Source: an uncultured delta proteobacterium
GTDB lineage: Bacteria; Desulfobacterota; Syntrophobacteria; BM002
Reading direction: 5' to 3'
NCBI GenBank assembly: GCA_963712115.1
Contig: CAVQGX010000032.1
Coordinates: 1-64,000 of the forward strand
Length of the DNA stretch: 64,000 bases
Part shown: in pieces, positions 1 through 64,000 of the stretch
Layout of the letters: the number at the start of each line of letters is the position of its first letter
Numbering within the stretch: position 1 is the first letter of the stretch
Position numbers and translations under genes: made by a program
Notes under the pieces: model-generated
Databases searched by the model: none
What the model saw: the letters and a program-made list of their open reading frames with translations, nothing else
Told to the model about the DNA's origin: nothing

Positions 1-224
1 ACGGCGCCTCGGCCTCATCCCCATAGTGACAAAAAGCCCATACTTTCCGGACTAACTGTCTCTTTTCCGCAACACCAGCCCATCGAGTCCCTTTATTCTG
101 TACCCTGGAATCGATTGGTAATAGTCCGGATTTTCATTAGCTGCTATAGATTTTCTATTTGAATTACGACCATATACAGCCACCAGCAAAGTTTCAATGC
201 CACTGATCTATGGATCCAGAACAA

Positions 225-241
225 TCGGCACGCTTATTGCT
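225..241 (+). promoter_or_regulatory. Sigma54 (RpoN)-type -24/-12 promoter upstream of the FAAL/SPT operon
   Basis: TCGGCACGCTTATTGCT fits YTGGCACG-N4-TTGCW with exact GG-N10-GC spacing, about 160 bp upstream of the ATG at 403. Confidence 0.65.
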
Positions 242-402
242 TTAGTAGCATATCTTCAAGAAAGATTCTTGATACACCTAAGTCAGCAAAGTGTTCGTAG
301 CGCAGATGACTGCAAAGGGGTTAGCTCGAAGTTGGACACCGAATCTTGTTGATGATACATCGCTGCATACAGTACTGAGCGTTCTTCGGAGAGATAATTG
401 AT

Positions 403-2208
403 ATGAACATGGAGGCTATCGAGGCAATGAAGGCTACGCCAACCCGGAACAACCTGCCGTTACGGCTTGCAGATTTTTCCACTTTAGCAGAGGCGCTGGA
501 CTACGCGGCCCAGGGTGAGACCGGATTCAATTTTTACACCGGCACGGGTAAGCTACATAGTGTGCTGCCATATGCGGACTTGCGGGAACAAGCGCAAACG
601 CTGGCGCGCCGTCTTCACAGTTTAGGTTTAGAACGTGGCGCGCGGGTCGCCCTCGTCGCCGATACAACCCCGGACTTCCATATCTTCTTCTTTGCCTGCC
701 AATACGCTGGACTGATACCCGTCCCTCTTACGGCCTCAATCCATTTAGGCGGTCACCAGGCCTACGTGGAGCAGTTGCGAAGATTACTGACCACCTGCCA
801 GGCGGAAGTCGCCATGGCCCCAGCTGATTTTCTCCCCTTTCTCTTAGAGGCTGCGGAGGGACTAAACTTACGTTTTGCTGGCGGTCCTGAAGTCTTTGCC
901 GAGTTACCGGAACAAGAAACTCAGCTACACCCGTCCCAGCCCAAGGAGATAGCTTACCTGCAGTATACTTCGGGAAGTACCCGGTTCCCCCGCGGAGTGG
1001 TCATCACCCAAGAGACAGTCTTGAGGAACCTGGCGGACATCGTCACGCACGGCGTCAAGATTCGACCTGGGGACCGCTGTGTTTCCTGGCTTCCCTACTA
1101 TCATGATATGGGGCTTGTCGGGCTGGTGTTGGCCCCGCTGGCGTCCCAGTTATCCGTTGATTACCTGAGCACCCGAGATTTTGCCATGCGTCCCCGGGTA
1201 TGGCTGAAGATGATGACGGAAACTCGAGCTACGCTCTCTTTAAGCCCGCCTTTCGGTTATGAGTTGTGCGTGCGTCGTCTGCGCAAAGAAGAGTCAGATA
1301 AATTCGACCTCAGCGCCTGGCGCGTGGCCGGTGTCGGTGCGGAAACCATTCGACCCGAACCTTTGACCCAGTTCGCCGAAATGCTTGCACCAAGCAATTT
1401 TGACAAGAATGCTTTTCTCGCTTGCTACGGTATGGCGGAATGCTCCCTGGCAGTGAGCCTTGCACCTCTTGCCCAGGGGCTGGAGGTGGACTGCGTGGAT
1501 GCGGAGCATCTTGCTGAACACCAAGAGGCGCTGCCTGTGAACGGCGGGAACGGCAAGTCTGCTGTTCGATCCAACCATTTTGTCAATTGCGGAGTGCCGT
1601 TGCCGGATTATGAAGTTGAGGTTCGAGGCAAACACGGACGAGCTCTGGCAGAACGACGCTGCGGGACTCTTTTCGTTCGGGGACCAAGCGTAATGTCCGG
1701 CTATTTTGGCGACCCGGAAGCAACTCAACAGGTTCTGTCGCCAGATGGCTGGCTCGACACCGGAGATCTCGGCTACCGGATTGGGAACTCCTTTGTTGTT
1801 ACTGGACGCGAGAAGGATTTAATCATTATTAATGGCCGAAATATCTGGCCACAGGATCTCGAGTACCTGGCTGAGCAGCAGACCGAAGTAAGGACAGGAG
1901 ATGCCTCGGCTTTCTCGGTTCCTGGGCCGGATGGCGAAGAAAAGGCCGTTTTAGTGATCCAGTGCCGCGTCTCAGATGTAATGAAACGTGCCAGCCTGAT
2001 GGAACGGTTGCATGGCCTAGTTCGCGAAGAATTGGGCATCGACTGTTTTATCGAGTTGGTACCTTCTCACACACTGCCCAGAACTTCCTCCGGGAAGTTG
2101 TCTCGCTCCGGGGCACGACAGGATTTTCTGAAACGAGTTAACTGGGCACAATTGCGGCAACCCCAACCATTGGATTTTGCCCGGGCTCTTGGCGAGAGAG
2201 CCGTATAG
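403..2208 (+). CDS. Fatty acyl-AMP ligase (FAAL; acyl-ACP synthetase for a dedicated ACP)
   Basis: 601 aa; [18 protein letters not shown]-binding motif, [30 protein letters not shown]; adjacent to ACP and SPT. Confidence 0.9.
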
Positions 2209-2380
2209 TTCCAAGTTTTCACAGAGAGCGGCAAGACTCGCCAAGAAAAGGCGTAACCTTGCCCGGCCATGGAAGGTTTCGTCAAGACAGGGTGCGGGTG
2301 AAACGCATAGCGACCTAAATGATTTCGCTGTTTGACGTAAGTTTTGAAATTTTCAGGCTAGCGCCTGCTGGAACAGCTCA

Positions 2381-3316
2381 ATGTCGCGCACGATAGCCCT
2401 GACGGGGGCGACGGGATTCATCGGCGGCGTCCTAGCGCGGCGACTGGAAACCATTGGCTGGCAGATCCGAGCGCTTGTCCGTCCCGCATCGCTCGGTGCA
2501 CGTTACGCCGGAACTGCCACCCAGTGGATAGAAGGTGACCTTGAGGATCTTGACAGCCTGCGCCGCCTGGTAAATAATGATGTTTATGCCGTAGTACACT
2601 GCGCGGGTGCAGTGCGGGGTGCTTCTCAAGCGCAGTTTGATGGTGTGAATGTAGATGGCGTGGCAAGACTGGTGCAAGCAGCGAGAGAGCAGCACCGGGT
2701 GCCACGTTTTTTATTGATATCTTCTCTGGCGGCACGGGAGCCGCACTTATCTCCTTACGCTGCCAGCAAGCGGCAAGGTGAGGACACGCTCGCCGCGACT
2801 GCCGGTGATATGAATTGGGCAGTGCTGCGACCGTCCGCTGTCTACGGACCTGGAGACAAGGAACTGCTTCCCCTTTTTCGCTGGATCGGGCGAGGTATCG
2901 CTCCGATTCTCGGCTCCCGTAGTGCACGGTTTTCTTTACTATACGTGGAAGATCTGGCAGAATCCGTGGTGCAATGGCTGAATTCTGATACCAATGAGCG
3001 GCGCGCTTTTGAATTGCACGATGGGCACCCAGACGGTTATGCTTGGCATGATGTGGTTGATACTGTCGCTCGGCTCTATGACAGGCACGTGTTTCGCATA
3101 CAAGTGCCGGTGGTCATACTCCGATTGTTGGCCGGTCTGAACCTTGGAGCGGCGCAAATATTCGGATATGCGCCAATGCTCACGCCCGGGAAGGTCCGCG
3201 AGCTCAACCACTCCAACTGGGTGTGTGATAATGACGCCCTGACCCGCGAGACGGGCTGGGCGCCGCGAGTTTCGCTCGCCGAGGGGTTGCAGCGCACTCT
3301 GAGACTGGGCGGCTGA
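2381..3316 (+). CDS. NAD-dependent epimerase/dehydratase (extended SDR), likely CerR-like ceramide reductase
   Basis: TGATGFIG Rossmann motif, ISSLAA, YAASK catalytic motif, RPSAVYGPGD; sits between FAAL and ACP-SPT as in alphaproteobacterial sphingolipid clusters. Confidence 0.75.
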   Translation: MSRTIALTGATGFIGGVLARRLETIGWQIRALVRPASLGARYAGTATQWIEGDLEDLDSLRRLVNNDVYAVVHCAGAVRGASQAQFDGVNVDGVARLVQAAREQHRVPRFLLISSLAAREPHLSPYAASKRQGEDTLAATAGDMNWAVLRPSAVYGPGDKELLPLFRWIGRGIAPILGSRSARFSLLYVEDLAESVVQWLNSDTNERRAFELHDGHPDGYAWHDVVDTVARLYDRHVFRIQVPVVILRLLAGLNLGAAQIFGYAPMLTPGKVRELNHSNWVCDNDALTRETGWAPRVSLAEGLQRTLRLGG

Positions 3317-3364
3317 TGCCGTGAGTGTTCCCACAACCCGAGAAAATGAGTTAAGGTAGAATTG

Positions 3365-3616
3365 ATGAAAGGTTATGAAGAAATCTTGGCAGTGCTTTAC
3401 GAGAGGCTGAAGCCGTCCGTCAAGGCTGGCCGGAAGCTTGAAGAAGATACGGATCTAGTGGCTGATCTTGGCCTCGATTCTTTGAAGGTAATGACCCTGG
3501 TGGAGGAGGTAGAGGACTACTTCGATATCTCCATCCCATTGAACATCCTCGCCAACGTGCGCACCATCAAAGACTTTGCCACCCAACTCCAACAGCTAAC
3601 AGAGGAAGGACAATAA
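3365..3616 (+). CDS. Acyl carrier protein (dedicated)
   Basis: About 83 aa acidic protein with DLGLDSL phosphopantetheine site; stop overlaps the SPT start (TAATG). Confidence 0.92.
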   Translation: MKGYEEILAVLYERLKPSVKAGRKLEEDTDLVADLGLDSLKVMTLVEEVEDYFDISIPLNILANVRTIKDFATQLQQLTEEGQ

Positions 3617-4818
3617 TGGCCATTTTTGACAAATTCCAGCATATTGTTGAGGCCCTCCAAGAATTGGCGGAAAGTGGAGTCGACACCATCAATGTAGTCA
3701 TGGAGCAGATTATCTCGCCCACCGAGGCAATGATAAATGGCCGTCATACGATTCTTGCTGGCACCAACAACTATTTGGGGCTTACATTTGATCCCGACTG
3801 TATCGACGCAGCCTGCAAGGCTATTCATGACCAGGGCACCGGCACCACCGGTTCGAGAATGGCCAACGGCACGTACGCCGGCCATGTGGCACTGGAGCAC
3901 GATTTGGCAGATTTCTTCGGCTGTCGTGGCACTATAGTTTTTTCCACCGGGTATGTGGCCAACCTAGGCGTGCTGGCGGCCCTGGCTGGTCCTGAAGATG
4001 TCATCCTCTTGGATGCCGACTGTCATGCAAGTATCTACGATGGCTGCCGATTGGGTGGCGCTGACGTAATACGTTTTCGCCATAATGACGTGAATGACCT
4101 GGAAAAGCGGCTGAAACGACTAGGAGAACGGACAGAGAATGCACTGATCCTGGTGGAAGGTATTTACAGCATGTTGGGAGACCGCGCACCTTTGGCGGAC
4201 ATTGCAGCGGTAAAGAATAAATACGGTGCCTATCTGCTCGTAGACGAGGCACATTCTGTGGGTGTGCTCGGTGAAAATGGCCGTGGCCTTGCAGAGGAGG
4301 CCGGGGTGGAGGACAGTGTGGATTTCATCGTCGGCACCTTCAGCAAAAGCCTAGGTTCAATCGGGGGCTACTGTGCGAGTAACCATCCCGAGTTGGAGTT
4401 GATCCGCTACGCCAGTAGACCATACATATTTACTGCATCGCCCTCCCCTTCTATCATTGCCTCAACTCGTGCTGCCTTGGCCGCTCTGCGCGCCCGTCCT
4501 GAGTTGCGCCAAAGACTGTGGGATAACGCCCGCAGATTATATCAGCGGCTGCAAGAGATGGGATTCGTTTTAGGCCCGGAGCCCAGCCCGATTGTGGCCA
4601 TCCGGTTGGGGAGTAAAGCGGAGGCCCTCAGCCTCTGGACCGGGCTTCTGGAACACGGAGTGTACGTCAACATGGTTCTGCCCCCAGCTACACCTGATAA
4701 TTTCCCCCTGCTCCGTTGTAGCATGAGCGCTGGTCATTCAACGGAACAGGTGGAGCGAATTTGCCAGGCATTTGAGGAGGGTCATCGGAACATGACGCTG
4801 GCGTCGCGAACAGCCTGA
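3616..4818 (+). CDS. spt: Serine palmitoyltransferase (alpha-oxoamine synthase family)
   Basis: GTNNYLGL, GTTGSRMANGT, DADCHASIYDG, VDEAHS, GTFSKS (PLP lysine), YIFTAS, PPATP..LLRCS, which resemble Sphingomonas-type SPT more than BioF/Kbl; ACP/FAAL/reductase context. Confidence 0.82.
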   Translation: MAIFDKFQHIVEALQELAESGVDTINVVMEQIISPTEAMINGRHTILAGTNNYLGLTFDPDCIDAACKAIHDQGTGTTGSRMANGTYAGHVALEHDLADFFGCRGTIVFSTGYVANLGVLAALAGPEDVILLDADCHASIYDGCRLGGADVIRFRHNDVNDLEKRLKRLGERTENALILVEGIYSMLGDRAPLADIAAVKNKYGAYLLVDEAHSVGVLGENGRGLAEEAGVEDSVDFIVGTFSKSLGSIGGYCASNHPELELIRYASRPYIFTASPSPSIIASTRAALAALRARPELRQRLWDNARRLYQRLQEMGFVLGPEPSPIVAIRLGSKAEALSLWTGLLEHGVYVNMVLPPATPDNFPLLRCSMSAGHSTEQVERICQAFEEGHRNMTLASRTA

Positions 4819-4874
4819 GAGGACTGAACCTTTAGAAGCATTGGTATAGGTGAGATTCAAAGGTATTTAGCCAT

Positions 4875-6617
4875 ATGCGTTTACTGATTTCCCTAGCTCG
4901 CAAGTATCCCTGGCAAAGCGTTATCATGCTTCTCTCTCTTTTGTTAGCAGGAGTGGCCGAGGGGATCGGTCTGTCTGCCCTTCTTCCCTTGATCTCCATT
5001 GCCATCGGTAAACAAACTGGGGTTCAGGGGGGTACTTTTGCAGGTGGCTCAGGCCTGGAGCGGACGGTAAGCGAGACACTTTCAGCCATAGGTCTGAGCC
5101 CCACCCTCGGTGTATTGCTCACTGTGATCACCCTCGCTATAGTGCTGAAAGGTGTGCTGTTACTCTTGGCCAAAAAGCGGATTGGTTACACAGTCGCCCA
5201 AGTCGCTACTGACCTGCGTCTTTCCCTGCTCCGCGCACTCCTGGTCACCAAATGGGAGTACTTCATTCGTCAGCCCGTTGGCGTGCTCAGCAACGCCATA
5301 GCAACCGAGGCAAATCGGACGTCGAAGGCTTACTCGTGCGGGATCAACATGATCGCCCTACTCGTGCAGGCACTAATATACGCTTGTGTGGCCTTGCTCG
5401 TATCTTGGCGGGCAACCCTCCTTGCCATAGCCGCGGGCGTATTCCTGGTTTACATATTGAGCCATCTGGTCAAGAAAGCACGGCGAGCCGGTTTCCGCCA
5501 AACCGAATTAATGAAATCATTACTTACACATCTCACTGATACTCTGTTGTCGATTAAGCCTCTAAAAGCTATGGCTCGTGAAAGCCGGGCGGACGCCCTG
5601 TTGGAAAAGAAAACCAACCGGTTGAACAAAGCACTACGAAAGGAAGTTCTCACCAACGAGACCTTAAAAGCATCACAGGAGCCATTACTTATAGTTTTCG
5701 CAGCAATTGGCCTGTACGGTGCCCTCATTTACTGGCATATGACATTAGCAAGGGTGATGGTGCTGACATTTCTACTTGTTCGGGTGGTAAGACAGCTAAG
5801 CAAAGTCCAAGAGCAGTATCAACAGATGGCGATCCTTGAAAGCGCATATTGGTCACTAAAAGAAACTATCCATGAGGCGGAAAGGGCGCATGAGCCAGCG
5901 CTCGGTTCAGAGATCCCCTCCCTAAACCATGGAATTCGCTTGGATCGGGTTAGTTTTGCCTACGACCAAGAATTGGTGCTCCGGGATGCTTCTTTTGATT
6001 TTCCTTCCGGATTATTTACCGCAATCGTCGGCCCTTCAGGGGTGGGAAAAACAACTGTGGTGGATCTGTTAATGGGCTTGCTCCGACCTCAGGAAGGGGA
6101 AATATTTATCGACGACTTGCCCCTTGCTAAAGTCAATCTGAAAAGCTGGCGGAAAGTGATCGGCTATGTCCCCCAAGAGACCTTGCTGCTTCACGATACT
6201 ATTCTGATTAACGTTACACTCGGGGATCCTGATTTGACTGAGATAGACGCAGAGCAGGCATTACGGGCCGCGGAAGCTTGGGAGTTTGTAACGGCCATGC
6301 CACGTGGTATGCACAGCACCGTGGGTGAGCGTGGAAGTATGTTATCCGGGGGACAGCGGCAGCGCATTGCAATCGCCAGGGCTCTGGTACACAAACCGAA
6401 GCTGCTGATACTAGACGAGCCCACCAGTGCACTGGATCCCGAGAGCGAAGCAGCTATATGCAAGACTTTGGGCCAGCTGCGAGGGAGGGGGATAACGATC
6501 CTGGCTATTTCACATCAACCAAGAATAATGGATGTAGCAGACAGGGCTTATGAGTTGCAGAACGGCAAGGCTTTTGTGGTGCAGGACCACAAGCTTGCAA
6601 GCGTACATTCGGGGTAA
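4875..6617 (+). CDS. ABC exporter, fused TMD+NBD (MsbA/PglK-like glycolipid flippase)
   Basis: N-terminal TM helices; GPSGVGKT Walker A, LSGGQRQR signature, LLILDEPT Walker B. Confidence 0.85.
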   Translation: MRLLISLARKYPWQSVIMLLSLLLAGVAEGIGLSALLPLISIAIGKQTGVQGGTFAGGSGLERTVSETLSAIGLSPTLGVLLTVITLAIVLKGVLLLLAKKRIGYTVAQVATDLRLSLLRALLVTKWEYFIRQPVGVLSNAIATEANRTSKAYSCGINMIALLVQALIYACVALLVSWRATLLAIAAGVFLVYILSHLVKKARRAGFRQTELMKSLLTHLTDTLLSIKPLKAMARESRADALLEKKTNRLNKALRKEVLTNETLKASQEPLLIVFAAIGLYGALIYWHMTLARVMVLTFLLVRVVRQLSKVQEQYQQMAILESAYWSLKETIHEAERAHEPALGSEIPSLNHGIRLDRVSFAYDQELVLRDASFDFPSGLFTAIVGPSGVGKTTVVDLLMGLLRPQEGEIFIDDLPLAKVNLKSWRKVIGYVPQETLLLHDTILINVTLGDPDLTEIDAEQALRAAEAWEFVTAMPRGMHSTVGERGSMLSGGQRQRIAIARALVHKPKLLILDEPTSALDPESEAAICKTLGQLRGRGITILAISHQPRIMDVADRAYELQNGKAFVVQDHKLASVHSG

Positions 6618-6726
6618 GCAGAGGTTGAATCTGAGATAGTGGTGGATCTGAGACAGCGATTTTTGAGAAGTTTGGACTGAAGCATAAGATGAAATCTTCG
6701 TGGAATGATAACCCGAGTTTAAAGGT

Positions 6727-8127
6727 ATGAAAAGGAAACTACAACTCCTCATCCCAGTGGAAAACCAGGTACGGGAGTTTGATGCCAAGCTTCTGCTTGC
6801 CTTTATTGCAGCAAAACGAGGATTTTCTTCAGTAATCGGTTCCCGACGAGAGATGGAATTTCGCATCGCTTCCTTTCCACGGAGTCTATATCTCTCCAAG
6901 AGTATGACGATCCGAAGCGCCCTATTGTTTAAAGTTGCTCACAAGGTAGGCCACCATATAGTTGCATGGGACGAGGAAGCTCTCGTTCATCTGCCACCCG
7001 AAACCTATTTCTCGGATCGACTCTCTCCAGCATCCATCCGCTACGTATCTCACCTGCTCGCCTGGGGACAAGGCAACGCCAACTTGTGGCGACAATATCC
7101 CAATCTACCAAACGGTATTCCCATCCATCTCACCGGAAATCCGCGGGTTGACATGCTTCGGCCTGAGATGCGTCCCTTTTTTGCAGAAGATGTGGAGAAG
7201 ATTCGGAAAAGTTGCGGAAATTTTATCCTGGTAAACACCAATTTCAACCACGTAAATGCCTTTTCTCCGGAGATGAATCTTTTCAAGCCTGTCAAGAAAC
7301 CCGGGGAAACGCCCAAGTTCGGACGGGGCGCCAGGGGCATGAGCCGCGAGTTTGCCGAGGGATTGAGGGATCACAAGCAAGCTGTTTTCCAAAACTTCCA
7401 GCAGCTTGTCCCTGCCGTCGAGCGATCATTTCCGGAGTACACCATTATCGTCCGGCCTCATCCCACAGAAAACCAGGAAGTCTATCGCAATATAGCTGCA
7501 CAGTGCAAGCGAGTGCAGGTAACCAACGAGGGCAACGTGGTGCCCTGGATTTTGGCCTCGAAGGCGGTCATTCACAATGGCTGCACCACCGGTTTAGAGG
7601 CATACGTTATGGGGGTGCCAGCCATTTCTTACAGGAAAACAGTCAACGATGTCTATGACTTGGGCTTTTATCGCTTGCCCAATTTGCTCAGTCACCAGTG
7701 CTTCGATTTCGAAGAGTTGCATGCAACCCTTGGCAATATTCTTGCTGGCAAGCTTGGGCCTGCCGATGGAGCTGAGCGCCAAGAACTGGTGAACCACTAC
7801 ATGGTAGCCCTAGAAGGCCCTCTCGCCTGCGAGAGAATCGTCGATACCTGCGAGCAGATTTCTAATGATAGGGCAGGACTGCGAAAACCAGCTTTGCGGC
7901 ATCGGCTGAATCGCTGGTACCTCGCAAAGGGACTTGGTTTAGCAAACCGTTACAAATCACACCTTCCAGGTGAATTTAATAAACCTGCTTTCCAGCGCCA
8001 TCGCTATCCGGGAGTTTCCATTGAAGAGTTGCGTGCTCGACTCTCGCGATTTCAGCATATACTAGGATACAGCGAAAAGCTGAAGGTGGAAGAAATATCT
8101 GATCAGATTTTTCAGATCAGCTCTTAA
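6727..8127 (+). CDS. Surface carbohydrate biosynthesis protein (GT-B-like, putative CMP-ulosonate transferase), paralog 1
   Basis: LIPVENQVRE, WDEEAL, TGNPR, ILVNTNF, VRPHPTE, IHNGCTTGLEA motifs; three further paralogs in the window; directly upstream of neuB/neuA-like genes. Confidence 0.65.
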   Translation: MKRKLQLLIPVENQVREFDAKLLLAFIAAKRGFSSVIGSRREMEFRIASFPRSLYLSKSMTIRSALLFKVAHKVGHHIVAWDEEALVHLPPETYFSDRLSPASIRYVSHLLAWGQGNANLWRQYPNLPNGIPIHLTGNPRVDMLRPEMRPFFAEDVEKIRKSCGNFILVNTNFNHVNAFSPEMNLFKPVKKPGETPKFGRGARGMSREFAEGLRDHKQAVFQNFQQLVPAVERSFPEYTIIVRPHPTENQEVYRNIAAQCKRVQVTNEGNVVPWILASKAVIHNGCTTGLEAYVMGVPAISYRKTVNDVYDLGFYRLPNLLSHQCFDFEELHATLGNILAGKLGPADGAERQELVNHYMVALEGPLACERIVDTCEQISNDRAGLRKPALRHRLNRWYLAKGLGLANRYKSHLPGEFNKPAFQRHRYPGVSIEELRARLSRFQHILGYSEKLKVEEISDQIFQISS

Positions 8128-8149
8128 GAGGTTTCGGGAGGACTTAAAG

Positions 8150-8335
8150 AACCACAGAGGACCTTGCTGAGGCAAAGGGCATAGAGCAAATGACATAAAG
8201 CTTAGGCACAATTCGAATTTGCGATTTGAAAATTCGCAATTGTCCTTCGGACTCCCACCCTTCGGGCGGGTTCCCAGTTTCGCAATCCGAAATTCCAAAT
8301 TATTAGCCTTTGTGATCTTTGTGAACTTTGTGGTA
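8150..8335. repeat. Nested intergenic repeat element (9-bp periodic inverted ends, 7-bp repeats, internal hairpin insert)
   Basis: AACCACAGAG...CTTTGTGATCTTTGTGAACTTTGTGGT ends; heptamer tracts ATTCGAATTTGCGATTTG / TTCGCAATCCGAAATTCCAAAT; insert 8241-8278 flanked by TTCGCAAT. Confidence 0.75.
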
Positions 8336-8420
8336 AAAAACAAGCCTATCAGTTGGGAAGGGGAAAAACCCGTTTGGGTAAAAACCAGTTGGGGTTTGGA
8401 TTTGAGAAGGAGGAATATCG

Positions 8421-9497
8421 ATGAGAAAACTGGTAATAGACGGAAAAACTATTACAGATGATGGCGATTGTTACGTTATTGCCGAAGTTGGACACAACCA
8501 CCAGGGGAAGCTCGAAACAGCCAAAGAGATGTTTCGGGTTGCCAAGGATTGCGGCGCTGATGCAGTCAAATTGCAGAAGCGAGATAATCGTCAGCTTTAT
8601 ACCCAAGCAGGATATGACAAGCCTTACGACCACGAAAACAGCTTTGGTCTTACCTATGGTGAGCACCGAGAAGCGCTGGAATTCGGCTGGGATGAATATA
8701 ATGAACTGATGGCCTATGCCAAAGAAATTGGGATCACCATGTTTGCAACAGCCTTTGACATTCCAAGTGGTGATTTTTTGGCGAAGCTTGACGTCCCGGC
8801 CTTTAAAGTGGCCTCAGGTGATCTAAAGAGTATTCCTCTTTTGACCTATATCGCTAAATTCCAAAAACCCATGATTCTCAGTACTGGCGGCGGAACCATG
8901 GAAGATGTCCATAGGGCCTATGATGCCATTATGCCCATTAACCAGCAACTTTGCATTCTGCAGTGCACCGCAGGATATCCGGCAGCTTTTGATGAGCTTA
9001 ATTTGAGGGTTATCACCAGTTTCAGAGAGCGCTTTCCCGACACTATCATTGGACTGTCCTCCCATGACAATGGGATCGCCATGGCAGTGGTGGGATATAT
9101 GTTGGGAGCAAGAGTTATCGAGAAACACTTCACCCTCAATCACACCTGGAAAGGCACCGACCATGCATTTTCTCTGGAGCCCATAGGGCTGAAGAAAATG
9201 GTTCGCGATTTGCGCAGGACGAGAATGGCCATGGGTGATGGCGTTAAGAAAGTTTACCAGACTGAGGTGAACCCCATAATCAAAATGGGTAAAAAGCTGG
9301 TAGCGGCGCGGGATTTGCCCGCAGGCCACGCTCTTAGGCGCGAAGATATTACCCTCAAGTCACCTGGCGACGGTCTGCCACCCTACGAATTGGACAAGGT
9401 AATAGGTCGGGTAACCCGTGGCCCTTTAAACAAAGATGATGACATCACCTTTGAGGTATTAAATGGATCAGAGGGCTGGGTGGAGGCCGCATCTTGA
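8421..9497 (+). CDS. neuB: NeuB-family ulosonic acid (PEP-condensing) synthase with C-terminal SAF domain
   Basis: IAEVGHNHQG, DAVKLQKR, KVASGD, ILSTG, SSHDNG, IEKHFTL, KSPGDGLPP. Confidence 0.88.
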   Translation: MRKLVIDGKTITDDGDCYVIAEVGHNHQGKLETAKEMFRVAKDCGADAVKLQKRDNRQLYTQAGYDKPYDHENSFGLTYGEHREALEFGWDEYNELMAYAKEIGITMFATAFDIPSGDFLAKLDVPAFKVASGDLKSIPLLTYIAKFQKPMILSTGGGTMEDVHRAYDAIMPINQQLCILQCTAGYPAAFDELNLRVITSFRERFPDTIIGLSSHDNGIAMAVVGYMLGARVIEKHFTLNHTWKGTDHAFSLEPIGLKKMVRDLRRTRMAMGDGVKKVYQTEVNPIIKMGKKLVAARDLPAGHALRREDITLKSPGDGLPPYELDKVIGRVTRGPLNKDDDITFEVLNGSEGWVEAAS

Positions 9498-10306
9498 ACG
9501 ACCTTTTTAGCTTAGAGGGTGAGATTGCTGTCGTTACTGGTGGTTTGGGCAAGTTAGGCCCCATCTGGATAGAAACACTGCTTGATGCCGGGGCCACTGT
9601 TTTCGTCCTCGATCGGCCTGGTCAAAAAATCAGTGAACAATTCGGTGAGATACAAAGACGCTTTCAAGACAACCGTCTTAGACTGGCCTACACCGACGTC
9701 AGGGACCGCTTAGCCTTAGAGACGGTTTGTAAGGAATGTTTGGAAGTCTTCGGGGTACCTTCAATCCTCGTCAACAACGCTGGCATAGATCGGCCACCAG
9801 ACCAACCTCAAGAAGGATATCTTCTGGAAGATATCCCCCTGGCAGAAAACCGGGAGATCCTTGAAGTCAATACTCTGGGGCTGTTCCTGGTGACCCAAGT
9901 CTTTGGTAGCGAGATGGTGAAAGCAGGTCGGGGCTCCATTATTAATATCGGATCATTATACGCCAGCGTTTCACCAGATTCGCGATTTTATGATCACATC
10001 CAGAGCGACCCACCCTTTCTCAAGCCGCCGGCCTACGGCGCTTCCAAGGCCGCCGTAGTTAACCTCACCAAGTATCTGGCCACCCATTGGGCTCCTCATG
10101 GAGTCCGGGTCAATGCGCTGTCGCCGGGCGGGGTAATTGGCGACCAGGATGAAAAATTCAAGCGAAAATTTTGCACTCGGGTGCCGATGGGCAGAATGGC
10201 GACAGCGAAAGACCTTGGTGGGCCTCTCCTCTTCCTAGCCTCTAGGGCCTCATCCTACGTGACCGGAATCGAGCTTGTGGTGGATGGTGGCTTTACCGCC
10301 TGGTAG
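9494..10306 (+). CDS. Short-chain dehydrogenase/reductase
   Basis: VTGGLGKLG, LVNNAGI, YGASK, VNALSPGG, VDGGFTAW; overlaps the neuB stop. Confidence 0.9.
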   Translation: MNDLFSLEGEIAVVTGGLGKLGPIWIETLLDAGATVFVLDRPGQKISEQFGEIQRRFQDNRLRLAYTDVRDRLALETVCKECLEVFGVPSILVNNAGIDRPPDQPQEGYLLEDIPLAENREILEVNTLGLFLVTQVFGSEMVKAGRGSIINIGSLYASVSPDSRFYDHIQSDPPFLKPPAYGASKAAVVNLTKYLATHWAPHGVRVNALSPGGVIGDQDEKFKRKFCTRVPMGRMATAKDLGGPLLFLASRASSYVTGIELVVDGGFTAW

Positions 10307-10320
10307 CAACATTTGAAGAA

Positions 10321-11805
10321 ATGGGGACAAGCATGGATCAAGAAGTAATTCCTAAAACTATTCTTAACTGGATTGACGGCAAAGAGTGCGAAGCAAACAC
10401 TGGCGATACTTTTGGAAAGTTGTCTCCGGTTTCCGGCAGAGAACTCGGTCGGGTGGCACGCTCAAGGGTGGAGGACGTCCAAAAAGCCATTCAGGTAGCT
10501 CGAAGGGCTCAACCGGCCTGGGCAGATTCCACCCCCGTATATCGTGGAGACCTGCTTCATGACATAGCCCAGGCAATGCGTAAACATCAGGAAGAGATTG
10601 CCAGCATTGTTTCCTTAGAGACCGGAATGTCTTTCAAGCAAGCCTTGGGTGAGACCGGTGGTGCCATTGCTCAGGGGGAGTTCATGGCAGGTGAGGGTCG
10701 CCGGCTCTACGGTCGAACTACCACCAGTGGGGTGCCTAATAAGTATGCCATGGTGGTCCGACAACCCCTTGGGGTGGCAGGCCTTATCATTGCTGCTAAC
10801 ACACCCATCGCCAATGTAGCCTGGAAGGTTTTCCCCGCTTTAATATGCGGAAATGGAGCGGTTCTCAAGGCAGCGGAGGATACGCCTGCAACCGCCTGGA
10901 TTGTGGGCAGGATAGCCAAAGAGGTGGGGTTGCCGCCCGGTGTGCTCAATATCATCCAGGGATACGGCGAGGAAGCCGGTGCACCACTGGTGGCCAATCC
11001 CGAGGTGGATGTTATAAGTTTTACTGGCTCCACCGAGGTTGGTCGTCAGATTGCTGAAGTTGCCGGACGAAGATTGGCCAAAGTTTCATTGGAACTGGGC
11101 GGTAAGAATCCCTTGGTGGTCTGCGATGACGCCGATCTGCAGAACGCGGCCAACTGGGTACTGCTTTCGGCTTTTAGTAACGCTGGTCAGCGTTGTGCCT
11201 CCGGGAGTCGCATAATCATCTTTGACTCAGTTTACGATGAGTTCCGAGATATGCTTGTGGAACAAACCAATAAACTCAAAGTTGGTCCGGGAGATGACGA
11301 TGATTTTGGCCCGGTAATCAATGAGAGGCAACTCACCAATATGCTGTCAGCTGTGGAACGAGCCCTGGAAAAAGGTGCGGTGGTCCTCACTGGAGGTCAC
11401 AGGCTAACCGATGCTGCACACGCAGACGGTTTCTACATGGCGCCCACAATACTTGAAAAGGTTGACCCCAAGGATGAAATGTCCACCAAGGAAATCTTCG
11501 GTCCCATTACTTGCCTTTATCGAGTGAAAGATTTTGCCGAAGCCTTGAGTTTAGCTAACGACTCACCTTACGGCCTCACTGCTTGTATCCACACCCGGAG
11601 TATTCATCGAGCCGTTGAATTCACTCAGAAAATTCAAGCCGGAGTTGCCATGGTAAACGCCGGGACTTACGGCAGTGAACCCCACATGCCCTTTGGGGGA
11701 TTGAAACAATCGGGCAACGGTACCCGAGAACCCGGGACTGAGGCACTGGACGTCTACTCTGATTTGAAAGATATTTACATTAATATAGATACAGAAATGC
11801 TTTAA
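10321..11805 (+). CDS. Aldehyde dehydrogenase family protein
   Basis: SFTGSTEVG, LELGGKNP, NAGQRCASGS (catalytic Cys), EIFGP, PFGGLKQSG. Confidence 0.92.
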   Translation: MGTSMDQEVIPKTILNWIDGKECEANTGDTFGKLSPVSGRELGRVARSRVEDVQKAIQVARRAQPAWADSTPVYRGDLLHDIAQAMRKHQEEIASIVSLETGMSFKQALGETGGAIAQGEFMAGEGRRLYGRTTTSGVPNKYAMVVRQPLGVAGLIIAANTPIANVAWKVFPALICGNGAVLKAAEDTPATAWIVGRIAKEVGLPPGVLNIIQGYGEEAGAPLVANPEVDVISFTGSTEVGRQIAEVAGRRLAKVSLELGGKNPLVVCDDADLQNAANWVLLSAFSNAGQRCASGSRIIIFDSVYDEFRDMLVEQTNKLKVGPGDDDDFGPVINERQLTNMLSAVERALEKGAVVLTGGHRLTDAAHADGFYMAPTILEKVDPKDEMSTKEIFGPITCLYRVKDFAEALSLANDSPYGLTACIHTRSIHRAVEFTQKIQAGVAMVNAGTYGSEPHMPFGGLKQSGNGTREPGTEALDVYSDLKDIYINIDTEML

Positions 11806-11816
11806 CCCTTAGCGGA

Positions 11817-11853
11817 TATTGGAGTGTTGGAGTACTGGAGTATTGGAGTGATG
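11817..11853. repeat. 8-bp tandem repeat (TRYTGGAG x4.5)
   Basis: TATTGGAG TGTTGGAG TACTGGAG TATTGGAG TGATG between the ALDH gene and neuA. Confidence 0.8.
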
Positions 11854-11861
11854 CTCATAAA

Positions 11862-12617
11862 ATGACTGATAAACAACCCAGCATTGCCGCCCTGATCCCC
11901 GCTCGAGCAGGTTCCAAGCGCGTACCCGATAAGAATATTCGGGCTTTGGCTGGTCATCCATTAATTGCCTACACCATCTCAGCCGCCTTGCAGAGCGAGG
12001 TTTTCTCTGCGGTCTTAGTTTCAACGGATTCGCAGTTATACGCAGATTTAGCAAAGTATTATGGCGCTGAAGTGCCTTACCTGCGTCCTCCAGAGCTCGC
12101 CGGAGATCTCTCCCCAGATATCGAATGGCTGGAATACACCCTGGAAAGACTTCGACAGGATGGCCGGGAATATGACTGTTTCAGCATCCTTCGACCTACC
12201 AGCCCCTTTCGTCTTCCTGAAACAATCCAACGGGCCTGGCGTGCCTTCAAGAAAGAAGAAGGCGTCGATTCTCTTCGGGCGGTGGAGAAGTGCAAGCAGC
12301 ACCCCGGCAAGATGTGGGTGGTGCGAGGTAATCGAATGGCGCCTCTCCTGCCGTTGACCCCTTCCGAGCAGCCATGGCATAGCAGCCAATACCAGTCATT
12401 GCCAGAAGTATACGCCCAGAACGCCAGCCTGGAGATTGCCTGGACGCGGGTTGTCTTTGAGGGAAGAACCATAGCAGGAAATGTGTTGATGCCTTTTTTT
12501 ACAGAGGACTACGAAGGATTTGACCTAAACAGTGCTTACGACTGGAATCTGGCTGAACACTTGGTAGACAGTGGCCAAGCTCGATTGCCCTCTGTTTCTC
12601 AACCCCCATGGCAGTAA
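11862..12617 (+). CDS. neuA: Acylneuraminate cytidylyltransferase (CMP-ulosonate synthetase)
   Basis: ALIPARAGSKRVPDKNIR, VSTDS, LRPTSPFR motifs. Confidence 0.88.
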   Translation: MTDKQPSIAALIPARAGSKRVPDKNIRALAGHPLIAYTISAALQSEVFSAVLVSTDSQLYADLAKYYGAEVPYLRPPELAGDLSPDIEWLEYTLERLRQDGREYDCFSILRPTSPFRLPETIQRAWRAFKKEEGVDSLRAVEKCKQHPGKMWVVRGNRMAPLLPLTPSEQPWHSSQYQSLPEVYAQNASLEIAWTRVVFEGRTIAGNVLMPFFTEDYEGFDLNSAYDWNLAEHLVDSGQARLPSVSQPPWQ

Positions 12618-12640
12618 CTGGTTAAAGGTCTATGTAAGTA

Positions 12641-12697
12641 AACCACAAAGACCACTTACTTTTAATTTCCTTTGTGATCTTTGTGTCCTTTGTGGTT
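12641..12697. repeat. Short inverted-repeat element of the AACCACARAG family
   Basis: AACCACAAAGACCAC...CTTTGTGATCTTTGTGTCCTTTGTGGTT. Confidence 0.7.
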
Positions 12698-12728
12698 AAT
12701 ATCCCCTGTGACCATCTACATTTGAGGA

Positions 12729-14681
12729 GTGTTCATAGTAATGCTAGAGATCAAGCTCATTCCGCAAGAGGAATTTCACCGTATTGAAAAAGCTGATATT
12801 CCCAAATACAAAAAACTACCGCTCCTTGCCGACATGTGTAGGGCTAATGCTCTGGCCACGGTGAAAAGAGCAGGCTCAGGTCATCTTGGCTCAAGTTTCA
12901 GCTCACTGGATATCGTAACTTTTCTCTACCACTCTGAGATGAACACCGCCAAACTGGGCATAGACCACCCCGACCGGGATATTTATTTTTCCTCTAAGGG
13001 ACACGATGCTCCTGGGCACTACGCTGTCCTTTATTCCTTGGGGATTACTCCCAAAAGATAAGTTTATCAATTTGAGACGTCTTGGCGGCACCCATGGTCA
13101 CCCGGATCTCAATGTTCCTGGAATTGAGGCTAATTCGGGTTCCCTTGGCATGGGTATTTCTAAAGCCAAAGGAATGGCCGTGGCCAAGAAAATGAATGGC
13201 TGGGGCGGACGAGTGCTTGTAATGACCGGGGATGGGGAACTGCAGGAGGGTCAAATCTGGGAGTCTTTACAGACCGCAGCCCACCAGGAGGTCACTAATA
13301 TTCAAGTAATTGTTGATTTTAACAAGATACAGACAGACAAGACATTGAATGAGATTATCGATTTAGGTGATCTGGAAAAGAAATTCCGAGTATTCGGCTG
13401 GCACGTTGAGCGCTGCGACGGGCACGACTTTAGCCAGCTAGAAAAGGTCTTCCAAGATTTCAGCTTAATAACCGACAAGCCAAAGGTTGTAATAGCAGAC
13501 ACCATAAAAGGAAAAGGCATATCTTTCATGGAGGGACCCACCGCTCTGCGGAACGGCAAGGGGCTTTACAAATGGCATGCAGGCGCTCCCGACGATGATT
13601 CATTTTTAGCAGGTTACGACGAGCTAGTCGAGCGGATAAATGGCCGACTTGAGGATGTGGGTTTGGAGTCACTGCACACCGAGATTCTGGAGACAAGGGA
13701 TAAGCACAGGATTAAGACTCAAAGACACCGCCGAAAAAGTGGTGAACGCTTTCGGTGATGCCTTGGCGGAGCTGGGAGCCAAGAGAAAGGATATTGTGGT
13801 TCTGGATGCTGATCTATCCGCTGACTGTGGACTGCGCCCTTTCGAGAATGCTTTCCCCGAGCGCTTTATCGAGAATGGTATCGCGGAGCAGGACATGGTC
13901 TCCATGGCAGGAGGATTAGCACTCCAGGGTTTATTGCCCATAGTAAATTCCTTTGGTGTATTTCTGGCCTCTCGGGCAAATGAGCAAATCTATAACAATG
14001 CCACCGAAAACACCAAGATAATCTATGTGTGTCACTACGCGGGGCTTATTCCTGCAGGTCCCGGCAAATCACACCAGAGTTTGCGCGACATCTCGCTTGT
14101 TGGCGCCTTGCCAAATTGTGTAATTCTGGAGCCCTGCAACGGCAAGGAGACAGAATGTGCTCTAGAGTGGTGCGTCGAAGAAGCAGAAGTTAACTGTATG
14201 ATGCGCTTAGTAATTTCCCCTTCTCCACGGACAATAATTTTACCAGAGGACTATAACTTTACCTTCGGCAAAGGAACCGTATTGAAGGAGGGAAAAGATG
14301 CTGTGCTATTTGCTTATGGTCCGGTGATGTTGAATGAAGCCCTGACAGCCGCCGAAATGCTCTCTGAGCAGGACTTTTCCCTGAAAATCGTCAATTTACC
14401 GTGGTTGAATCGAATAGATGGAAAGTGGCTGGAAGAAACCATTGGAGACTTTCAAACAATTTTTGCTCTTAGACAATCATTCCGAATACGGAGGCCTCGG
14501 AGATCATCTACTGAACGCATTGATGTTGTCTGACAACTTACGCAACAAGAAGTTGGTCAAATTTGCAGTTGAAGAACACCCAGCTTGTGGCACCCCACCA
14601 GAAGCACTTGTTTACCACAGATTAGATGGCAAAAGTTTAGCTGATCGGGTCCTAAGAACAATGAGCGAGAAGAAAAATTAA
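12729..14681 (+). CDS. Transketolase (N- and C-terminal domains in one gene), split by three +1 frameshifts
   Basis: ORFs 12729-13061, 13006-13758, 13640-14533, 14418-14681 join collinearly: GSGHLGSS, SKGHDAP, SGSLGMG, GDGELQEG (TPP binding), GIAEQDMVS. Confidence 0.85.
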
Positions 14682-14728
14682 AATCCTCGGTCCCTCGCAT
14701 CCGTATCCCAATAAGCGTGTTTCATCTA

Positions 14729-15874
14729 TTAGAATGTGGCAGCTTGATTTAATACCATTTCATATTCATTACTTGTCAGTTTATCAATAATATTCAATTC
14801 TTCCTGGTTCAACGTCTTATACCTGGAAAGTGTACTCCTCATAATGCCATGTTGTCCTGTATCAAAACTGGTATCCGCTTTGATAGGATATCCATTGAAA
14901 GTTGGCGTCAACAGAATGTCATCGAACTCTATATCCAAAAAACTAGCCAAGTAACGCATTACTGCCTCTGTCTTGCTGATCAAATCTTCAAACCTGATAA
15001 CGCAGACTCTCTCTCCATATGTCTTTTTATTCCCTAACGTCGCCAGGGCGCTTTCCCTCCATTGACTTAATGCAATCTTCATATCACCGTATTTGTTCCT
15101 TTTAATATACTCGTTGTGCTTTAGAGCTGACGGAAACCAGTTCTTAGGATCTCTAATGATAGATATTAATCTCCCATCTGGATACACTCCAAAAAATGAC
15201 TGCATACTGCTCTTGTCCATCGCTAATCGTGCGGTAAAGGCCGTAATGTATTTCTTCTGGCCGTAACAATTTTGGTAATTCAACCAGGCACCGAAATAAG
15301 AAGTCATATATGCGTCGAACACATCGCGTTGTGTTATCGACTCAAGTAAATCAAAATACTTCAGAAAAATTTTTTTTTGTAGAGAGGGTAAAAAAATAAA
15401 GGGGAATGCCTCGTCTTGTCTTAGATATTTCCTATATCCTCCCTTAAAGTGTTCGATGATGTCATCCTCGAAAAGAGTAATAAACCACCACTCGGCATCA
15501 TCATTCAGATTTATTTTGGGCCATATATATTTCTTTGGCTTACCAATTTTCAACTCATACGGATGGGCATGGATTTCCGGATGGCGGTCGAAAAGTTGAG
15601 CGAGCAGTGTCCCCCCAGAACGCTGAATCTGGGAAATTAGTGCGAGCGGCGATATCACAGGAGTAAGATCCTGTAGACATACCTGAAACAAGTCTTTCAG
15701 ATTTGATTTACTCCCTTTGCATTCTCTGTTGAGCATTCTAGTGCGTGCCTTTGCCCTGCGATATTTCCTCCACTTTCTCTTGCTCCCCTTATCTACAAGG
15801 GACAACAATACGATTTTAACCAGTTCAGCTCTTGTAAGTGCACCTGACATTTTTTGATCAATCATTACACTCAA
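14729..15874 (-). CDS. Sulfotransferase family protein (type A, copy 1)
   Basis: SQIQRSGGTLL 5'-PSB loop, IIRDPKNW 3'-PB motif, IRFEDL. Confidence 0.8.
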   Translation of the reverse strand: MSVMIDQKMSGALTRAELVKIVLLSLVDKGSKRKWRKYRRAKARTRMLNRECKGSKSNLKDLFQVCLQDLTPVISPLALISQIQRSGGTLLAQLFDRHPEIHAHPYELKIGKPKKYIWPKINLNDDAEWWFITLFEDDIIEHFKGGYRKYLRQDEAFPFIFLPSLQKKIFLKYFDLLESITQRDVFDAYMTSYFGAWLNYQNCYGQKKYITAFTARLAMDKSSMQSFFGVYPDGRLISIIRDPKNWFPSALKHNEYIKRNKYGDMKIALSQWRESALATLGNKKTYGERVCVIRFEDLISKTEAVMRYLASFLDIEFDDILLTPTFNGYPIKADTSFDTGQHGIMRSTLSRYKTLNQEELNIIDKLTSNEYEMVLNQAATF

Positions 15875-16182
15875 CCCTTTTCTTTGTCCTTTTTCGCCTT
15901 AGTTTTCTTTCTATCTTGACAATAACCCTACAAGACTAGAGGTCTTGGTACCTTTATTGCCAGATCAGTTTCTGCCTCCAGGCGCACTCACTGAAAAGCA
16001 ATAAAAACTCCGCACAGAAGTCATCAACAGGAGAGTAAACTCTCCCTAAACAGACTGGCAGATAATTTTAACCCCTCAAAGTGGTAGTTGGCTACTCAGC
16101 CATTAACCTCGGTTACCAAAGCCAATAATGCTTACGATCCTAATGGGTTACAATTTATTAGCCCCTACTAGATTTCGCGCCT

Positions 16183-16211
16183 AACCTAACTTTTCGCCTC
16201 CATTTTGTCAA
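16183..16211 (-). promoter_or_regulatory. Sigma70-like promoter for the leftward sulfotransferase (copy 1)
   Basis: Minus strand TTGACA-N17-TAGGTT; near-identical copy at 23616-23644. Confidence 0.55.
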
Positions 16212-16313
16212 TGGTGACTTCTTATGCGAATTAGTGGGAATTGGCCCCACCTTTTTGCCTCACTCGCGGGCAGTAAAGATAGTATTGAGACCAAAACCGT
16301 TGGTAATGCATGC

Positions 16314-16343
16314 TTGACACCTAATCTTGGTTCAGGCTAGTAT
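16314..16343 (+). promoter_or_regulatory. Sigma70-like promoter for FkbM/paralog 2 (copy 1)
   Basis: TTGACA-N18-TAGTAT; near-identical copy at 23967-23996. Confidence 0.55.
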
Positions 16344-16437
16344 CGCTCTTGCTCTGAGTGTGAAATTAGTTAATGGCCTCTTCTCTGAGAAGAACCAAGC
16401 ACTGAAGCCGCCCGCTGTTACGCACTAATGGTTACAA

Positions 16438-17289
16438 ATGATGATTAAGTCAGACGGCAAAACATGGCCATGGCCAGCGAATCTCTATGTAAGACAAATA
16501 TTTAAGCTGTTCTTTCGTCTTCGAAAAAGTCTTATCAGAGATGTGGAGATTATTAATGGGTCCTCGCGCTACAGGTTCCAGTGTAAGAGTCTCCCTGAGT
16601 TTGCCCGGTGTATGAAGATGTTTATAAAGGAGCCAGGAACATGTGACTGGATCAAAAAAGAGTTAAGGCCTGGAGAAATTTTCTATGACGTGGGTGCAAA
16701 TATTGGGGTTTACACTGTCCTGGCTGCCGTGTGTACAGGTGAGAATGGCAGGGTGTTTGCCTTCGAACCCCACTGCCCTAGCTTTTCAAGATTGCTTGAT
16801 AATATTCGAGTGAATAATCTCGAGCAAATCGTCACACCCTGCAATTTTGCCCTCCACGATCAGCAAGGGTTTTTCCCTTTTAACTACTTTTCAGAAGAAG
16901 CCGCCACTTCACACAGCCAAATAGGCTCTGCCTCAAGCGATTCCAGGATCGAATTTAAACCAGAGGTTTCTGAATTGAAATACTCTGCCTCAATCGACAG
17001 CCTGATTGCCACCAAAGAATTTCCACCACCTCACCACATCAAAATAGATGTTGATGGAAACGAACTGAAAATTCTTCAAGGTATGAGTACTTTAATGAAA
17101 AGTCCTCAACGACCCAAATCCATACAGGTGGAAATTGATGAGCCTTATAAAGAAGACATCATGTCCTTCATGGCGATCCACAAATACGTTTTGTCTACCA
17201 AACACTACTCCCGTGCTCGACTTAAAAGCATTGCAGTAGGAGATGACCCAGAAAATCTCATGTTGAACGCAATTTTTAATCCAGAGTGA
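16438..17289 (+). CDS. FkbM-family SAM-dependent methyltransferase
   Basis: FYDVGANIG, VFAFEP, HIKIDVDGNE. Confidence 0.88.
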   Translation: MMIKSDGKTWPWPANLYVRQIFKLFFRLRKSLIRDVEIINGSSRYRFQCKSLPEFARCMKMFIKEPGTCDWIKKELRPGEIFYDVGANIGVYTVLAAVCTGENGRVFAFEPHCPSFSRLLDNIRVNNLEQIVTPCNFALHDQQGFFPFNYFSEEAATSHSQIGSASSDSRIEFKPEVSELKYSASIDSLIATKEFPPPHHIKIDVDGNELKILQGMSTLMKSPQRPKSIQVEIDEPYKEDIMSFMAIHKYVLSTKHYSRARLKSIAVGDDPENLMLNAIFNPE

Positions 17290-18710
17290 ACCGGAGGTCA
17301 GTAAAGAGCGGAATGGCTGAAACACTCTTGATTCCAGTGGAAAACCAGGTGCGTGAACTGGATGCCAGGCTCTTGCTTGCCTGCGTTGCGGCGAGGCGGG
17401 AGATCCCTTCCATAATCGGACCCAAGCGGGAGGTAGAATCTCGCATTGCATCTTTTCCGAGAAGCATATTCCTCTCCAAATCTCTTAAGGATAGGCAAAC
17501 GCAGATTTTTCCCGATTTCGCGAAAGCTTGGCCATGAAATAGTGGCTTGGGATGAAGAGGCGCTGGTCCACCTGCCGCCCGAGATTTACTTCTCCCGGCG
17601 ACTCTCTGCCGTAGGGATGGAGTATGTGTCCCATTTATTTGCCTGGGGTGAAGATAACGCCGAGTTGTGGCGTCAGTATCCCGAACTGCCTGACTGAAAT
17701 ACCAATTCATGTCACCGGCAATCCGCGTGGTGACCTGCTGCGGCCCGAAATACGAGTCTTCTACGAAAGGGATGCCGAAGAGATCCGCAACACGTACGGG
17801 GATTTCATCCTCATTAATACCAATTTCAATCATGTAAATGCTTTCTATCCAGCACAGAATTTGTTCCAGCCGGTTAAACAACCAGGTGAAGAAGCCAGAT
17901 TCGGCCAGGCAGCCAGGGGTATGACCCGTGAGTATGCCGAAGGGTTGCGGGATCATAAACAGGCCGTCTTTGAGGATTTCCAGCGCCTTATTCCTGACCT
18001 CGAGAAATCATTTCCAGATTACAACATTGTCGTGCGGCCTCATCCCACAGAAAATCAGGAGATCTATCGCAGTATTGCTGCCCGATGTCAGCGGGTGCAG
18101 GTAACCAATGAGGGCAACGTGGTCCCTTGGCTTATGGCCACCAGGGCGGTCATTCACAACGGCTGTACCACGGGGGTGGAAGCCTACGTCATGCGGGTTC
18201 CTGCCATTTCCTTCAGGGAAACGGTAAATGACTACTATGACTATGGTTTTTATCAATTACCCAACCGGCTGAGTCACCAGTGTTTCGATTTCGCTGAGTT
18301 GCGAGAAACACTTGGAAAAATTCTAGTAGGCGAAATAGGATCGGCAGGTGGAGACAAACGTGAAGCCCTAGTAAACCATCATCTAGCGGCACTAGACGGG
18401 CCACTTGCCTGTGAACGGATCGTCGATGTTTTGGCAAAGATGGTGGATGGCCTATCTCATGTGGCCTAAGCAACCTTTTCGGGATCGGCTGGAAGGTTGG
18501 CTTGAGGCAACGAAGAGACGTGTGGAACGAAGCTTTGCACCTTACCTTCCGGGCTCCCTAAAATCACCAGAGTTCCTGCGCCATCGCTATCCCGGCATTT
18601 CCCTAGAGGAGATGCGCGCCCGGGTAGCACGATTCCAGCAAGTGCTCGGCGACGACGGAGAACTTAAGGTCGACCAGATCGGTGGTAAGCTCTTTCAGAT
18701 CAGCGGCTGA
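17286..18710 (+). CDS. Surface carbohydrate biosynthesis protein paralog 2, split by three +1 frameshifts
   Basis: Pieces 17286-17537, 17446-17697, 17624-18469, 18405-18710 align end to end with 6727-8127. Confidence 0.75.
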
Positions 18711-18883
18711 CGGAAGAGCCACCAGTTCAGCACTGCTGTCTATCATAGGTTTGCATTCGATGGAGAAACTCCTATTGCCAACCAAGATATGGATGGAACA
18801 GCACTCGAGGTGCGACACTGAGGCGTATGGAGCAGTACGCTGCAGTTGATGCCTTGATGACATATCCGGGGGGACAATTCACC

Positions 18884-18912
18884 TTGACAGAGGTGCTACT
18901 TTATCCTATAGT
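18884..18912 (+). promoter_or_regulatory. Sigma70 promoter
   Basis: TTGACA-N17-TATAGT about 115 bp upstream of the ATG at 19028. Confidence 0.7.
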
Positions 18913-19027
18913 CGCCACCTCGAAAAGGAATTATCCATCGATGCCTACCGGCTGATCGATCTCGCCTTCGTTGCAGATCGAATCAAGCCGTTAAGATTTC
19001 ATCCTTTACTTGTTTTGGAGAATCAGC

Positions 19028-19898
19028 ATGAAAATCTTAATATTAGGGCGTGGAAAGACCGGAACCACAGCCATCTTGTTTAAAGTGGCCGGTGGACTCC
19101 CGAATTGCAAAGCTTTTTCCGGGGGCGATATCGGTAAACATTTGGGTGACTATGAAAACGCTGTCTACAAGCAGACCTACAGTGAACGCAAAGGTAGAAC
19201 CTTGGACGCTTACAGGGATCATGCGACTGAGATAGATTACGATCGCAAGATTTGGATGGCCCGCGATCCTCGAGATGCTGCAGTCAGTCGAATGCTCTTC
19301 AGATGGCACAAGGGCAACTGGGGACAGAGGAAGCAATACCAAAAACATCTTGAGCTGGTCCAGAAAAAGGAACAGGATCCCAGATCCATCCCCTTTCACG
19401 TCCTTTTCAGTTATATCGGCCAAGATAGCCGGCCCATGACTACAGATGAATTGGTAGAAATGGAAAGAGTGCGGTATCAGCAAATGAGCGATTTTGCTGA
19501 ATCCCTGACAAGCGACTGGTTCATTTTTAAATATGAAGACATGATCGAGAAAAACTACGACGGTTTGAATGAATATCTCGGATTCGAAATAAAGGATGAC
19601 GCTGAAATTCCGACGACGACCAAGAAGTCTAAGGTGGTTCGAAAGAAAGCTTACGGTGATTGGCGTCACTGGTATACGCGAGGAGGATGTGGATCTTTTC
19701 AAGCCTGCTTACTTGCCTTATATGAAGACTATGGGCTACGACTGCGACGATTGGGCTCTTAGTGCCAATCCGGTAATCGAGCCCGAATTCTCATCCATGT
19801 ACATGAAGGGACTGGTTCAAAAGCATAATCGGCATACCATCCGCAGTGTCAAGGATTTCGTGCTAAAGCCTTTTGTGAAATCTGAGCTGAATATATGA
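19028..19898 (+). CDS. Sulfotransferase domain protein (type B, copy 1), one frameshift
   Basis: GRGKTGTT PSB-like loop, ARDPRDAAVS, KYEDM, C-terminal RKKAYGDWRHW resembling the SULT RKG..GDW motif; pieces 19010-19762 and 19596-19898. Confidence 0.72.
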
Positions 19899-19932
19899 GA
19901 AAGGACTATTACCGACCTCAGTAGTAATACTT

Positions 19933-20934
19933 TCATTCAAATCTGACCACTTCCTTTAGCACCAGTGGATATGTTTCACTGGTCATCCTCTCAATGGTAT
20001 CTACTTCCTGCTCCGTTAATGTGTCTCTCCGTCGAGAGAAGACTATTCACAGTACCATGATCTTTCTACTTTGAAGCTCGTATTTGCTTTTATCGGAAAT
20101 TTATTGAAGGTCGGTACCAATAGAATATCATCAAATTCAATGCCGAGAAATTCTGCCAAATAACGCATAACTGCTTCAGTTTTGCTGACCAAATCTTCAA
20201 ACTTGATAAGGCAAACACGATCACCGTATCTCTCTTTGTTCCAGAGCATCGCTTGAGCGCTCTCATTCCATTCACTCACTGCCTGCCCAACATCTGTATA
20301 CCTTCCGGGCCAGCGTTTTTTGGCAGATGGAAACCAGCTCTTGGGGTCCCTTACAACAGAAATAAGTCGGCCGTCTGGATAGATCTCAAAAAAAGATTCC
20401 ATATTCTCCTTTATCATCCCTAGTCTCGGCGTATAAGCTGTAATGAACTTCTTTGAGCCGTAATAGTTTTGGTTGTTTAGCCAGGCGCCAAAATAAGAGG
20501 TCATGTATGCGTCGAATATATCGCGCATTGTTATCGATTGAACTGAATCAATATAGTTCAGAAAAATTTCCCTTTGCAGAGAAGAAATAAAAACGAAGGG
20601 AAAAGTTTCTTTGTCCTCTTTCTCCTTTTTGTACCCTTCTCTATTGTATTCACTGACTATATCTTCAAAAAGAATTTCAAACCATTGTCTCAGGACGATC
20701 ATTGAGATCTATTCTCGGCCAGATGCACTTTTCAGGGTATCCAATCATTAACTCGTGAGGATGAACATGAAGCTCAGGATGTCCATCAAAGAGCTGGCTC
20801 AGAAGTGTTCCCCCAGAGCCTTGAATCTGAGCGATCAATGCCAGGGGAGAAGTCACAGGTAAAACATGCTCTGAGCATATGCGAGAGAGGTCTTGAAGAT
20901 TTAATTTACTTTCATTAGCTTCCTTTCTGAACAT
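19933..20934 (-). CDS. Sulfotransferase family protein (type A, copy 2), frameshifted; start uncertain
   Basis: Pieces 20677-20934 (QIQGSGGTLL) and 20043-20702 (VRDPKSW, KFEDL), tail continuing to a TGA at 19933; paralog of 14729 and 22568. Confidence 0.72.
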
Positions 20935-21257
20935 CCATATTTTGTATCTGATCTTGACGTATTTACCTATAAAATAGCTTATGATTCTTTCACTAAGTCT
21001 TTGGCTTTATATCTTTTTCCTTTTCCCGGTGTCGAGAATTCACCCCAACGGTCCTTTTATTCGTTCCTGTCTCAGACTGACTTGCGTCGAGTTTCACGGC
21101 TCCATCAGTGCATTTTCAGCCTCAGAATGCATGGAATCTTACTATACTGCGTCACTGATTTGCTCATAGGCTTAGTCAGAGTTATCATCTTGTCTGCACT
21201 ACTGAGCTTATGGTGACATCAGGACAAGTCATTCACGGTCGGAATCCATGCGTCCTT

Positions 21258-22534
21258 TTAGTGAACGGAACAGTTCGTAATGAACTGTACGTAGTCTCCC
21301 AGTACATCCCTTTTGTTTTGCCCACCGTAAACAACTTCTGATAGAAATCTATTCACATTCTCATCCCCATAGGGCACGTCCATGCTCTTTTTTCGTAATG
21401 ACTGTAATGCCTGCTCTAGCTCAGCTTCGTTATGTATTGTCCAACACGCCCCACACTCTTCGAATAACATTGTATTTGCATGGAGATACTTGAGGTAAAG
21501 AACAGGCTTTTCCTTGCATGAGTGCCTCGGTAATGACGCTCGAACCAATGATCAGGACTACGTCGGCCCACTCACATAGTTCCGGGGTGAGTACATGTGT
21601 GAAACATTGGGCAATGTCAAGTTGTCAAAAAGGTGACCTTCCTACCAGTTCGGGTATGAGGCTTAACAACTACTTCAATTTCGCTGAGACTTGCCAACAG
21701 GTCGAATGTATTTGCATCCTCTCTACATCAATCCTGCAATGAGGTTTCGATGACCATAAAGACTACTTTTAATCTTTCTGGACTCTGCTAGTTGATTCAA
21801 TCATTCTTGGCAGTATTTTCCTGTTTTGTGCTATCCATTCGCCACAGAATCTAGCACTACCCAATACAACAATTTTTTCACTGAGCGATGCCGGACCGGA
21901 CGAGCACATCTTTCCTTAAATGGTTCTGGACAATCACGTAATCGAATCGATTAAACTTATGAAATCTCTGCCTTGCTGACGTTCTAGCTTTATAGGATTC
22001 ATTGGTATATAAGTAGACGCCGTGAGGGAGTGCCAGGGTTGGTATAGACTTCTCTTTAGCCGCCTCCAACAGCACGTTAACGACATATCTACTCGGAAAT
22101 ATGTGGTCAAAACACAAAAGTTGTGCTTCGCTTTCTTTTAGAAAGTGATGAGCCCAACTTTTTCTATAAAAACTAATTCTTGTCAGTTCATATAAAACAC
22201 GGCCTATACTCTGCGCTGCTAATTCGCTCAGGCGAGATAAAAGCAAAGGTTTTTCATGACGATGAGAGCTAAATTTGTTGCCTTTGGCGTAAAACCACAG
22301 AAAAAGATAACGCATGGTCTTATGGAGACCATTCATTTTCTGGTCAAAAGCATCATAAATTGATTCTACTGTAACCCCTTGTTTTTTCAAAAACTTGAGA
22401 CGATAATCATTCTCAATATCGTATCGTGGATTTATACAATAAACGGCAACTGGATAATTGTCTTGCTTCATCCTCCACACTACAGGGGTAATATGATCCA
22501 CGTCATTGAAGTGCCTGACGCAAAACAAGTACAT
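21258..22534 (-). CDS. Hypothetical polysaccharide-locus protein (GT-B-like), frameshifted
   Basis: Pieces 21878-22534 (RHFNDVDH, ALPHG) and 21258-21548 (KPVLYLKYLH) with coding-like sequence between; context only. Confidence 0.45.
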
Positions 22535-22567
22535 CGATCCACATTCCTTAAAAGCGGATAGCCAAAC

Positions 22568-23590
22568 TTAGTACTTGCTCCATACAGTCTCCTTCGACAT
22601 ACTCTCGATAAATTCGAGTTCCTCCTGGGCAAGTGTCTTGTATCTATTGAGCGTACTATTGATAATACCGTTTTTCTCTGCTTCAAAACTGGTGTTAGCT
22701 CTTATTGGATATTTATTAAAAGTGGGTTCCAACAAGATATCCTCAAATTTTATTTCTAGGAATTCAGCCAGATAACGCATGACTGATTTTGTCTTGGTGA
22801 TCAAATCTTCAAATGTCAGGATACAAACACGATCTCCATATCTTTCTTTGTTCCGTAACATTGCCTGGGCACTCTTTTTCCACAGGTCTACTCCTTCCCG
22901 AATATCCCGGCAAATTCTAGGTTTGTGTCTGATAGCGGAAGGATACCAGTTTTTCGGATCCCTAATAATGGAAATCAATCTGCCGTCGGGATATATTTCG
23001 AAAAACGATTCCATATTGTCCTTGCTCATCGCCAGCCTTGCGGTAAAAGCCGTAATGAATCTCTTTTGGCCGGAGCTGTTTTGATTGTTGAGCCAGGCGC
23101 CAAAATAAGAGGTCATGTAACCGTCGAATACATCTCTGAGTGTTAGCGAATCGATTGAACCCACGTAATCCAAAAATATTTCCCTTTGCACAGAGGGCAG
23201 AAATAGAAAGAGAAAAGCGTCGTCTCGCTTTTTTTCCTTTTTATAGCCTTTTTTGAAATGACTGAGGACGCTGTACTCGAAGAGGGTTTCCAGCCACCGG
23301 TTTGGGTCATCTTTCAGGTCTAGTTTCGGCCAGGTATATTTCGTCGGATACCCAATCTTCAGTTCATGGGGATGAGCATGGAGTTCTGAATGCCCGTCAA
23401 AAAGTTGGCTCAGCAGAGTTCCGCCGGAACGCTGTATCTGAGAAATCAAAGCAAGCGGAGAAGTCACAGGCCGAGTGTGTTCTAGACACGCCTGGTAAAG
23501 GGTCTCTAAATGGATTCTACTTTGTCCGAACTCCATATTTATCTTCTTAATGCGCGAAATGGTTATGATATTCCCATGTATAAGGTTCAA
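22568..23590 (-). CDS. Sulfotransferase family protein (type A, copy 3)
   Basis: SQIQRSGGTLL, IIRDPKNW, TFEDL; closely similar to 14729-15874. Confidence 0.8.
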   Translation of the reverse strand: MNLIHGNIITISRIKKINMEFGQSRIHLETLYQACLEHTRPVTSPLALISQIQRSGGTLLSQLFDGHSELHAHPHELKIGYPTKYTWPKLDLKDDPNRWLETLFEYSVLSHFKKGYKKEKKRDDAFLFLFLPSVQREIFLDYVGSIDSLTLRDVFDGYMTSYFGAWLNNQNSSGQKRFITAFTARLAMSKDNMESFFEIYPDGRLISIIRDPKNWYPSAIRHKPRICRDIREGVDLWKKSAQAMLRNKERYGDRVCILTFEDLITKTKSVMRYLAEFLEIKFEDILLEPTFNKYPIRANTSFEAEKNGIINSTLNRYKTLAQEELEFIESMSKETVWSKY

Positions 23591-23615
23591 TTAGACCCTA
23601 CTCAATTTCGCGCCT

Positions 23616-23644
23616 AACCTAACTTCTTCCCCTGTTTTTGTCAA
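23616..23644 (-). promoter_or_regulatory. Sigma70-like promoter (copy 2, leftward)
   Basis: Minus strand TTGACA-N17-TAGGTT, duplicate of 16183-16211. Confidence 0.55.
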
Positions 23645-23659
23645 TGCCAACATATTGTT

Positions 23660-23871
23660 TGACGGCTTCGTAAAAAGCTCCATGTGCGGTGTTGCGCTTC
23701 ATCTTTCGTCACTGCGGCGCACCCATAAGTGCGCCTCATTCCAAAAGATTATTCGCGCTCGCTGCGCTCCGCTCAGTCCCACCACTTGGTGGCGGGTTCC
23801 CAGTTTCGCGCGCCTTGCATCTGGAGCTTTTTACTGTGCCGTCTCCTTGAGAGGTTTTTACGAAACCATCA
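23660..23871. mobile_element. MITE with 17-bp terminal inverted repeats and a 5-bp target duplication
   Basis: TGACGGCTTCGTAAAAA (23660-23676) vs TTTTTACGAAACCATCA (23855-23871), 15/17 inverted match; TTGTT on both flanks; no transposase. Confidence 0.8.
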
Positions 23872-23966
23872 TTGTTAAGATTTGGTGGAATCAAGGTTCA
23901 CCGAGTGCCCTTCCCTAAGGGTACAATCAACATACCCCTGGGAGTCAATCCCATGGGAATACCTGC

Positions 23967-23996
23967 TTGACAGTAAATCTTCCTTCAGGCTAGTAT
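23967..23996 (+). promoter_or_regulatory. Sigma70-like promoter (copy 2, rightward)
   Basis: TTGACA-N18-TAGTAT, duplicate of 16314-16343. Confidence 0.55.
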
Positions 23997-24132
23997 TCCA
24001 TCTCGCTCAAAGGAAAAAACAGGCTGCAATAACGTTGGCGACGTCTAAGCTAGAATAGTATGAAATCTATCCTTCAAAGCTGCATCTTGAGCCAGTCGTT
24101 GTCTGCAGGCATATGGAAGGTCAGGTGAGAGC

Positions 24133-25545
24133 ATGAATTCAGCCGTCAAAGGGACGCTACTTATCCCTGTTGAGAATCAGGTGCGGGAGCTTGACCCCAA
24201 GCTCTTGCTCGCCTATGTAGCAGCGAAACGTGGGTTTTCTTCCATACTCGGCTTCCGCCGGGAGATACACTTTCACATCTCGTCTTTTCCGCCGGGGATA
24301 TACCTCTCCAAGAGCATGACCGCCGCCAGTGACCTCATGTTTCAAATCATGCGAAAGCTCGGCCATGAGATCGTGGCTTGGGATGAAGAAGCGCTTGTCC
24401 ACTTGCCGCCTGATACCTATTTCTCCCGCCGGTTATCTCCTGTGGCGATGGCATTTGTATCCCATATGTTGGCTTGGGGCCAAGACAACGCTGAGCTGTG
24501 GCAACAATATCCCCACTTGCCAGATGGGGCAGAGATCCATGTCACGGGAAATCCTCGTAATGACTTGCTGCGGCCTGAGATCCGCCACTATTACGAAGAA
24601 ACGGTGGGAGAGTTGCGAAAGAGATACGGTGATTTCATTCTCATTAACACTAATTTCAATCACGTGAATGCCTTTTATCCGGGGCTGAATCTTTTCGTGC
24701 CCAACGACAAACCTGGGGGAGAGCCCAGGCCTGGTCGGGCGGCAAAGGGCATGAGCAGGGAGTATGCCGAAGGGCTGCGGGATCACAAACAGGCAATATT
24801 TGAGAAATTCCAGCAACTCATCCCTGCCGTTGAAAAAGCGTTCCCGAAATACAACATTGTTGTCCGGCCTCATCCCACGGAAAATCAAGAGATTTATCGC
24901 CAGATCGCTGCAGGGTGTGAGCGAGTGGAGGTAACCAATGAGGGCAACGTGGTCCCCTGGCTCATGGCCGCAAAGGCACTCATCCATAACGGCTGCACCA
25001 CCGGAGTGGAAGCCTATGTAATGGGCGTCCCGGCCATCTCCTACAGGGCGACAGTCAATGAGTATTACGACTACGGCTTCTATCGCTTACCCAATCTGCT
25101 CAGTCACCAGTGCTTCGACTTTGAGGAGTTGCGGCTGACCTTGGAGAAGATTCTTGCCGGGGAACTGGGAGCTGCGGGTGGAGATGAACGTAAAATCCTC
25201 GTTAGATCAGCATTTGGCGGCACTGGACGGTCCCTTGGCCTGTGAGCGCATCGTGGATGTTTGCGAAAAGATAATTGATGGGCAGTTCGAAAGGTCAAAA
25301 CCAGGCTTACTCGATCGTTTGACCGGCTACTGCATGGCAACCATGCGCACCCTAAAAAGAAAGATCAAGGCGCGCCTTCCACGTTCGCGCAATAAACCCG
25401 AGTTTCACCGCCATCGTTATCCTGAGGTTTCCCTTGAGGAAATGCGGGAGCGGATGTCAAGTTTCAGCAGGTGCTAGGCGACAGCAGAGAACTGCAGGTG
25501 GAACAGATATCCGATCAGTTTTTTCGGATTAGCGGCGGACATTAA
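24133..25545 (+). CDS. Surface carbohydrate biosynthesis protein paralog 3, two frameshifts near the 3' end
   Basis: 24133-25245, 25154-25477 and tail ...EQISDQFFRISGGH ending TAA 25545 align with 6727-8127. Confidence 0.75.
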
Positions 25546-25707
25546 GCTTGACACCTGACATTCGTTTGGGCGAACATCACGCCCTGCTAATGAGATGTTT
25601 CTATCTCTCATATTTCGGCATCCGCTTCGCGACGTGGGAGACGTAAATGAGTTGTCCGAGCAGACTACCATTTGTGGATGGAGACCAAATAGAGGTCGAG
25701 CAATAGC

Positions 25708-27112
25708 ATGAAGGCAACAAAAGCCACCCTTCTCATTCCAGTGGAGAATCAGGTGCGCGAACTCGATCCCAAGCTCCTGCTCGCCTGTATTGCCGCCAAG
25801 CGTGGGTTTTCCTCGGTGATCGGCTCACACCGGGAGATAGACTTCCGCATTGCATCATTTCCCAGAAGTCTATATCTCTGCAAAAGCTTCACGGTTAGTA
25901 ACCTCAAGATGTTTCGAATCATTCACAAGCTCGGACATGAAATCGTGTCTTGGGACGAAGAAGCGCTTGTCCACCTGCCCTCTGAGATGTATTACTCGCG
26001 CCGCCTTTCTCCCTTGACAATGAAGTATCTATCTCATCTGTTTGCCTGGGGTGAGGACAACGCTGAGCTTTGGCGGCAATATCCCGAATTCCCAGCCGGA
26101 TTGCCGATCCATGTAACCGGCAATCCTCGTAATGACATGTTGCGACCAGAAATGCGTGCTTTTTATGAAAACGAGGTTAAGGAAATCCGCAACGTTTACG
26201 GTGAGTTCATTCTCATTAACACCAATTTCAATCACGTAAATTCATTTTCACCGGTCCAAAATCTGTTCCAGCCGGTGAAAAACCCTGGAGAAGAACCCAT
26301 TTTCGGCAAAGCCGCGAGAGGAATGACCCGTGAATACGCTGAAGGGTTCAGAGATCACAAAACAGCAATCTTCGAAGACTTTCAGCGCCTCATTCCGGAC
26401 CTTGAAAAAGAGTTTCCGAGCTACACAATCGTTGTCAGGCCTCACCCAACGGAGAGTCAAGATATTTATAACAGAATTGCTGCCCAGTGCGAACGGGTGC
26501 GGGTTACCAACGAGGGCAACGTGGTTCCCTGGCTCATGGCCACCAGGGCGCTCATCCATAATGGTTGCACTACCGGGGTAGAGGCTTTCGTCATGGGGGT
26601 TCCCGCCATTTCCTACAGGGCCACGGTCAATGATTTCTACGATCATGGCTTCTACCGCTTACCGAATCTACTCAGTCACCAGTGCTTTGACTTTGAGGAG
26701 CTGAGTATAACTCTTAGGAAAGATTCTGGCCGGTGAACTAGGTGCTGCGAATGGAGAAGAACGGAAAGCACTAATTGAACATCATTTAGCTGCAAGAGAA
26801 GGACCCCTAGCCTGTGAGAGAATCATCGATGTTTTGGAAGAAATAATGGAAGACCGGCCTGAACTACCTAAGCCAGCCTTACCCGATCGGTTTGGCGGCT
26901 GGTGGATTGCGAACGGACGTCGCCTCATCAAACGGGCCAAGGCGTACCTCCCAGGTCCACACAACCGACCGAAGTTTCAGCGCCATCGTTACCCTGGTAT
27001 TTCACTGGAAGAACTGCATGATCGCATTAGAAGGTTTCAAAAGCTACTAGGCTACGAGGAAGAACTCAGAGTACAACAATTATACTCTCATATTTTTCAG
27101 ATCACTCCGTGA
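25708..27112 (+). CDS. Surface carbohydrate biosynthesis protein paralog 4, one frameshift
   Basis: 25708-26736 and 26834-27112 align with 6727-8127. Confidence 0.75.
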
Positions 27113-27131
27113 GGCAAAGCGAAGGATTAGT

Positions 27132-27993
27132 ATGAAGATTCTGATATTGGGGACGGGAAAGTCTGGAACTACAGCTCTCGTTTACAAGGTTGCCGGAGGA
27201 CTTCCCAACTGCCAAGCTTTCTCCGGTGGCCAACCCGGCAAACACTTAGGTAACTATGAGAACGCTGTGTACAAGCATACCTACGAAGAGCGCAAAGGTA
27301 AAAGCTTTGATCTTTACCAGGAACACTTACAAAAAGAGCATTACGACCGCAAGATCTGGATGGCCCGAGATCCTCGGGATGCCGCTGTCAGCCGCATGCT
27401 ATACCGGTGGCACAAGGGCCACCGTGGAAACAAGGAGCAATACCAGGCTCATCTCGAGCTGGTGTTAAAAAAGGAGCAGGATCCGAGATCCATTCCTTTC
27501 CATGTCATTTGCCGCTACACGGCTCACAATGGTTGGCCCATTACCACGGAGGAAGTGGTGGAGGAGGAGAGGATCCGCTATCAAAATATGAGTGACTTTG
27601 TCAAAACCCTAGGTGAGGATTGGTATCTCTTCACCTATGAGAGCATGGTCGGCAAGAATTTCGACAGTCTGAATAAGTATCTGGGATTTCAAGTAGAGGC
27701 AGGACGCTGAAGTCCCCAAGTCGACTGGAAAGGCGAAAGTGGTCAGGAAAAAGGCCGTGGGCGACTGGCGCCATTGGTTTACTGAGGAAGATGTGGATCT
27801 CTTCAAGCCTGCATATTTGCCCTACATGGAGGTAATCGGCTACGACTGCGATGATTGGACTCTCAGCAACAATCCAGTCATTGAACCCGAGTACTCATCC
27901 ATTTATATACAGCGGTTGGCCCGGATGAAGACTATCAATACTATTCGAAGGTTCAAAGACTCACTTCTACAACTTTTTTCGATAAGGAGTTGA
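27132..27993 (+). CDS. Sulfotransferase domain protein (type B, copy 2), one frameshift
   Basis: GTGKSGTT, ARDPRDAAVS, RKKAVGDWRHWFT; paralog of 19028-19898. Confidence 0.72.
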
Positions 27994-28095
27994 GATACAC
28001 CAGCGGACGCATTCGCCCTCCCTCGAAAGACGGAATGCGCAGCTAAGATTGAATTTTTGCCAAATTCTAACTTACTCGTAATCCTGATCTCCAAA

Positions 28096-28875
28096 TCAAC
28101 TAATTCTTAGCACTAGCGCTTGTCCGGTCACCAAATGGAACAGTTTGAAATTAGGATTATGCACGAATGAATTCATCGGTAGCTTTCTTTGGCACCTTTA
28201 CACGTAATAAAACCGTAATCGTCTACGATAATAACGCTGCCAGGGATTGTACGACCGCAAAAAATTCCAGGCAAAACTTCGTCACCGGATAAACGTCAAC
28301 GTCAATATGTACCATGCCAAAATTTGTTATCTTTTCTATGTGTTCCGCAGTCTTCAAAAAATCACCCTTATATATGATTGCATTAGGTGAACTGAGATAA
28401 GCTTTCACTTTTTCATACGATGTGTCTTCAAACGTGCCAATGCGATGTTTTCCGTCTATACTCTCATCCACAACAGCGTGACCTTCAAAGGTGTCAAATA
28501 TATAAAATTGGTTTTCATACCGTTCTGTTTTAGTGTTTCTATAATAAACTTGGCTGAACCTCCACGATAGGTGCCAACTTCTGCTAACGGAGAGTCTGGC
28601 GATGAGATATGGCGAACGGCTTGCCAAAGAGTATAGAGACGGTCGTAATTTAACGTGGTGGTCTGATCTTCGATGACTTGAGAGGCAATTTCGCTGAAAC
28701 CTGGCAGTTTCTTCAAGTCGATTTTTCTATGAGCATTGTACCATAAGTAGTTGTAATAAATTGTTCTTCTCTTAACAAGCGCATAATTTTGTCCCATTGT
28801 CTTGAGTAAGTTATTAACTCTATTAATGACCCTATGTTTAAACTTCAAAGGCTTATTTTCCAAAATATACTCCAT
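28096..28875 (-). CDS. TylF/MycF-family O-methyltransferase, several indels
   Basis: AEVGTYRGGS, FDTFEG, VHIDVDVY, IVDDYG motifs across pieces 28456-28875, 28223-28627 and a tail ending at 28096. Confidence 0.75.
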
Positions 28876-28923
28876 CTTTGTCGGTACTATGATTTTACTT
28901 CAAAAAGCAATTCATTTCTTGTT

Positions 28924-30416
28924 TTAATCTTGACCTACCTTTCTGATGTTTCTAACAGTCTTCATTATCAAGTAGCGCATCACGGCAAAAGGAAAAAGAA
29001 AAATAATTAATGGATAGCTCCACCATGGTTTTTTGTATTCCGGAGATGTTAAACTCATTTTATCCAAATTTTCAATGGCCTCAACGAAGATTGGAGTACA
29101 TGGCGAATCTAGTCCATGAGGACGAACAAAGCTTTCGATGAAACTTCTTATTCTTTCTTGGTAAGATGATTGCCCATTCAAAACTTTGCTTAATTGATCC
29201 AGATGTTCATCAAGGCTATCACTAATGTAGAGAAGGCCACCTTGCACCAGATAGTGAAAATGAAGAGTGCCCTCTTGAGTATTGTTAAAATCGGGCGCTA
29301 AGATGGTAAAAACAGGCTTATTGAGAATTCCTGCCTCGATCATGGCGCTGGTATTGATGCCAACTGCCGCCACGCTGTGATACATGGAATCGTAGAAGTC
29401 ATTCACGGAATTTTCATCCACAGGATTTGCACCCTTACGGGGATAAATTACCACATCCTGAAAATGAGAAAAGTCCGCATCTTCCCACTGTTCAACATTT
29501 CGTGGATGCGGTCTTACTAGTACTCCCATAGTTTCTTAGATCTGGATCTTTATGCTCTCTTAAGTCTCTTGGTCCATTTCGCCACAAATTCGACTTCCTT
29601 CGGTGCAATGAAGGGAGAAGAGCACAAATAAAGAATAAATGGTCTTTGACTCGGTAATCCTACATTACGCAGAAAATCTTCTCTTGAAGTAGACGGTTTA
29701 TGATCAAACCATTTATCGTAACACTGGGCACCGGTTATTACGACTTTGGAAGGTGAAATTCTGTGAAATTCGACCGCTTCACGTTTCTGTATCTCGTTCC
29801 AGACAAGAACTATATCTGTTTCGATTTGAATCAGGCTTTTGTTGGTTAAATTATCCCAACTAAATACACACAGCCCTGTCTTTATACCTAGAGATTTTGC
29901 ACTCTTAAGCCAGTCAAGTTGACTTGCTTTAAGATCGATTAAAGGGGTAACTAAAAAGACATCTGGATTATATGATTTAAGAATTTGTCGAACCGCTGAA
30001 TCAACAGGGATTGCACGTTCTATTTTTCTTAAAAAACTTACAAAGGACCAAATTCTTTTTTCACTGTTGCCAACAACAATTCTTAGAAGAAAACAGAGTA
30101 AGGAGGGCAACTCTGATGCAGCTCGTTGTCTTAGCTTATTTGAGCTATGATACCTCTTGTCAAGAAATCGCAGATAGGTTTGTAATAGTCTAATAGGCGT
30201 AGCAATTGGAGTCCAAAATCGATCACGCCAGGAATAGACAGCATAAGTAATTTTGGCATCATTTCGCTGGAGCTTTTTTATCTCATTTTCCTTGTAATCC
30301 TTCCCAATCTTATAGAAACCCAGGTGAACAGTGTGCCCTCTCTCTGCAAGCAGCCTCACAACAGATTCATAGTTGCGAAGATACTCCGAATGACGCAACA
30401 AAAAAAATATTCTCAT
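28924..30416 (-). CDS. Putative GT-B glycosyltransferase / CDP-glycerol glycerophosphotransferase-like protein, frameshifted near 29530-29560
   Basis: Pieces 29550-30416 (SWDNLTNK, VWNE, TGAQCYD) and 28924-29529 (VRPHP, GINTSAMIEA..KPV). Confidence 0.55.
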
Positions 30417-30642
30417 CCTATCTAATCCATAACCTCATTGAAAATTATTCAAATATTTCTACTGCATTTTTATAAAAAAAGACTGACATTATTTTCTTTC
30501 TTCCGTCCCAACTATAATATTTGGCTCTGATACTACATCACGGGTATGAGGTCAAGCCTGTGATCGTCGGCCCTCTATACTTTCTTTGGCTGTTAATGGC
30601 ACCGCATGTGGCATCTTCCTCAAGACAAACTTCAGCCACTCT

Positions 30643-31845
30643 CTACGCCCTCCAGTTTCCCCTCGCCACCGGACCTGGGTTATCAAAACGAAATGAACTG
30701 AATACCAGTCCCTTTACTATCGGATGCGAAAACAGCTCTTTCTCTTTATCCTCAGACCGCTCGTCCCACTGGCGAGCCACATACAAATTTACCGGCTGAT
30801 TTTTCAACACTGGTTCATAATCTGAACTGAGATGGTCCAAAAGAGGCGGCATATTAAAACCATCAAGGTAGTTTTGCAAATAACCATAACCTCGATGCAT
30901 GGGCCAGAGTTGGTGCCACATGGATGGGCACTGAGAGGAGTTTTGGTTGATCACCAGCTCATCTATAATTCCACGCTTCACCCAATCGCGCCAGTAAAGA
31001 GTGGTATTTCCCAAAGGCGGTCCAAGAACATCGCCCCTTGGCACACCCACAGCCAGCCGTACACCCAAAAGATTGAGTCTGTGACGCAGCTCTGATAAAA
31101 ACGTAGTGAGATATTCCCCAAGCAGATCCCGCCATGCTTGCAGGTCAAAGTCTTCGGTACATATATCTCGTCCATAACGTGCTAAGTAATCCTGGCGCAC
31201 AGGTTCATCGAAACCGAATTGATCCGCAAAGTCCGCCGGTCGCGACTGTGAGCGCAAACAGACGAAAAGACCATCAAACTCGGTCCCCTGCAAAAGGTCT
31301 AGGAAACGAGTGCAAAAATGGGAACGGACTTCCGGATAAGCCAAACAGAGTACACCCCACTGCCGCCGCTCTCCGCGGCGATCTATCACGGCATACTCAG
31401 GGTTTTCGCGGCTGAAACTGGTCTGCCAACTTACGTGGTGGTGGTGCTTTTCGCTATGATAGCTGACTTGGCGGACGTTTTTGGGCGCCAGAGGCCAACC
31501 CTCGTCGAACACGGAGACATAAAGGTATGCTTTCATTCCCATTCCATGGGCAAACTGGGGTACAACCTCGAAAAAGCTCCAGCCGAGGCCACGGTCTTGG
31601 GCTCGAAACGGATGCTCAAGTCCCTTGGCAGCATAGTAGTGACCCTTGATGTATGCTCGAATAATTCGCCAATGAACTATGGCAGCACCTAGCTCATCTC
31701 TCCAGCGCTCCATTCTTCTCTGGAGTGCTCCAAGAGTTGCGAGTCGACCATCACCCTCACCAACCGTCAGATGATCACCCCATGAGACACTGACTATGTT
31801 GCGCGGCTTCATCATTTGATTTTCAACTTTATTAAGAATCGCCAT
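30643..31845 (-). CDS. Glycoside-hydrolase-like TIM-barrel protein (GHL10/DUF187-like)
   Basis: GMKAYLYVS, LCLAYPEVR, FDGLFV, FGFDEPV..Y..RYG.D, WRDWVKRGIIDEL pattern; last gene of the LPS core operon. Confidence 0.5.
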   Translation of the reverse strand: MAILNKVENQMMKPRNIVSVSWGDHLTVGEGDGRLATLGALQRRMERWRDELGAAIVHWRIIRAYIKGHYYAAKGLEHPFRAQDRGLGWSFFEVVPQFAHGMGMKAYLYVSVFDEGWPLAPKNVRQVSYHSEKHHHHVSWQTSFSRENPEYAVIDRRGERRQWGVLCLAYPEVRSHFCTRFLDLLQGTEFDGLFVCLRSQSRPADFADQFGFDEPVRQDYLARYGRDICTEDFDLQAWRDLLGEYLTTFLSELRHRLNLLGVRLAVGVPRGDVLGPPLGNTTLYWRDWVKRGIIDELVINQNSSQCPSMWHQLWPMHRGYGYLQNYLDGFNMPPLLDHLSSDYEPVLKNQPVNLYVARQWDERSEDKEKELFSHPIVKGLVFSSFRFDNPGPVARGNWRA

Positions 31846-32694
31846 TTAATTTTTGAGCATATTTCCAAGTTTTTTTTCATGTCTTTTTCTGAGCTTCTGG
31901 AGAACCTTCATCATCGGGCCCTCTATATCTGTCAGTTTTAAATTACGCCGTCGGGCATAGTAATTTAGAAATCCAGCCAGTATGGTTCCGTCAACTCCTG
32001 CTTCTAGACCTGACAGGACGAAACGGGCAAGATCTCGAGCTATCCTTTTGGGACCTAGGTGTACCCTATAGATTTTGCTTGCATCAAGGTCTATCAGCCA
32101 AAGTTGATTTTCCTTTTCATCGACCAAGATATTTGTCCATTTAAGGTCGCCGTGGGTAGCACCACTATCATGCAGCGCCGCAATATAATGCGCCGCAACC
32201 CGACTTAAACCCCCTGAATCTAACCTTTCGTTGAGCTGAGCCAGATCCTCTGTGAGCTCGTGGAGACTAGGACAACCTCTCAGGGCCTTGGAAAAGTAGT
32301 ATCCGCCCAGGCAAATAGGTCCTTTCTGTTTAAGCAGGTATCCCTCAGGCTCTGGAACAGGAATGGAGTGCTTTAGCAGATGCCAGGAAACCTTCCACAT
32401 TACTTGAGCGCGATGTTTGCCAAATAGGTGCTTTAGAGAATGAACTACACCCTTGTAACGAAATTCCTTGCCATAGAGACCCTTTGATACAACATCCCCT
32501 GAGACGGGACCGGGGTTCACCAGCGCCGAGCGAGTCGAACTGCTTGATTTGAGCAAAGAACCACTGTGCTGAAAAAGTGAGTCGGGATCCCCGTCATTTT
32601 CAAGAAAATGATCGAGGGTTGAACCGACAACGACCATACCCCTAAAAGGACCGAATGAAACCTTCCGCATTGCCACCCGAGGTAGTTCGGTCAT
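31846..32694 (-). CDS. Lipopolysaccharide kinase (Kdo/WaaP/InaA family)
   Basis: LHDSGATHGDLKWTNILV, LIDLD, RDLARF. Confidence 0.8.
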   Translation of the reverse strand: MTELPRVAMRKVSFGPFRGMVVVGSTLDHFLENDGDPDSLFQHSGSLLKSSSSTRSALVNPGPVSGDVVSKGLYGKEFRYKGVVHSLKHLFGKHRAQVMWKVSWHLLKHSIPVPEPEGYLLKQKGPICLGGYYFSKALRGCPSLHELTEDLAQLNERLDSGGLSRVAAHYIAALHDSGATHGDLKWTNILVDEKENQLWLIDLDASKIYRVHLGPKRIARDLARFVLSGLEAGVDGTILAGFLNYYARRRNLKLTDIEGPMMKVLQKLRKRHEKKLGNMLKN

Positions 32695-33479
32695 GTGTTT
32701 GATTGCCCTGCCCTTTTCTCTTTCTCGGCTTTATCGACCAACCTTTCTGCGGTTCTGCTCTGGACTGTTCGAATCAAAGCCGCCTTCTCTGGAGCATTAA
32801 TTCCTCCATATGCCTCGCAATAGGATGCGAGGAATCTTAGCCTATCCTGACGGGTAATACCGGGAGATTGTATCATGTTGATCTGCACCAGGTTTTTTCT
32901 TATGAATCTCCGCGGGATCTTCCTAAAAAGACAATTTCTCTCGTTATCGACGAAATAGAAAGTGACATCACCTTCCGATTCGTGTACAAGCATATTGTTT
33001 ACTTGCAGGTCCCCGTGGCAAATACCATTCTTGTGAAGTTCACCTATTACCTTGCCAAATATCTTAATAAATCTTCTCTTTACGACAATCTCCTCTCCTG
33101 ATAGAGATTGTTGCCAGTGTGCGCGAATGTAATCCCCTAAACCCGGTGCATCAATTCCCTCGCTAATCATGAAATGACGGTTCCCCTTTTTTCCCCAGCA
33201 GTAGACGACCGGGCTGTTAAAACCTCTCTGCCTCAGTATATTGCCTTTGATTATAGCCCTCTGGCACCTACTGCCCCTAACGAAGCTCTTGAGTCCCTCA
33301 AGGGAAGACCTCCTCAAGAACTCTTTGTAATAAACAGGCTGCGCCCGCAGCCGCCTGGCCACCACGCTGTTGGCAGAACTAGCAACCCACTCCCAACCTG
33401 ACGGTAATTCTCCATCAAGAAGAACTCTTATCTCCTCCGCATATTGATCTCTCTCAGATCCCCATATCACGAGCTTCAT
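32691..33479 (-). CDS. Lipopolysaccharide kinase (Kdo/WaaP/InaA family)
   Basis: LHKNGICHGDLQVNNMLV, FVDNER, KNLVQIN. Confidence 0.8.
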   Translation of the reverse strand: MKLVIWGSERDQYAEEIRVLLDGELPSGWEWVASSANSVVARRLRAQPVYYKEFLRRSSLEGLKSFVRGSRCQRAIIKGNILRQRGFNSPVVYCWGKKGNRHFMISEGIDAPGLGDYIRAHWQQSLSGEEIVVKRRFIKIFGKVIGELHKNGICHGDLQVNNMLVHESEGDVTFYFVDNERNCLFRKIPRRFIRKNLVQINMIQSPGITRQDRLRFLASYCEAYGGINAPEKAALIRTVQSRTAERLVDKAEKEKRAGQSNT

Positions 33480-33492
33480 ATGTCTCTTTTTT

Positions 33493-34314
33493 TCACTGTT
33501 CCCCGTACATCCTTTGTGTGTGTCGAGCTATTTTGTTACATTTTTTGATAATGAGCCGGATTAGGGTTTTGTCATAGGCCGAAAGTCTGTTTATCTGCAC
33601 ATAACGTTTGTAAAAGGCAAGCCTTTCCCCGTGGGTGAGCGGCACCTCAAGAGACGAGAACAGCAAAGCGGCCAAATCTTTCACCTTCCACCTTTTACCA
33701 ACGTTATTACGGACATCGACCCGATGAAGGTCGATTATATACAGTCTCTCCCTGCTATCGACAAGAATATGACATAGATAAAAATCCCTGTGGTTTAGAC
33801 CGGCACTGTGCATTTTTCGGGTTACATCCGCCAAGTTTTTGAGGATTCTCCTTTTTTTCTCAAGAGCTTTTCCCCGACAGGGTGTAACACCGCATGCCTT
33901 GAGAAAGTCGTCCAGACGACTAGATTCACCCAAATCATCGGTAAGGAGAAATGATTCCCTTTCGATCTTCCATAAAAATGGTTTCCTGCCTGCACAGATG
34001 GGAATCATGGTGGGAATGTTGTGAGCGTGAAAAGCCAACAGCGCCCGCCATTCGTCTAATGCTCCAACAGGAAGTCGAAAACGAAGTAAATTCTTTGTGA
34101 TTTCGCGGATCCCCGGGAAGAAATGCTTTTTGACGTATACCCTATTACCCCCTATATCTAGACGTTGAGTTGACCTCTCTCTTACAGCACTTTTGACCAC
34201 CGTCCCTTCCAAGGTCATAATGTCATCAAAACAAGCCACACCTGAAGCATCAAGAAATTCTAAGAAATCCTTATTGACAAAAAGATCTCCTTTTTGGACC
34301 ACTTGGATTTTCAT
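33493..34314 (-). CDS. waaP: LPS core heptose kinase (WaaP/RfaP-like)
   Basis: EWRAL, MHSAGLNHRDFYLCHIL, IIDLHR, RWKVKDLAALLFS. Confidence 0.82.
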   Translation of the reverse strand: MKIQVVQKGDLFVNKDFLEFLDASGVACFDDIMTLEGTVVKSAVRERSTQRLDIGGNRVYVKKHFFPGIREITKNLLRFRLPVGALDEWRALLAFHAHNIPTMIPICAGRKPFLWKIERESFLLTDDLGESSRLDDFLKACGVTPCRGKALEKKRRILKNLADVTRKMHSAGLNHRDFYLCHILVDSRERLYIIDLHRVDVRNNVGKRWKVKDLAALLFSSLEVPLTHGERLAFYKRYVQINRLSAYDKTLIRLIIKKCNKIARHTQRMYGEQ

Positions 34315-34317
34315 TCG

Positions 34318-35448
34318 CTAATTCTTATTCTTGAGTGCTTTCTCGTATACGAGGATGGTATTCTCTGTATTTCTCTTTATGGTCAAAGACGAAACCTGCT
34401 CTTGCGCCACACCGCCCATCGATCTGCTCAGTTGTCGATCTTCAAAAACCTCCAGCCAGGCGGCCAAAGCGGTACTATCCTCTGGGTATTCCATTACAAA
34501 TCCTGATCTGCCAGGCAAAATCAACTCACTGGCTCCAGTTTCTCGCGTTGTAATAACAGGCAGACCACAAGCCATGGCTTCAAGACAAACGTTGCCAAAA
34601 GGCTCATAATAAGATGGCAGCACAAAGACGTCCGACGCCCCGTAGAAGGGTGCCACCTGGTCCTGAAAACCGCAGAAAGTGGTGATCTCCTGCAGTCCAA
34701 ATCCTCGCGCTAATTTCTTGTATCGCGAAATATTACCTTTGCCAATTATTAGCAATCGGTATCTTTCTCTGTATTTAAGCAGTGATATAGCTCGAAGGAG
34801 TGTATCCAAGCCTTTCCGCGCATAGTTCGTTCCGACGAATAAAACAACAATCGACCTCCTGCCAATTCCAAGAGCCGTTCGTAGCTCTGTACCGTCATTT
34901 CGAACTGAGCTATTGAAAATGTCAAAGTCAACCCCGCAGTAGACTACGTCAACGAGCTCAGGGGGAACATTGTAATAATTGATCGCGTGTTGTTTACAAA
35001 GGTCTGAGTTGGCAATAATTCTTCTATAATTTCCAGGAGAGAATATCTTCTTTTCTATGTGGAGTATTACGCGATGCCTGAGAGAAATTTTGTTCCAAAG
35101 TTGACTGAAAATCGTAGAAGGGCGAACACTTAGCCAGTGCTTGTGGATTCCATCGCCCAAGCGGTAAATGTCCTGAGGATATGTTTGCGAAAGACCATTT
35201 ACGATGTCAAAATCGTTCCCGCTCAAGGCAAGTCGAACGTTTTTGGCGAATATCCAGTTCTTTAGAGGAGAGAATTTTACCGGCACCTCTACAGTATGAA
35301 AAAAAATCCCTTCCAGTGGTTGGTAACGGTGGGCAAGAACATGGACTTCATGGCCAAAATCTCTTAAAGACTTGGCCAAGTCCACCGCATACCTTTCTCC
35401 ACCACCCTCCAGTGGTAAAAAATCTTTGCGGACAAGCGCGACTTTCAC
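34318..35448 (-). CDS. GT4 glycosyltransferase (WaaG/RfaG-like)
   Basis: GGGERY, RKGL, FVLPSYYEPFGNVCLEAMACGLPVITT. Confidence 0.82.
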   Translation of the reverse strand: MKVALVRKDFLPLEGGGERYAVDLAKSLRDFGHEVHVLAHRYQPLEGIFFHTVEVPVKFSPLKNWIFAKNVRLALSGNDFDIVNGLSQTYPQDIYRLGDGIHKHWLSVRPSTIFSQLWNKISLRHRVILHIEKKIFSPGNYRRIIANSDLCKQHAINYYNVPPELVDVVYCGVDFDIFNSSVRNDGTELRTALGIGRRSIVVLFVGTNYARKGLDTLLRAISLLKYRERYRLLIIGKGNISRYKKLARGFGLQEITTFCGFQDQVAPFYGASDVFVLPSYYEPFGNVCLEAMACGLPVITTRETGASELILPGRSGFVMEYPEDSTALAAWLEVFEDRQLSRSMGGVAQEQVSSLTIKRNTENTILVYEKALKNKN

Positions 35449-35527
35449 CGGATCACAATACTCATTTAGGTTCGATAATTGTCGTCATACTTGCTGCCAG
35501 CTCTTATTCTAAAAGCTACTAGTTAAA

Positions 35528-35698
35528 CTAGGACAGAGGCTTAGCCTCATCGATCAGCATGATGGGAATATCATCCTTAATCTCGTAGAGAAGTTTGCAT
35601 TGATCACAGATCAAACCATCCTCAGAGTCATTTAAATAAATTTCTCCCTTGCATTTTGGACAGGCCAGAATGTCCAACAACTCCTTACTAATTGCCAT
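35528..35698 (-). CDS. Trm112-family (YcaR-like) small protein, 56 aa, absent from the ORF track
   Basis: Manual translation MAISKELLDILACPKCKGEIYLNDSEDGLICDQCKLLYEIKDDIPIMLIDEAKPLS; CPxCK...C..C..Y.I.DDIP.ML signature. Confidence 0.9.
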   Translation of the reverse strand: MAISKELLDILACPKCKGEIYLNDSEDGLICDQCKLLYEIKDDIPIMLIDEAKPLS

Positions 35699-35701
35699 TT
35701 T

Positions 35702-36748
35702 CTACTCCTTATCCAATTGTTCAACTACAGCTCGAAAGACGTCATCAACCTCAATTGCTGTCATGCATTCCACCGTCTCGCAGTTCCTTTGGAAACAGGG
35801 GCTGCAATCTCGTTCCATCCGCAACACCCGATGCCTATGCCCATAGGGGCCGGTGCGCCAAGGCGCAGTAGGACCGAAAAGCGCCACCACCGGTGTACCG
35901 AGAACGGCGGCCAGGTGCATGGGTCCACTGTCGGTTGAGATAACCACAGCAGCCCTTTTACAAAGATAAGCCAGTTCCCTCAGATTAGTTGTGCCAGCCC
36001 AATTATATATTCCACTGCCACCGGCTTCGTGCAGGGCAGCCGCAATCCCTTCTCGGTCCTCAGCACTGCCGGTGAAGACAACGGTGGCCTGCAGACGTTC
36101 TACCATTTCAGCAGCCAGTCTGGCAAATTTGACTTCTGGCCAGAGTTTTGTCTGCCACCTGCTCATGGGGTGGCATAAAACCAGGGGACTTTCACCGTTT
36201 CGAGTTACTTGACTTAGCCTATTATTGAACTGGTGTTCCTCAGCCGGGGTCCATGGATCATGAATTAGGACTTCTTCAACCTCCGCTCCCAGATATCGCG
36301 CCACGTCCAAGTACCTATTCAAAGCGTGCATATCTGGATCATATGGCGGCAGTCTCTCGTTGAGAAATCTCCAGCTTCCCTCCCGAGTGCCATCAAAGCC
36401 GATCTTGCGGCCTCCCCGAGCAAGACCCACCCAGATTGCGCTCTTTAAGAGTCCCTGAAAGTCAATGATCAGATCGTAGTAACGGCTCCGCAAACGTCTG
36501 GAGAATTTAATAATCTCCAAGGATACGACTGGCCACAATTCTGGTTGCCTTAACTTTTCTAGCCAGGACTTGCGTTGACAGACGTAAACCTCATCAAGTC
36601 CTGGATAGTATTCGAGTAGCTCAGCTACCCCCTCTTCTACGAGCCAGGAAATGTGAGCCGCGGGATAGTGGCTTCGCAGTGCCTCAAAGGCCGGTATTGT
36701 CTGTACAACATCCCCTAAGGCACTTAATTTGACAATAAGGATATTCAT
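35702..36748 (-). CDS. waaC: LPS heptosyltransferase I (GT9)
   Basis: MNILIVKLSALGDVV, DFQGLLKSA, STDSGPMHLAA, LFGPT; start taken at ATG 36748. Confidence 0.8.
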   Translation of the reverse strand: MNILIVKLSALGDVVQTIPAFEALRSHYPAAHISWLVEEGVAELLEYYPGLDEVYVCQRKSWLEKLRQPELWPVVSLEIIKFSRRLRSRYYDLIIDFQGLLKSAIWVGLARGGRKIGFDGTREGSWRFLNERLPPYDPDMHALNRYLDVARYLGAEVEEVLIHDPWTPAEEHQFNNRLSQVTRNGESPLVLCHPMSRWQTKLWPEVKFARLAAEMVERLQATVVFTGSAEDREGIAAALHEAGGSGIYNWAGTTNLRELAYLCKRAAVVISTDSGPMHLAAVLGTPVVALFGPTAPWRTGPYGHRHRVLRMERDCSPCFQRNCETVECMTAIEVDDVFRAVVEQLDKE

Positions 36749-36750
36749 TT

Positions 36751-36886
36751 GACCACAAAGATCACAAAGACAATAACGCAGAGCCCATGGCGCCAATTCG
36801 TCAAATCGTCGATTTATGAGTTATGGGCCATAGGTAATGGGTTATGGGATGTCTCCCACCTATAATCCATTACCCATGACCTATTT
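36751..36886. repeat. Intergenic repeat: ACCACAAAG 9-mers plus an inverted 7-bp TTATGGG tract
   Basis: GACCACAAAGATCACAAAG; TTATGAG TTATGGG CCATAGG TAATGGG TTATGGG ... CCTATAA TCCATTA CCCATGA. Confidence 0.65.
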
Positions 36887-36919
36887 CCTTTCGTGACGCT
36901 ATGCGCTTTGCTTCGATTG

Positions 36920-37525
36920 TTACCGTGGTTTCTTCGGTGCCTTCGCTTTCTCGGTTTGACCTTTTACATCAGCCAATATCCAGTCTACGGCCTCTCCGAG
37001 GTCCTCCGCGACAAAATGCGCCTGCACCTTGCTGCGAGGTCCTAGGAATTCAAGCTCTCCTTTTCCATAACCTGTTAGCACCAATATCGCCTTAGCCTTG
37101 GCTTTGTGAGCCATTTCAACATCCTTGAACCGATCCCCTACTACGTAGGACCTTTGAAGGTCTAGCTTCAACTCCTCAGCAGCCTGCTCCATGAGGCCGA
37201 TTCCCGGTTTTCGGCAGTCGCAGCTTCCTGATTCCTCCTCGGCTGCCGGAGCGTGGGTACAGGTGTAGATACCGTCTAGAAAAGCACCCTCTTCTTTCAG
37301 TAAATCAACCATCTTTTGATGGACCAGATCTATCAGTTCTGCCGGGAAATATCCCCGTGCTGCGCCTGACTGATTGGTAACCACCACTGCTTTCAGACCA
37401 CTCTGGTTAATCCTTCGTATTGCTGCGGCCGCGCCGGGCAGTAAGACAAAGCGATCAATGTGATTAATATACCCCATCTCCTCGTTGATGGTACCATCAC
37501 GGTCCAAAAACACCGCTACCTGCAT
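36920..37525 (-). CDS. gmhB: D-glycero-D-manno-heptose 1,7-bisphosphate phosphatase
   Basis: VFLDRDGTIN, VTNQSG, C.H...CDCRKPG, VGDR; start at ATG 37525 with a GGAG RBS. Confidence 0.88.
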   Translation of the reverse strand: MQVAVFLDRDGTINEEMGYINHIDRFVLLPGAAAAIRRINQSGLKAVVVTNQSGAARGYFPAELIDLVHQKMVDLLKEEGAFLDGIYTCTHAPAAEEESGSCDCRKPGIGLMEQAAEELKLDLQRSYVVGDRFKDVEMAHKAKAKAILVLTGYGKGELEFLGPRSKVQAHFVAEDLGEAVDWILADVKGQTEKAKAPKKPR

Positions 37526-37544
37526 GATCACTCCTATTGTATTG

Positions 37545-37687
37545 AACCACAGAGATCGCGTAGGGAACATCGAGATATTTGAGATTTCAGATTGTAGAGT
37601 CACTAAATCAGGAACTAGAGAACTTCGCAATCTACAATCAACAATCTAAAATTCCAACTCTTTGTGCCCTTCGTGTTCTTCGTGGTT
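37545..37687. repeat. AACCACAGAG-family element with heptamer tract (empty homolog of 56010-56210)
   Basis: AACCACAGAG...TTTGTGCCCTTCGTGTTCTTCGTGGTT; internal CGCAATC TACAATC AACAATC TAAAATT. Confidence 0.75.
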
Positions 37688-38741
37688 AACCCTCCAGTAG
37701 TTTTTCGGCTGCAGCGTGGACTTCATCCACGGTGATTGCCTTCATACACTCCAGATTCTCTTGACATTCACTTTTGAAACAGGGGGTGCACTTTACCCTT
37801 GATGGATGAATAACCACGGCTTTGTCATTCAGCGGAGCGGTTTTTTCAGGGTCAGTTGAGCCGAACAAAGCAACTTGGGGAATTCCCAGAGCGGCGGCCG
37901 CGTGCATAAGCCCGGAGTCATTGCTTAAAAAAAGACCACACCGGCTAATGAGCACTAGAGCCTCGCCAATCGTAGTCTTTCCTACAGTGTTTATCGGGTG
38001 GTGGGCCGTGATGGTGCTAACTCTCTCTGCAAGTGGTTCCTCACCAGGTCCACCCAAAAGGATGAACTTTCTCCCCGCTTTCTGCAACAGGTCCATTACT
38101 CGAGCAAAACGCTCGGGAAACCACCTTTTCGTTTCTCCATAAGCTGCTCCAGGATGTACACCAATCAGAAGCTCACTCCTGTCAATTCCCAGGACATCCA
38201 ACAAAGCCAACCCTCTCTCAGTGACCTCCGGCTTCAGCTTTAGACGGGGAATGCGATCCACCCGGTAAGCCCCAAAATTGCGGAGCAGACCAAGGTAATA
38301 ATCCACTTGATGAAGACCACGTTCCTTCCGCCTGTCCTCAAGCCTCTGAGTAAGAAGCCAGCCACGTCCATCGGTCGAGTAGCCCACCCGCTGTGGAACT
38401 CCTGCTAGCCTTGCCATAATAGCAGAACTTAGAGAGTTTGGCAGGAGAAGAGCCAGCTCAAACCCTTCTCTCCTCAAACTTCGGCCTAAACCCATTAAAT
38501 TTCTTAGTCTTTGGGGTCCATTTCCTCTTTCATACTCCAAAACACGTACTTCTGGTGCGCGGGCCTCAAACAGCTTTGCCACCTGGGCTCTAGCCAGCAC
38601 CGTTAGGTTTGCTCTCGGCCACAACTGCAAGCAAGCATCCAGCACCGGCAGAGAAAGCACTGCATCTCCGATCCAGTTGGGAGCGAGAACGACAATTTTT
38701 AACTCTTTTGAGTTTTTGTCCGGCACTGTGCTCATCGCCAC
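37686..38741 (-). CDS. waaF: LPS heptosyltransferase II (GT9)
   Basis: APNWIGDAV, LLPNSLSSA, HPGAAYGETKRW, SNDSGLMHAAA. Confidence 0.88.
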   Translation of the reverse strand: MAMSTVPDKNSKELKIVVLAPNWIGDAVLSLPVLDACLQLWPRANLTVLARAQVAKLFEARAPEVRVLEYERGNGPQRLRNLMGLGRSLRREGFELALLLPNSLSSAIMARLAGVPQRVGYSTDGRGWLLTQRLEDRRKERGLHQVDYYLGLLRNFGAYRVDRIPRLKLKPEVTERGLALLDVLGIDRSELLIGVHPGAAYGETKRWFPERFARVMDLLQKAGRKFILLGGPGEEPLAERVSTITAHHPINTVGKTTIGEALVLISRCGLFLSNDSGLMHAAAALGIPQVALFGSTDPEKTAPLNDKAVVIHPSRVKCTPCFKSECQENLECMKAITVDEVHAAAEKLLEG

Positions 38742-38760
38742 AATTAGCCTTGCTTATACA

Positions 38761-39663
38761 TTACAACTCTCTGGGCCATGGTTGGTAAGGTCTGGTTTTC
38801 CACCGCTGATGCACCCAAAACCACTGTTCAGGATAGCGACGGACGTAAGTCTCAATAATTTTGTTGAATTTTGCCGTATTTTCTTCAACGTCCCGGGTGG
38901 TATCACCACTTCTACCCAAGACAATTTCCGGCTCGCAAAAAACCCGATAAGAGCCGTCAGGCTGTCTCACGTTGAAAGCAGGAATCACTGGGGCACCCGT
39001 TCTCAGAGCAATAGTACTCAGCGCTTTGTTGGTACACGCTATCTCGTTGAAAAAGGGAACAAATACTCCTTCGTACCAAGCAGGGTTCTGGTCAAGCAAC
39101 AGAGCCACTGCATCTCCGGCCGCAAGCAAACGCAACATCTTTCGCACCGAGCCTTTTTTGGGGATCAGCTGATTGCCACCCCTGGTACGTATTTTGGTAA
39201 TCAGATTGTCCAAAAAAGGGTTGTCCAAAGGGCGAACCACAATGTTTATCGGACGGTAGCGTAGGGAAAAGGCCAATGCCATCAACTCCCAGTTGCCAAA
39301 ATGAGAGGCCAGAAGCAAAACTCCTCTTCCTTTCTTCAATGCATCTTTGAAATGCTCAATACCATGGAAGGCCACAAACCCATCTAAGTCATCAGGGGTC
39401 AGCTTGCGAAGATAAGGTAATTCGAGAAGGACCTGGGTGAGGTGAATGAAGTTGCTGCGGGCGATGGTTCTTCTTTCATTTTCACTCAGTTTATCTCCCC
39501 AGGCAATCTTGAGATTACTCAAGGCGATTTGCCGGTGTCTGCTATCAACTTGAAACCAAATTCGTCCGAGAAAGTCCGCAAGTTTCCAGCTGAACCTCAG
39601 GGGCAAGGTGGCAGCCATATCCATAAAGACTTCGGCCATCTGCTGTACGGCACCTGGTCTCAC
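38761..39663 (-). CDS. Lipid A late acyltransferase (LpxL/HtrB family)
   Basis: SHFGNWE, RPLDNP, LLDQN, PEQWFWVHQRWK. Confidence 0.88.
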   Translation of the reverse strand: MRPGAVQQMAEVFMDMAATLPLRFSWKLADFLGRIWFQVDSRHRQIALSNLKIAWGDKLSENERRTIARSNFIHLTQVLLELPYLRKLTPDDLDGFVAFHGIEHFKDALKKGRGVLLLASHFGNWELMALAFSLRYRPINIVVRPLDNPFLDNLITKIRTRGGNQLIPKKGSVRKMLRLLAAGDAVALLLDQNPAWYEGVFVPFFNEIACTNKALSTIALRTGAPVIPAFNVRQPDGSYRVFCEPEIVLGRSGDTTRDVEENTAKFNKIIETYVRRYPEQWFWVHQRWKTRPYQPWPREL

Positions 39664-40728
39664 CCTTCGGAGTCCTCCGAGCCTACGCTGACAGCCTTAA
39701 GCACCCTTCGCACCGCCCCAATCAGCTGCGCGCCATCTCTGTCCAAGTCTATTTCCATTGCCATCACCCAAAGCTCCATGCCCTGGGGAATTATCTGTGG
39801 TAGTCTCACCCAGTCCTTTTCAGTGGTTAGCCAGAGCTCCGGCTTGAACCTCGACGCCTCCCGCGCTAATGAGCCCAAGAGTTCAGATGTTAGAGGGTAA
39901 TGATCCGGGAGTGATGCAGTGTATACCAGCCTGGCGCCCAAACTGCGCACACTTTTGAAAAAATCATCAGGCCGGGCGATCCCGGCAAAAGCGGCCAGCC
40001 GCGACTCCATCAGAGAGCTTAGTGACCGCTCCATGTGGTCAGCGGCAGAGAAAATGCGAGTCGGTCGGTGGGTCGAAGTTACAATTGTCTTGTCTGGCCA
40101 TTGCCTTCGCAGTTTTGCGCAATTTTTCTCTGCACCTTCACTCCCGCCAAAGCGACTAAGTACCAAAACCTGAGCCCGGGCCAAAGCTGCAGCCCTTTTC
40201 TCGCATTGTACCCCGCGGAAATACCCAACCACTGCCGAAGGGATTTCGAGAATCCAACATCACTACGTCCAAGTCCCTGGCAAGATATCTGTGCTGAAAA
40301 CCATCGTCCAAAATCAGGGCGTTACAGTTAAATTTCTCTATGGCGGCTTTCCCGGCCTTTACCCTCTTGGTACTGCAAAGCACTGGAATACCGGAGAGTC
40401 GCCTGGCCAGCATTTGCGGTTCATCGCCAGAAATCGTCTGGTCCGCGAGGATATTTTCGCCGTCGCTGACAACAACAACCCGCCCAGATTCTACCCCGCC
40501 ATAACCCCTGCTCACTATGCCAACCCGGTAACCTTCTTTAGAAAGTAAATTTGCCAACCAGAGCACCATGGGTGTCTTGCCAGTGCCACCCATGGCAAGG
40601 TTTCCCACGCTTATAACAGGGCAGTTCAATCTGTGGATTCTGAGTACTTCATGATCAAAAAGAAGATTGCGCAAGACTACCACTTTATCATAAAGCCAGG
40701 CAGCTAAGGTTGCTAAGGCTCTTAACAA
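39660..40728 (-). CDS. lpxK: Tetraacyldisaccharide 4'-kinase, one +1 frameshift near 40195; start uncertain
   Basis: VISVGNLAMGGTGKTP, SRGYGG, GDEP, LDDGFQH (40156-40728); AFAGIARP, PDHY, TTEKDWVRL (39660-40232). Confidence 0.88.
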
Positions 40729-40976
40729 AGTAACCCATACTGACCGTCTCTCCTTTTCTATAATTAGTCTGAAGATCTTCTCCTGAAGTCCTCCGTACCT
40801 AACCTGATAATGGTCCGCAGGAGTATCTCTTGATTTGCTGGTCTCTTACCACCATTCAGCTCGAGGACTTTGAATAAGCCTGGCGTCAATGGACTTAGGA
40901 GTCTTATCTTCGTCGTTAGTCAAATTGTTAAATGGTCAATTGGGCAATTCCAAACCATTGCACCAAATTCAGGATT

Positions 40977-42401
40977 TCAGGTTCGGACGTAGGTTTCAGG
41001 GAGTGCAACCCTAATGCTTGCTGAATCCTTTAACTGCCTCTGTCGGCTGTCCACCGACAACCTGAGCCACCGTTGGTTGTTTGCCATGAAGCCTAATCGA
41101 CTCTGCTCGGTTTCCAACAAGCTTCGGATGATTTCCAGGTTCCGAGCCACAGCCCCCCGGTGAGCCTCGAAGGCCCCCTGCGCTCTTTTACCCTGCTCCT
41201 TGCATTTTGCTGGAGCAACCAGCCAACTTTTTATCATCCCATACAATTCAGCCTCAGTTGAAACTTTAAAGCCCCCGCCACTTTCAGTGAGGATTGCGGC
41301 AATTTCTTTGAAATTCTCCATATGGGGACCAAAAACAACTGGTAGACCTCTCTGGGCAGCTTCCAGAGGATTGTGCCCCCCAAAATCCACTAAAGTACCT
41401 CCTACAAAGGCAAAATTGCCCAAACTGTAAAAGCGGGACAGCTCACCAATGGTATCGAGAACGAGCACATCTAGTTGCACACCCTCACTATTTTCTCCGA
41501 GTAGTTGGCTTCGACGTGCAGTCTGCCAGCCCCTCTGCTTTACCAGGTTAAAAACCTCACTGAACCGTTGTTGACTTCTTGGTGCCAGTATGAGACTCAG
41601 ATTGGGAAATTCCTCTCTCAACCTGGTGTAGACCGCGAGTACAATATCTTCTTCCCCGGGATGTGTACTGCCTGCAATCCAAGTGGCTGATGGGGGTATC
41701 CATCCCAGTTTTTTGATGAGTTGGTCCCTCTCACTTCCAACCGATTTAGTCAAGGCCTGGTCAAACTTCATGTTTCCAGTGATATTTACTTTGGAAGCCT
41801 CCACACCCAGCATCCTCATCCGTCTTCCATCTTCCTCGCTCTGCATGCAGAGAACATCAATATGATTAAATACTTCAGAGACAAATCGCCGTCCTAGCCG
41901 ATAACGGGGAAAGGATCGATCCGAGACTTTGCCGTTGACCAGAACGATGGGAGTGCCTTTACTCGCTAGACACCAGAGGAGGTTCGGCCACAGATCTGTC
42001 TCAACCAGAACAAATAGACTTGCCCCAATGTTCTTTACCGCCCTTCGCACAATCCACCATAGGTCCAGCGGCAGGTAGTAGAAGCGACAATTCAGCGAGG
42101 CCAGTCTCCGCCGAGCAACCTGTTGTCCAGTTTCGCTGGTGGTGGTAAAAAACAGTTCATATTCAGGAAACTGCTCTCTCAGGCTATGGAGCAGGGAAAC
42201 CGCGGAAAGCACCTCGCCCACGGAAAGGGCATGAACCCAGATCACCCTCCGATTTATCGTCTTCACCCGATCCCTGAGACCTAAACCCAGACGTGGACCA
42301 AGGTTCTTGCGGTATTTTCCGGTCAATAGGCTTCGGAGAGTAAAATAGCTAAGAACACCTGGGAAGGCCAACAGCCACAGTCCGTTATAGAGCCAAAACA
42401 T
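40977..42401 (-). CDS. waaA: Kdo transferase
   Basis: WVHALSVGE, ETDLWPN, TGNMKFD, AGSTHPGEE, DTIGEL, GGHNPLE. Confidence 0.92.
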   Translation of the reverse strand: MFWLYNGLWLLAFPGVLSYFTLRSLLTGKYRKNLGPRLGLGLRDRVKTINRRVIWVHALSVGEVLSAVSLLHSLREQFPEYELFFTTTSETGQQVARRRLASLNCRFYYLPLDLWWIVRRAVKNIGASLFVLVETDLWPNLLWCLASKGTPIVLVNGKVSDRSFPRYRLGRRFVSEVFNHIDVLCMQSEEDGRRMRMLGVEASKVNITGNMKFDQALTKSVGSERDQLIKKLGWIPPSATWIAGSTHPGEEDIVLAVYTRLREEFPNLSLILAPRSQQRFSEVFNLVKQRGWQTARRSQLLGENSEGVQLDVLVLDTIGELSRFYSLGNFAFVGGTLVDFGGHNPLEAAQRGLPVVFGPHMENFKEIAAILTESGGGFKVSTEAELYGMIKSWLVAPAKCKEQGKRAQGAFEAHRGAVARNLEIIRSLLETEQSRLGFMANNQRWLRLSVDSRQRQLKDSASIRVALPETYVRT

Positions 42402-42481
42402 GTGGGAGATCCGAGGATAGTTGTAGGTTGTCCATCGCCGCCTTCACAACGCAGCGGCCGATTATTTCAATCTGAACATAA

Positions 42482-42700
42482 AACCACAGAGGGCATAGGG
42501 TAGCGCAGCTACCACCAATTTCGAAATCCTAAATCCTAAGCACGAAACAAATCCGAATTTCAAATTCTCCAATGTTCAAAACAAAATTGAATAAATCTAT
42601 AATTTCGAAGTCTTGGTAATTTGGATTTTGAAAATTTGAATTTGTTTAGAATTTCGATATTTGGATTTCGGATTTGTTCTCTTCTGTGCACTCTATGGTT
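42482..42700. repeat. AACCACAGAG-family element enclosing a long imperfect heptamer inverted repeat
   Basis: AACCACAGAGGGCATAG...CTGTGCACTCTATGGTT; AAATCCTAAATCCTAAGCACGAAACAAATCCGAATTTC vs GAATTTGTTTAGAATTTCGATATTTGGATTTCGGATTT. Confidence 0.75.
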
Positions 42701-44504
42701 ACTCTCCCTCGTGACCTCGCGCCACTTTAGCGGTTTTGAGCGTAGAATTATTGTCGACTTGGGCGAACTGCATATCATATAGGCGGCAGTACTCCCCATG
42801 GCACTCTAATAACTCATCGTGCCGTCCCTCTTCCACAATACGACCATTAGAGATAACTACTATGCGGTCCGCGTTCTTGATGGTGGAAAGTCTATGGGCG
42901 ATAACCAGAGTTGTTCTTCCCGCCATAAGGTTCTCCAAGGCCCTCTGCACTTCCATTTCCGCTTCGCTGTCCAATGATGAGGTGGCCTCGTCTAGAATAA
43001 GGATGGGCGCGTTCTTGAGCAGGGCCCTGGCAATGCATAGTCGCTGCCGCTCTCCCCCTGAGAGCCGCGCCCCTTGCTCACCGATTATTGTGTCGAAACC
43101 CTGGTCCATTTTCATAATGAAATCATAGGAGTTTGCCGCCTTGGCAGCAGCGATTATTTCCTCGTCGCTCTTATTGATATCACCATAGGCAATATTGTTG
43201 CGCACAGTGTCATTGAACAGAATGGTCTGCTGGGTTACTATGCCTATCTGGTCCCGAAGCGAATCTATGGTCACATCGCGTATATCTATACCATCGATCA
43301 AGATGGCTCCATCGTAAACCTCATAGAAACGGGGAATTAAATCCACCAGCGTGCTTTTGCCTGCCCCGCTCACCCCCACTATTGCCACAACCTCACCGGC
43401 AGAAACCTTTAGGTTAATGTCCTTAAGCACCGGCTGGTTATCGTAACGAAATTGGACATTTCTGAGCTCTAGCTCCCGTCGCATAGCTGGGAGCTGGATG
43501 GCATCCGGTTTATCTTGAATTCCCGGTGGGGTATCCAGAATATCATAGATCCTTGTCGCCGCCGCAATTCCCTCCTGAACTACGTTATTTATCCTGCTCA
43601 ATCGTTTTATCGGTTCGTACAGCAAAAGCAAGGCCCCCAAAAATGAAAAAAACTCTCCAGGCGTGGATACCCCTTGGATGACCCTATAACCCCCGTACAG
43701 AATGACAAAGACGATAGCGATACCGCCAAGAAACTCCATCAAAGGTGAAGAGAGGGCCCGTAGCATTACTGATTTCATTAGATAACGAAAGTATCTTATG
43801 TTTTGCTTGTTGAACCGCTCTTTTTCGTACTCTTCCATGCCAAATGCTTTGACAATGCGACTTCCGCTTATGGTCTCATGAAGAATTATTGAAATGTCGC
43901 CCATGGATTCCTGGCTCTTGGTGCTTATGCGGCGAAGCATCCTGCCAAATTTCACTACAGGAAAAAATGCAAATGGCAGGACCACCATGGCGATCAAGGA
44001 AAGTTGCCAATCCCTGGTGAACATGACCACCACTAGTCCTATCAAGGTTAGAGGATCTTTAAGCAACCCGGTAATTGCGTTGGAGACTGCTCCTTGAATC
44101 AAAGTTACGTCGTTTGTCACCCTCGACATCAAGAGCCCTGTGGGCATACGGTCGAAAAAGGAGAGAGGTAGTCTCTGGAGGTGGTCGTATAGCTGCTGCC
44201 GCAATTGGGCAACTATACGCTGTCCAACATAGCTCATCAGATAGGTATTCCCCCACTCGGTCAGCGCTTTGATGGAGAAGACCAGAAAGACGACGACGGA
44301 CAGAAACTTAAGCATCTCTGCTCTTTTTTGAATAAATATGTCGTCTAGAACCGGCTGAACCAAATAGGGCAAGGCTGCAGTACAGAGAGCCACTCCCACC
44401 ATGCACACCATGGCAATTGCCAGACGTTGCCAGTATGGTTTGACCAACTCCAGTAATCGTCGATAGAGATTCATGGGATAATTATCCCCTACCCATAAGC
44501 TCAA
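42699..44504 (-). CDS. msbA: Lipid A flippase MsbA
   Basis: TMD plus GVSGAGKS, LSGGERQR, ILDEATS; directly downstream of lpxB; probable start at MNLYRRLL. Confidence 0.9.
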   Translation of the reverse strand: MSLWVGDNYPMNLYRRLLELVKPYWQRLAIAMVCMVGVALCTAALPYLVQPVLDDIFIQKRAEMLKFLSVVVFLVFSIKALTEWGNTYLMSYVGQRIVAQLRQQLYDHLQRLPLSFFDRMPTGLLMSRVTNDVTLIQGAVSNAITGLLKDPLTLIGLVVVMFTRDWQLSLIAMVVLPFAFFPVVKFGRMLRRISTKSQESMGDISIILHETISGSRIVKAFGMEEYEKERFNKQNIRYFRYLMKSVMLRALSSPLMEFLGGIAIVFVILYGGYRVIQGVSTPGEFFSFLGALLLLYEPIKRLSRINNVVQEGIAAATRIYDILDTPPGIQDKPDAIQLPAMRRELELRNVQFRYDNQPVLKDINLKVSAGEVVAIVGVSGAGKSTLVDLIPRFYEVYDGAILIDGIDIRDVTIDSLRDQIGIVTQQTILFNDTVRNNIAYGDINKSDEEIIAAAKAANSYDFIMKMDQGFDTIIGEQGARLSGGERQRLCIARALLKNAPILILDEATSSLDSEAEMEVQRALENLMAGRTTLVIAHRLSTIKNADRIVVISNGRIVEEGRHDELLECHGEYCRLYDMQFAQVDNNSTLKTAKVARGHEGE

Positions 44505-45624
44505 GGGCTATGGCTGCTGCTTTGTCAGAAGCGCCTGGAGTTCCCAACTCTTGGCGGACATCTTTTAGCCGCCTCTTTATCCACTCCTTGCGCCCGTGAT
44601 CATTGAAAATCTTCATAGCCTCTCGGGCAACACGTTCCGGGGTGACTTCGTGCTGGATCAACTCCGGGGCAACTGTCTCGCCTGCTATTATATTGGCGAG
44701 GGCAACATGATTGACTTTTACCAGTCTTTTCCCGAGCCAATAGGTCATAGGGTTCACTTTGTAAACCACCACTAGTGGAGTCCCGAGGATAGCCGCCTCC
44801 AAAGTAACCGTACCTGAGGCGGCAACGATCATTTCGCATGCCCGAATAACTTCATGGGTACTGTCCTTAACCACCGTCAAAGGAAGGTTTCTGCCTTTCA
44901 AGTAAGGATTGACCTGTTCCCTGCTAATGGTAGGGGCCAAGGGCACAAGAAAGTGAACTTTGGGGATCATATCGACGAGAATGGCAGCCATATCAAGCAT
45001 TACTGGTAGCAGCCTTGATACCTCGCTACTCCTACTCCCCGGAAGGAGCCCAATCAACTGACGTGACCCGTTCTTGCCATATCGCCGGCAGAGTGATCCC
45101 TCTTCATTTTCCAATGCAATGAGATCTAGCAGCGGATGGCCTACAAAGGAGACTTTCACTCCCGCCTCTTGATACAGCTTTTCCTCGAAGGGGAGAATCA
45201 CCACCATTCTATCCACTCGACTACGAATGGTATTGATCCTTCCCGATCGCCAAGCCCAAATCTGCGGGCTCACGTAGTACATGACCGGAATCCCATGTCT
45301 TTTGGCTCTACCTGCTACCATAAGATTAAACTCAGGATAATCGATCAAAATGATCAAGTCTGGCCGCCAGTGGGTCAGGCTGGCCGAGACCTCCCGGAAG
45401 GCCTCGAAAATGGTGAGAAGCCTCTTCGCTCCGGGCAAACCAACCACGGCCATCTCCTCGGCATGACGGAGGAGTCTCACGCCCGCTTCTTTCATGTGTG
45501 AGCCTCCCACCCCCAGGAAATAGATAGAGGGATCTACGGTGCGGATGGCCTTTACCAGATTGCCGCCGTATAGATCCCCCGAGGCTTCCCCAGCTATGAT
45601 TAATACCCTCTTGTTAGTAGCCAC
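44482..45624 (-). CDS. lpxB: Lipid A disaccharide synthase
   Basis: IAGEASGD, IDYPEFN, YVSPQIWAWR, LLPGSR, ASGTVTLE. Confidence 0.95.
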   Translation of the reverse strand: MATNKRVLIIAGEASGDLYGGNLVKAIRTVDPSIYFLGVGGSHMKEAGVRLLRHAEEMAVVGLPGAKRLLTIFEAFREVSASLTHWRPDLIILIDYPEFNLMVAGRAKRHGIPVMYYVSPQIWAWRSGRINTIRSRVDRMVVILPFEEKLYQEAGVKVSFVGHPLLDLIALENEEGSLCRRYGKNGSRQLIGLLPGSRSSEVSRLLPVMLDMAAILVDMIPKVHFLVPLAPTISREQVNPYLKGRNLPLTVVKDSTHEVIRACEMIVAASGTVTLEAAILGTPLVVVYKVNPMTYWLGKRLVKVNHVALANIIAGETVAPELIQHEVTPERVAREAMKIFNDHGRKEWIKRRLKDVRQELGTPGASDKAAAIALELMGRG

Positions 45625-45680
45625 CCTTGGCCCTGTTTTTCGACAAAAGAGGCCATTGCCCTTTTGCCTAAAAGCGACCT

Positions 45681-45763
45681 ACCACAAAGAGCACAAAGAA
45701 CACAAAGGAGATAAAGCAATGCAAAACTTAGTCTTATTTGTGGACTTTGTGTCCTTGGTGGTT
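45681..45763. repeat. ACCACAAAG-family inverted-repeat element
   Basis: ACCACAAAG AGCACAAAG AACACAAAG ... TTTGTGGA CTTTGTGTC CTTGGTGGTT. Confidence 0.78.
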
Positions 45764-45810
45764 AAATTCCCCTCTACAATCAAACAGTCTCCCTTTTGGG
45801 GTCATGGATT

Positions 45811-47703
45811 TTAGCGCAAGCCTAAGGCAACTCCTAAGCTTTCCATCTGTTCCTTGATCAATTCACTTACTTGCGTAGCAACCTCAAGGGCCTTACGCCC
45901 CTCCTCTCCACTCACCATCGGTCTCTTACCGGTACGCACGGACTCCGAGAAGGCTCGGAGTTGTTCCTCCAAAGGATCAACATCAGCTACAGGCAGCTGC
46001 TTATATTCGATTTCCGGAAACCCATCTGCGCCTCGCTCAGTCAATTTACGAAACAATTCCACTTCCCTCTCAGCATAGTCTAGAGACAGGTAGCTATCCG
46101 GCTGGAATATTCTAATTTTCCTCATTTTTCTTGCAGAAATTCGGCTGGCTGTGACATTGGCTATGCAGCCATTGGCAAACTCCAATCTTACTGTGGCAAT
46201 ATCAGTATGAGGAGTGAGAACCTTAGCTCCTCCAACCCTTATATCTTCCAATGGGAAAGGTACCAAGCTCAGGATGATATCAATATCATGAATCATAAGA
46301 TCTAGAATCACATCTACCTCAGTACCCCGTTCATTGAAGGATCCCAGTCGATGAGATTCCACAAAAAGTGGCTGGTGCACGTATTCTCTTGCAGCCACCA
46401 CTGCTGGATTGAATCTCTCCAGATGTCCCACCTGAAGCACAAGGCCCTTCGTCTTTGCCAGTTGAATTAGGGAATCCGCCTCTTCCAAAGTAGCTGTCAT
46501 GGGTTTTTCCACCAGAACGTGGATGCCAGCCTCTAAAAGATCTCGGGTGATGCGATAGTGATCCTGGGTGGGAACTACCACACTAGCGGCTTCAACCTCC
46601 CCAATAATATCCCTGTGCGAAGAGCAGGCTTTACAAGATAGATCCTCAGCCATCCGGCGGGCTTTACTGGGTTCCAAATCAACTACGGCCACCAGATTGG
46701 TCTCTGCAATGGCGGCATATTTCTCCGCATGAAATTGACCCAAATACCCCACACCGACCACTGCTACCCGCGGAGCTGAGTGGTTGAATGTTACCCGATG
46801 CTTCAGGGGTAGTGGTGTTCCATACATTTCGTCGTCAGCCAGTTGCAAGCTATTCTGCTCCTTAGTGAAGCCGGATAAGGCCGAGGCTGCCTCCCAGCCT
46901 TCTGACATGGAGAGGATGGCAATCCTGGCATCGTCGGCGGCCTGGATCATCTTCTCCCTGTCAAACATCAGAGTCTTCCCTGCCTCCACAACCAATACCG
47001 AAGCGCCCACCTCTTTCATGGTCTCAATGGTCTGGAGTCCAACAGCCGGGACATCGAAGCGCAGGTCTTGGTGAGGCTTGCACACCTTCACCACTACCAC
47101 TTCACTTTTGCCCAACTGGCCACCGCGACGGATGGCCTCATCAGTGCCCTCAATAGCCTCCACTGCCAGGACCGCCTGATCCCTAACCAAAATACATTGT
47201 CCAATATCCAATTTTCCGATCTTTTTAGCGAGGTTCCAGCCGAACGCAACGTCTCTTTTCTCCCTGGAATTTGGCTTTCGTCGGCTAAGAATCCCTCGGG
47301 GGGCCAGCAGCTCTGGTAAGAAGATGGTCGACGGCCTTACTCTGATGCCATGCCTTTCCAACTCTTCGGTAAAAGCCCTGAGGATTGCATCATCTTTTTT
47401 GTGTAGCATCCGGGCGAGCAATCGTACAGCCTTCCAGTCCGGTCTGATTTTGCTGTAAAGCTTAGTTTTGGCCACAGTGCCGGCCATAGCCACTTCAGAG
47501 ATTTGGGCTTTTTCAAAGATCTCTATCATCCGGCCCAACTTCCCCAGGCTGACCCAGGCGCACACATCTACTTCTGGTTCCAATTGCTTGTCGGTCTCAC
47601 CTTCTAGGGCCACTGCCACTACTTCAACTCCATTTTTGCGTGCAGCTCGCGCAAAAAGAATAGGAAACTGACCCCCCCCTGCAATTAGACCTATCTTTTT
47701 CAT
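45811..47703 (-). CDS. lpxI: Fusion of UDP-2,3-diacylglucosamine hydrolase LpxI (N-terminal) and a Gfo/Idh/MocA oxidoreductase (GnnA-like, C-terminal)
   Basis: N: GLIAGGGQFP, DIGQ, AVEAIEGTD, KPHQDLRFDVPAVG; C: VVGVGYLG, VEKP, VGHLERFNP, DLMIHDID; 630 aa without an internal stop. Confidence 0.82.
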   Translation of the reverse strand: MKKIGLIAGGGQFPILFARAARKNGVEVVAVALEGETDKQLEPEVDVCAWVSLGKLGRMIEIFEKAQISEVAMAGTVAKTKLYSKIRPDWKAVRLLARMLHKKDDAILRAFTEELERHGIRVRPSTIFLPELLAPRGILSRRKPNSREKRDVAFGWNLAKKIGKLDIGQCILVRDQAVLAVEAIEGTDEAIRRGGQLGKSEVVVVKVCKPHQDLRFDVPAVGLQTIETMKEVGASVLVVEAGKTLMFDREKMIQAADDARIAILSMSEGWEAASALSGFTKEQNSLQLADDEMYGTPLPLKHRVTFNHSAPRVAVVGVGYLGQFHAEKYAAIAETNLVAVVDLEPSKARRMAEDLSCKACSSHRDIIGEVEAASVVVPTQDHYRITRDLLEAGIHVLVEKPMTATLEEADSLIQLAKTKGLVLQVGHLERFNPAVVAAREYVHQPLFVESHRLGSFNERGTEVDVILDLMIHDIDIILSLVPFPLEDIRVGGAKVLTPHTDIATVRLEFANGCIANVTASRISARKMRKIRIFQPDSYLSLDYAEREVELFRKLTERGADGFPEIEYKQLPVADVDPLEEQLRAFSESVRTGKRPMVSGEEGRKALEVATQVSELIKEQMESLGVALGLR

Positions 47704-47772
47704 GGCTTGATTGGCACTTTTTCTCGAGGCGATTTCGCCACCTTTTGCCCAACTTTCAAGGAAAAGAATGAA

Positions 47773-47871
47773 ATTTCGGCTTAGAGATCTCGGATTCTTA
47801 GAATTCTATGACTATTCGTTTCAGGCTATTCAATCTCAAATCCGAAATCCGCAATCCGAAATTCGAAATCT
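47773..47871. repeat. Heptamer (AATCCGA-type) tract
   Basis: AATCTCA AATCCGA AATCCGC AATCCGA AATTCGA AATC with a degenerate inverted copy upstream; directly after the lpxA stop. Confidence 0.7.
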
Positions 47872-47872
47872 G

Positions 47873-48697
47873 TCAACGGGTGATCCCCCGCTGTGATCCA
47901 CGAATAAAATCCACCAATGTCTTCACTTCCTCCACATCTCCGAACTGACTCTCAGCGACCTCCAGTGCCTCTGCGAGCGTCCTTTCGGTGAGAAATAAAA
48001 TACGATAGCATTGCTTTAAAATCTTCAGTACCGTAGGAGGGAAGTTCTTGCGCTTTAGACCAACGGTATTGAGTCCGTAAAGCTTAGCTCGATGGCCAGA
48101 AACAAGCATAAAAGGTGGAATATCCTTGGTTACTCCGGTCTTGCCACCAATGTAGGCGTGGGTTCCAATGCGGACGAACTGGTGTACGGCACAAAGTCCC
48201 CCGAGTGTTGCATGGTTATCTACAGTCACGTGTCCAGCCAAGGTGGCCGCATTGGCCATTATTATATTGCTTCCTATGATACTGTCGTGCGCCACATGAC
48301 TGTATGCCATGAAAAGGTTGTTATCCCCTACGCGGGTTACTTCATCCCCGCCAACGCTGGCTCGGTTGATAGTAACAAACTCTCTAATAACGTTGTTGTT
48401 TCCTATTATTGTCTCTGTACGCCTACCATCAAATTTTAGGTCCTGGGGTGGCGTCCCCACTGAAGCATAGGAATATATCTCACAACCTTCGCCAATGGTT
48501 GTATAGGGCGCAATATGGGCATGGGCGTGAAGTCGGCAGCCTCTACCAATTATCACCTCATCATCAATCACGGCGTATGGACCGACAACCACATCTGCTG
48601 AAAGTTCAGCACCAGGATGAATTACTGCGGTGGGATGAATCTGCCCTGAGCTTCCCTCAGCTGTCATCTGCAGGTGTCTCATTTCTCCCTCTTTCAA
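47873..48697 (-). CDS. lpxA: UDP-GlcNAc (or GlcNAc3N) acyltransferase
   Basis: IHPTAVI hexapeptide repeats, PQDLKF, IREFVTINR, HVAHD, VHQFVRIG, LNTVGLKR. Confidence 0.95.
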   Translation of the reverse strand: MKEGEMRHLQMTAEGSSGQIHPTAVIHPGAELSADVVVGPYAVIDDEVIIGRGCRLHAHAHIAPYTTIGEGCEIYSYASVGTPPQDLKFDGRRTETIIGNNNVIREFVTINRASVGGDEVTRVGDNNLFMAYSHVAHDSIIGSNIIMANAATLAGHVTVDNHATLGGLCAVHQFVRIGTHAYIGGKTGVTKDIPPFMLVSGHRAKLYGLNTVGLKRKNFPPTVLKILKQCYRILFLTERTLAEALEVAESQFGDVEEVKTLVDFIRGSQRGITR

Positions 48698-49136
48698 TAG
48701 CGGCCATCAGCTCAGCCTCTGCAACCAGGGTGTCTTCCACGTAAGCCTCTCCCCGCATTTTGAAGACCCTTTGTTTCTGACGGATGGTGGTGAGCTTAAG
48801 CCGCAGCTGGTCACCAGGGACAACCGGCTTGCGAAATCTTACCTTGTCAATGCCCATAAAGTAGACGAGGCTGCCAGCCCATTCTTTTGGGCTGGAGTGA
48901 AAGGCAAGTATGCCCCCCACTTGAGCCATGGCCTCAATAATGAGCACCCCTGGCATGATGGGATTGCCAGGAAAGTGGCCTGCAAAGAACGGTTCGTTTA
49001 TGCTGACATTCTTGATGCCTACAATTTCCTCCCCTTCTTTCAGGCTCTCGATCCGATCCACCAGCAAGAAAGGATAGCGGTGCGGCATGATCTGCATTAT
49101 TTCTCTGACATCTATCATCACAGACACCCCTTCCAT
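48657..49136 (-). CDS. fabZ: 3-hydroxyacyl-ACP dehydratase
   Basis: [30 protein letters not shown]. Confidence 0.96.
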
Positions 49137-50185
49137 TAAGAATCTATGGCCTGCTCTATTGCAGCCAACCTCTTCTCCAAGCTAATTATCTTCTTCCGAA
49201 GTTCAGGAAGACGGCTCAATATTTGGCAGTTTTTCAGCCAGACTCGATGAGAAATTGCAGGGCTGCCCGAAACGGCTTGCCCCGGGGGAATAGATTTGGC
49301 GATCCCCGATTGGGCGCCTACCCGAACGTTATCTCCTATCTCAAGATGTCCAGTTACTCCAACTTGTCCAGCCAATATGACATTCTTGCCAACCTTAGTG
49401 CTACCGGAAATCCCAACCTGGGCTATGATGATGCCATCTTCTCCCACAATTACGTTATGGGCAATCTGGACGAGGTTATCTATTTTTGCTCCCCGCTGAA
49501 TCCAGGTTTTGCCCATTGTGGCCCTGTCGATTGTACAATTGGCACCGATCTCCACATCATCATCAATTTGGACTATACCCACTTGGGGAATTTTGAAATA
49601 GCTGCTGCCGTCCTGGGCAAAGCCAAAACCGTCACTGCCCACCACGGCACCACTATGGATGGTCACCCGATTACCAATAATGCAACGATCAAGAATGGTA
49701 ACGTTTGGATATATGATTGAATCATGGCCGATGCAAACCTCTGAGCCCACATAAACACCCCCGTGCAAGTTAACCCTGTCCCCCAGCACTGCAGAGTCTC
49801 CCACGTAAACGTTGGGTTGGATCGACACGCTATCCCCCAGCTTAACTTCTGCCCCTATGTGAGCTTTGCTACTCACCCCCAATGGAGGACTAGGTTTAGG
49901 GGCAAAGAGTGTTAGTATCTTGGCGAAAGCAAGGTATGGATTATCGCTGATGATTACCGGTTTATTGATATCTCTCAGTTTGGGCGGGACAATGAGTGCA
50001 CCCGCCTTCGACTCATGTGCCTTTCGCACATATTTGGAACCCACCACAAAGGAAATCTCATTGATCTGGGCTTCCTCTAGACCTGCCACCCCGCTTACCC
50101 GGAGCTCAGAATCCCCCTGAAGCTCACCCCCCACCAGGCGGGCCAACTCCCCCAATGTTCTCTCTAAAATACCATCACTTGCCAT
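49136..50185 (-). CDS. lpxD: UDP-3-O-acyl-glucosamine N-acyltransferase
   Basis: NPYLAFA, GSDGFGFA, KIPQVG, IDRAT, KIDNLVQIAHNV. Confidence 0.95.
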   Translation of the reverse strand: MASDGILERTLGELARLVGGELQGDSELRVSGVAGLEEAQINEISFVVGSKYVRKAHESKAGALIVPPKLRDINKPVIISDNPYLAFAKILTLFAPKPSPPLGVSSKAHIGAEVKLGDSVSIQPNVYVGDSAVLGDRVNLHGGVYVGSEVCIGHDSIIYPNVTILDRCIIGNRVTIHSGAVVGSDGFGFAQDGSSYFKIPQVGIVQIDDDVEIGANCTIDRATMGKTWIQRGAKIDNLVQIAHNVIVGEDGIIIAQVGISGSTKVGKNVILAGQVGVTGHLEIGDNVRVGAQSGIAKSIPPGQAVSGSPAISHRVWLKNCQILSRLPELRKKIISLEKRLAAIEQAIDS

Positions 50186-50499
50186 TATTCATTAGCCCTA
50201 TCCTATACCCCGCAGTTTGCCTGGCTGATATTTCATGAATTGATGTCGCGATTCCCGGAGAGGAGGTGCTCCACCGTGCATCTGGCACCGCGGGATTGCT
50301 TTGGCAGCCTGGAATGCCTTTAATCTGCCTCGCGGCGGCCATGTTGCAAACCCATTAACCCCAGTCCAACTGATGCGAATATGCATCTTAGTCAGGAGCC
50401 CTTCCTGATCCAATCCAAACTCTTCTATCATGCTATCTAAGCAAATTCCGGAAGAACAAACTGTTTTGCTTCCTTGGATAGTAATTAACAAATAAATGA

Positions 50500-51075
50500 T
50501 TATTGATCAGTCTTCTCGCTAGCTGAAGCCGCATTCAGTTCCTGAATTATCTTGTCTGTGAGATTAAGAGAATCTGGAGCATACCAAATACCTGCACCCG
50601 GAATTTCGAAAATCATTGTGTAGCCCTCTTCTTTCCCAATCTTGGCCACAATTTCTAAAACTTTTGCCTGGAGGGGCGTCAGCAGTTCCCGCTCTCTCTT
50701 GCTCAGGGAGCGATTGGCTTGCTCAACATCCTGATCTAGCCTTTTCTCCATGGAGACGATCTCGAAGTATTTGGTCTTCTTCATCTCATCGCTCCATATT
50801 GGCTCTTTCTTTTTGAATTCCTCTTTCAGTTCCTTTATCTCCTGTCGCGTGGCCTCCAGCTTCTCGTAAATCGGTTTCATCTCGGCTTTGATTGTCGCCA
50901 GCCCTTCCTTCCCCACCTCGGAGCGATCAACAATAGCCTGCTTGTCGAAATAACCCAATTTGACAACCTCTGCCGCCCAAACCTGGGTGGTAAATGTCAG
51001 AAAAAGAAATACAGCCAAAAATGCTTTGCAAATCCTCATGTCGATTCTCCTTAACCCTGATTGCCTCAACTTCAT
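50500..51075 (-). CDS. skp: Periplasmic chaperone Skp/OmpH
   Basis: Signal peptide, coiled-coil body, located between bamA and lpxD; probable start at MRICK. Confidence 0.85.
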   Translation of the reverse strand: MKLRQSGLRRIDMRICKAFLAVFLFLTFTTQVWAAEVVKLGYFDKQAIVDRSEVGKEGLATIKAEMKPIYEKLEATRQEIKELKEEFKKKEPIWSDEMKKTKYFEIVSMEKRLDQDVEQANRSLSKRERELLTPLQAKVLEIVAKIGKEEGYTMIFEIPGAGIWYAPDSLNLTDKIIQELNAASASEKTDQ

Positions 51076-51158
51076 CTTCTTCTTTCAACATTTTAGCCCA
51101 CCTGAAAGCTCATAATATAGAAGCTTTTCGCTCTGCGCAATTGCGCTTTGCAAGGCTA

Positions 51159-51380
51159 GCCCATATATTTCTCCAAACGGTGTCGCGAGACCGTGAAGAT
51201 GGCTGTGCTACCGGGCAATCCCGCGGTACCGCGGGATTGGACCCGAGGCGCACTTGGAAAGTACGTCGCAGGGTCCGAAACCCGAGGACATGCGGCTTCC
51301 GGCTCGTAGAGCCTACAACTCGGAGAGAAGAACAACCATATTCGCGGTCCGCCTAAGGCGGATTAGCGAAATATACGGGC
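51159..51380. mobile_element. MITE with 13-bp terminal inverted repeats and TA flanks
   Basis: TA-GCCCATATATTTC ... GAAATATACGGGC-TA (12/13 inverted match); internal perfect 24-bp palindrome CAATCCCGCGGTACCGCGGGATTG (51216-51239); right end overlaps the bamA stop. Confidence 0.72.
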
Positions 51381-54019
51381 TAAAAGAAAACGCCCATAGA
51401 GAACTGCCACTTGCTCTGTGGATCTCCCTTGCCTTTGTCTGGATTGTAGCCATACTCAAGCCTTAAAGGCCCCATGGGGGAGTACCATCTTATGCCGAAG
51501 CCGATGGCATACTTCAAATCATTTAAGTCAATATTATCCCCATTGTCGTAGGAATTGCCTGCATCAAAGAAGATTACCCCTCTAACCCCCTGCTCCTTTA
51601 CGAGAGGAAAGAGGAACTCCGTATTGAAGAGCACCATTTTGTTTCCACCTATACGATCGTTTGTTTCAGGATCCCTGGGGCTTATCTGTCCTGAACCGAA
51701 AGATCTAATTGAGTTTATCCCACCTAGGTAGAAGCGTTCATAAATGGGTACTTCTCCATTGTTCTCCACAATATATCCAGTCTTGCCATGCAAAAATCCC
51801 ACACAGTCCCAAAAGAGGGGGAAATACCAGCTCGAGTTGACTTCGCCCTTAATGAAGCCGGCATCCCCGCCGAGGAATCCTCCAGCGTAGTCCACTGTTA
51901 AACTGTTGTCTGATCCCCGGGTGGTAAGAAAATGGTGGTCTCTACTATCTCTTCTCAAGGTGGAGCTAAGGGAACTGGTGACAAGTTTCCCTTCTTGGTC
52001 TTTGATCACCTGGGCTGCGTCGGAAGAAATATTTGATATGTTTGCGTCGTCGTAAATATACGAGAGGTAGAGCCTGGTGTAATCCCAGACTGGATAACCG
52101 AAAGCGGTCCTTCCTCCCCAGCTGGTCTTTTGATACTCATCATAGTCCCTAGACCAGTTATAGGCCTCGATTGTCATGGAAAGAGGAATGTCGAACAGCC
52201 ATGGCTCGGTAAACTTCAGGGAAAAGGTGTTGGAAGTGGTCCCCACGTTGGCAGTAAACGCTAGATCCTGACCGCGGCCGAAGAGATTTTTTTCGGCAAC
52301 CTGCCCTTGGAAGAAGACTTGGTCTGCCGAACTGTAGCCGGCTCCCGCAGAGATATGTCTTGTGGGCTTTTCCTTGATTTTTACATCAACATCCATTTTG
52401 TCGGCTGTCTTCCCCTTTCTGGTATCTAGTTCTGCCGATTCGAAAAAGTCAAGTCTCTGCAAATTACGAACACTTCTTTCCAAATCGGCCTTACTGTAAC
52501 GTGCCCCCTCAACCACCCTTAACTGGCGCCTGATGACCTTGTCACGAGTCTTGGTATTGCCGCTAATATTAATCCTAGCAAAATCGACTATCTCACCTTT
52601 GTTGATCTCATAGTCAACATTTACAACTTGGTGCGTCTCGTCCTTGTCAATTTTTGGTGCCACCTCGGCAAAAGCGTAGCCCCGCGAGGTGAAGAAATCT
52701 GTAAGATTCTGAAGATCCTTTGCCAGAGCTTCACGGTTAAAGTACTTTTGATCAGACAGTTCGATAATGCTGAGAAGGTTTATCTTTGGCTCAATATCTT
52801 TCCCGCTCACGTCCACTTTACCCACCCGGAATCGACGGCCCTCATCGATGGGAAAATTGATGTAAATTCCCTCTTCATCGTAAGTAGCCTCAGGCCTTCC
52901 CACCCTGACATCCATGAAACCATGATTGAGGTAGAAGGCGGCGAGCCTATCTGAATCCACCTCGAGCCTCTCTCGTTTTAGAATCCCCGATTCAGTGAGC
53001 CAGAAGAACATACCCCTCTCGGAGGTCTGGATTATATCTTTGAGCTCATCATCCGAGAAGTGCTGATTGCCGGCGAAGGTAATCCTCTGGACATGGAGCT
53101 TCTTTTTCTCCTTGATGCTGAAGGCAACATCTACACGGTTTCCCTCGAGAGACTCCACTTCATAGGTAACCTCTGCATCATAGTAGCCTTTGTCCCGATA
53201 GAGCCCCCGAATTTTCTCCACGTCTTCCTTTAAAACTGAGCGCTGGAGTATACTGTATTGTCGGGTGGTCATAGCAGCTTGAAGGTCTTCTTCTGGTATG
53301 ACTTTGGCGCCACGGATAGTAACTTGGTTAATGGTGGGCTTTTCTGCCACCACAAAGACCACATCCTCTCCCTGTGGCGTTTCTTCGGCCTCAATGCGGA
53401 CCTCCTTGAAATAGCCCATCTTGTAGATCGCTGTCAAATCCTGGCGCAGTTTGGCTTGATCGAAGAGATCACCGCTTTTGGTTTTTATATTGAGTCTAAT
53501 GGCCTCGGTTTCGATACGCTCGTTGCCGGCCACCGAAACCCTGTTGATTTTTTTCCTTCTCAATATGCGTATGCCAACCTCATCTGAAAGATCAGACACT
53601 GCGCTGGCAAGGTTTTCCAACCCTTCTTGGGTTACATAGATGGAGGCCGTGGGACGCTGATTGTTGACATCCACCAGCCGCACATCAAAACTAATTTGCT
53701 CTCCTATCTTACTCACGCTTCCATATAAGACAAAATTAGTTTGCAACTCTGCGCCGACTTTCCGAGCCTGAACATCCGACATTTCTCGAACCGCCAACGA
53801 CGGCTTTTCTTCTAAGATCTCGAGAGCGGACACCGGTTGGAATCCTTGCTGCCTAAGGGTTCTAACCATCATGTCCATTAATGGTTTGCGTAGATGACTA
53901 AGGTCATCCTCGCTGTAAAAGCTGAGGGGGATGACGGCAAGTCGTATGGCTCGGGAATAGAGCGGCTGGGGCCAGACGAGAGACAGTCCCAGAAGAACAA
54001 ATAGAAGGCGAAATTTCAC
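51380..54019 (-). CDS. bamA: Outer membrane protein assembly factor BamA with an extra N-terminal domain
   Basis: POTRA repeats (GNERIE, GNTKTRDKVIRR), RFYLGG..SIRSF, WYSPMGPL, C-terminal Phe. Confidence 0.93.
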   Translation of the reverse strand: MKFRLLFVLLGLSLVWPQPLYSRAIRLAVIPLSFYSEDDLSHLRKPLMDMMVRTLRQQGFQPVSALEILEEKPSLAVREMSDVQARKVGAELQTNFVLYGSVSKIGEQISFDVRLVDVNNQRPTASIYVTQEGLENLASAVSDLSDEVGIRILRRKKINRVSVAGNERIETEAIRLNIKTKSGDLFDQAKLRQDLTAIYKMGYFKEVRIEAEETPQGEDVVFVVAEKPTINQVTIRGAKVIPEEDLQAAMTTRQYSILQRSVLKEDVEKIRGLYRDKGYYDAEVTYEVESLEGNRVDVAFSIKEKKKLHVQRITFAGNQHFSDDELKDIIQTSERGMFFWLTESGILKRERLEVDSDRLAAFYLNHGFMDVRVGRPEATYDEEGIYINFPIDEGRRFRVGKVDVSGKDIEPKINLLSIIELSDQKYFNREALAKDLQNLTDFFTSRGYAFAEVAPKIDKDETHQVVNVDYEINKGEIVDFARINISGNTKTRDKVIRRQLRVVEGARYSKADLERSVRNLQRLDFFESAELDTRKGKTADKMDVDVKIKEKPTRHISAGAGYSSADQVFFQGQVAEKNLFGRGQDLAFTANVGTTSNTFSLKFTEPWLFDIPLSMTIEAYNWSRDYDEYQKTSWGGRTAFGYPVWDYTRLYLSYIYDDANISNISSDAAQVIKDQEGKLVTSSLSSTLRRDSRDHHFLTTRGSDNSLTVDYAGGFLGGDAGFIKGEVNSSWYFPLFWDCVGFLHGKTGYIVENNGEVPIYERFYLGGINSIRSFGSGQISPRDPETNDRIGGNKMVLFNTEFLFPLVKEQGVRGVIFFDAGNSYDNGDNIDLNDLKYAIGFGIRWYSPMGPLRLEYGYNPDKGKGDPQSKWQFSMGVFF

Positions 54020-54040
54020 AACTTACTCGCTCTCCGCAGG

Positions 54041-54754
54041 TCACTCGATCTCGTTCAGCAATCCGTCCTTCATATGCAACTGTCTTTGCATCATGCCTGC
54101 AAGTTCCATATTGTGGGTAACGACAACCAAACTCACTTTTTGTTCCTGGTTGAGACGAAGCAGAAATTCGTGAATGTTCCGACTGCTTCTAGTGTCCAAG
54201 TTGCCCGTGGGCTCATCCGCGAGAAGCACCTTTGGATTCAACACCAAAGCCCTTGCAACAGCAACCCTCTGTTGCTCGCCTCCAGAAAGTTCTCCAACAC
54301 GATGTTGAGTACGGTGGCTCAAGCCAACCAGATCCAAAACGTACTGGGCGCTCTCTCTTGATTTTTTTTTGCTCATTCGTCCGATGAGTGGCGGTAACAT
54401 GACATTTTCCAATGCGGTAAACTCAGAGAGCAGATGGTGGAACTGAAAGACAAAGCCAATACTGCAGTTACGGTAGGCCGCCAGTTGGGTCTCGGAGAAT
54501 GTTAACACATTAACTCCTTCATAGATAACCTCACCAGCACTAGGTCTCTCCAGAGTTCCCAAAATGTGAAGCAGTGTGGTTTTTCCCACTCCGGAAGCGC
54601 CAACCACCGCAATGCTCTCCTGCCCTGAGAGGGTGAGATCGATACCGCGCAATACATCCACCCGCCGTTCGCCGCTGCCGAAATGTTTATGAACTCCCTT
54701 TACCTGGAGAATGGGCTCGGCGCTATTCATAGCGGATGGCCTCCGCTGGGTCAA
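54041..54754 (-). CDS. lolD: Lipoprotein-releasing ABC ATPase
   Basis: GASGVGKT, GFVFQFHHLL, LSGGEQQR, ADEPTGNLD. Confidence 0.92.
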   Translation of the reverse strand: MTQRRPSAMNSAEPILQVKGVHKHFGSGERRVDVLRGIDLTLSGQESIAVVGASGVGKTTLLHILGTLERPSAGEVIYEGVNVLTFSETQLAAYRNCSIGFVFQFHHLLSEFTALENVMLPPLIGRMSKKKSRESAQYVLDLVGLSHRTQHRVGELSGGEQQRVAVARALVLNPKVLLADEPTGNLDTRSSRNIHEFLLRLNQEQKVSLVVVTHNMELAGMMQRQLHMKDGLLNEIE

Positions 54755-55988
54755 GTCGTGAAGCTTGCCAGGCCGGATACAAAGTTGCCGCTAGGCTGAT
54801 GACCATTGCAGCCACGGCAATGAGAGCTAGGTCTACTGGGTCCATCTTAACCGGCAGGGTGGATATATAGTAAACATCCTGAGGCAGTTCAATGAACTTG
54901 TAGGTTGCTAGAAGTTCGCAGAGGGTGTAGCCACCCAAGACTCCGAGTATAGTTCCCACCAAACCTATAATTGCCCCCTCGATCATAAAAATCTTCATGA
55001 TGCTCCTGCGGGTGGCCCCCATGGACTTGAGGATGGCAATATCCCTGGTCTTCTCTAGAACAACCATGATCAAAGTGCCAACAATGTTGAAAGCAGCCAC
55101 TAAAATGATCAAAGTAAGGATGATGAACATAACTATTTTTTCCAACTTCAGAGCAGAGAAAAGGTTCTTATTCATCCTCATCCAGTCCCTGCTCCAGTAG
55201 GGATATCCTTCCAGGGCTTTGCCGATGGCCTTAGCCACCCGGCCCGCCTCATAAATATCAGACACCCGCACTTCAATGCCAGTGACTCGATCCCCAATGC
55301 CGAGAAAGCGCTGCGCAGCCCACAGGGACACATAGGCTAAGGTAGAGTCGTATTCGTACATTCCCGAGTCGAATATGCCCGTCACCCTGAAAGTCTGGCT
55401 ACGAGGCACTTGGCCAAGGGGAGTGAGACGGCCTAGGGGAGAGATCACCGTCACTGGCTCTCCCTGCGACACACCCAGATTCCTCGCGAGTTCGTTACCC
55501 ACAATGATTCCTGGGGTGCCTATGGGCCCGCTCAATCCATCTTCAGCTGCCAAATCTTTGAGGCTGCCGGCACGCAAATTTTTTGGCAGATTGATGACCT
55601 TGCTGGCCGTATCGGGATCGATACCTCTCAGCACCGCTCCTGATATGGCCTGGCGCGAACTGATCATTACCTGGGTATAGATGAAAGGCGTGGCAGCAGC
55701 TACCCCTGACACCTCTTCCACCTTCGTTTTCACTTCCTCGTACTTGGAAATGTTGCCGTCAAAACGGGAAATCACCACATGGGAGGTAACTCCGAGGATC
55801 TTGTCCCGGAGATCTTCTTTGAAGCCGTTCATCACTGCCAGAACCACAATAAGCGCGGTCACGCCGACCGTAACCCCGGCAATAGAAATTATAGTAATGA
55901 GTGAGACAAAGGTCTGTTTGCGTTTGGCCTTTAGATAACGGAGACCTATGAAAAGTTCGTAGGACATATCAGAAATGGTTCCGAGCAA
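54723..55988 (-). CDS. Lipoprotein-releasing ABC permease (LolC/E/F family)
   Basis: LRYLKAKRK, VMNGF, LIILVAAFNI, DIAILKSMGA, PAEAIRYE. Confidence 0.92.
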   Translation of the reverse strand: MLGTISDMSYELFIGLRYLKAKRKQTFVSLITIISIAGVTVGVTALIVVLAVMNGFKEDLRDKILGVTSHVVISRFDGNISKYEEVKTKVEEVSGVAAATPFIYTQVMISSRQAISGAVLRGIDPDTASKVINLPKNLRAGSLKDLAAEDGLSGPIGTPGIIVGNELARNLGVSQGEPVTVISPLGRLTPLGQVPRSQTFRVTGIFDSGMYEYDSTLAYVSLWAAQRFLGIGDRVTGIEVRVSDIYEAGRVAKAIGKALEGYPYWSRDWMRMNKNLFSALKLEKIVMFIILTLIILVAAFNIVGTLIMVVLEKTRDIAILKSMGATRRSIMKIFMIEGAIIGLVGTILGVLGGYTLCELLATYKFIELPQDVYYISTLPVKMDPVDLALIAVAAMVISLAATLYPAWQASRLDPAEAIRYE

Positions 55989-56009
55989 GCTTATGCGGTT
56001 GCCAGATTA

Positions 56010-56210
56010 AACCCCAAAGACCACCCAGGAAGTTTGAGATTCCAGATTGAAAAGTTACCTAAGTAGGAACTAGAAGATTCCGCAATCCCTGCCCGCCTGC
56101 CACGCCTGAATCCGCCTCAGGCGGGCGATGTCGGGCAGGCAAGGCGAGGCGGGTGCAATCTACAATCAGCAATCTGAAATTCCAACCCTTTGTGTTTCTT
56201 TGTGATTTTG
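56010..56210. repeat. Homolog of the 37545-37687 element carrying a 66-bp GC-rich palindromic insert (56088-56153)
   Basis: TTTGAGATTCCAGATTG...GGAACTAGA...CGCAATC [insert] TGCAATC TACAATC AGCAATC TGAAATT CCAAC matches the 37578-37660 sequence. Confidence 0.78.
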
Positions 56211-56278
56211 CCCATTGGCTCCTATTACACCCAGCTTTTTCTGATGCCAGTTGCCCGAACCGCAGGATCTGTGGCCGT

Positions 56279-57769
56279 CTAACGACTTGCTCCGCTCTCT
56301 GGCCTCAGGTGGGGAAACAGAATAACTTCCCGGATAGAAGGCAGGTCTGTAAACAACATAACTAATCGATCAATACCCACCCCCTCCCCCGCAGCGGGAG
56401 GCATGCCATATTCCAGGGCGCGAATGTAATCCTCATCCATAAAATGTGCCTCTTCATCGCCTGCCTTCCGTGCCTCCACCTGCTGGAGAAACCTCTCCCT
56501 CTGGTCCACTGGATCATTGAGTTCAGAAAAACCGTTGGCAATCTCATAGCCAGCTATGAAGAGCTCAAATCTATCTACCAAGGAAGGATCATCCTGATTG
56601 CGTCGTGAAAGTGGCGACACATCAAGAGGGTAGTGAGTAATAAACGTTGGTTGTTCCAGCTTCGGTTCAACCAAGAGATCAAATAGTTTGGTTACAATCT
56701 TTCCACTCTCTTGTCCAGCTGCAGTTATTCCCAGGGATTCAGCTCTTTCCCTCAGCTTTGTCTCATCTTCCACTTCACTGGATTCAATACCCCCAAAGGT
56801 CGCGAGCGCCTCTTTTAAGCTGTACCGTGGCCAAGGTGGGCTAAGATCAATTTCTTTGCCTTGGTAGGTTAGCTTCAGGCTACCATTTAATTCCCGGGCT
56901 ATGGTGCAGACCATCTCCTCGGTAAAGGGCATAAGGTCCTCATATGTGGCATAGGCCTGGTAGAACTCCAGCATGGTGAATTCTGGATTGTGCTGGAAGG
57001 ATATCCCCTCGTTACGAAAATTGCGATTTATCTCAAAAACTCGCTCCAAGCCACCTACAAGCAGTCTTTTCAAATAGAGCTCAGGGGCAATACGGAGATA
57101 CAAATCGATTCCCAGGGCGTTATGAAAAGTCTTGAAAGGACGGGCAGCGGCTCCACCCGGGATAGGCTGCATCATCGGGGTTTCTACCTCGATAAACCCA
57201 TGACCTCTCATAAAATCCTGTATTTTCTGAATAATCTTGGATCTCTTGATAAATACCTCTCGGACGCTGTCATTGACCATAAGATCAAGGTAGCGTTGAC
57301 GATACCTGATTTCCACATCCCGCAGCCCGTGCCATTTTTCCGGCAAGGGTCGCAGGCTTTTGCTCAGTATTCTTACCTCCTGGGCCAGCAGTGTGAGTTC
57401 ACCCGCATGGGTGCGAAATACAGTTCCCTTGGCGCCGACAAAATCACCAATGTCCATTTTTTTGAAAAGTTCATACTCCTCTTTACCAATCACATCTCTT
57501 TTTATATAGACCTGGAGTTGGCCGCTTCCATCCTTGATGTGTATAAAGGTTGCTCGGCCAAAAGATCGCATGGACATAATACGGCCGGCACAGACGAAAA
57601 TCCTTTCCTCCTGTGCTAAGGTCTCCTCGCTCTTATCTTCGAAGCGGTCCCTAATATCTGCCAGGCGATCCTCAACCTGAAAATCATTCGGATACAATTC
57701 AACGCCAGCCTGTCGCAACTCTTTCGCCTTTTGTTTTCGCTGACGTAATACCTGGCTTTCTTCGCTCAT
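56279..57769 (-). CDS. lysS: Lysine--tRNA ligase (class II)
   Basis: RYRQRYLDL, YLRIAPELYLKRL, FRNEG, HNPEFTMLEFY, YGMPPAAGEGVGIDRL. Confidence 0.97.
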   Translation of the reverse strand: MSEESQVLRQRKQKAKELRQAGVELYPNDFQVEDRLADIRDRFEDKSEETLAQEERIFVCAGRIMSMRSFGRATFIHIKDGSGQLQVYIKRDVIGKEEYELFKKMDIGDFVGAKGTVFRTHAGELTLLAQEVRILSKSLRPLPEKWHGLRDVEIRYRQRYLDLMVNDSVREVFIKRSKIIQKIQDFMRGHGFIEVETPMMQPIPGGAAARPFKTFHNALGIDLYLRIAPELYLKRLLVGGLERVFEINRNFRNEGISFQHNPEFTMLEFYQAYATYEDLMPFTEEMVCTIARELNGSLKLTYQGKEIDLSPPWPRYSLKEALATFGGIESSEVEDETKLRERAESLGITAAGQESGKIVTKLFDLLVEPKLEQPTFITHYPLDVSPLSRRNQDDPSLVDRFELFIAGYEIANGFSELNDPVDQRERFLQQVEARKAGDEEAHFMDEDYIRALEYGMPPAAGEGVGIDRLVMLFTDLPSIREVILFPHLRPESGASR

Positions 57770-57794
57770 GTCTAAGCCTCACAGGAACAACAAA

Positions 57795-57918
57795 AATAAA
57801 CCACGGAGAGCACAGAGACCACAGAGAGAGTTTAAATCTAGAGAATACTCCTTGGATTTCGGAGTACTGGCTCTATCTATATAAATCTCTGTGCACTCTG
57901 TGTTCTCTGTGGTTTATT
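57795..57918. repeat. Best-preserved AACCACAGAG-family element (33-bp inverted ends)
   Basis: AATAAACCACGGAGAGCACAGAGACCACAGAGA vs TCTCTGTGCACTCTGTGTTCTCTGTGGTTTATT (29/33 inverted match). Confidence 0.82.
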
Positions 57919-57974
57919 CTCACAGCGTTTCCGCGGGAACAACGGATTGGGTTTTGAGAACCTAGAAACGCGTT

Positions 57975-58003
57975 ACCTTAAATCATTTACCCGGTTCAGT
58001 CAA
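57975..58003 (-). promoter_or_regulatory. Possible sigma70 promoter for the lysS-lol-bam-lpx operon
   Basis: Minus strand TTGACT-N17-TAAGGT about 200 bp upstream of lysS. Confidence 0.45.
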
Positions 58004-58173
58004 GCACTATAGGCAGCAGGAGTTTTCCCTGTCTTCAGCCAATGACGGCTGTTCAGAGGATGACAAAGTTCTTAACTATGGTTGGTATTGGCGAATTTAG
58101 ATGGTGGAAGCGGCTGCCTCATAAAGCTCAATGGTGAACCATGGATAAAATGGGGAAACTCCTAGCCCGGAGG

Positions 58174-59892
58174 TCACTCTCTGGGGTTCTCCTCTGCCAG
58201 AGGAAAGTGGAGTATAAAGTTAGTACCACTGCGTCCGTCGCTCTCCAGGAAGATCTGACCACCATAGTCTTCCACGATCCGGTGAACGATGGTTAGGCCA
58301 AGTCCTGTTCCTTGGTCCTTGGTGGTAAAGAAAGGATCAAACACCTTACCCTGATTCTCCCTTAGAATGCCAGGGCCCGTGTCCGCAATTGAGATTTCGG
58401 CCAACTTTTGCTCAACCTCACCCCCACTACGATTTGTGCGAACGGCAGTGGCAATAGTAAGAATACCGCTGTTTGTCATTTCTTGCACTGCATTTAGCAC
58501 TAAATTCCAGATCACTTGCTGGAGTCTCTGGGCATCAATGTAGACCCATAGATTATTGGTCAGATTTTTTTCTATTCGAATAGGCCGAGAGAGCTCGGGA
58601 CTATTTTTCAGCATCTCCAAAGTGTCTTTAATGACCTCGTTCACTTCAACCGATTGGTCCACGGTTTTTTCCGGTCGAGAAAAAAGGAGAAACTCATTTA
58701 CCAGTGCGTTGAGCCTCTCGGCTTCCCTCATGGTAATGTCCATGAGTCGCTGCTGCATAGGACCAAATTCCAACTCGTCTCTGAGCATCTGGATTGAGCC
58801 ACTGAGCGAAGCAAGAGGGTTCTTGATCTCATGGGCAATACCGGCTGCAAGTTCCCCGGCTACAGCCAATCGGTCCATCCTTCGCACCTGCTCCTGCATC
58901 TGGCGAAATTCGGTTAGATCCTGAAAAATCAAGATCAAGCCCATCTCGTCTCCGGTTGGGTCCCTAAGGATCGACTGCAAAAAGCCGAGATGCAGTTTGG
59001 TACCGTCTTGCCGCTCGAAATCGATGTCAATCCCCTTCTGCCTATGGGTCATATCAATATTGCCACCCCTTTTAAGGCTAAGAGACAAATACGGGACAAT
59101 TTTCGGGAAAATATCACCGATATGGCTGCCCTCCAGTTCATCATAGCCCGATCCAGAAATCACCTCGGCTGCTGGATTAACGTAGGTTATTTTCAGTTTA
59201 TCATTCAGAGTTATGAGGCCAGTGCTCATGCTTTGGACAATATTGCGGTGGAGCAATTCGAGCTGATCCAGATCGTATTGTTTAGCTTTCAGCTTGACGC
59301 TGCTGCGGCGAAGCTCCTCTGCCAAGTAACTACTCAGCAAGGCTACGACATAAAAGGCGGCTATGTTCATAAGCAAAGTATAGAAATAGTAGCCGATACT
59401 GTATGTCATCAGCCCGGTAGCTCGGGTGTAGAATGGATGGATAATGTTGAAATACTGCAGATCCAGCAGGGAGCCGTAGCAGATGCTGCTGGCCGAGGCG
59501 ATGAGGAGGCCTCCTCGACGATAGAGCATGATCGCTGCATTGATGATCGCGAGGATGTACATGAAAGAGAAGATGCTCTCAATGCCTCCGGTGACATAGA
59601 TCAGTGCTGTGACAAAAAGGACGTCTAGAAGGATTTGCACATAGGCGAAGAGAATGTGCTTTCTGATGCGGTTGAGCAACAGGGCGTAGCAAAGAGTCAA
59701 AAAGTAGATTACCCCAGTAAGGATATAGAGAGAGAGAAGTGAGGTGTTAAAGAAGGTAGGATAGGCTCTGGCCTGAACAACGACAGTGGCGACCAGCAAA
59801 AAAGTGGCAAAGAGCAACCTGAGAAGCATAAGCCACTTGATCTTACTCAGAAGCTCTTTGCTCTCTGTCGAATCCTGTCCCAATTCAGACAT
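58174..59892 (-). CDS. pilS: PilS-like sensor histidine kinase (6 TM + PAS + HisKA + HATPase)
   Basis: YVTGGIESIFSF TM motif, IAHEIKNPL H-box, NLVLNA, DTGPG, PFFTTK, GTGLGL; follows pilC. Confidence 0.85.
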   Translation of the reverse strand: MSELGQDSTESKELLSKIKWLMLLRLLFATFLLVATVVVQARAYPTFFNTSLLSLYILTGVIYFLTLCYALLLNRIRKHILFAYVQILLDVLFVTALIYVTGGIESIFSFMYILAIINAAIMLYRRGGLLIASASSICYGSLLDLQYFNIIHPFYTRATGLMTYSIGYYFYTLLMNIAAFYVVALLSSYLAEELRRSSVKLKAKQYDLDQLELLHRNIVQSMSTGLITLNDKLKITYVNPAAEVISGSGYDELEGSHIGDIFPKIVPYLSLSLKRGGNIDMTHRQKGIDIDFERQDGTKLHLGFLQSILRDPTGDEMGLILIFQDLTEFRQMQEQVRRMDRLAVAGELAAGIAHEIKNPLASLSGSIQMLRDELEFGPMQQRLMDITMREAERLNALVNEFLLFSRPEKTVDQSVEVNEVIKDTLEMLKNSPELSRPIRIEKNLTNNLWVYIDAQRLQQVIWNLVLNAVQEMTNSGILTIATAVRTNRSGGEVEQKLAEISIADTGPGILRENQGKVFDPFFTTKDQGTGLGLTIVHRIVEDYGGQIFLESDGRSGTNFILHFPLAEENPRE

Positions 59893-59898
59893 GATTGA

Positions 59899-61110
59899 TC
59901 AGCCGCCCACTGCCCCGGCCATTTGAAATATGGGCAGATACATAGAGACTACTAAGCCACCGATGGTTCCACCCAGGAAAACCATCATGAATGGCTCAAG
60001 CATAGCGGTAAGAGCATCCACGGCTGCGTCAACTTCGTCATCATAAAAGTCCGCAATTTTTGCCAACATTGTATCCAAGGCACCAGTGGCCTCACCCACC
60101 GAAATCATCTGCACCACCATGGATGGGAAGACCTCACTGTCTGCCAGAGGCTCAGCAATAGTTCGGCCCTCACTAATGCTTTGCCTGGTTTCGCGGAGAG
60201 CCTCTTCTATGGTCTTATTACCAGCTGTGGCTGCAACTATGTCCAGACTATCCAGAATCGGCACGCCACTACTTATCATAGTACCGAGGGTGCGAGTAAA
60301 TTTGGCCACTGCAACCTTGCGGAGGAGCATGCCAAAAACCGGTGTCTTGAGAACCAAGCTGTCCACAAGCGCCCGGCCTTTTTCCGTTTTGTAAAATCGC
60401 CTGAAGAGAAATACCAACACAACCACGCCCACTATCATGTAAAGGATGTAGTACTTGACAAAATTACTTATAGCTACAACTATCTGGGTTGGCAACGGCA
60501 GAGCCTTGCCAAAGTCAGCAAACATTGACTGAAAAACGGGGATAACAAAAATGAGAATGACTGCCACCACTAAAACTGCAATACACATGACCACGATGGG
60601 ATAGGTCATGGCTCCTTTGACCTTCTTTTTGAGCTTAGACGCCTTCTCTATATAAGCGGCCAATCGATTCAGGATAATATCTAGAATACCGCCGATCTCG
60701 CCAGCGGCCACAAGATTAACAAATAAATCATCAAATACTTCAGGATGTTGCTTCAGCGCATCGGCAAAGGTGGACCCCTCCTCAACGTCCTCCTTTATGT
60801 TCTTGAGTATCCTCTTGAAGGTCCGGTTCTCTTGCTGACCGTAGAGAATTTCAAGACATTGCACCAGCGGCAGACCAGCATCTATCATGGTGGCGAACTG
60901 GCGGGTCATAACAACTATGTCTTTTTCGGTCACCCTGGGCTGAAGAAACTTGACGTTTTCAAATAAGTCTTTGGGTTTCGGTTTGATTGTGGTAGGCTCA
61001 ATACCCTGACGTCTGAGGGTGAGGCGAACAAAGTTTTCGCTCTCAGCCTCCATTTCACCCTTCTTCTTCTTTCCTTTGCGGTTGACACCTTTCCATACGA
61101 ATTCTGGCAT
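59899..61110 (-). CDS. pilC: Type IV pilus platform protein PilC
   Basis: TRQFATMIDAGLPL, AGEIGGILD, AMTYP, GEATGALD, MYLPIF. Confidence 0.93.
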   Translation of the reverse strand: MPEFVWKGVNRKGKKKKGEMEAESENFVRLTLRRQGIEPTTIKPKPKDLFENVKFLQPRVTEKDIVVMTRQFATMIDAGLPLVQCLEILYGQQENRTFKRILKNIKEDVEEGSTFADALKQHPEVFDDLFVNLVAAGEIGGILDIILNRLAAYIEKASKLKKKVKGAMTYPIVVMCIAVLVVAVILIFVIPVFQSMFADFGKALPLPTQIVVAISNFVKYYILYMIVGVVVLVFLFRRFYKTEKGRALVDSLVLKTPVFGMLLRKVAVAKFTRTLGTMISSGVPILDSLDIVAATAGNKTIEEALRETRQSISEGRTIAEPLADSEVFPSMVVQMISVGEATGALDTMLAKIADFYDDEVDAAVDALTAMLEPFMMVFLGGTIGGLVVSMYLPIFQMAGAVGG

Positions 61111-61251
61111 GGTCGCTCCTTTTCAAACCTCGGGGCTCCGCCCCAATTGCAACTTTGGAATAGGGGAGGATTGGTTAGCCAGACAATAGTCCAGACCTTG
61201 AGAATATGGCTCTGATTCGAGCAGTCAGTAAGAGGTCCCCTACCCTGGAGA

Positions 61252-62943
61252 CTAATCCTTCACCGAGCAACGAACTACCTCCTCAACCGTTGTAATTCCT
61301 TCTTTTAGTTTATTAATACCGGATTGCCTTAGGGTTAGCATTCCCAAACGCATCGCCTCACGCTTGATTTCCGTGCTGGAAGCGCCCACGAGAACCAATT
61401 CCTTGATCTCCTCATACATCGGCATAACCTCGTAAAGAGCTATGCGCCCTTTATACCCAGTTTGGCTACAGGTGTTACAGCCCGTGCCATGATTGCATTT
61501 AAAGCTTCCCACCTCTTCTTCGGGCACCCCCAAATCCAGCAGGGTCTCTTTTGGAATTTCTATTTCTTCTTTGCAATCCATGCAGACCCGACGAGCCAGT
61601 CGCTGGGCGAGGATAAGGTTGACAGCCGAGGACACCAGAAAGGGCTCCACCCCCATGTTGAGCATACGATTGACCGTACTGGGTGCATCATTGGTGTGCA
61701 GGGTGCTCAAAACCATGTGTCCTGTGAGCGCAGCTTTGATTGAAATCTCCGCGGTCTCAAAGTCGCGGACTTCCCCCACCATAATTATGTCCGGGTCTTG
61801 GCGCAGAAATGAGCGCAGACATGCAGCGAAGGACAGTCCGATGGCTTCATGTATCTGCACCTGATTTATGCCACCCAGGTTAAATTCCACCGGGTCTTCA
61901 GCGGTGGAAATATTCTCTGTTGTTTTGTTCAGTTCTGAAAGTGCACTATAAAGTGTTGTAGTCTTACCACTTCCCGTGGGTCCTGTCACCAGCACCATCC
62001 CAAAGGGTTTGTATATAGCATCTTTGAAATTAGCAAGTTGTTTTACCTCGAAACCCAACTTTGTCATGTCAAGTTGGAGATTGGACTTGTCAAGAAGTCG
62101 AAGCACTACCTTTTCCCCAAACAGGGTCGGCAGCACAGAGACGCGGAAATCCATTTCCTTGCCCTTGGTCTTCAATTTGATCCGACCGTCTTGGGGAAGG
62201 CGGCGTTCCGCTATGTCCAGCCTCGACATGATCTTCACCCGCGAGATAAGAGCATTCTTGAGTTTCATCGGCGGCTTCATAACTTCGTAAAGCACACCGT
62301 CAATCCGATAGCGCACCCGGAAGCTTTTTTCATAAGGCTCAATATGGATATCACTGGCCGCTTTCTTGATGGCATCTACCAAAATAAGATTCACCAGTTT
62401 GACCACCGGCGCCTGCTCGGCTGCGCTTTCCAGTTCGCCGAGATCTAGGTCCTCAGAACCCTGGACCACGTCAACCCCATCTTCATCGAACTCCTGCATG
62501 ACATCTTCTAAAGCAGCACCTGCATCATAGAACCTGTCCATGGCAGATTTTATGGAACTTTCGGTGGCGACGGTGACACGAATGTTCTTTCTGGTGAGAA
62601 ACTTAATGTCGTCAATAATGAATATATTGGAGGGGTCTACCATTGCTATGGTAAGGGTTTGTCCTTCCAGGGATATGGGAACTATTCTATACTTATTGAC
62701 TATATTCCCGGGGATCATCTCGATGACGTCAGGATCTACGTCCAGCTTGGAAGGATCAGTGGAGGGAACTCCAAATTGCTTGCTCAGAAACTCCATGAGC
62801 TCGGCCTCTTCGATATATCCCATCTTGACGAGGTTGCTACCCAGCATACCCCCGTTGGCCTTTTGCTCTTGGAGTGCATTCTCCAGCTGTTCGGGCGTGA
62901 TCAGACCCTCACGCACCAAGAAATTACCCAACTTCTGCGCCAT
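61252..62943 (-). CDS. pilB: Type IV pilus extension ATPase PilB
   Basis: N-terminal KLGNFLVREGLI (MshEN-like), ASDIHIEP, GPTGSGKTTT, LRQDPD, four-Cys zinc motif. Confidence 0.94.
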   Translation of the reverse strand: MAQKLGNFLVREGLITPEQLENALQEQKANGGMLGSNLVKMGYIEEAELMEFLSKQFGVPSTDPSKLDVDPDVIEMIPGNIVNKYRIVPISLEGQTLTIAMVDPSNIFIIDDIKFLTRKNIRVTVATESSIKSAMDRFYDAGAALEDVMQEFDEDGVDVVQGSEDLDLGELESAAEQAPVVKLVNLILVDAIKKAASDIHIEPYEKSFRVRYRIDGVLYEVMKPPMKLKNALISRVKIMSRLDIAERRLPQDGRIKLKTKGKEMDFRVSVLPTLFGEKVVLRLLDKSNLQLDMTKLGFEVKQLANFKDAIYKPFGMVLVTGPTGSGKTTTLYSALSELNKTTENISTAEDPVEFNLGGINQVQIHEAIGLSFAACLRSFLRQDPDIIMVGEVRDFETAEISIKAALTGHMVLSTLHTNDAPSTVNRMLNMGVEPFLVSSAVNLILAQRLARRVCMDCKEEIEIPKETLLDLGVPEEEVGSFKCNHGTGCNTCSQTGYKGRIALYEVMPMYEEIKELVLVGASSTEIKREAMRLGMLTLRQSGINKLKEGITTVEEVVRCSVKD

Positions 62944-63258
62944 ATGCCGACCCTTAACTCCTCTGGCAGGATCTTTTTAACTTCGGTCTTGGGCTATTTA
63001 TGCAAAATACAGACCAAGGACCATAGTATTGATCCTTACCAGCAAATCCAACCTTTTTTGGATGGCGAAGGCAAGGCAATACCAGAAATCATTAATGATA
63101 ATTTAAACTCAGGCAAATGGATTTTCTTTGTCAAGGTAAAACTCCATGCGGTGAGGACTGATAGCTTGTTATAAAAATCTGCCCTATCCGCCATCGCAGC
63201 AGGCGATTCGCAACACTGCCAGGCAGGTCCAGCCGGTGCTTCAATTGACGCATAACTT

Positions 63259-64000
63259 TTAGCTCAACGCAGTGAGAGCTTCACTTAACCTGTCCATCCC
63301 CTTGTCGATTTGCTCCATGGAGATGGCGAAGGATAACCGCAGGCAGCTATCCTCTCCAAAAGCCACTCCAGGAACTACCGCTAAATGCACCTTATCCATG
63401 AGGTAAGCAGACAAGTCAAGAGAACCCCCGATGACCTGGTCATCGTAAGCACGACCGAAATAGGAAGAGAAATTAGCGAAAATATAAAATGTCCCCGTGG
63501 GCCTGATTACCCTCACTCCGGGCAGGCTTTCCAAGCGCGACGTCATATGGTCGCGCCTTTTTTCAAATGCCGCCACCATTTCGTCCACACAGTCTTGAGG
63601 ACCCGCAAGTGCCGCAACTGCAGCCTTCTGGGCTATGGAGTTGGGATTTGAGGTGCTCTGACTCTGAATCTTTGTTACCGCCCCTACCACCTCAGGCGGC
63701 CCTGCTAGATATCCTATTCTCCAGCCAGTCATAGCGTAGGTCTTAGAAACCCCATTTACTATTATCGTTTGTTTCCGCAGCTCCTCACCAAGCATAGCCA
63801 AATTGACCCAAGGCTGCCCTTGAAACAAAATCCGGTAATATATGTCGTCGGATATCACTGGCAGACCGTGCTGTAAAACAACCGGCGCCAGCTTCTCCAG
63901 TTCTTCTTTGGTGTATGTGGAACCGGTGGGATTAGATGGACTGTTAAGGATCAAACCTTTGCTTTTGGCAGTGATCGCCTCCTCGAGGACCTCCGGTCTG
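63259..64000 (-). CDS. PLP-dependent aminotransferase class I (aspartate aminotransferase), 5' end outside the window
   Basis: LNSPSNPTG, SDDIY, NGVSKTYAMTGWRIGY, VVPGVAFG, LRLSFA. Confidence 0.9.
   Translation of the reverse strand, partial: RPEVLEEAITAKSKGLILNSPSNPTGSTYTKEELEKLAPVVLQHGLPVISDDIYYRILFQGQPWVNLAMLGEELRKQTIIVNGVSKTYAMTGWRIGYLAGPPEVVGAVTKIQSQSTSNPNSIAQKAAVAALAGPQDCVDEMVAAFEKRRDHMTSRLESLPGVRVIRPTGTFYIFANFSSYFGRAYDDQVIGGSLDLSAYLMDKVHLAVVPGVAFGEDSCLRLSFAISMEQIDKGMDRLSEALTALS

Follow-up and report, generated by a model that had tools for sequence, protein, structure and literature searches.

Ceramide genes linked to an acidic-sugar pathway in a sediment bacterium suggest a charged outer-membrane sphingolipid

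Which acceptor receives an acidic sugar whose biosynthetic genes directly follow those for ceramide? The question is raised by a sediment bacterium in which ceramide genes, an exporter, an acidic-sugar pathway, transferases and sulfotransferases lie in one block (Table 1). The window, i.e., the whole stretch of 64,000 nucleotides that was analysed, begins at the end of contig C32 and, judged by gene content, would hold most of an outer-membrane-lipid supercluster. The remainder of the sphingolipid locus is the end of contig C7, with terminal genes for lipid-kinase-like, metallophosphoesterase, LptF/LptG, NTP-transferase and bCerS-like proteins that are predicted to complete the ceramide pathway. 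Completeness of the MAG is 94.4% and contamination 5.99%, and some contigs are duplicated. The block suggests a new charged outer-membrane sphingolipid as predicted product, and we lean, with reserve, towards an ulosonate-capped, variably sulfated form, of which sugar, acceptor and chemistry are predicted from the genes.

Table 1. Features of the window with their supporting profile matches.
Positions	Strand	Feature	Evidence
403..2208	+	Fatty acyl-AMP ligase (FAAL), putative loader of dedicated ACP	NF006624 813 bits (cut-off 600); PF00501
2381..3316	+	CerR-like NAD-dependent, epimerase-family reductase	PF01370, 9.7e-27
3362..3616	+	Dedicated acyl carrier protein (ACP)	ACP models 1e-8 to 7e-10, under their cut-offs
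3616..4818	+	Serine palmitoyltransferase (SPT)	NF047599 equivalog 644.8 bits (cut-off 500); PF00155
4875..6617	+	ABC exporter, half-transporter, MsbA/HepA/PglK-like; candidate sphingolipid flippase	PF00664 + PF00005
6727..8127	+	TIGR04396 'surface carbohydrate biosynthesis protein'; putative CMP-ulosonate transferase	TIGR04396 378.7 bits (cut-off 125)
8421..9497	+	NeuB-family ulosonate synthase	PF03102 3.2e-76, plus SAF
9494..10306	+	Short-chain dehydrogenase (SDR)	PF13561/PF00106
10321..11805	+	Aldehyde dehydrogenase (ALDH)	PF00171 7.8e-154; under all equivalog cut-offs
11862..12617	+	CMP-ulosonate synthetase-like cytidylyltransferase	PF02348 78 bits (cut-off 22.6)
12729..14533	+	Split transketolase; N-part 12729-13758 frameshifted, C-part 13640-14533	PF00456, PF02779, PF02780
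14729..15874	-	Sulfotransferase, Sulfotransfer_3 type, intact	PF13469 51.3 bits (cut-off 27)
16438..17289	+	FkbM-family methyltransferase, intact	PF05050; TIGR01444 84.9 bits (cut-off 37.7)
17325..18707	+	TIGR04396 paralog, three frameshifts	tblastn pieces in frames 3, 1, 2, 3
19010..19762	+	Putative sulfotransferase, second type	PF00685 E 0.018, under cut-off
20043..20964	-	Sulfotransferase, Sulfotransfer_3 type, frameshifted	PF13469 52.9 bits (C-terminal ORF)
21878..22534	-	Conserved short GT-B-like protein	Glyco_transf_4 weak match only, E 0.024
22568..23590	-	Sulfotransferase, Sulfotransfer_3 type, intact	PF13469 50.1 bits (cut-off 27)
24133..25536	+	TIGR04396 paralog, out-and-back frameshift near C-terminus (2 frameshifts)	TIGR04396 368 bits over first 370 residues
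25708..27106	+	TIGR04396 paralog, one frameshift	TIGR04396 363 bits; frame shifts at ~26715
27132..27710	+	Putative sulfotransferase, second type	PF00685 E 5.5e-4, 19.9 bits, under cut-off 22
28223..28875	-	TylF-like O-methyltransferase, frameshifted	PF05711 weak, E 0.032; two overlapping ORFs, different frames
28924..30416	-	Split GT-B-like protein, distant BFO_1060-family relative	NF046086 E 2.4e-7, 30 bits
30643..31845	-	Conserved soluble protein orf30643, travels with module	GHL10 match weak, E 0.048
31846..50185	-	LPS core and lipid A genes	Context of block

From FAAL to transketolase, the genes form a single co-oriented run with short intergenic distances (173, 46, overlap, 57, 110, 294, overlap, 15, 57 and 112 nt), in which the ACP stop overlaps the SPT start. 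Profile matches confirmed the same-strand order proposed in the first-pass annotation, in which FAAL, reductase, ACP and SPT are followed by an MsbA-like exporter, a putative ulosonate transferase and the NeuB/cytidylyltransferase genes. The SPT translation contains the GTFSKS PLP-lysine motif, that of the ACP the DSL phosphopantetheine-site motif, and RNA-library contigs with 98-99% identity span positions 300-4730. FAAL is also found upstream of SPT in relatives, while a homolog of the reductase (33-36% identity) lies just 5' of SPT in all 16 Sphingomonas-type loci (L054-L069). The N-terminus of the reductase showed neither a signal peptide nor a TM segment. PMC11087976 reports Caulobacter CerR as periplasmic, which complicates the proposed order of steps.

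The sugar genes are recognised at family level. The NeuB-family synthase scores under the cut-offs of both NeuB_NnaB (285 bits; cut-off 399.65) and PseI (238 bits; 340.25), and the cytidylyltransferase under that of PseF (136.5 bits; 205.7). The nearest models of the SDR are sugar-acid dehydrogenases, all under cut-off. In relatives, the SDR always adjoins NeuB, and the ALDH is kept in the module except in locus L031. The protein encoded by orf30643, without a detected TM segment, has homologs inside the operon in L031, where the gene separates the ABC exporter from NeuB, and in genome G021, where it separates TIGR04396 from NeuB.

The TIGR04396 gene next to NeuB is the sole intact copy of four in the window. 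Its product has no detected TM segment, and an R-P-H-P motif is invariant in an alignment of 10 sequences. The product also matches NF046086 of the BFO_1060 family below cut-off (61 bits; cut-off 200), a family related to TIGR04396 whose Tannerella members are, according to PMC5420450, genetically required for Pse/Leg transfer. The three additional paralogs that had been noted are present, though none is intact; at 24133-25536, reading through five stops leads back to the C-terminal consensus. The two halves of the split GT-B-like protein are adjacent in L037, right after the cytidylyltransferase.

Two exporters of the MsbA type can be told apart. The true MsbA lies at 42699-44504 (TIGR02203, 622 bits; cut-off 602), and therefore the exporter behind SPT is the second, MsbA-like one, as had been proposed. 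It has about five hydrophobic segments and scores under every equivalog cut-off, including HepA (278/725) and MsbA (238.9 bits, i.e., 239/602). The genome also carries four LptF/LptG genes, i.e., two pairs, whose homologs in locus L012 clear the LptF and LptG equivalog cut-offs.

Beyond the core block, GC drops in a zone that comprises the transferase paralogs, five sulfotransferase-like genes and two methyltransferases. Three of the five predicted sulfotransferases exceed the PF13469 cut-off, one of them frameshifted (its N-terminal piece, 20964-20689, is in a different frame), while the other two, 67% identical paralogs, match PF00685 below threshold. Both expected O-methyltransferases were located, the FkbM type intact and the TylF-like one weakly matched and frameshifted. 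Sulfotransferase-like genes occur together with the tandem TIGR04396 genes in G020, G012, G043, G044 and G045; G043 and G020 have orthologs of 14729-15874 close to their SPT clusters, and homologs of 19010-19762 lie beside TIGR04396 genes in G020, G012, G044 and G045. Sulfotransfer_3 genes were found in only one of five long-contig relatives. Homologs of the short GT-B-like protein accompany sulfotransferases in sister contig C63, G020, G012, G043 and G184, and FkbM-like genes lie 3' of the module in L037, L049 and L100. For PAPS supply, contig C37 encodes an APS kinase.

The case for a shared product rests wholly on linkage and family membership of the genes. The first-pass annotation had set co-occurrence of SPT with neuB/neuA, the transferase and the exporter as a test, and all three associations recur. 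Among 23 loci with an SPT of at least 60% identity, 13 carry an orthologous NeuB-SDR-ALDH-cytidylyltransferase module just 3' of SPT; the remainder comprises seven loci truncated at a contig end, two with another NeuA/NeuB(/NeuC) set and one true negative. The module is also present in L070 (SPT 52%). Over loci and genome-search relatives together, SPT adjoins a NeuB module in 16 other genomes with about eight gene orders, counts that include non-independent kin and thus overstate the support. In four of five long-contig relatives, TIGR04396 genes in tandem are found no more than about 25 kb from SPT; in G041, the TIGR04396 genes are far away from it. Their position relative to the module varies (before, after or elsewhere). 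Nearly every untruncated locus of the Desulfobacterota type has the ABC exporter directly behind SPT, among them L047 without NeuB; in G020, the exporter is displaced about 15 kb downstream. A Nitrospirales MAG has two SPT loci, and behind each lie a cytidylyltransferase and a NeuB that shares just 30-32% identity with the NeuB of the window; in L046, NeuC is next (377 bits; cut-off 235.9), with a 38%-identical TIGR04396 homolog about 6 kb further on. This non-orthologous set beside SPT appears to be an independent recruitment.

From these observations, we infer the acceptor, the sugar, the order of steps and the flippase and Lpt roles as follows. FAAL would charge the dedicated ACP with a fatty acid, which SPT would condense with serine, and the bCerS-like acyltransferase (C7) and the CerR-like reductase would finish the ceramide. 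The NeuB-family synthase, SDR, ALDH and cytidylyltransferase, aided by the transketolase, would supply a CMP-activated 2-keto-3-deoxy acidic sugar, to be transferred at the cytoplasmic face by the soluble TIGR04396 protein to ceramide or a phospho- or glyco-ceramide. The variable zone may provide the enzymes that extend and decorate this lipid, i.e., more TIGR04396 paralogs, PAPS-dependent sulfotransferases and methyltransferases. The SPT-linked ABC exporter would flip it, and the second LptF/LptG pair may pass it to the Lpt bridge towards the outer leaflet.

It is also conceivable, though unlikely, that the ulosonate, TIGR04396, sulfotransferase and methyltransferase genes decorate an LPS core flipped by MsbA, with the ceramide operon as mere neighbour. 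Sialylated lipo-oligosaccharide is made in this way, with sugar transfer on the cytoplasmic side and flipping of the product by MsbA; such LOS-type core decoration requires MsbA only, and not Wzx, Wzy or WaaL. The reported lack of Wzx/Wzy-type genes holds (no Wzy_C, Polysacc_synt or ABC2_membrane match on C32), but their absence is neutral here and does not exclude LPS-core decoration. On one side of the block are the ceramide genes and on the other a full LPS core and lipid A set (three WaaP-like kinases, which orf30643 abuts, GT4, two heptosyltransferases, HAD, LpxL, split LpxK, WaaA, MsbA, LpxB, an LpxI fusion, LpxA and LpxD), and G012 is arranged alike. Moreover, three 100%-complete genomes carry a NeuB-SDR-ALDH-(cytidylyltransferase)-transketolase module (NeuB 53-67% identical) without SPT, their best SPT-like gene being BioF beside bioD, bioA or bioB; all three have LpxC, which means that another acceptor can receive the sugar, and in G409 a GT4 and a WaaP-like kinase flank the module. 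Against this, the module of the window adjoins SPT in the same orientation, while the LPS genes are on the opposite strand, and the linkage to SPT survives the roughly eight gene orders. WaaA is unlinked to the SPT cluster in G042 and G043, and the 10-kb flanks of SPT-NeuB loci contain no LPS-core gene save LpxL-like matches (31-36% identity) upstream in L037, L043 and the cut loci L041 and L044. Eight module-bearing relatives (G044, G045, G515, G517, G518, G519, G520 and G523) have no LpxB, LpxC or WaaA match, so that LPS would be excluded as sugar acceptor in this clade, while LpxB and LpxC were found in 11 comparison genomes. LptD is present in all eight, and their SPT loci include adjacent LptF/LptG homologs, with L035 as exception; there, the upstream genes seen were limited to lipid-kinase-like, metallophosphoesterase and NTP-transferase genes. 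The decorated-ceramide reading is favoured by the linkage and the Lpx-negative clade and weakened by the SPT-less, LpxC-positive genomes and the adjoining LPS genes.

We regard as improbable another surface glycoconjugate, either an ABC-exported, lipid-anchored acidic oligo- or polysaccharide or a Tannerella-type protein glycan, for which a ceramide anchor is optional. Tandem transferases (up to five in G020, three intact in C63) suggest a chain over a single cap, and in G184, which lacks SPT, the genes found with the module encode an MsbA-like ABC exporter, a sulfotransferase, a DltB-like MBOAT and a protein distantly related to TIGR04396 (27% identical). According to PMC5420450, those relatives of the transferase family that have been characterised work on protein O-glycans. 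However, the contig has no Wzx, Wzy_C or ABC2_membrane gene, no oligosaccharyltransferase or flagellin-glycosylation gene was recognised among those annotated in 403-31845, and the conserved operon fusion with SPT would be left unexplained.

That the genes form no functional unit, their adjacency being inherited synteny and the variable zone decaying, is very unlikely: despite about 10 frameshifts and lower GC in 12.7-30.4 kb, IS copies in C63 and the kinship of many linked loci, the core genes (403-12617) are intact and the linkage extends from 97% down to 52% SPT identity, through rearrangements and with the non-orthologous NeuA/B/C of Nitrospirales. The frameshifts affect all three extra TIGR04396 paralogs, one sulfotransferase, one methyltransferase, the transketolase N-part and the split GT. 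Because LpxK and the APS kinase on C37 are split likewise, assembly indels rather than decay are a live explanation, and the frameshifts may possibly reflect assembly error rather than biology. The ORFs of the transketolase N-part are offset by 1 base here and in one frame in relatives, and the RNA-library contig of a relative is one base shorter at 13048.

The core block of the locus (403-14533) unites a fatty acyl-AMP ligase (FAAL), a CerR-like reductase, an ACP and a serine palmitoyltransferase (SPT) with an ABC exporter, a TIGR04396 protein and a module of NeuB, SDR, ALDH and cytidylyltransferase genes. It belongs to a metagenome-assembled genome (MAG) of 4.9 Mb in 70 contigs (completeness 94.4%, contamination 5.99%). 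The related records are MAGs of Desulfobacterota that bear labels such as Desulfobacterales and Syntrophobacterales; an initial assignment to a betaproteobacterium such as Nitrosomonas, suggested by the naming of the SPT model, was rejected on this ground. Annotation confirms the gene content and order read earlier from the bare sequence, subject to frameshift corrections. The variable zone downstream of the core block has a GC content of 0.39-0.49 versus 0.51-0.55 upstream. The claim that Wzx/Wzy-type export genes are missing also holds, as Wzy_C, Polysacc_synt and ABC2_membrane have no match anywhere on contig C32, whose first 64 kb form the window.

Table. Annotated features of the window and of the adjoining end of contig C7, with model scores where available
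Feature	Position	Strand	Evidence or remark
Fatty acyl-AMP ligase (FAAL)	403-2208	+	NF006624, 813 bits (cut-off 600)
Epimerase-family reductase, CerR-like	2381-3316	+	PF01370
ACP	3362-3616	+	Overlaps SPT start; ACP model scores below cut-off
Serine palmitoyltransferase (SPT)	3616-4818	+	NF047599 equivalog, 644.8 bits (cut-off 500)
ABC half-transporter	4875-6617	+	Type-IV exporter TM domain and NBD; below every equivalog cut-off
TIGR04396 surface carbohydrate biosynthesis protein	6727-8127	+	378.7 bits (cut-off 125)
NeuB-family synthase	8421-9497	+	PF03102, 256 bits; SAF domain PF08666
SDR	9494-10306	+	
ALDH	10321-11805	+	
CTP_transf_3 cytidylyltransferase	11862-12617	+	78 bits (cut-off 22.6)
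Split transketolase	12729-14533	+	
Sulfotransfer_3 genes	14729-15874, 20043-20702, 22568-23590		PF13469, 50-53 bits (cut-off 27)
Sub-threshold Sulfotransfer_1 genes	19010-19762, 27132-27710		PF00685, 14.9 and 19.9 bits (cut-off 22)
Other variable-zone genes: 3 TIGR04396 paralogs, FkbM methyltransferase, TylF-like methyltransferase, GT-B-like fragments			
Conserved gene orf30643	30643-31845		
3 WaaP-like kinases, GT4, 2 heptosyltransferases, LpxL, split LpxK, WaaA	from 31846	-	
True MsbA	42699-44504	-	TIGR02203, 622.2 bits (cut-off 602)
LpxB, LpxI fusion, LpxA, LpxD, BamA	following the preceding group	-	
Lipid-kinase-like gene, metallophosphoesterase, LptG, LptF, NTP_transf_3 gene, bCerS-like gene	end of C7		Lipid-kinase-like gene: DAGK_cat

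The association of SPT with the NeuB module is recurrent. Querying the GTDB species genomes with SPT yielded 64 loci, 23 of which have an SPT of at least 60% identity. The co-occurrence of spt with the NeuB module across genomes that the first-pass annotation had put forward as a test is borne out, as an orthologous NeuB-SDR-ALDH-cytidylyltransferase module lies just downstream and on the same strand in 13 of these 23 loci. The remaining ten comprise seven loci cut by a contig end, two (both from one Nitrospirales MAG) with another gene set, and one (L047) with SPT and the ABC exporter and no NeuB. The module also accompanies a more distant SPT (L070; 52% identity), and it is found in none of the other 40 loci (0/40; Sphingomonas, Robiginitomaculum, Bacteroidota and others). 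Adjacency of SPT and module occurs in 16 other genomes, including G020, whose ABC exporter now stands some 15 kb further downstream, and G021. The arrangement around the module varies: a GT4 gene and a TIGR04396 gene precede NeuB in L032, L070 and G021, TIGR04396 follows the transketolase in L033, and orf30643 lies within the operon in L031 (which lacks the ALDH) and G021. In the Nitrospirales MAG, each of two separate SPT loci (L046 and L048) is directly followed by a cytidylyltransferase and a NeuB that is only 30-32% identical to that of the window; in L046, NeuC comes next (377 bits, cut-off 235.9), with a methyltransferase and a TIGR04396 homolog (38% identical) nearby. Here a sialic-acid-type pathway seems to have been recruited to SPT independently.

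Among the 122 genomes of the class, nine contain SPT, 12 contain the NeuB ortholog and seven contain both; the genomes with SPT only are G048 and G062. Five MAGs of the same genus with NeuB and no SPT were rejected as counter-evidence, since their NeuB matches lie on fragments of 2.5-3.4 kb of an ABC-TIGR04396-NeuB-SDR-ALDH operon. The genes for further decoration are variable but recurrent among relatives. All five long-contig relatives searched contain TIGR04396 genes, at most about 25 kb downstream of SPT in four of them and elsewhere in the fifth (G041), and Sulfotransfer_3 genes occur in one (G043), inside the cluster. In G020, the module is followed by five TIGR04396 genes and about six sulfotransferase-like genes, and G012 is arranged like the window. 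G044 and G045 contain tandem TIGR04396 genes and a homolog of the sub-threshold sulfotransferase-like genes (the second type), accompanied by FkbM in G044.

The SPT passes its equivalog model and stands beside an ACP and an adenylating acyl-ACP synthetase (the FAAL), a pairing of spt with ACP and ACS that has been described (PMC9386255). The window begins at a contig end, and the remaining genes of the locus are found at the end of contig C7 of the same MAG; in G012, this set occurs in the same order directly upstream of FAAL. The bCerS-like candidate (C7:77811-78887), the N-terminus of which is cut by the contig end, has no NCBIfam match and only weak GNAT matches, and homologs of 41-46% identity occur near SPT in Sphingomonas and Robiginitomaculum loci. 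A homolog of the CerR-like reductase (33-36% identity) holds the corresponding place in the Sphingomonas loci. The LptF/LptG homologs of G012 exceed the LptF and LptG equivalog cut-offs, and the MAG under study contains four LptF/LptG genes, i.e., two pairs. Sediment RNA libraries include contigs that match the stretch from FAAL to SPT at 98-99% identity and NeuB at about 93%, with none at 90% identity or more over 4719-8155; such coverage is not proof of transcription, as DNA carry-over is possible, and says nothing on operon structure. A promoter and terminator scan of positions 1-16500 gave the same counts as shuffled sequence and was uninformative.

The locus of Caulobacter crescentus (spt, acp, acyl-ACP synthetase, cerR, bcerS), compared by description, has its core enzymes clustered as they are here. 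It also includes a ceramide kinase, other CPG/CPG2 genes and LptC2/F2/G2, with the kinase and LptC2/F2/G2 beside the ceramide genes (bioRxiv 10.1101/2024.02.16.580706), and its product is an anionic outer-membrane sphingolipid (bioRxiv 10.1101/2024.02.16.580706; PMC9393093). The ceramide genes here likewise have as neighbours a lipid-kinase-like gene and a second LptF/LptG pair, located on C7. Unlike the present locus, that of Caulobacter is not described in the available excerpts of these sources as containing a NeuB-type pathway, TIGR04396, sulfotransferases or an ABC exporter, and its head group is phosphoglycerate rather than the ulosonate proposed here. Caulobacter CerR has been placed in the periplasm (PMC11087976); by analogy, glycosylation might precede reduction if the same applies here. 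The Sphingomonas loci share the grouping of SPT, CerR-like and bCerS-like genes in one neighbourhood, but within 10 kb they lack an ABC exporter, a NeuB module and a TIGR04396 gene.

The product of the sugar module is less readily named. The synthase has the catalytic and SAF domains of the NeuB family, yet it stays below the equivalog cut-offs for Neu5Ac synthase (285 bits, cut-off 399.65) and PseI (238 bits, cut-off 340.25). The cytidylyltransferase scores 136.5 bits against the PseF model (cut-off 205.7) and far below the cut-offs of the KdsB models, and the module of the window contains no NeuC-, PseB-, PseC-type or other amino-sugar precursor genes. One speculation is a dicarboxylic ulosaric acid, built from a tetrose supplied by the transketolase and oxidised at the terminal carbon by the SDR and ALDH; a literature search on this idea returned nothing bacterial.

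A candidate for the transfer of this sugar is the TIGR04396 protein encoded at 6727-8127. Its family is related to the Pse/Leg transferases of Tannerella (PMC5420450), and the protein itself scores 61.3 bits against the BFO_1060 family (cut-off 200), which makes it a relative and not a member. Like the Tannerella forsythia enzymes as described in the available part of that source, it is soluble, has about 450 residues, is encoded beside a CMP-nonulosonate pathway and carries an HP motif, which is invariant in an alignment of 10 TIGR04396 sequences; unlike it, the BFO_1060-family transferases act on a protein O-glycan (PMC5420450). The alignment profile gave no match below E 0.07 among solved structures. 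The exporter (4875-6617), a half-transporter with a type-IV exporter TM domain and NBD, is built like MsbA/PglK-type flippases. Unlike those, it falls below the equivalog cut-offs for MsbA (TIGR02203; 238.9 bits, cut-off 602), PglK and HepA, and the window encodes a separate true MsbA. As no bacterial sphingolipid flippase had been identified according to the available text of PMC11087976, the exporter offers a concrete candidate for this missing function.

The acceptor of the sugar may be ceramide, the LPS core or another glycoconjugate. Attachment to the LPS core has a precedent in the sialylated lipooligosaccharide (LOS) of mucosal pathogens, in which a CMP-ulosonate is added cytoplasmically to a lipid-linked acceptor without Wzx, Wzy or WaaL, and as in those systems, the machinery here adjoins LPS core genes. 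The anchor of sialylated LOS is lipid A-core, however, whereas the module described here is joined to a ceramide operon and is retained where lipid A genes are missing from the genome. The best evidence for ceramide comes from relatives: eight genomes with the SPT cluster (G044, G045, G515, G517, G518, G519, G520 and G523; 4.1-5.6 Mb; loci L035, L036, L037, L039, L040, L043, L044 and L049) have no match to LpxB, LpxC or WaaA, so that, to judge by gene content, the sugar cannot sit on an LPS core in this clade. Chance loss of three unlinked genes from all eight genomes is unlikely; in comparison genomes, LpxB and LpxC were both found in 11 out of 11 and WaaA in the eight out of eight tested. 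LptD is present in all eight (8/8), the NeuB module was seen beside SPT in seven of them (7/8), and LptF/LptG homologs lie beside SPT in all of these loci except L035. These Desulfobacterales-type genomes may thus represent diderms without lipid A. In a closed chromosome of 7.0 Mb (G041), LpxC is present and LpxB and WaaA are unmatched.

Three further genomes, each of 100% completeness, weigh against ceramide as acceptor: they carry the module (NeuB 53-67% identical), their best SPT-like gene is BioF, beside bioD, bioA or bioB, and all of them contain LpxC. In one of them (G409), a GT4 and a WaaP-like kinase flank the module. SPT-less G184 (L092, C7:257500-277499) combines the module, here with a fused transketolase, with an MsbA-like ABC exporter, a sulfotransferase, a distant TIGR04396 relative, a D-2-hydroxyacid dehydrogenase and a DltB-like MBOAT, and this locus may be another lipid-anchored acidic glycoconjugate system. 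Because the module is found without SPT in LpxC-positive genomes, it can be regarded as a portable supply of an acidic sugar, usable for more than one lipid or glycan. In the organism of the window, the module stands between lipid A genes on one side and ceramide genes on the other, so ceramide is here a putative acceptor.

In the mechanism that we propose, ceramide would be made as in Caulobacter, and a CMP-activated 2-keto-3-deoxy acid would be formed by the NeuB, SDR, ALDH and cytidylyltransferase enzymes. A soluble TIGR04396 enzyme would transfer the sugar at the cytoplasmic face, and paralogous transferases, PAPS-dependent sulfotransferases and methyltransferases would add optional extensions and decorations. 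The product would then be flipped by the SPT-linked ABC exporter and exported by the second LptF/LptG pair. If correct, the conserved fusion of a ceramide pathway to a CMP-ulosonate pathway, with transferases and sulfotransferases of its own, would establish strongly anionic glycosphingolipids as a new class in bacteria, carried by abundant sulfate reducers of sediments, and would link the Lpt machine to a non-LPS cargo. Bacterial ceramide synthesis was genetically defined only recently, and few bacterial head groups are known. Our literature search found no paper joining bacterial spt with neuB or nonulosonic acids, and text matches to 'neub' were mostly other words. For the anoxic waters of the Black Sea, sulfated 1-deoxyceramides from unassigned producers have been described, Desulfobacterota being one candidate source, and the available part of that report does not mention ulosonate ceramides (PMC11334938).

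The locus belongs with the bacterial loci for complex sphingolipids, and a bolder reading is possible for the Desulfobacterales clade of eight genomes. Sphingomonad glycosphingolipids, with a uronic acid as their sugar, substitute for LPS. The same idea, that a diderm devoid of lipid A carries ceramide with an acidic sugar, is mirrored by the eight relatives that lack LpxB, LpxC and WaaA matches and keep LptD; unlike the sphingomonads, the genome of the window retains the full lipid A pathway. We tentatively consider, with rather more doubt than confidence, that an ulosonate-capped, partly sulfated sphingolipid serves as outer-leaflet lipid in this clade, flipped by the SPT-linked ABC exporter, which would be the sphingolipid flippase still missing in bacteria, and transported by Lpt. 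A glycosphingolipid would then have replaced LPS a second time, independently, and the organism of the window would make both lipids. A clade that has the cluster and apparently no lipid A genes makes the long-standing question of what fills the outer leaflet after LPS loss testable.

The variable zone calls for caution at the level of single genes. The three extra transferase paralogs, five sulfotransferases and two methyltransferases reported in the first-pass annotation are all present, although two of the sulfotransferase-like genes are sub-threshold and several genes are disrupted. The TIGR04396 paralogs carry three, two (out and back) and one indel-type frameshifts, respectively, and one sulfotransferase, the TylF-like gene, a split GT (28924-30416) and the N-terminal part of the transketolase, which is in frame in all relatives checked, are also frameshifted. 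LpxK (39660-40728) and APS kinase (C37:112457-112916, on another contig of the MAG) show the same kind of split, each consisting of two overlapping ORFs in different frames. Assembly indels and genuine decay are therefore equally likely explanations of the frameshifts, which weakens any pseudogene call in this zone.

A further contig of the MAG, C63 (23.9 kb), repeats the 12.9-30.6 kb stretch of the window (12897-30700) in diverged form, with 78-88% nucleotide identity. It begins in the transketolase, finishes in orf30643 and contains three intact TIGR04396 genes and sulfotransferases, along with a 1.4-kb repeat that is present twice, recurs on C30, C35, C42, C53 and C62 at 99.5-99.9% identity and is probably an IS element. 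C63 represents either a co-binned strain variant or a true second locus or duplication. Other stretches are duplicated as well (C45/C43 and C70/C43 at 98-99%, C39/C40 at 86-96% nucleotide identity), and the MAG is probably a mixture of related strains or species.

Some observations concern individual genes. The minus-strand ORF at 17276-17956 (226 aa) was rejected as a gene, as it matches the antisense of every TIGR04396 copy in several genomes and is an antisense-frame artefact of a conserved gene. The protein encoded by orf30643 was discarded as a WaaL or Wzy candidate, having no TM segment and only a weak GHL10 match. Three tandem kinases of the Kdo/WaaP family (31846-34314) adjoin orf30643, the homolog of which sits within the SPT-NeuB operon elsewhere, and this hints that these kinases might act on the ulosonate glycolipid too. 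Finally, LpxI is fused to a GFO/IDH/MocA oxidoreductase domain (45811-47703; 630 aa), and oxidoreductases of this sort play a part in making diamino-sugar lipid A.

Follow-up and report, generated by a model that had tools for sequence, protein, structure and literature searches.

What acidic sugar does a block of five genes in an uncultured delta proteobacterium, a relative of sulfate reducers, make, and to what is that sugar attached? The block (8421..14681) has the order NeuB-SDR-ALDH-NeuA-TK, and lies in a stretch of 64,000 nt (contig CAVQGX010000032.1 of assembly GCA_963712115.1, positions 1-64,000 forward), hereafter the window.

Gene content and conservation of the locus

An earlier note on this DNA described a five-gene operon of NeuB, SDR, aldehyde dehydrogenase (ALDH), NeuA and transketolase (TK), with no NeuC, sugar aminotransferase or acetyltransferase. 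All five genes lie where it had placed them, on one strand, and the three absences from the block are borne out. The operon does not stand alone, however, and the transketolase-like gene is spread over four frames. The block is the continuation of a longer same-strand run that reaches back to position 403 (intergenic gaps of -4 to 293 nt) and begins with genes for sphingolipid synthesis, an ABC exporter and a candidate TIGR04396 transferase, a context that the five-gene frame had missed. The run reads as follows:

403..2208, +, fatty acyl-AMP ligase (FAAL; NF006624, 813 bits, cut-off 600)
2381..3316, +, NAD-dependent reductase of the epimerase/dehydratase family (PF01370, 94 bits)
3362..3616, +, acyl carrier protein (ACP; PF00550, 46 bits)
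3616..4818, +, serine palmitoyltransferase (SPT; NCBIfam equivalog NF047599, 644.8 bits, cut-off 500)
4875..6617, +, MsbA/HepA/PglK-like ABC exporter (PF00664 and PF00005)
6727..8127, +, TIGR04396 GT-B protein, candidate CMP-ulosonate transferase (TIGR04396, 378.7 bits, cut-off 125)
8421..9497, +, NeuB-family ulosonate synthase of a third, non-Neu/Leg/Pse branch (PF03102, 256 bits, plus SAF)
9494..10306, +, classical SDR, its start overlapping the NeuB stop (TGxxxGxxG, NNAG and YGASK motifs intact)
10321..11805, +, aldehyde dehydrogenase (PF00171, 513 bits)
11818..11853, no strand, short tandem TGGAGT-type repeat in the ALDH-NeuA spacer (read from the sequence)
11862..12617, +, CMP-ulosonate synthetase, NeuA type (PF02348, 78 bits)
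12729..14681, +, transketolase-like ThDP enzyme, in four frames in the assembly (+1 insertions near 13048, 13717 and 14466)

We confirmed 335 relatives in one-genome-per-species contigs and retained 80 loci; downstream genes were counted where at least 6.5 kb follows NeuB (41 loci), and upstream genes where at least 8 kb precedes it (43 loci). The SDR and NeuA are present in 41/41 loci, ALDH in 35/41 and TK in 31/41, counts that overstate independence in that the compared genomes are mutually related. NeuB-SDR-NeuA is the conserved core, and ALDH and the TK-like gene are common yet dispensable. ALDH and TK occur together in 30 loci, both are missing in 5, and a single one is present in 6 (ALDH without TK in 5, TK without ALDH in 1). 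The order NeuB-SDR-ALDH-NeuA-TK is kept across several phyla, and the conservation is far beyond chance. At the 11818-11853 repeat, a depth spike and many loose ends are seen in 4/4 sequencing runs.

Compared with the closest relative (L004), three +1 insertions separate the overlapping ORF pieces of the TK gene (12729-13061, 13006-13758, 13640-14533 and 14418-14681), and the orthologue is a single frame of 650-671 aa in 6/6 relatives checked. Since lpxK (39660-40232/40156-40728) and the housekeeping transketolase of the genome (contig C21) are split likewise, the breaks are not readable as pseudogenization, and the single-base insertions are probably assembly errors.

A NeuB-family synthase outside the Neu/Leg and Pse groups

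The window NeuB is built like the bacterial NeuB/LegI and PseI synthases, with a TIM barrel and a SAF domain of the same fold, but scores below both curated cut-offs (TIGR03569: 285, cut-off 399.65; TIGR03586: 238, cut-off 340.25), and 0/79 of the nearest representatives scanned reach either. When it was placed among Neu/Leg/Pse sequences, as the earlier note had suggested, it fell outside both: a split with SH-aLRT 99 sets the window clade (17 rows) and 45 representatives apart from all canonical sequences, including all 9 of NeuB/LegI grade and all 10 of PseI grade. Every metal, PEP and catalytic residue tested is conserved. The position of NmNeuB Arg314, in contrast, is Ser in 17/17 window-clade members (Ser314 in the window NeuB) and Arg in 0/45 representatives, against 35/36 canonical-side sequences, and E134 is mostly replaced by Asp in window-type NeuB. 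Arg314 of NmNeuB is described as contacting the N-acetyl carbonyl of a substrate analogue, and as conserved in bacterial NeuS and missing in the mammalian Neu5Ac-9-P synthase (PMC11339185). Residues K53, R54, H82, R83 and K288 are specific to the branch; the basic K53, R54, H82 and R83 fall in and past the beta2-alpha2 loop region, a loop reported to touch the C6-OH in NmNeuS (PMC11339185).

Neither NeuC/Epimerase_2 nor PseG, the partners of the canonical systems, was found in the host genome, which is 94.4% complete. Judged by its sequence, the window NeuB belongs with neither the Neu/Leg nor the Pse synthases, and Neu5Ac, Leg and Pse are all very unlikely as its product. A canonical pathway with its precursor genes elsewhere might draw on full-length DegT-type aminotransferases on contigs C39 and C40 (fragments on C19) and on the genome being just 94.4% complete, but the sub-threshold scores, the separate branch, the missing N-acetyl-binding Arg and the absence of NeuC and PseG from the genome leave it hardly any probability.

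A probable route from a sugar phosphate

NeuA scores 136 bits against the PseF model (below the cut-off of 205.7), and against PDB it matches CMP-Neu5Ac synthetases at 82 bits and KdsB at 36 bits, which places it closer to CMP-sialate synthetases than to KdsB. The window cassette has no phosphatase gene, and the sole KdsC/YrbI-family candidate in the host genome is a copy on contig C17. Within the cassettes of relatives, a KdsC-family phosphatase is present in 18/31 loci (TIGR01670: 108.6 bits, cut-off 106.95; BT KDN-9-P phosphatase model: 91.5, cut-off 180), which suggests that the NeuB substrate is an ordinary sugar phosphate. Together with the missing N-acetyl-binding Arg and the lack of NeuC and PseG, this phosphatase suggests a Kdn/animal-type route. 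We consider a non-amino route from a sugar phosphate to the ulosonate likely, and the non-amino product proposed in the earlier note is supported by the NeuB scores, the tree split, Ser314, the lack of NeuC and PseG, and the phosphatase.

The closest likeness is to the CMP-Kdn pathway of Bacteroides thetaiotaomicron (BT1714 synthase, BT1713 phosphatase) and Prymnesium parvum, which is described as needing a synthase, a phosphatase and a cytidylyltransferase only, and in which a NeuB-family synthase joins a sugar phosphate to PEP (PMC6200933), as would be expected here too. Common to both are a YrbI/KdsC-family phosphatase (in 18/31 relatives), a NeuA-type cytidylyltransferase and a pathway that does not involve NeuC or amino-sugar genes. 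The window differs in having no phosphatase in the cassette, in adding an SDR, an ALDH and a remodelled transketolase, and in the linkage of window-type cassettes to lipid genes; BT1714 is likened by description. In the animal sialic acid route (NANS Neu5Ac-9-P synthase, phosphatase, CMAS), the synthase likewise is without the N-acetyl-binding Arg (PMC11339185), and its logic of phosphorylation followed by dephosphorylation is common to the route proposed here. In contrast to that route, the window has no ManNAc-forming enzyme, and its tailoring enzymes are missing in animals; NANS, too, is likened by description.

Roles of the SDR, ALDH and transketolase-like enzyme

The SDR starts with TTG, 4 nt of overlap with the NeuB stop. 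Its nearest families, all below cut-off, are mannonate oxidoreductase (167), gluconate 5-dehydrogenase (159) and KduD (136), and the latter two oxidize the penultimate hydroxyl of sugar acids. ALDH retains its catalytic Glu and Cys motifs (ELGG, FSNAGQRC); its nearest family, alpha-ketoglutaric semialdehyde dehydrogenase (430 bits, below the cut-off of 770), works on a 2-keto-3-deoxy-acid semialdehyde. The TK-like enzyme keeps SGH, KGH, GHP, GDG..N, AEQ and SHQ, and matches human transketolase at 228 bits, but remains below the NCBIfam transketolase cut-offs. In it, PAGPGKSHQ replaces GEDGPTHQ, with loss of the Asp, and Ile replaces the Arg of the TRQ motif. We take this Asp to be the acceptor-OH residue, and this Arg the phosphate residue, of canonical transketolases. 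With canonical, human-type and split transketolases the cluster enzyme thus has the ThDP, metal and catalytic His/Glu motifs in common, but it is an extra paralogue, next to a separate housekeeping transketolase in the host genome, and both residues are replaced.

The earlier note proposed that the transketolase could provide NeuB with a short aldose(-phosphate), and that the SDR and ALDH could oxidize the terminal CH2OH to a carboxylate. All three enzymes do handle carbonyl or sugar substrates, the 5 loci with SDR and ALDH without TK would allow terminal oxidation without trimming, and the cassette phosphatase is compatible with a sugar-phosphate substrate. However, TK is missing in 10/41 loci where NeuB, SDR and NeuA are always there, the housekeeping copy exists, and the cluster enzyme is without the canonical Asp and Arg; its features do not suggest a role in aldose supply. 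The families nearest to the SDR oxidize secondary, not primary, hydroxyls, and the SDR occurs without ALDH in 5 loci. As ALDH is missing in 6/41 loci and TK in 10/41, and the SDR never, ALDH and TK are not needed to feed NeuB, and we regard the scheme as improbable.

From the same absences it follows that the SDR must have an independent role, and a strict three-step SDR-TK-ALDH unit does not predict them. The sugar could also be plain Kdn, or a keto or epimeric form of it produced by the SDR, with ALDH and the TK-like enzyme peripheral (by-product handling, or a non-sugar substituent). The complete NeuB-SDR-NeuA core in 41/41 loci, the 5 loci with the core alone, and the three enzymes that suffice for the closest known pathway (PMC6200933) are in line with this reading. 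Against it, ALDH and TK hold fixed cassette positions across several phyla and are found together in 30/41 loci, and TK orthologues are 60-82% identical to the window TK pieces, which argues for selection for a cassette-specific role; we find this reading unlikely, if less so than the aldose-supply scheme. The family resemblances of the SDR, ALDH and TK are better fitted by ketol formation, removal of two carbons and a second carboxylate. Such trimming of the tail to a diacid, resting on those resemblances, is tentative, and we put it at somewhat short of an even chance; a dicarboxylic, Dha-like product is a good guess.

A candidate transferase

The protein at 6727..8127 matches the BFO_1060 GT domain (NF046086) at 61 bits, below the cut-off of 200. 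Its predicted model (pLDDT 87) has a GT-B fold, with Z scores of 20.3 against UDP-GlcNAc 2-epimerases, 19.4 against TarL, 17.4 against a CMP-bound capsule polymerase and 16.7 against TagF, the epimerases being slightly better matches than TarL or TagF. TIGR04396 proteins, annotated as surface carbohydrate biosynthesis protein only, have invariant RPHPTE (HP-type) and WDEEA motifs. The Tannerella forsythia proteins Tanf_01245/BFO_1060 are described as GT-B/TagB-like, with an HP motif and CMP-NulO donors (PMC5420450); the window protein resembles them at the domain level through NF046086, but it belongs to TIGR04396, and the Tannerella enzymes glycosylate a protein-bound glycan. Two further members lie downstream:

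17624..18469, +, short paralogue or fragment of the TIGR04396 family (all-vs-all BLAST grouping; Epimerase_2 18 bits, faint)
24133..25245, +, TIGR04396-family paralogue of 370 aa (groups with TIGR04396 proteins in all-vs-all BLAST)

Alternatively, these proteins may be NeuC-like nucleotide-sugar 2-epimerases/hydrolases that free an aldose for NeuB, as the top structural matches of the model (UDP-GlcNAc 2-epimerases including NeuC, Z 18.5-20.3) and the faint PF02350 matches of the window paralogues would have it. Loci have one to three paralogues each (55-65% identity), which speaks against such a role, as do the 0 families matched by the 6727..8127 protein at Pfam thresholds, the TarL, TagF and CMP-bound polymerase matches only 1-4 Z units away, the domain-level match to NulO transferases genetically implicated in Tannerella (PMC5420450), and a NeuB without the acetamido-binding Arg. 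We regard it as very improbable, and retain the TIGR04396 proteins as candidate transferases.

A possible lipid acceptor

SPT lies within 10 kb upstream of NeuB on the same strand in 28/43 loci; FAAL is upstream in 29/43, the ABC exporter in 31/43, and the reductase is present in 27/43. In 28/43 loci the genes FAAL-Red-ACP-SPT-ABC-(HAD or T4396)-NeuB follow one another closely on a single strand, and ACP adjoins SPT in L084-L087 too. The reductase reaches no specific model at cut-off; by its position, it is a candidate ceramide/ketosphinganine reductase (CerR). The exporter is best matched in NCBIfam, always below cut-off, by HepA (278), MsbA (239) and PglK (219), and is a candidate lipid flippase, extra to the msbA of the lipid A cluster. 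No bacterial ceramide synthase (bCerS) was identified in or near the cluster. The Caulobacter-type cluster (spt, acp, acyl-ACP synthetase, cerR, bcerS) likewise groups SPT and ACP with an acyl-activating enzyme and an NAD-dependent reductase (PMC11087976, PMC9393093), but the window is without an identified bCerS and has an ABC exporter built in. The ceramide lipids of the Caulobacter-type cluster are described as anionic and destined for the outer membrane, in an account of the field that reports no known flippase (PMC11087976); the head group proposed here would be a CMP-derived ulosonate instead of phosphoglycerate.

We give a sphingolipid made by the upstream genes about an even chance of being the acceptor. 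The main alternative is LPS core or lipid A, a capsule or a protein, with SPT adjacency reflecting a general outer-membrane island. In eight Thiohalobacter/Thiogranum-type loci, the cassette is beside an LpxL-like acyltransferase, not SPT, some with an MsbA-like ABC gene; LptF/G is upstream in L029; and the window has an entire lipid A/core cluster 14-40 kb downstream of the cassette, with a second ABC gene (42699-44504) between lpxB and waaA. The LpxL-adjacent loci and this cluster make LPS a possible acceptor, and the unspecific TIGR04396 annotation is in line with it. Against this stand the tight one-strand arrangement from FAAL to NeuB and the co-occurrence of SPT and NeuB within the window's order, where the 12 NeuB-positive genomes include all 7 that have SPT, and SPT is found in 0/10 NeuB-negative ones. 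Moreover, among genomes whose cassette is not linked to SPT, 4/5 have an SPT orthologue elsewhere (63-65% identity). The Anaerolineales carrier has an SPT-like match of 36% only, which weighs against the sphingolipid. A nonsphingolipid acceptor is a serious possibility, somewhat less probable than the sphingolipid.

Genes for decoration of the lipid may lie downstream of the block:

14729..15874, -, sulfotransferase (PF13469, 51 bits)
16438..17289, +, FkbM-family methyltransferase (PF05050, 60 bits)
19010..19762, +, sulfotransferase-like protein (all-vs-all cluster 11; faint PF00685 matches only)
20043..23590, -, two sulfotransferases, 20043-20702 and 22568-23590 (PF13469, 53 and 50 bits)

The first has homologues of 45-56% identity in related loci L013, L017, L034 and L071, the methyltransferase in 5/31 loci, and the 19010..19762 family accompanies the cassette in 16/31 loci. 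Further ORFs lie between the last two sulfotransferases.

Proposed pathway

We infer substrates, order of tailoring and acceptor as follows. NeuB would condense PEP with a phosphorylated aldose, the simplest candidate being mannose-6-P to give Kdn-9-P; a KdsC/YrbI-family phosphatase, in the window host possibly the contig C17 copy, would take off the phosphate, and NeuA would form the CMP-sugar. Before or after CMP activation, the SDR may oxidize the penultimate hydroxyl of the sugar-acid tail to a terminal CH2OH-C(=O)-CHOH ketol, the TK-like enzyme, with its cofactor and catalytic motifs kept and the canonical Asp and Arg lost, may cut off the two-carbon ketol unit, and ALDH may convert the remaining aldehyde to a carboxylate, giving a seven-carbon 3-deoxy-hept-2-ulosaric (Dha-type) diacid. 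TIGR04396 GT-B proteins would attach the sugar to a lipid of the outer membrane, in this lineage most likely the FAAL-reductase-ACP-SPT sphingolipid; the MsbA-like ABC protein would flip the lipid, and the neighboring sulfotransferases and methyltransferase would decorate it. That the cassette produces a CMP-activated non-amino 3-deoxy-2-ulosonic acid by a Kdn/animal-type route, with tailoring and lipid transfer, is in our estimate an evenly balanced proposition as a whole.

Sialic-type sugars on ceramide, like the proposed product, occur in animal gangliosides and in a Kdn-linked sphingolipid of Emiliania huxleyi (PMC6200933), both eukaryotic. These lipids and a further one, from Chlorobium limicola, have no link to the cassette. 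That aminoglycosphingolipid reportedly carries a sialic-acid-type sugar on ceramide. Its source is Jensen 1991, as cited in PMC11762602. The gene set described here is widely conserved and undescribed, and probably serves to make a new acidic sugar and to link it to a lipid of the outer membrane; if so, that lipid may be a bacterial counterpart of animal gangliosides.

Gene organization

The five-gene block that the earlier note had singled out (NeuB, SDR, aldehyde dehydrogenase (ALDH), NeuA and a transketolase-like (TK) gene) is present as placed, but the reading frame of its last gene is broken and its boundary was drawn too narrowly. An unbroken run of plus-strand genes, with intergenic gaps of -4 to 293 nt, extends from a fatty acyl-AMP ligase (FAAL) gene to the TK-like gene.

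Genes of the plus-strand run in the window
403-2208, plus: FAAL (NF006624, 813 bits; cut-off 600)
2381-3316, plus: NAD-dependent epimerase-family reductase, a candidate ceramide reductase (CerR) lacking a specific model match
3362-3616, plus: acyl carrier protein (ACP)
3616-4818, plus: serine palmitoyltransferase (SPT; NF047599, 644.8 bits; equivalog cut-off 500)
4875-6617, plus: MsbA/HepA/PglK-like ABC exporter
6727-8127, plus: TIGR04396 "surface carbohydrate biosynthesis protein" (378.7 bits; cut-off 125)
8421-9497, plus: NeuB
9494-10306, plus: SDR (TTG start, overlapping the NeuB stop)
10321-11805, plus: ALDH
11862-12617, plus: NeuA
12729-14681, plus: TK-like gene

Two spacers within the cassette drew attention. 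About four tandem TGGAGT-type units lie between ALDH and NeuA (11818-11853); depth peaks there in all four metagenome runs, and numerous loose ends unrelated to one another indicate that the motif occurs in many other settings. The spacer between NeuA and TK (12618-12728) holds repeated CTTTGTG motifs, common to the related locus L004, and is skipped by some related contigs (joints at 12589-12712 and 12609-12737, filled by different sequence).

The region 3′ of the cassette carries three sulfotransferases, an FkbM methyltransferase, a sulfotransferase-like gene and more TIGR04396 paralogs. On the minus strand, beginning near 28 kb, are genes for BamA, OmpH, LpxD, FabZ, LpxA, an LpxI-oxidoreductase fusion, LpxB, MsbA, WaaA and LpxK, together with an LpxL-like gene, two heptosyltransferases, GmhB, GT4 and three WaaP-like kinases; this content of BamA, OmpH, Lpx and core genes indicates that the whole neighborhood is concerned with the outer membrane. 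The fusion (45811-47703, minus strand) is a 630-aa protein in which LpxI N- and C-terminal domains are joined to a GFO/IDH/MocA oxidoreductase domain, the family to which GnnA, an enzyme of 2,3-diamino lipid A synthesis, belongs, and it may point to GlcN3N-type lipid A. The three Kdo/WaaP-family kinase genes are consecutive (31846-34314, minus strand), adjoin GT4 and GT9 core glycosyltransferases, and suggest a heavily phosphorylated LPS core.

NeuB lies on a separate branch

NeuB scored 285 bits against the NeuB/LegI model TIGR03569 (equivalog cut-off 399.65) and 238 bits against the PseI model TIGR03586 (cut-off 340.25), and is thus under both cut-offs. Among 1.84 billion cluster representatives searched, 17,958 matched, the best at 62% identity, and an NCBIfam scan showed that 0 of 79 near representatives reach either cut-off (the 79 being those of near-full length, 320-400 aa, among the top 150). 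References came from 151 same-phylum genomes: nine sequences pass the NeuB/LegI cut-off, 10 pass that of PseI, and 17 pass neither. In the tree (98 rows, six duplicate rows removed; IQ-TREE quick search, LG+G4, SH-aLRT only, midpoint root just for drawing), a split with support 99 separates the clade of the window's NeuB (17 rows, own support 99) and the 45 nearest representatives from all 36 reference rows. Both the scores and the split place this NeuB outside the NeuB/LegI- and PseI-grade references.

The metal, PEP and catalytic residues E25, K53, Q55, K129, S132, Y186, H215, H236 and D247 (Nm numbering) are kept in the window and in all groups. NmNeuB Arg314 binds the N-acetyl carbonyl (PMC11339185); at this column, Arg is present in 9/9 NeuB/LegI-grade, 10/10 PseI-grade and 16/17 below-cut-off reference rows, Ser in 17/17 rows of the window's clade, and Arg in 0/45 representatives. 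The β2-α2 loop contacts the C6 hydroxyl (PMC11339185), and K53, R54, H82 and R83, in or just after this loop region, are conserved along the branch together with K288 (56-60 of 62 rows, against at most 10% of reference rows); from this conservation, the five residues possibly form a phosphate pocket. The window's own genome (94.4% complete) yielded no match to Epimerase_2/NeuC/LegG (PF02350) or to PseG (TIGR03590); DegT aminotransferases are present elsewhere in it. The separate branch, the change of Arg314 to Ser and the lack of NeuC and PseG matches support the earlier proposal that the product is a non-amino ulosonate. Action of NeuB on a lipid aldehyde was rejected, the cassette being equally conserved where lipid genes are not adjacent.

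Conservation across relatives

A scan of one-genome-per-species contigs confirmed 335 NeuB relatives, and the best 80 loci (74-96% identity) were analyzed. By record title, these are labeled Desulfobacterales, Syntrophobacterales, Desulfobulbaceae, Geobacteraceae, Thiohalobacter, Thiogranum and Sedimenticola, and further Anaerolineales/Chloroflexi, Calditrichota, Myxococcota and a Hyphomicrobiales bin. The compared genomes are mutually related, and the counts describe a pattern and not independent events: with at least 6.5 kb downstream, SDR was found in 41/41 loci, NeuA in 41/41, ALDH in 35/41, the TK-like gene in 31/41 and TIGR04396 in 32/41; with at least 8 kb upstream, SPT in 28/43, FAAL in 29/43, the ABC exporter in 31/43 and the reductase in 27/43; with both flanks long, a KdsC/YrbI-family phosphatase in 18/31, a sulfotransferase-like family in 16/31 and a MobA-like nucleotidyltransferase in 16/31. 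Of the 41 loci, 30 have both ALDH and TK, 5 have only ALDH, 1 has only TK, and 5 lack both. As a conserved block, the five genes hold up in full for SDR (only 44-45% identical in two Chloroflexi loci) and NeuA, but in part for ALDH and TK.

The MobA-like protein (271 aa, PF12804; e.g., L026:1423-2238) is encoded 5′ of FAAL, a position that falls outside the window, whose contig begins just 5′ of FAAL. In some loci (L017:14529-15194, L017:19619-20707, L014:20613-21068), an extra and distant NeuA (32% identity), an extra NeuB (30%) or a DegT aminotransferase is also encoded, so the island may additionally provide these genomes with a nonulosonate of the amino type.

A probable Kdn-type route

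The cassette phosphatase of the relatives passes the YrbI/KdsC subfamily model (108.6; cut-off 106.95) and stays under the KdsC model (113.9 vs. 208) and the Bacteroides KDN-9-P phosphatase model (91.5 vs. 180). None was found in the window's cluster, the sole homolog in its own genome being on another contig (C17, 39% identity). NeuA (PF02348) is nearer to CMP-Neu5Ac synthetases (82 bits) than to KdsB (36 bits). Aldose phosphate plus PEP, dephosphorylation and CMP activation form the route described in B. thetaiotaomicron and Prymnesium (PMC6200933). As in the Kdn/NANS-type pathway, the cassette has a synthase without the acetamido-binding Arg and a CMP-sialate-type cytidylyltransferase. At the level of sequence, the NeuB scores and tree, the loss of Arg314, the lack of NeuC and PseG, the recurrent phosphatase and the resemblance of NeuA together support the same Kdn/animal-type route for the cassette. 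On this view, the system is a new form of Kdn-type CMP-ulosonate pathway, joined in the window to the making and export of sphingolipids. The presence of a DHPS dehydrogenase among the PDB matches of the SDR raised the idea of a connection to sulfoglycolysis (sulfo-transketolase, sulfolactaldehyde dehydrogenase), which was dropped because the cassette phosphatase argues for phosphate and not sulfonate.

Broken frame of the transketolase-like gene

Relative to L004, the closest relative (84% DNA identity), the TK-like gene is split over four frames by three single-base insertions, none within a long homopolymer; the ortholog is one frame of 650-671 aa in L004, L007, L013, L019, L033 and L071. 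Two other genes of the same genome are split: lpxK (39660-40728, minus strand), with overlapping ORFs for the N-terminal (40156-40728) and C-terminal (39660-40232) halves, and the housekeeping transketolase on contig C21 (12497-14609; frames 12497-13633 and 13497-14609). lpxK is normally essential, so its frameshift suggests indel errors in this assembly. No public metagenome run shared half of the words of the searched stretch (best 0.33), and the four runs compared were Logan contigs, not reads. At the insertion sites these contigs come from relatives, and so are silent on the window's own strain; the extra base is missing at 13048 in X2 (47.5/47.5), X4 (82.1/107.5) and X15 (4.97/4.97), at 13717 in X2 (11.1/25.4) and X4 (23.3/76.9), and at about 14468 in X1 (2.99/15.7) and X2 (10.1/18.5), with 0/32.1 in X4. 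The breaks may be real decay in the window's strain, and the extra base is not missing in every run; since lpxK and the C21 transketolase are split too, and contigs of other metagenomes do lack the base, assembly errors are probably the cause. Shorter extra TIGR04396-like ORFs, scattered among the sulfotransferases at 17624-18469, 24133-25245 and 25708-26736, may be fragments from the same indel problem or real truncated paralogs.

SDR, ALDH and transketolase as proposed tailoring enzymes

No catalytic motif is missing from the SDR, which among known families comes closest to D-mannonate oxidoreductase, gluconate 5-dehydrogenase and KduD; the last two oxidize the penultimate hydroxyl of a sugar acid to a terminal ketol. 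ALDH has its catalytic Glu and Cys and is nearest to α-ketoglutaric semialdehyde dehydrogenase, the substrate of which is a 2-keto-3-deoxy-acid semialdehyde; the PDB sequence search returned nothing for it at E ≤ 1e-100, a threshold too strict to be informative. Besides its housekeeping transketolase, the genome has the TK-like protein, which most resembles human-type and split transketolases (228 bits) and whose pieces score 41.6, 157.4, 146.8 and 25 bits against NF004559 (about 371 in total; cut-off of 488 not reached). Across 26 orthologs, the motifs SGH, KGH, GHP, GDG..N, AEQ and SHQ (ThDP/Mg, catalytic His/Glu) are kept, but, compared with the genome's own canonical enzyme, PAGPGKSHQ replaces GEDGPTHQ and Ile occupies the Arg column of (S/T)RQ. 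The replaced Asp and Arg presumably bind the acceptor C2 hydroxyl and the sugar phosphate.

The earlier note speculated that the transketolase could feed a short aldose to NeuB, and that SDR and ALDH could oxidize the terminal carbon to a diacid, Dha-like or an oxidized Kdn/Kdo variant. These roles are not supported: the TK-like gene is missing from 10/41 loci, has its Asp and Arg contacts replaced and coexists with a housekeeping transketolase, and the SDR is universal. The diacid itself may still be right via another route: the SDR would generate an 8-keto tail on a nine-carbon acid, the remodeled transketolase would remove C8-C9, and ALDH would oxidize the new C7 aldehyde to 3-deoxy-hept-2-ulosaric acid. 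With Kdn as precursor, the product would, by nomenclature rules, be a stereoisomer of Dha and not Dha itself. Judged from residue changes, family resemblances and co-occurrence, such tail trimming would be a coherent chemical reading. Its misfit is that SDR is universal and ALDH and TK are not, with five loci having ALDH without TK; given that ALDH and TK are dispensable, the SDR must yield a product useful by itself.

The TIGR04396 protein

The window's TIGR04396 protein matched no Pfam family and no PDB sequence at E up to 1. Its model from a 26-sequence alignment (pLDDT 87) has a GT-B fold, with similarity to non-hydrolyzing UDP-GlcNAc 2-epimerases (Z 20.3), the CDP-ribitol polymerase TarL (Z 19.4), NeuC (Z 18.5-18.6), a CMP-bound capsule polymerase (Z 17.4) and TagF (Z 16.7); on its own, the modeled GT-B fold fits an epimerase as well as a transferase. 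Each locus has one to three paralogs, RPHPTE and WDEEA are invariant in the 26 sequences (the third residue of the acidic motif being Ala, not Gly), and the model of the BFO_1060 family, NF046086, gives a domain-level match of 61.3 bits, under the cut-off of 200. In Tannerella, genetic evidence implicates proteins of that family as Pse/Leg transferases, and they are described as GT-B/TagB-like, with HP and D/E-D/E-G motifs (PMC5420450); the window protein has the HP and acidic motifs in common with them but is a full TIGR04396 member. Paralog number, the invariant motifs, the BFO_1060 domain match and the Tannerella precedent favor a predicted transferase over an epimerase.

Sphingolipid link and possible acceptor

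The strongest clue to the acceptor is the co-linear sphingolipid module of the 28/43 SPT-bearing loci. In the window, ACP and an acyl-activating enzyme adjoin the equivalog-grade SPT. Four of five carriers without linkage have an SPT ortholog (63-65% identity) and ACP on another contig; in the unlinked Geobacteraceae genome, FAAL, reductase and ABC genes also lie beside SPT-ACP, and the unlinked Anaerolineales genome has an SPT-like match at 36% only. Of 22 genomes in the order to which the window belongs, 12 gave a NeuB match and seven an SPT match, and 7/7 SPT-positive genomes are also NeuB-positive. The five that are NeuB-positive and SPT-negative are fragmented MAGs (290-590 contigs); in three of these five (G010, G020, G021), the NeuB match is partial and within about 300 bases of the contig start.

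An acceptor other than sphingolipid, such as LPS, is suggested by gammaproteobacterial loci of the Thiohalobacter/Thiogranum type (L033, L053, L061-L064, L076, L081), in which an LpxL-like acyltransferase, not SPT, flanks the cassette, with an SCP2 lipid-binding protein in most and an MsbA-like gene sometimes; these genomes carry SPT-ACP on another contig. Ceramide synthase was not found among the conserved neighbor families, judged by appearance, the acyltransferases there being only the LpxL-like genes of the gammaproteobacterial loci. For a sphingolipid acceptor, export also has a candidate: the ABC exporter directly 3′ of SPT is additional to the msbA of the lipid A cluster, and its position makes it a putative flippase, no sphingolipid flippase being known (PMC11087976).

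Diverse, partly sulfur-bearing sphingolipids have been attributed to anaerobic marine bacteria including Desulfobacterota, with no ulosonate head group reported in the part of the source at hand (PMC11334938). A Kdn-linked sphingolipid is mentioned in Emiliania huxleyi (PMC6200933), and a Chlorobium aminoglycosphingolipid is cited in PMC11762602. Our literature search, which lay mostly outside subscription journals, found no description of NeuB, transketolase, aldehyde dehydrogenase and cytidylyltransferase together, and for nonulosonic or ulosonic acids with sphingolipids or ceramides, the accessible portions of the matches listed named no such bacterial lipid.

Discussion

Ulosonic acids (Kdo, sialic acids, Leg, Pse) shape the recognition of bacterial surfaces. 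The cassette would add a branch with an animal/Kdn-like start followed by sugar remodeling, by enzymes that are not known to act on ulosonic acids. It is widespread, with Desulfobacterota, Gammaproteobacteria, Chloroflexi, Calditrichota and Myxococcota among the best 80 of 335 relatives. In its fullest form, the proposal is that relatives of sulfate reducers and some sulfur-oxidizing Gammaproteobacteria make a ganglioside-like outer-membrane lipid, a (sulfated) ceramide carrying a 3-deoxy-heptulosaric, Dha-type diacid that would be formed by a hitherto unknown reaction, a remodeled transketolase clipping the two-carbon end off an oxidized nonulosonic acid; we consider this rather unlikely, with perhaps a one-in-several prospect of being right. 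If true, biosynthesis of a heptulosaric acid would be explained for the first time, transketolases would gain a new class of substrate, and bacterial sphingolipids would have a flippase candidate. Because the cassette is fused to sphingolipid genes, it provides concrete candidates, open to testing, for the head group and exporter of the abundant, uncharacterized sphingolipids attributed to anaerobic marine Desulfobacterota (PMC11334938), and it suggests one way in which LPS might be complemented by anionic sphingolipids.
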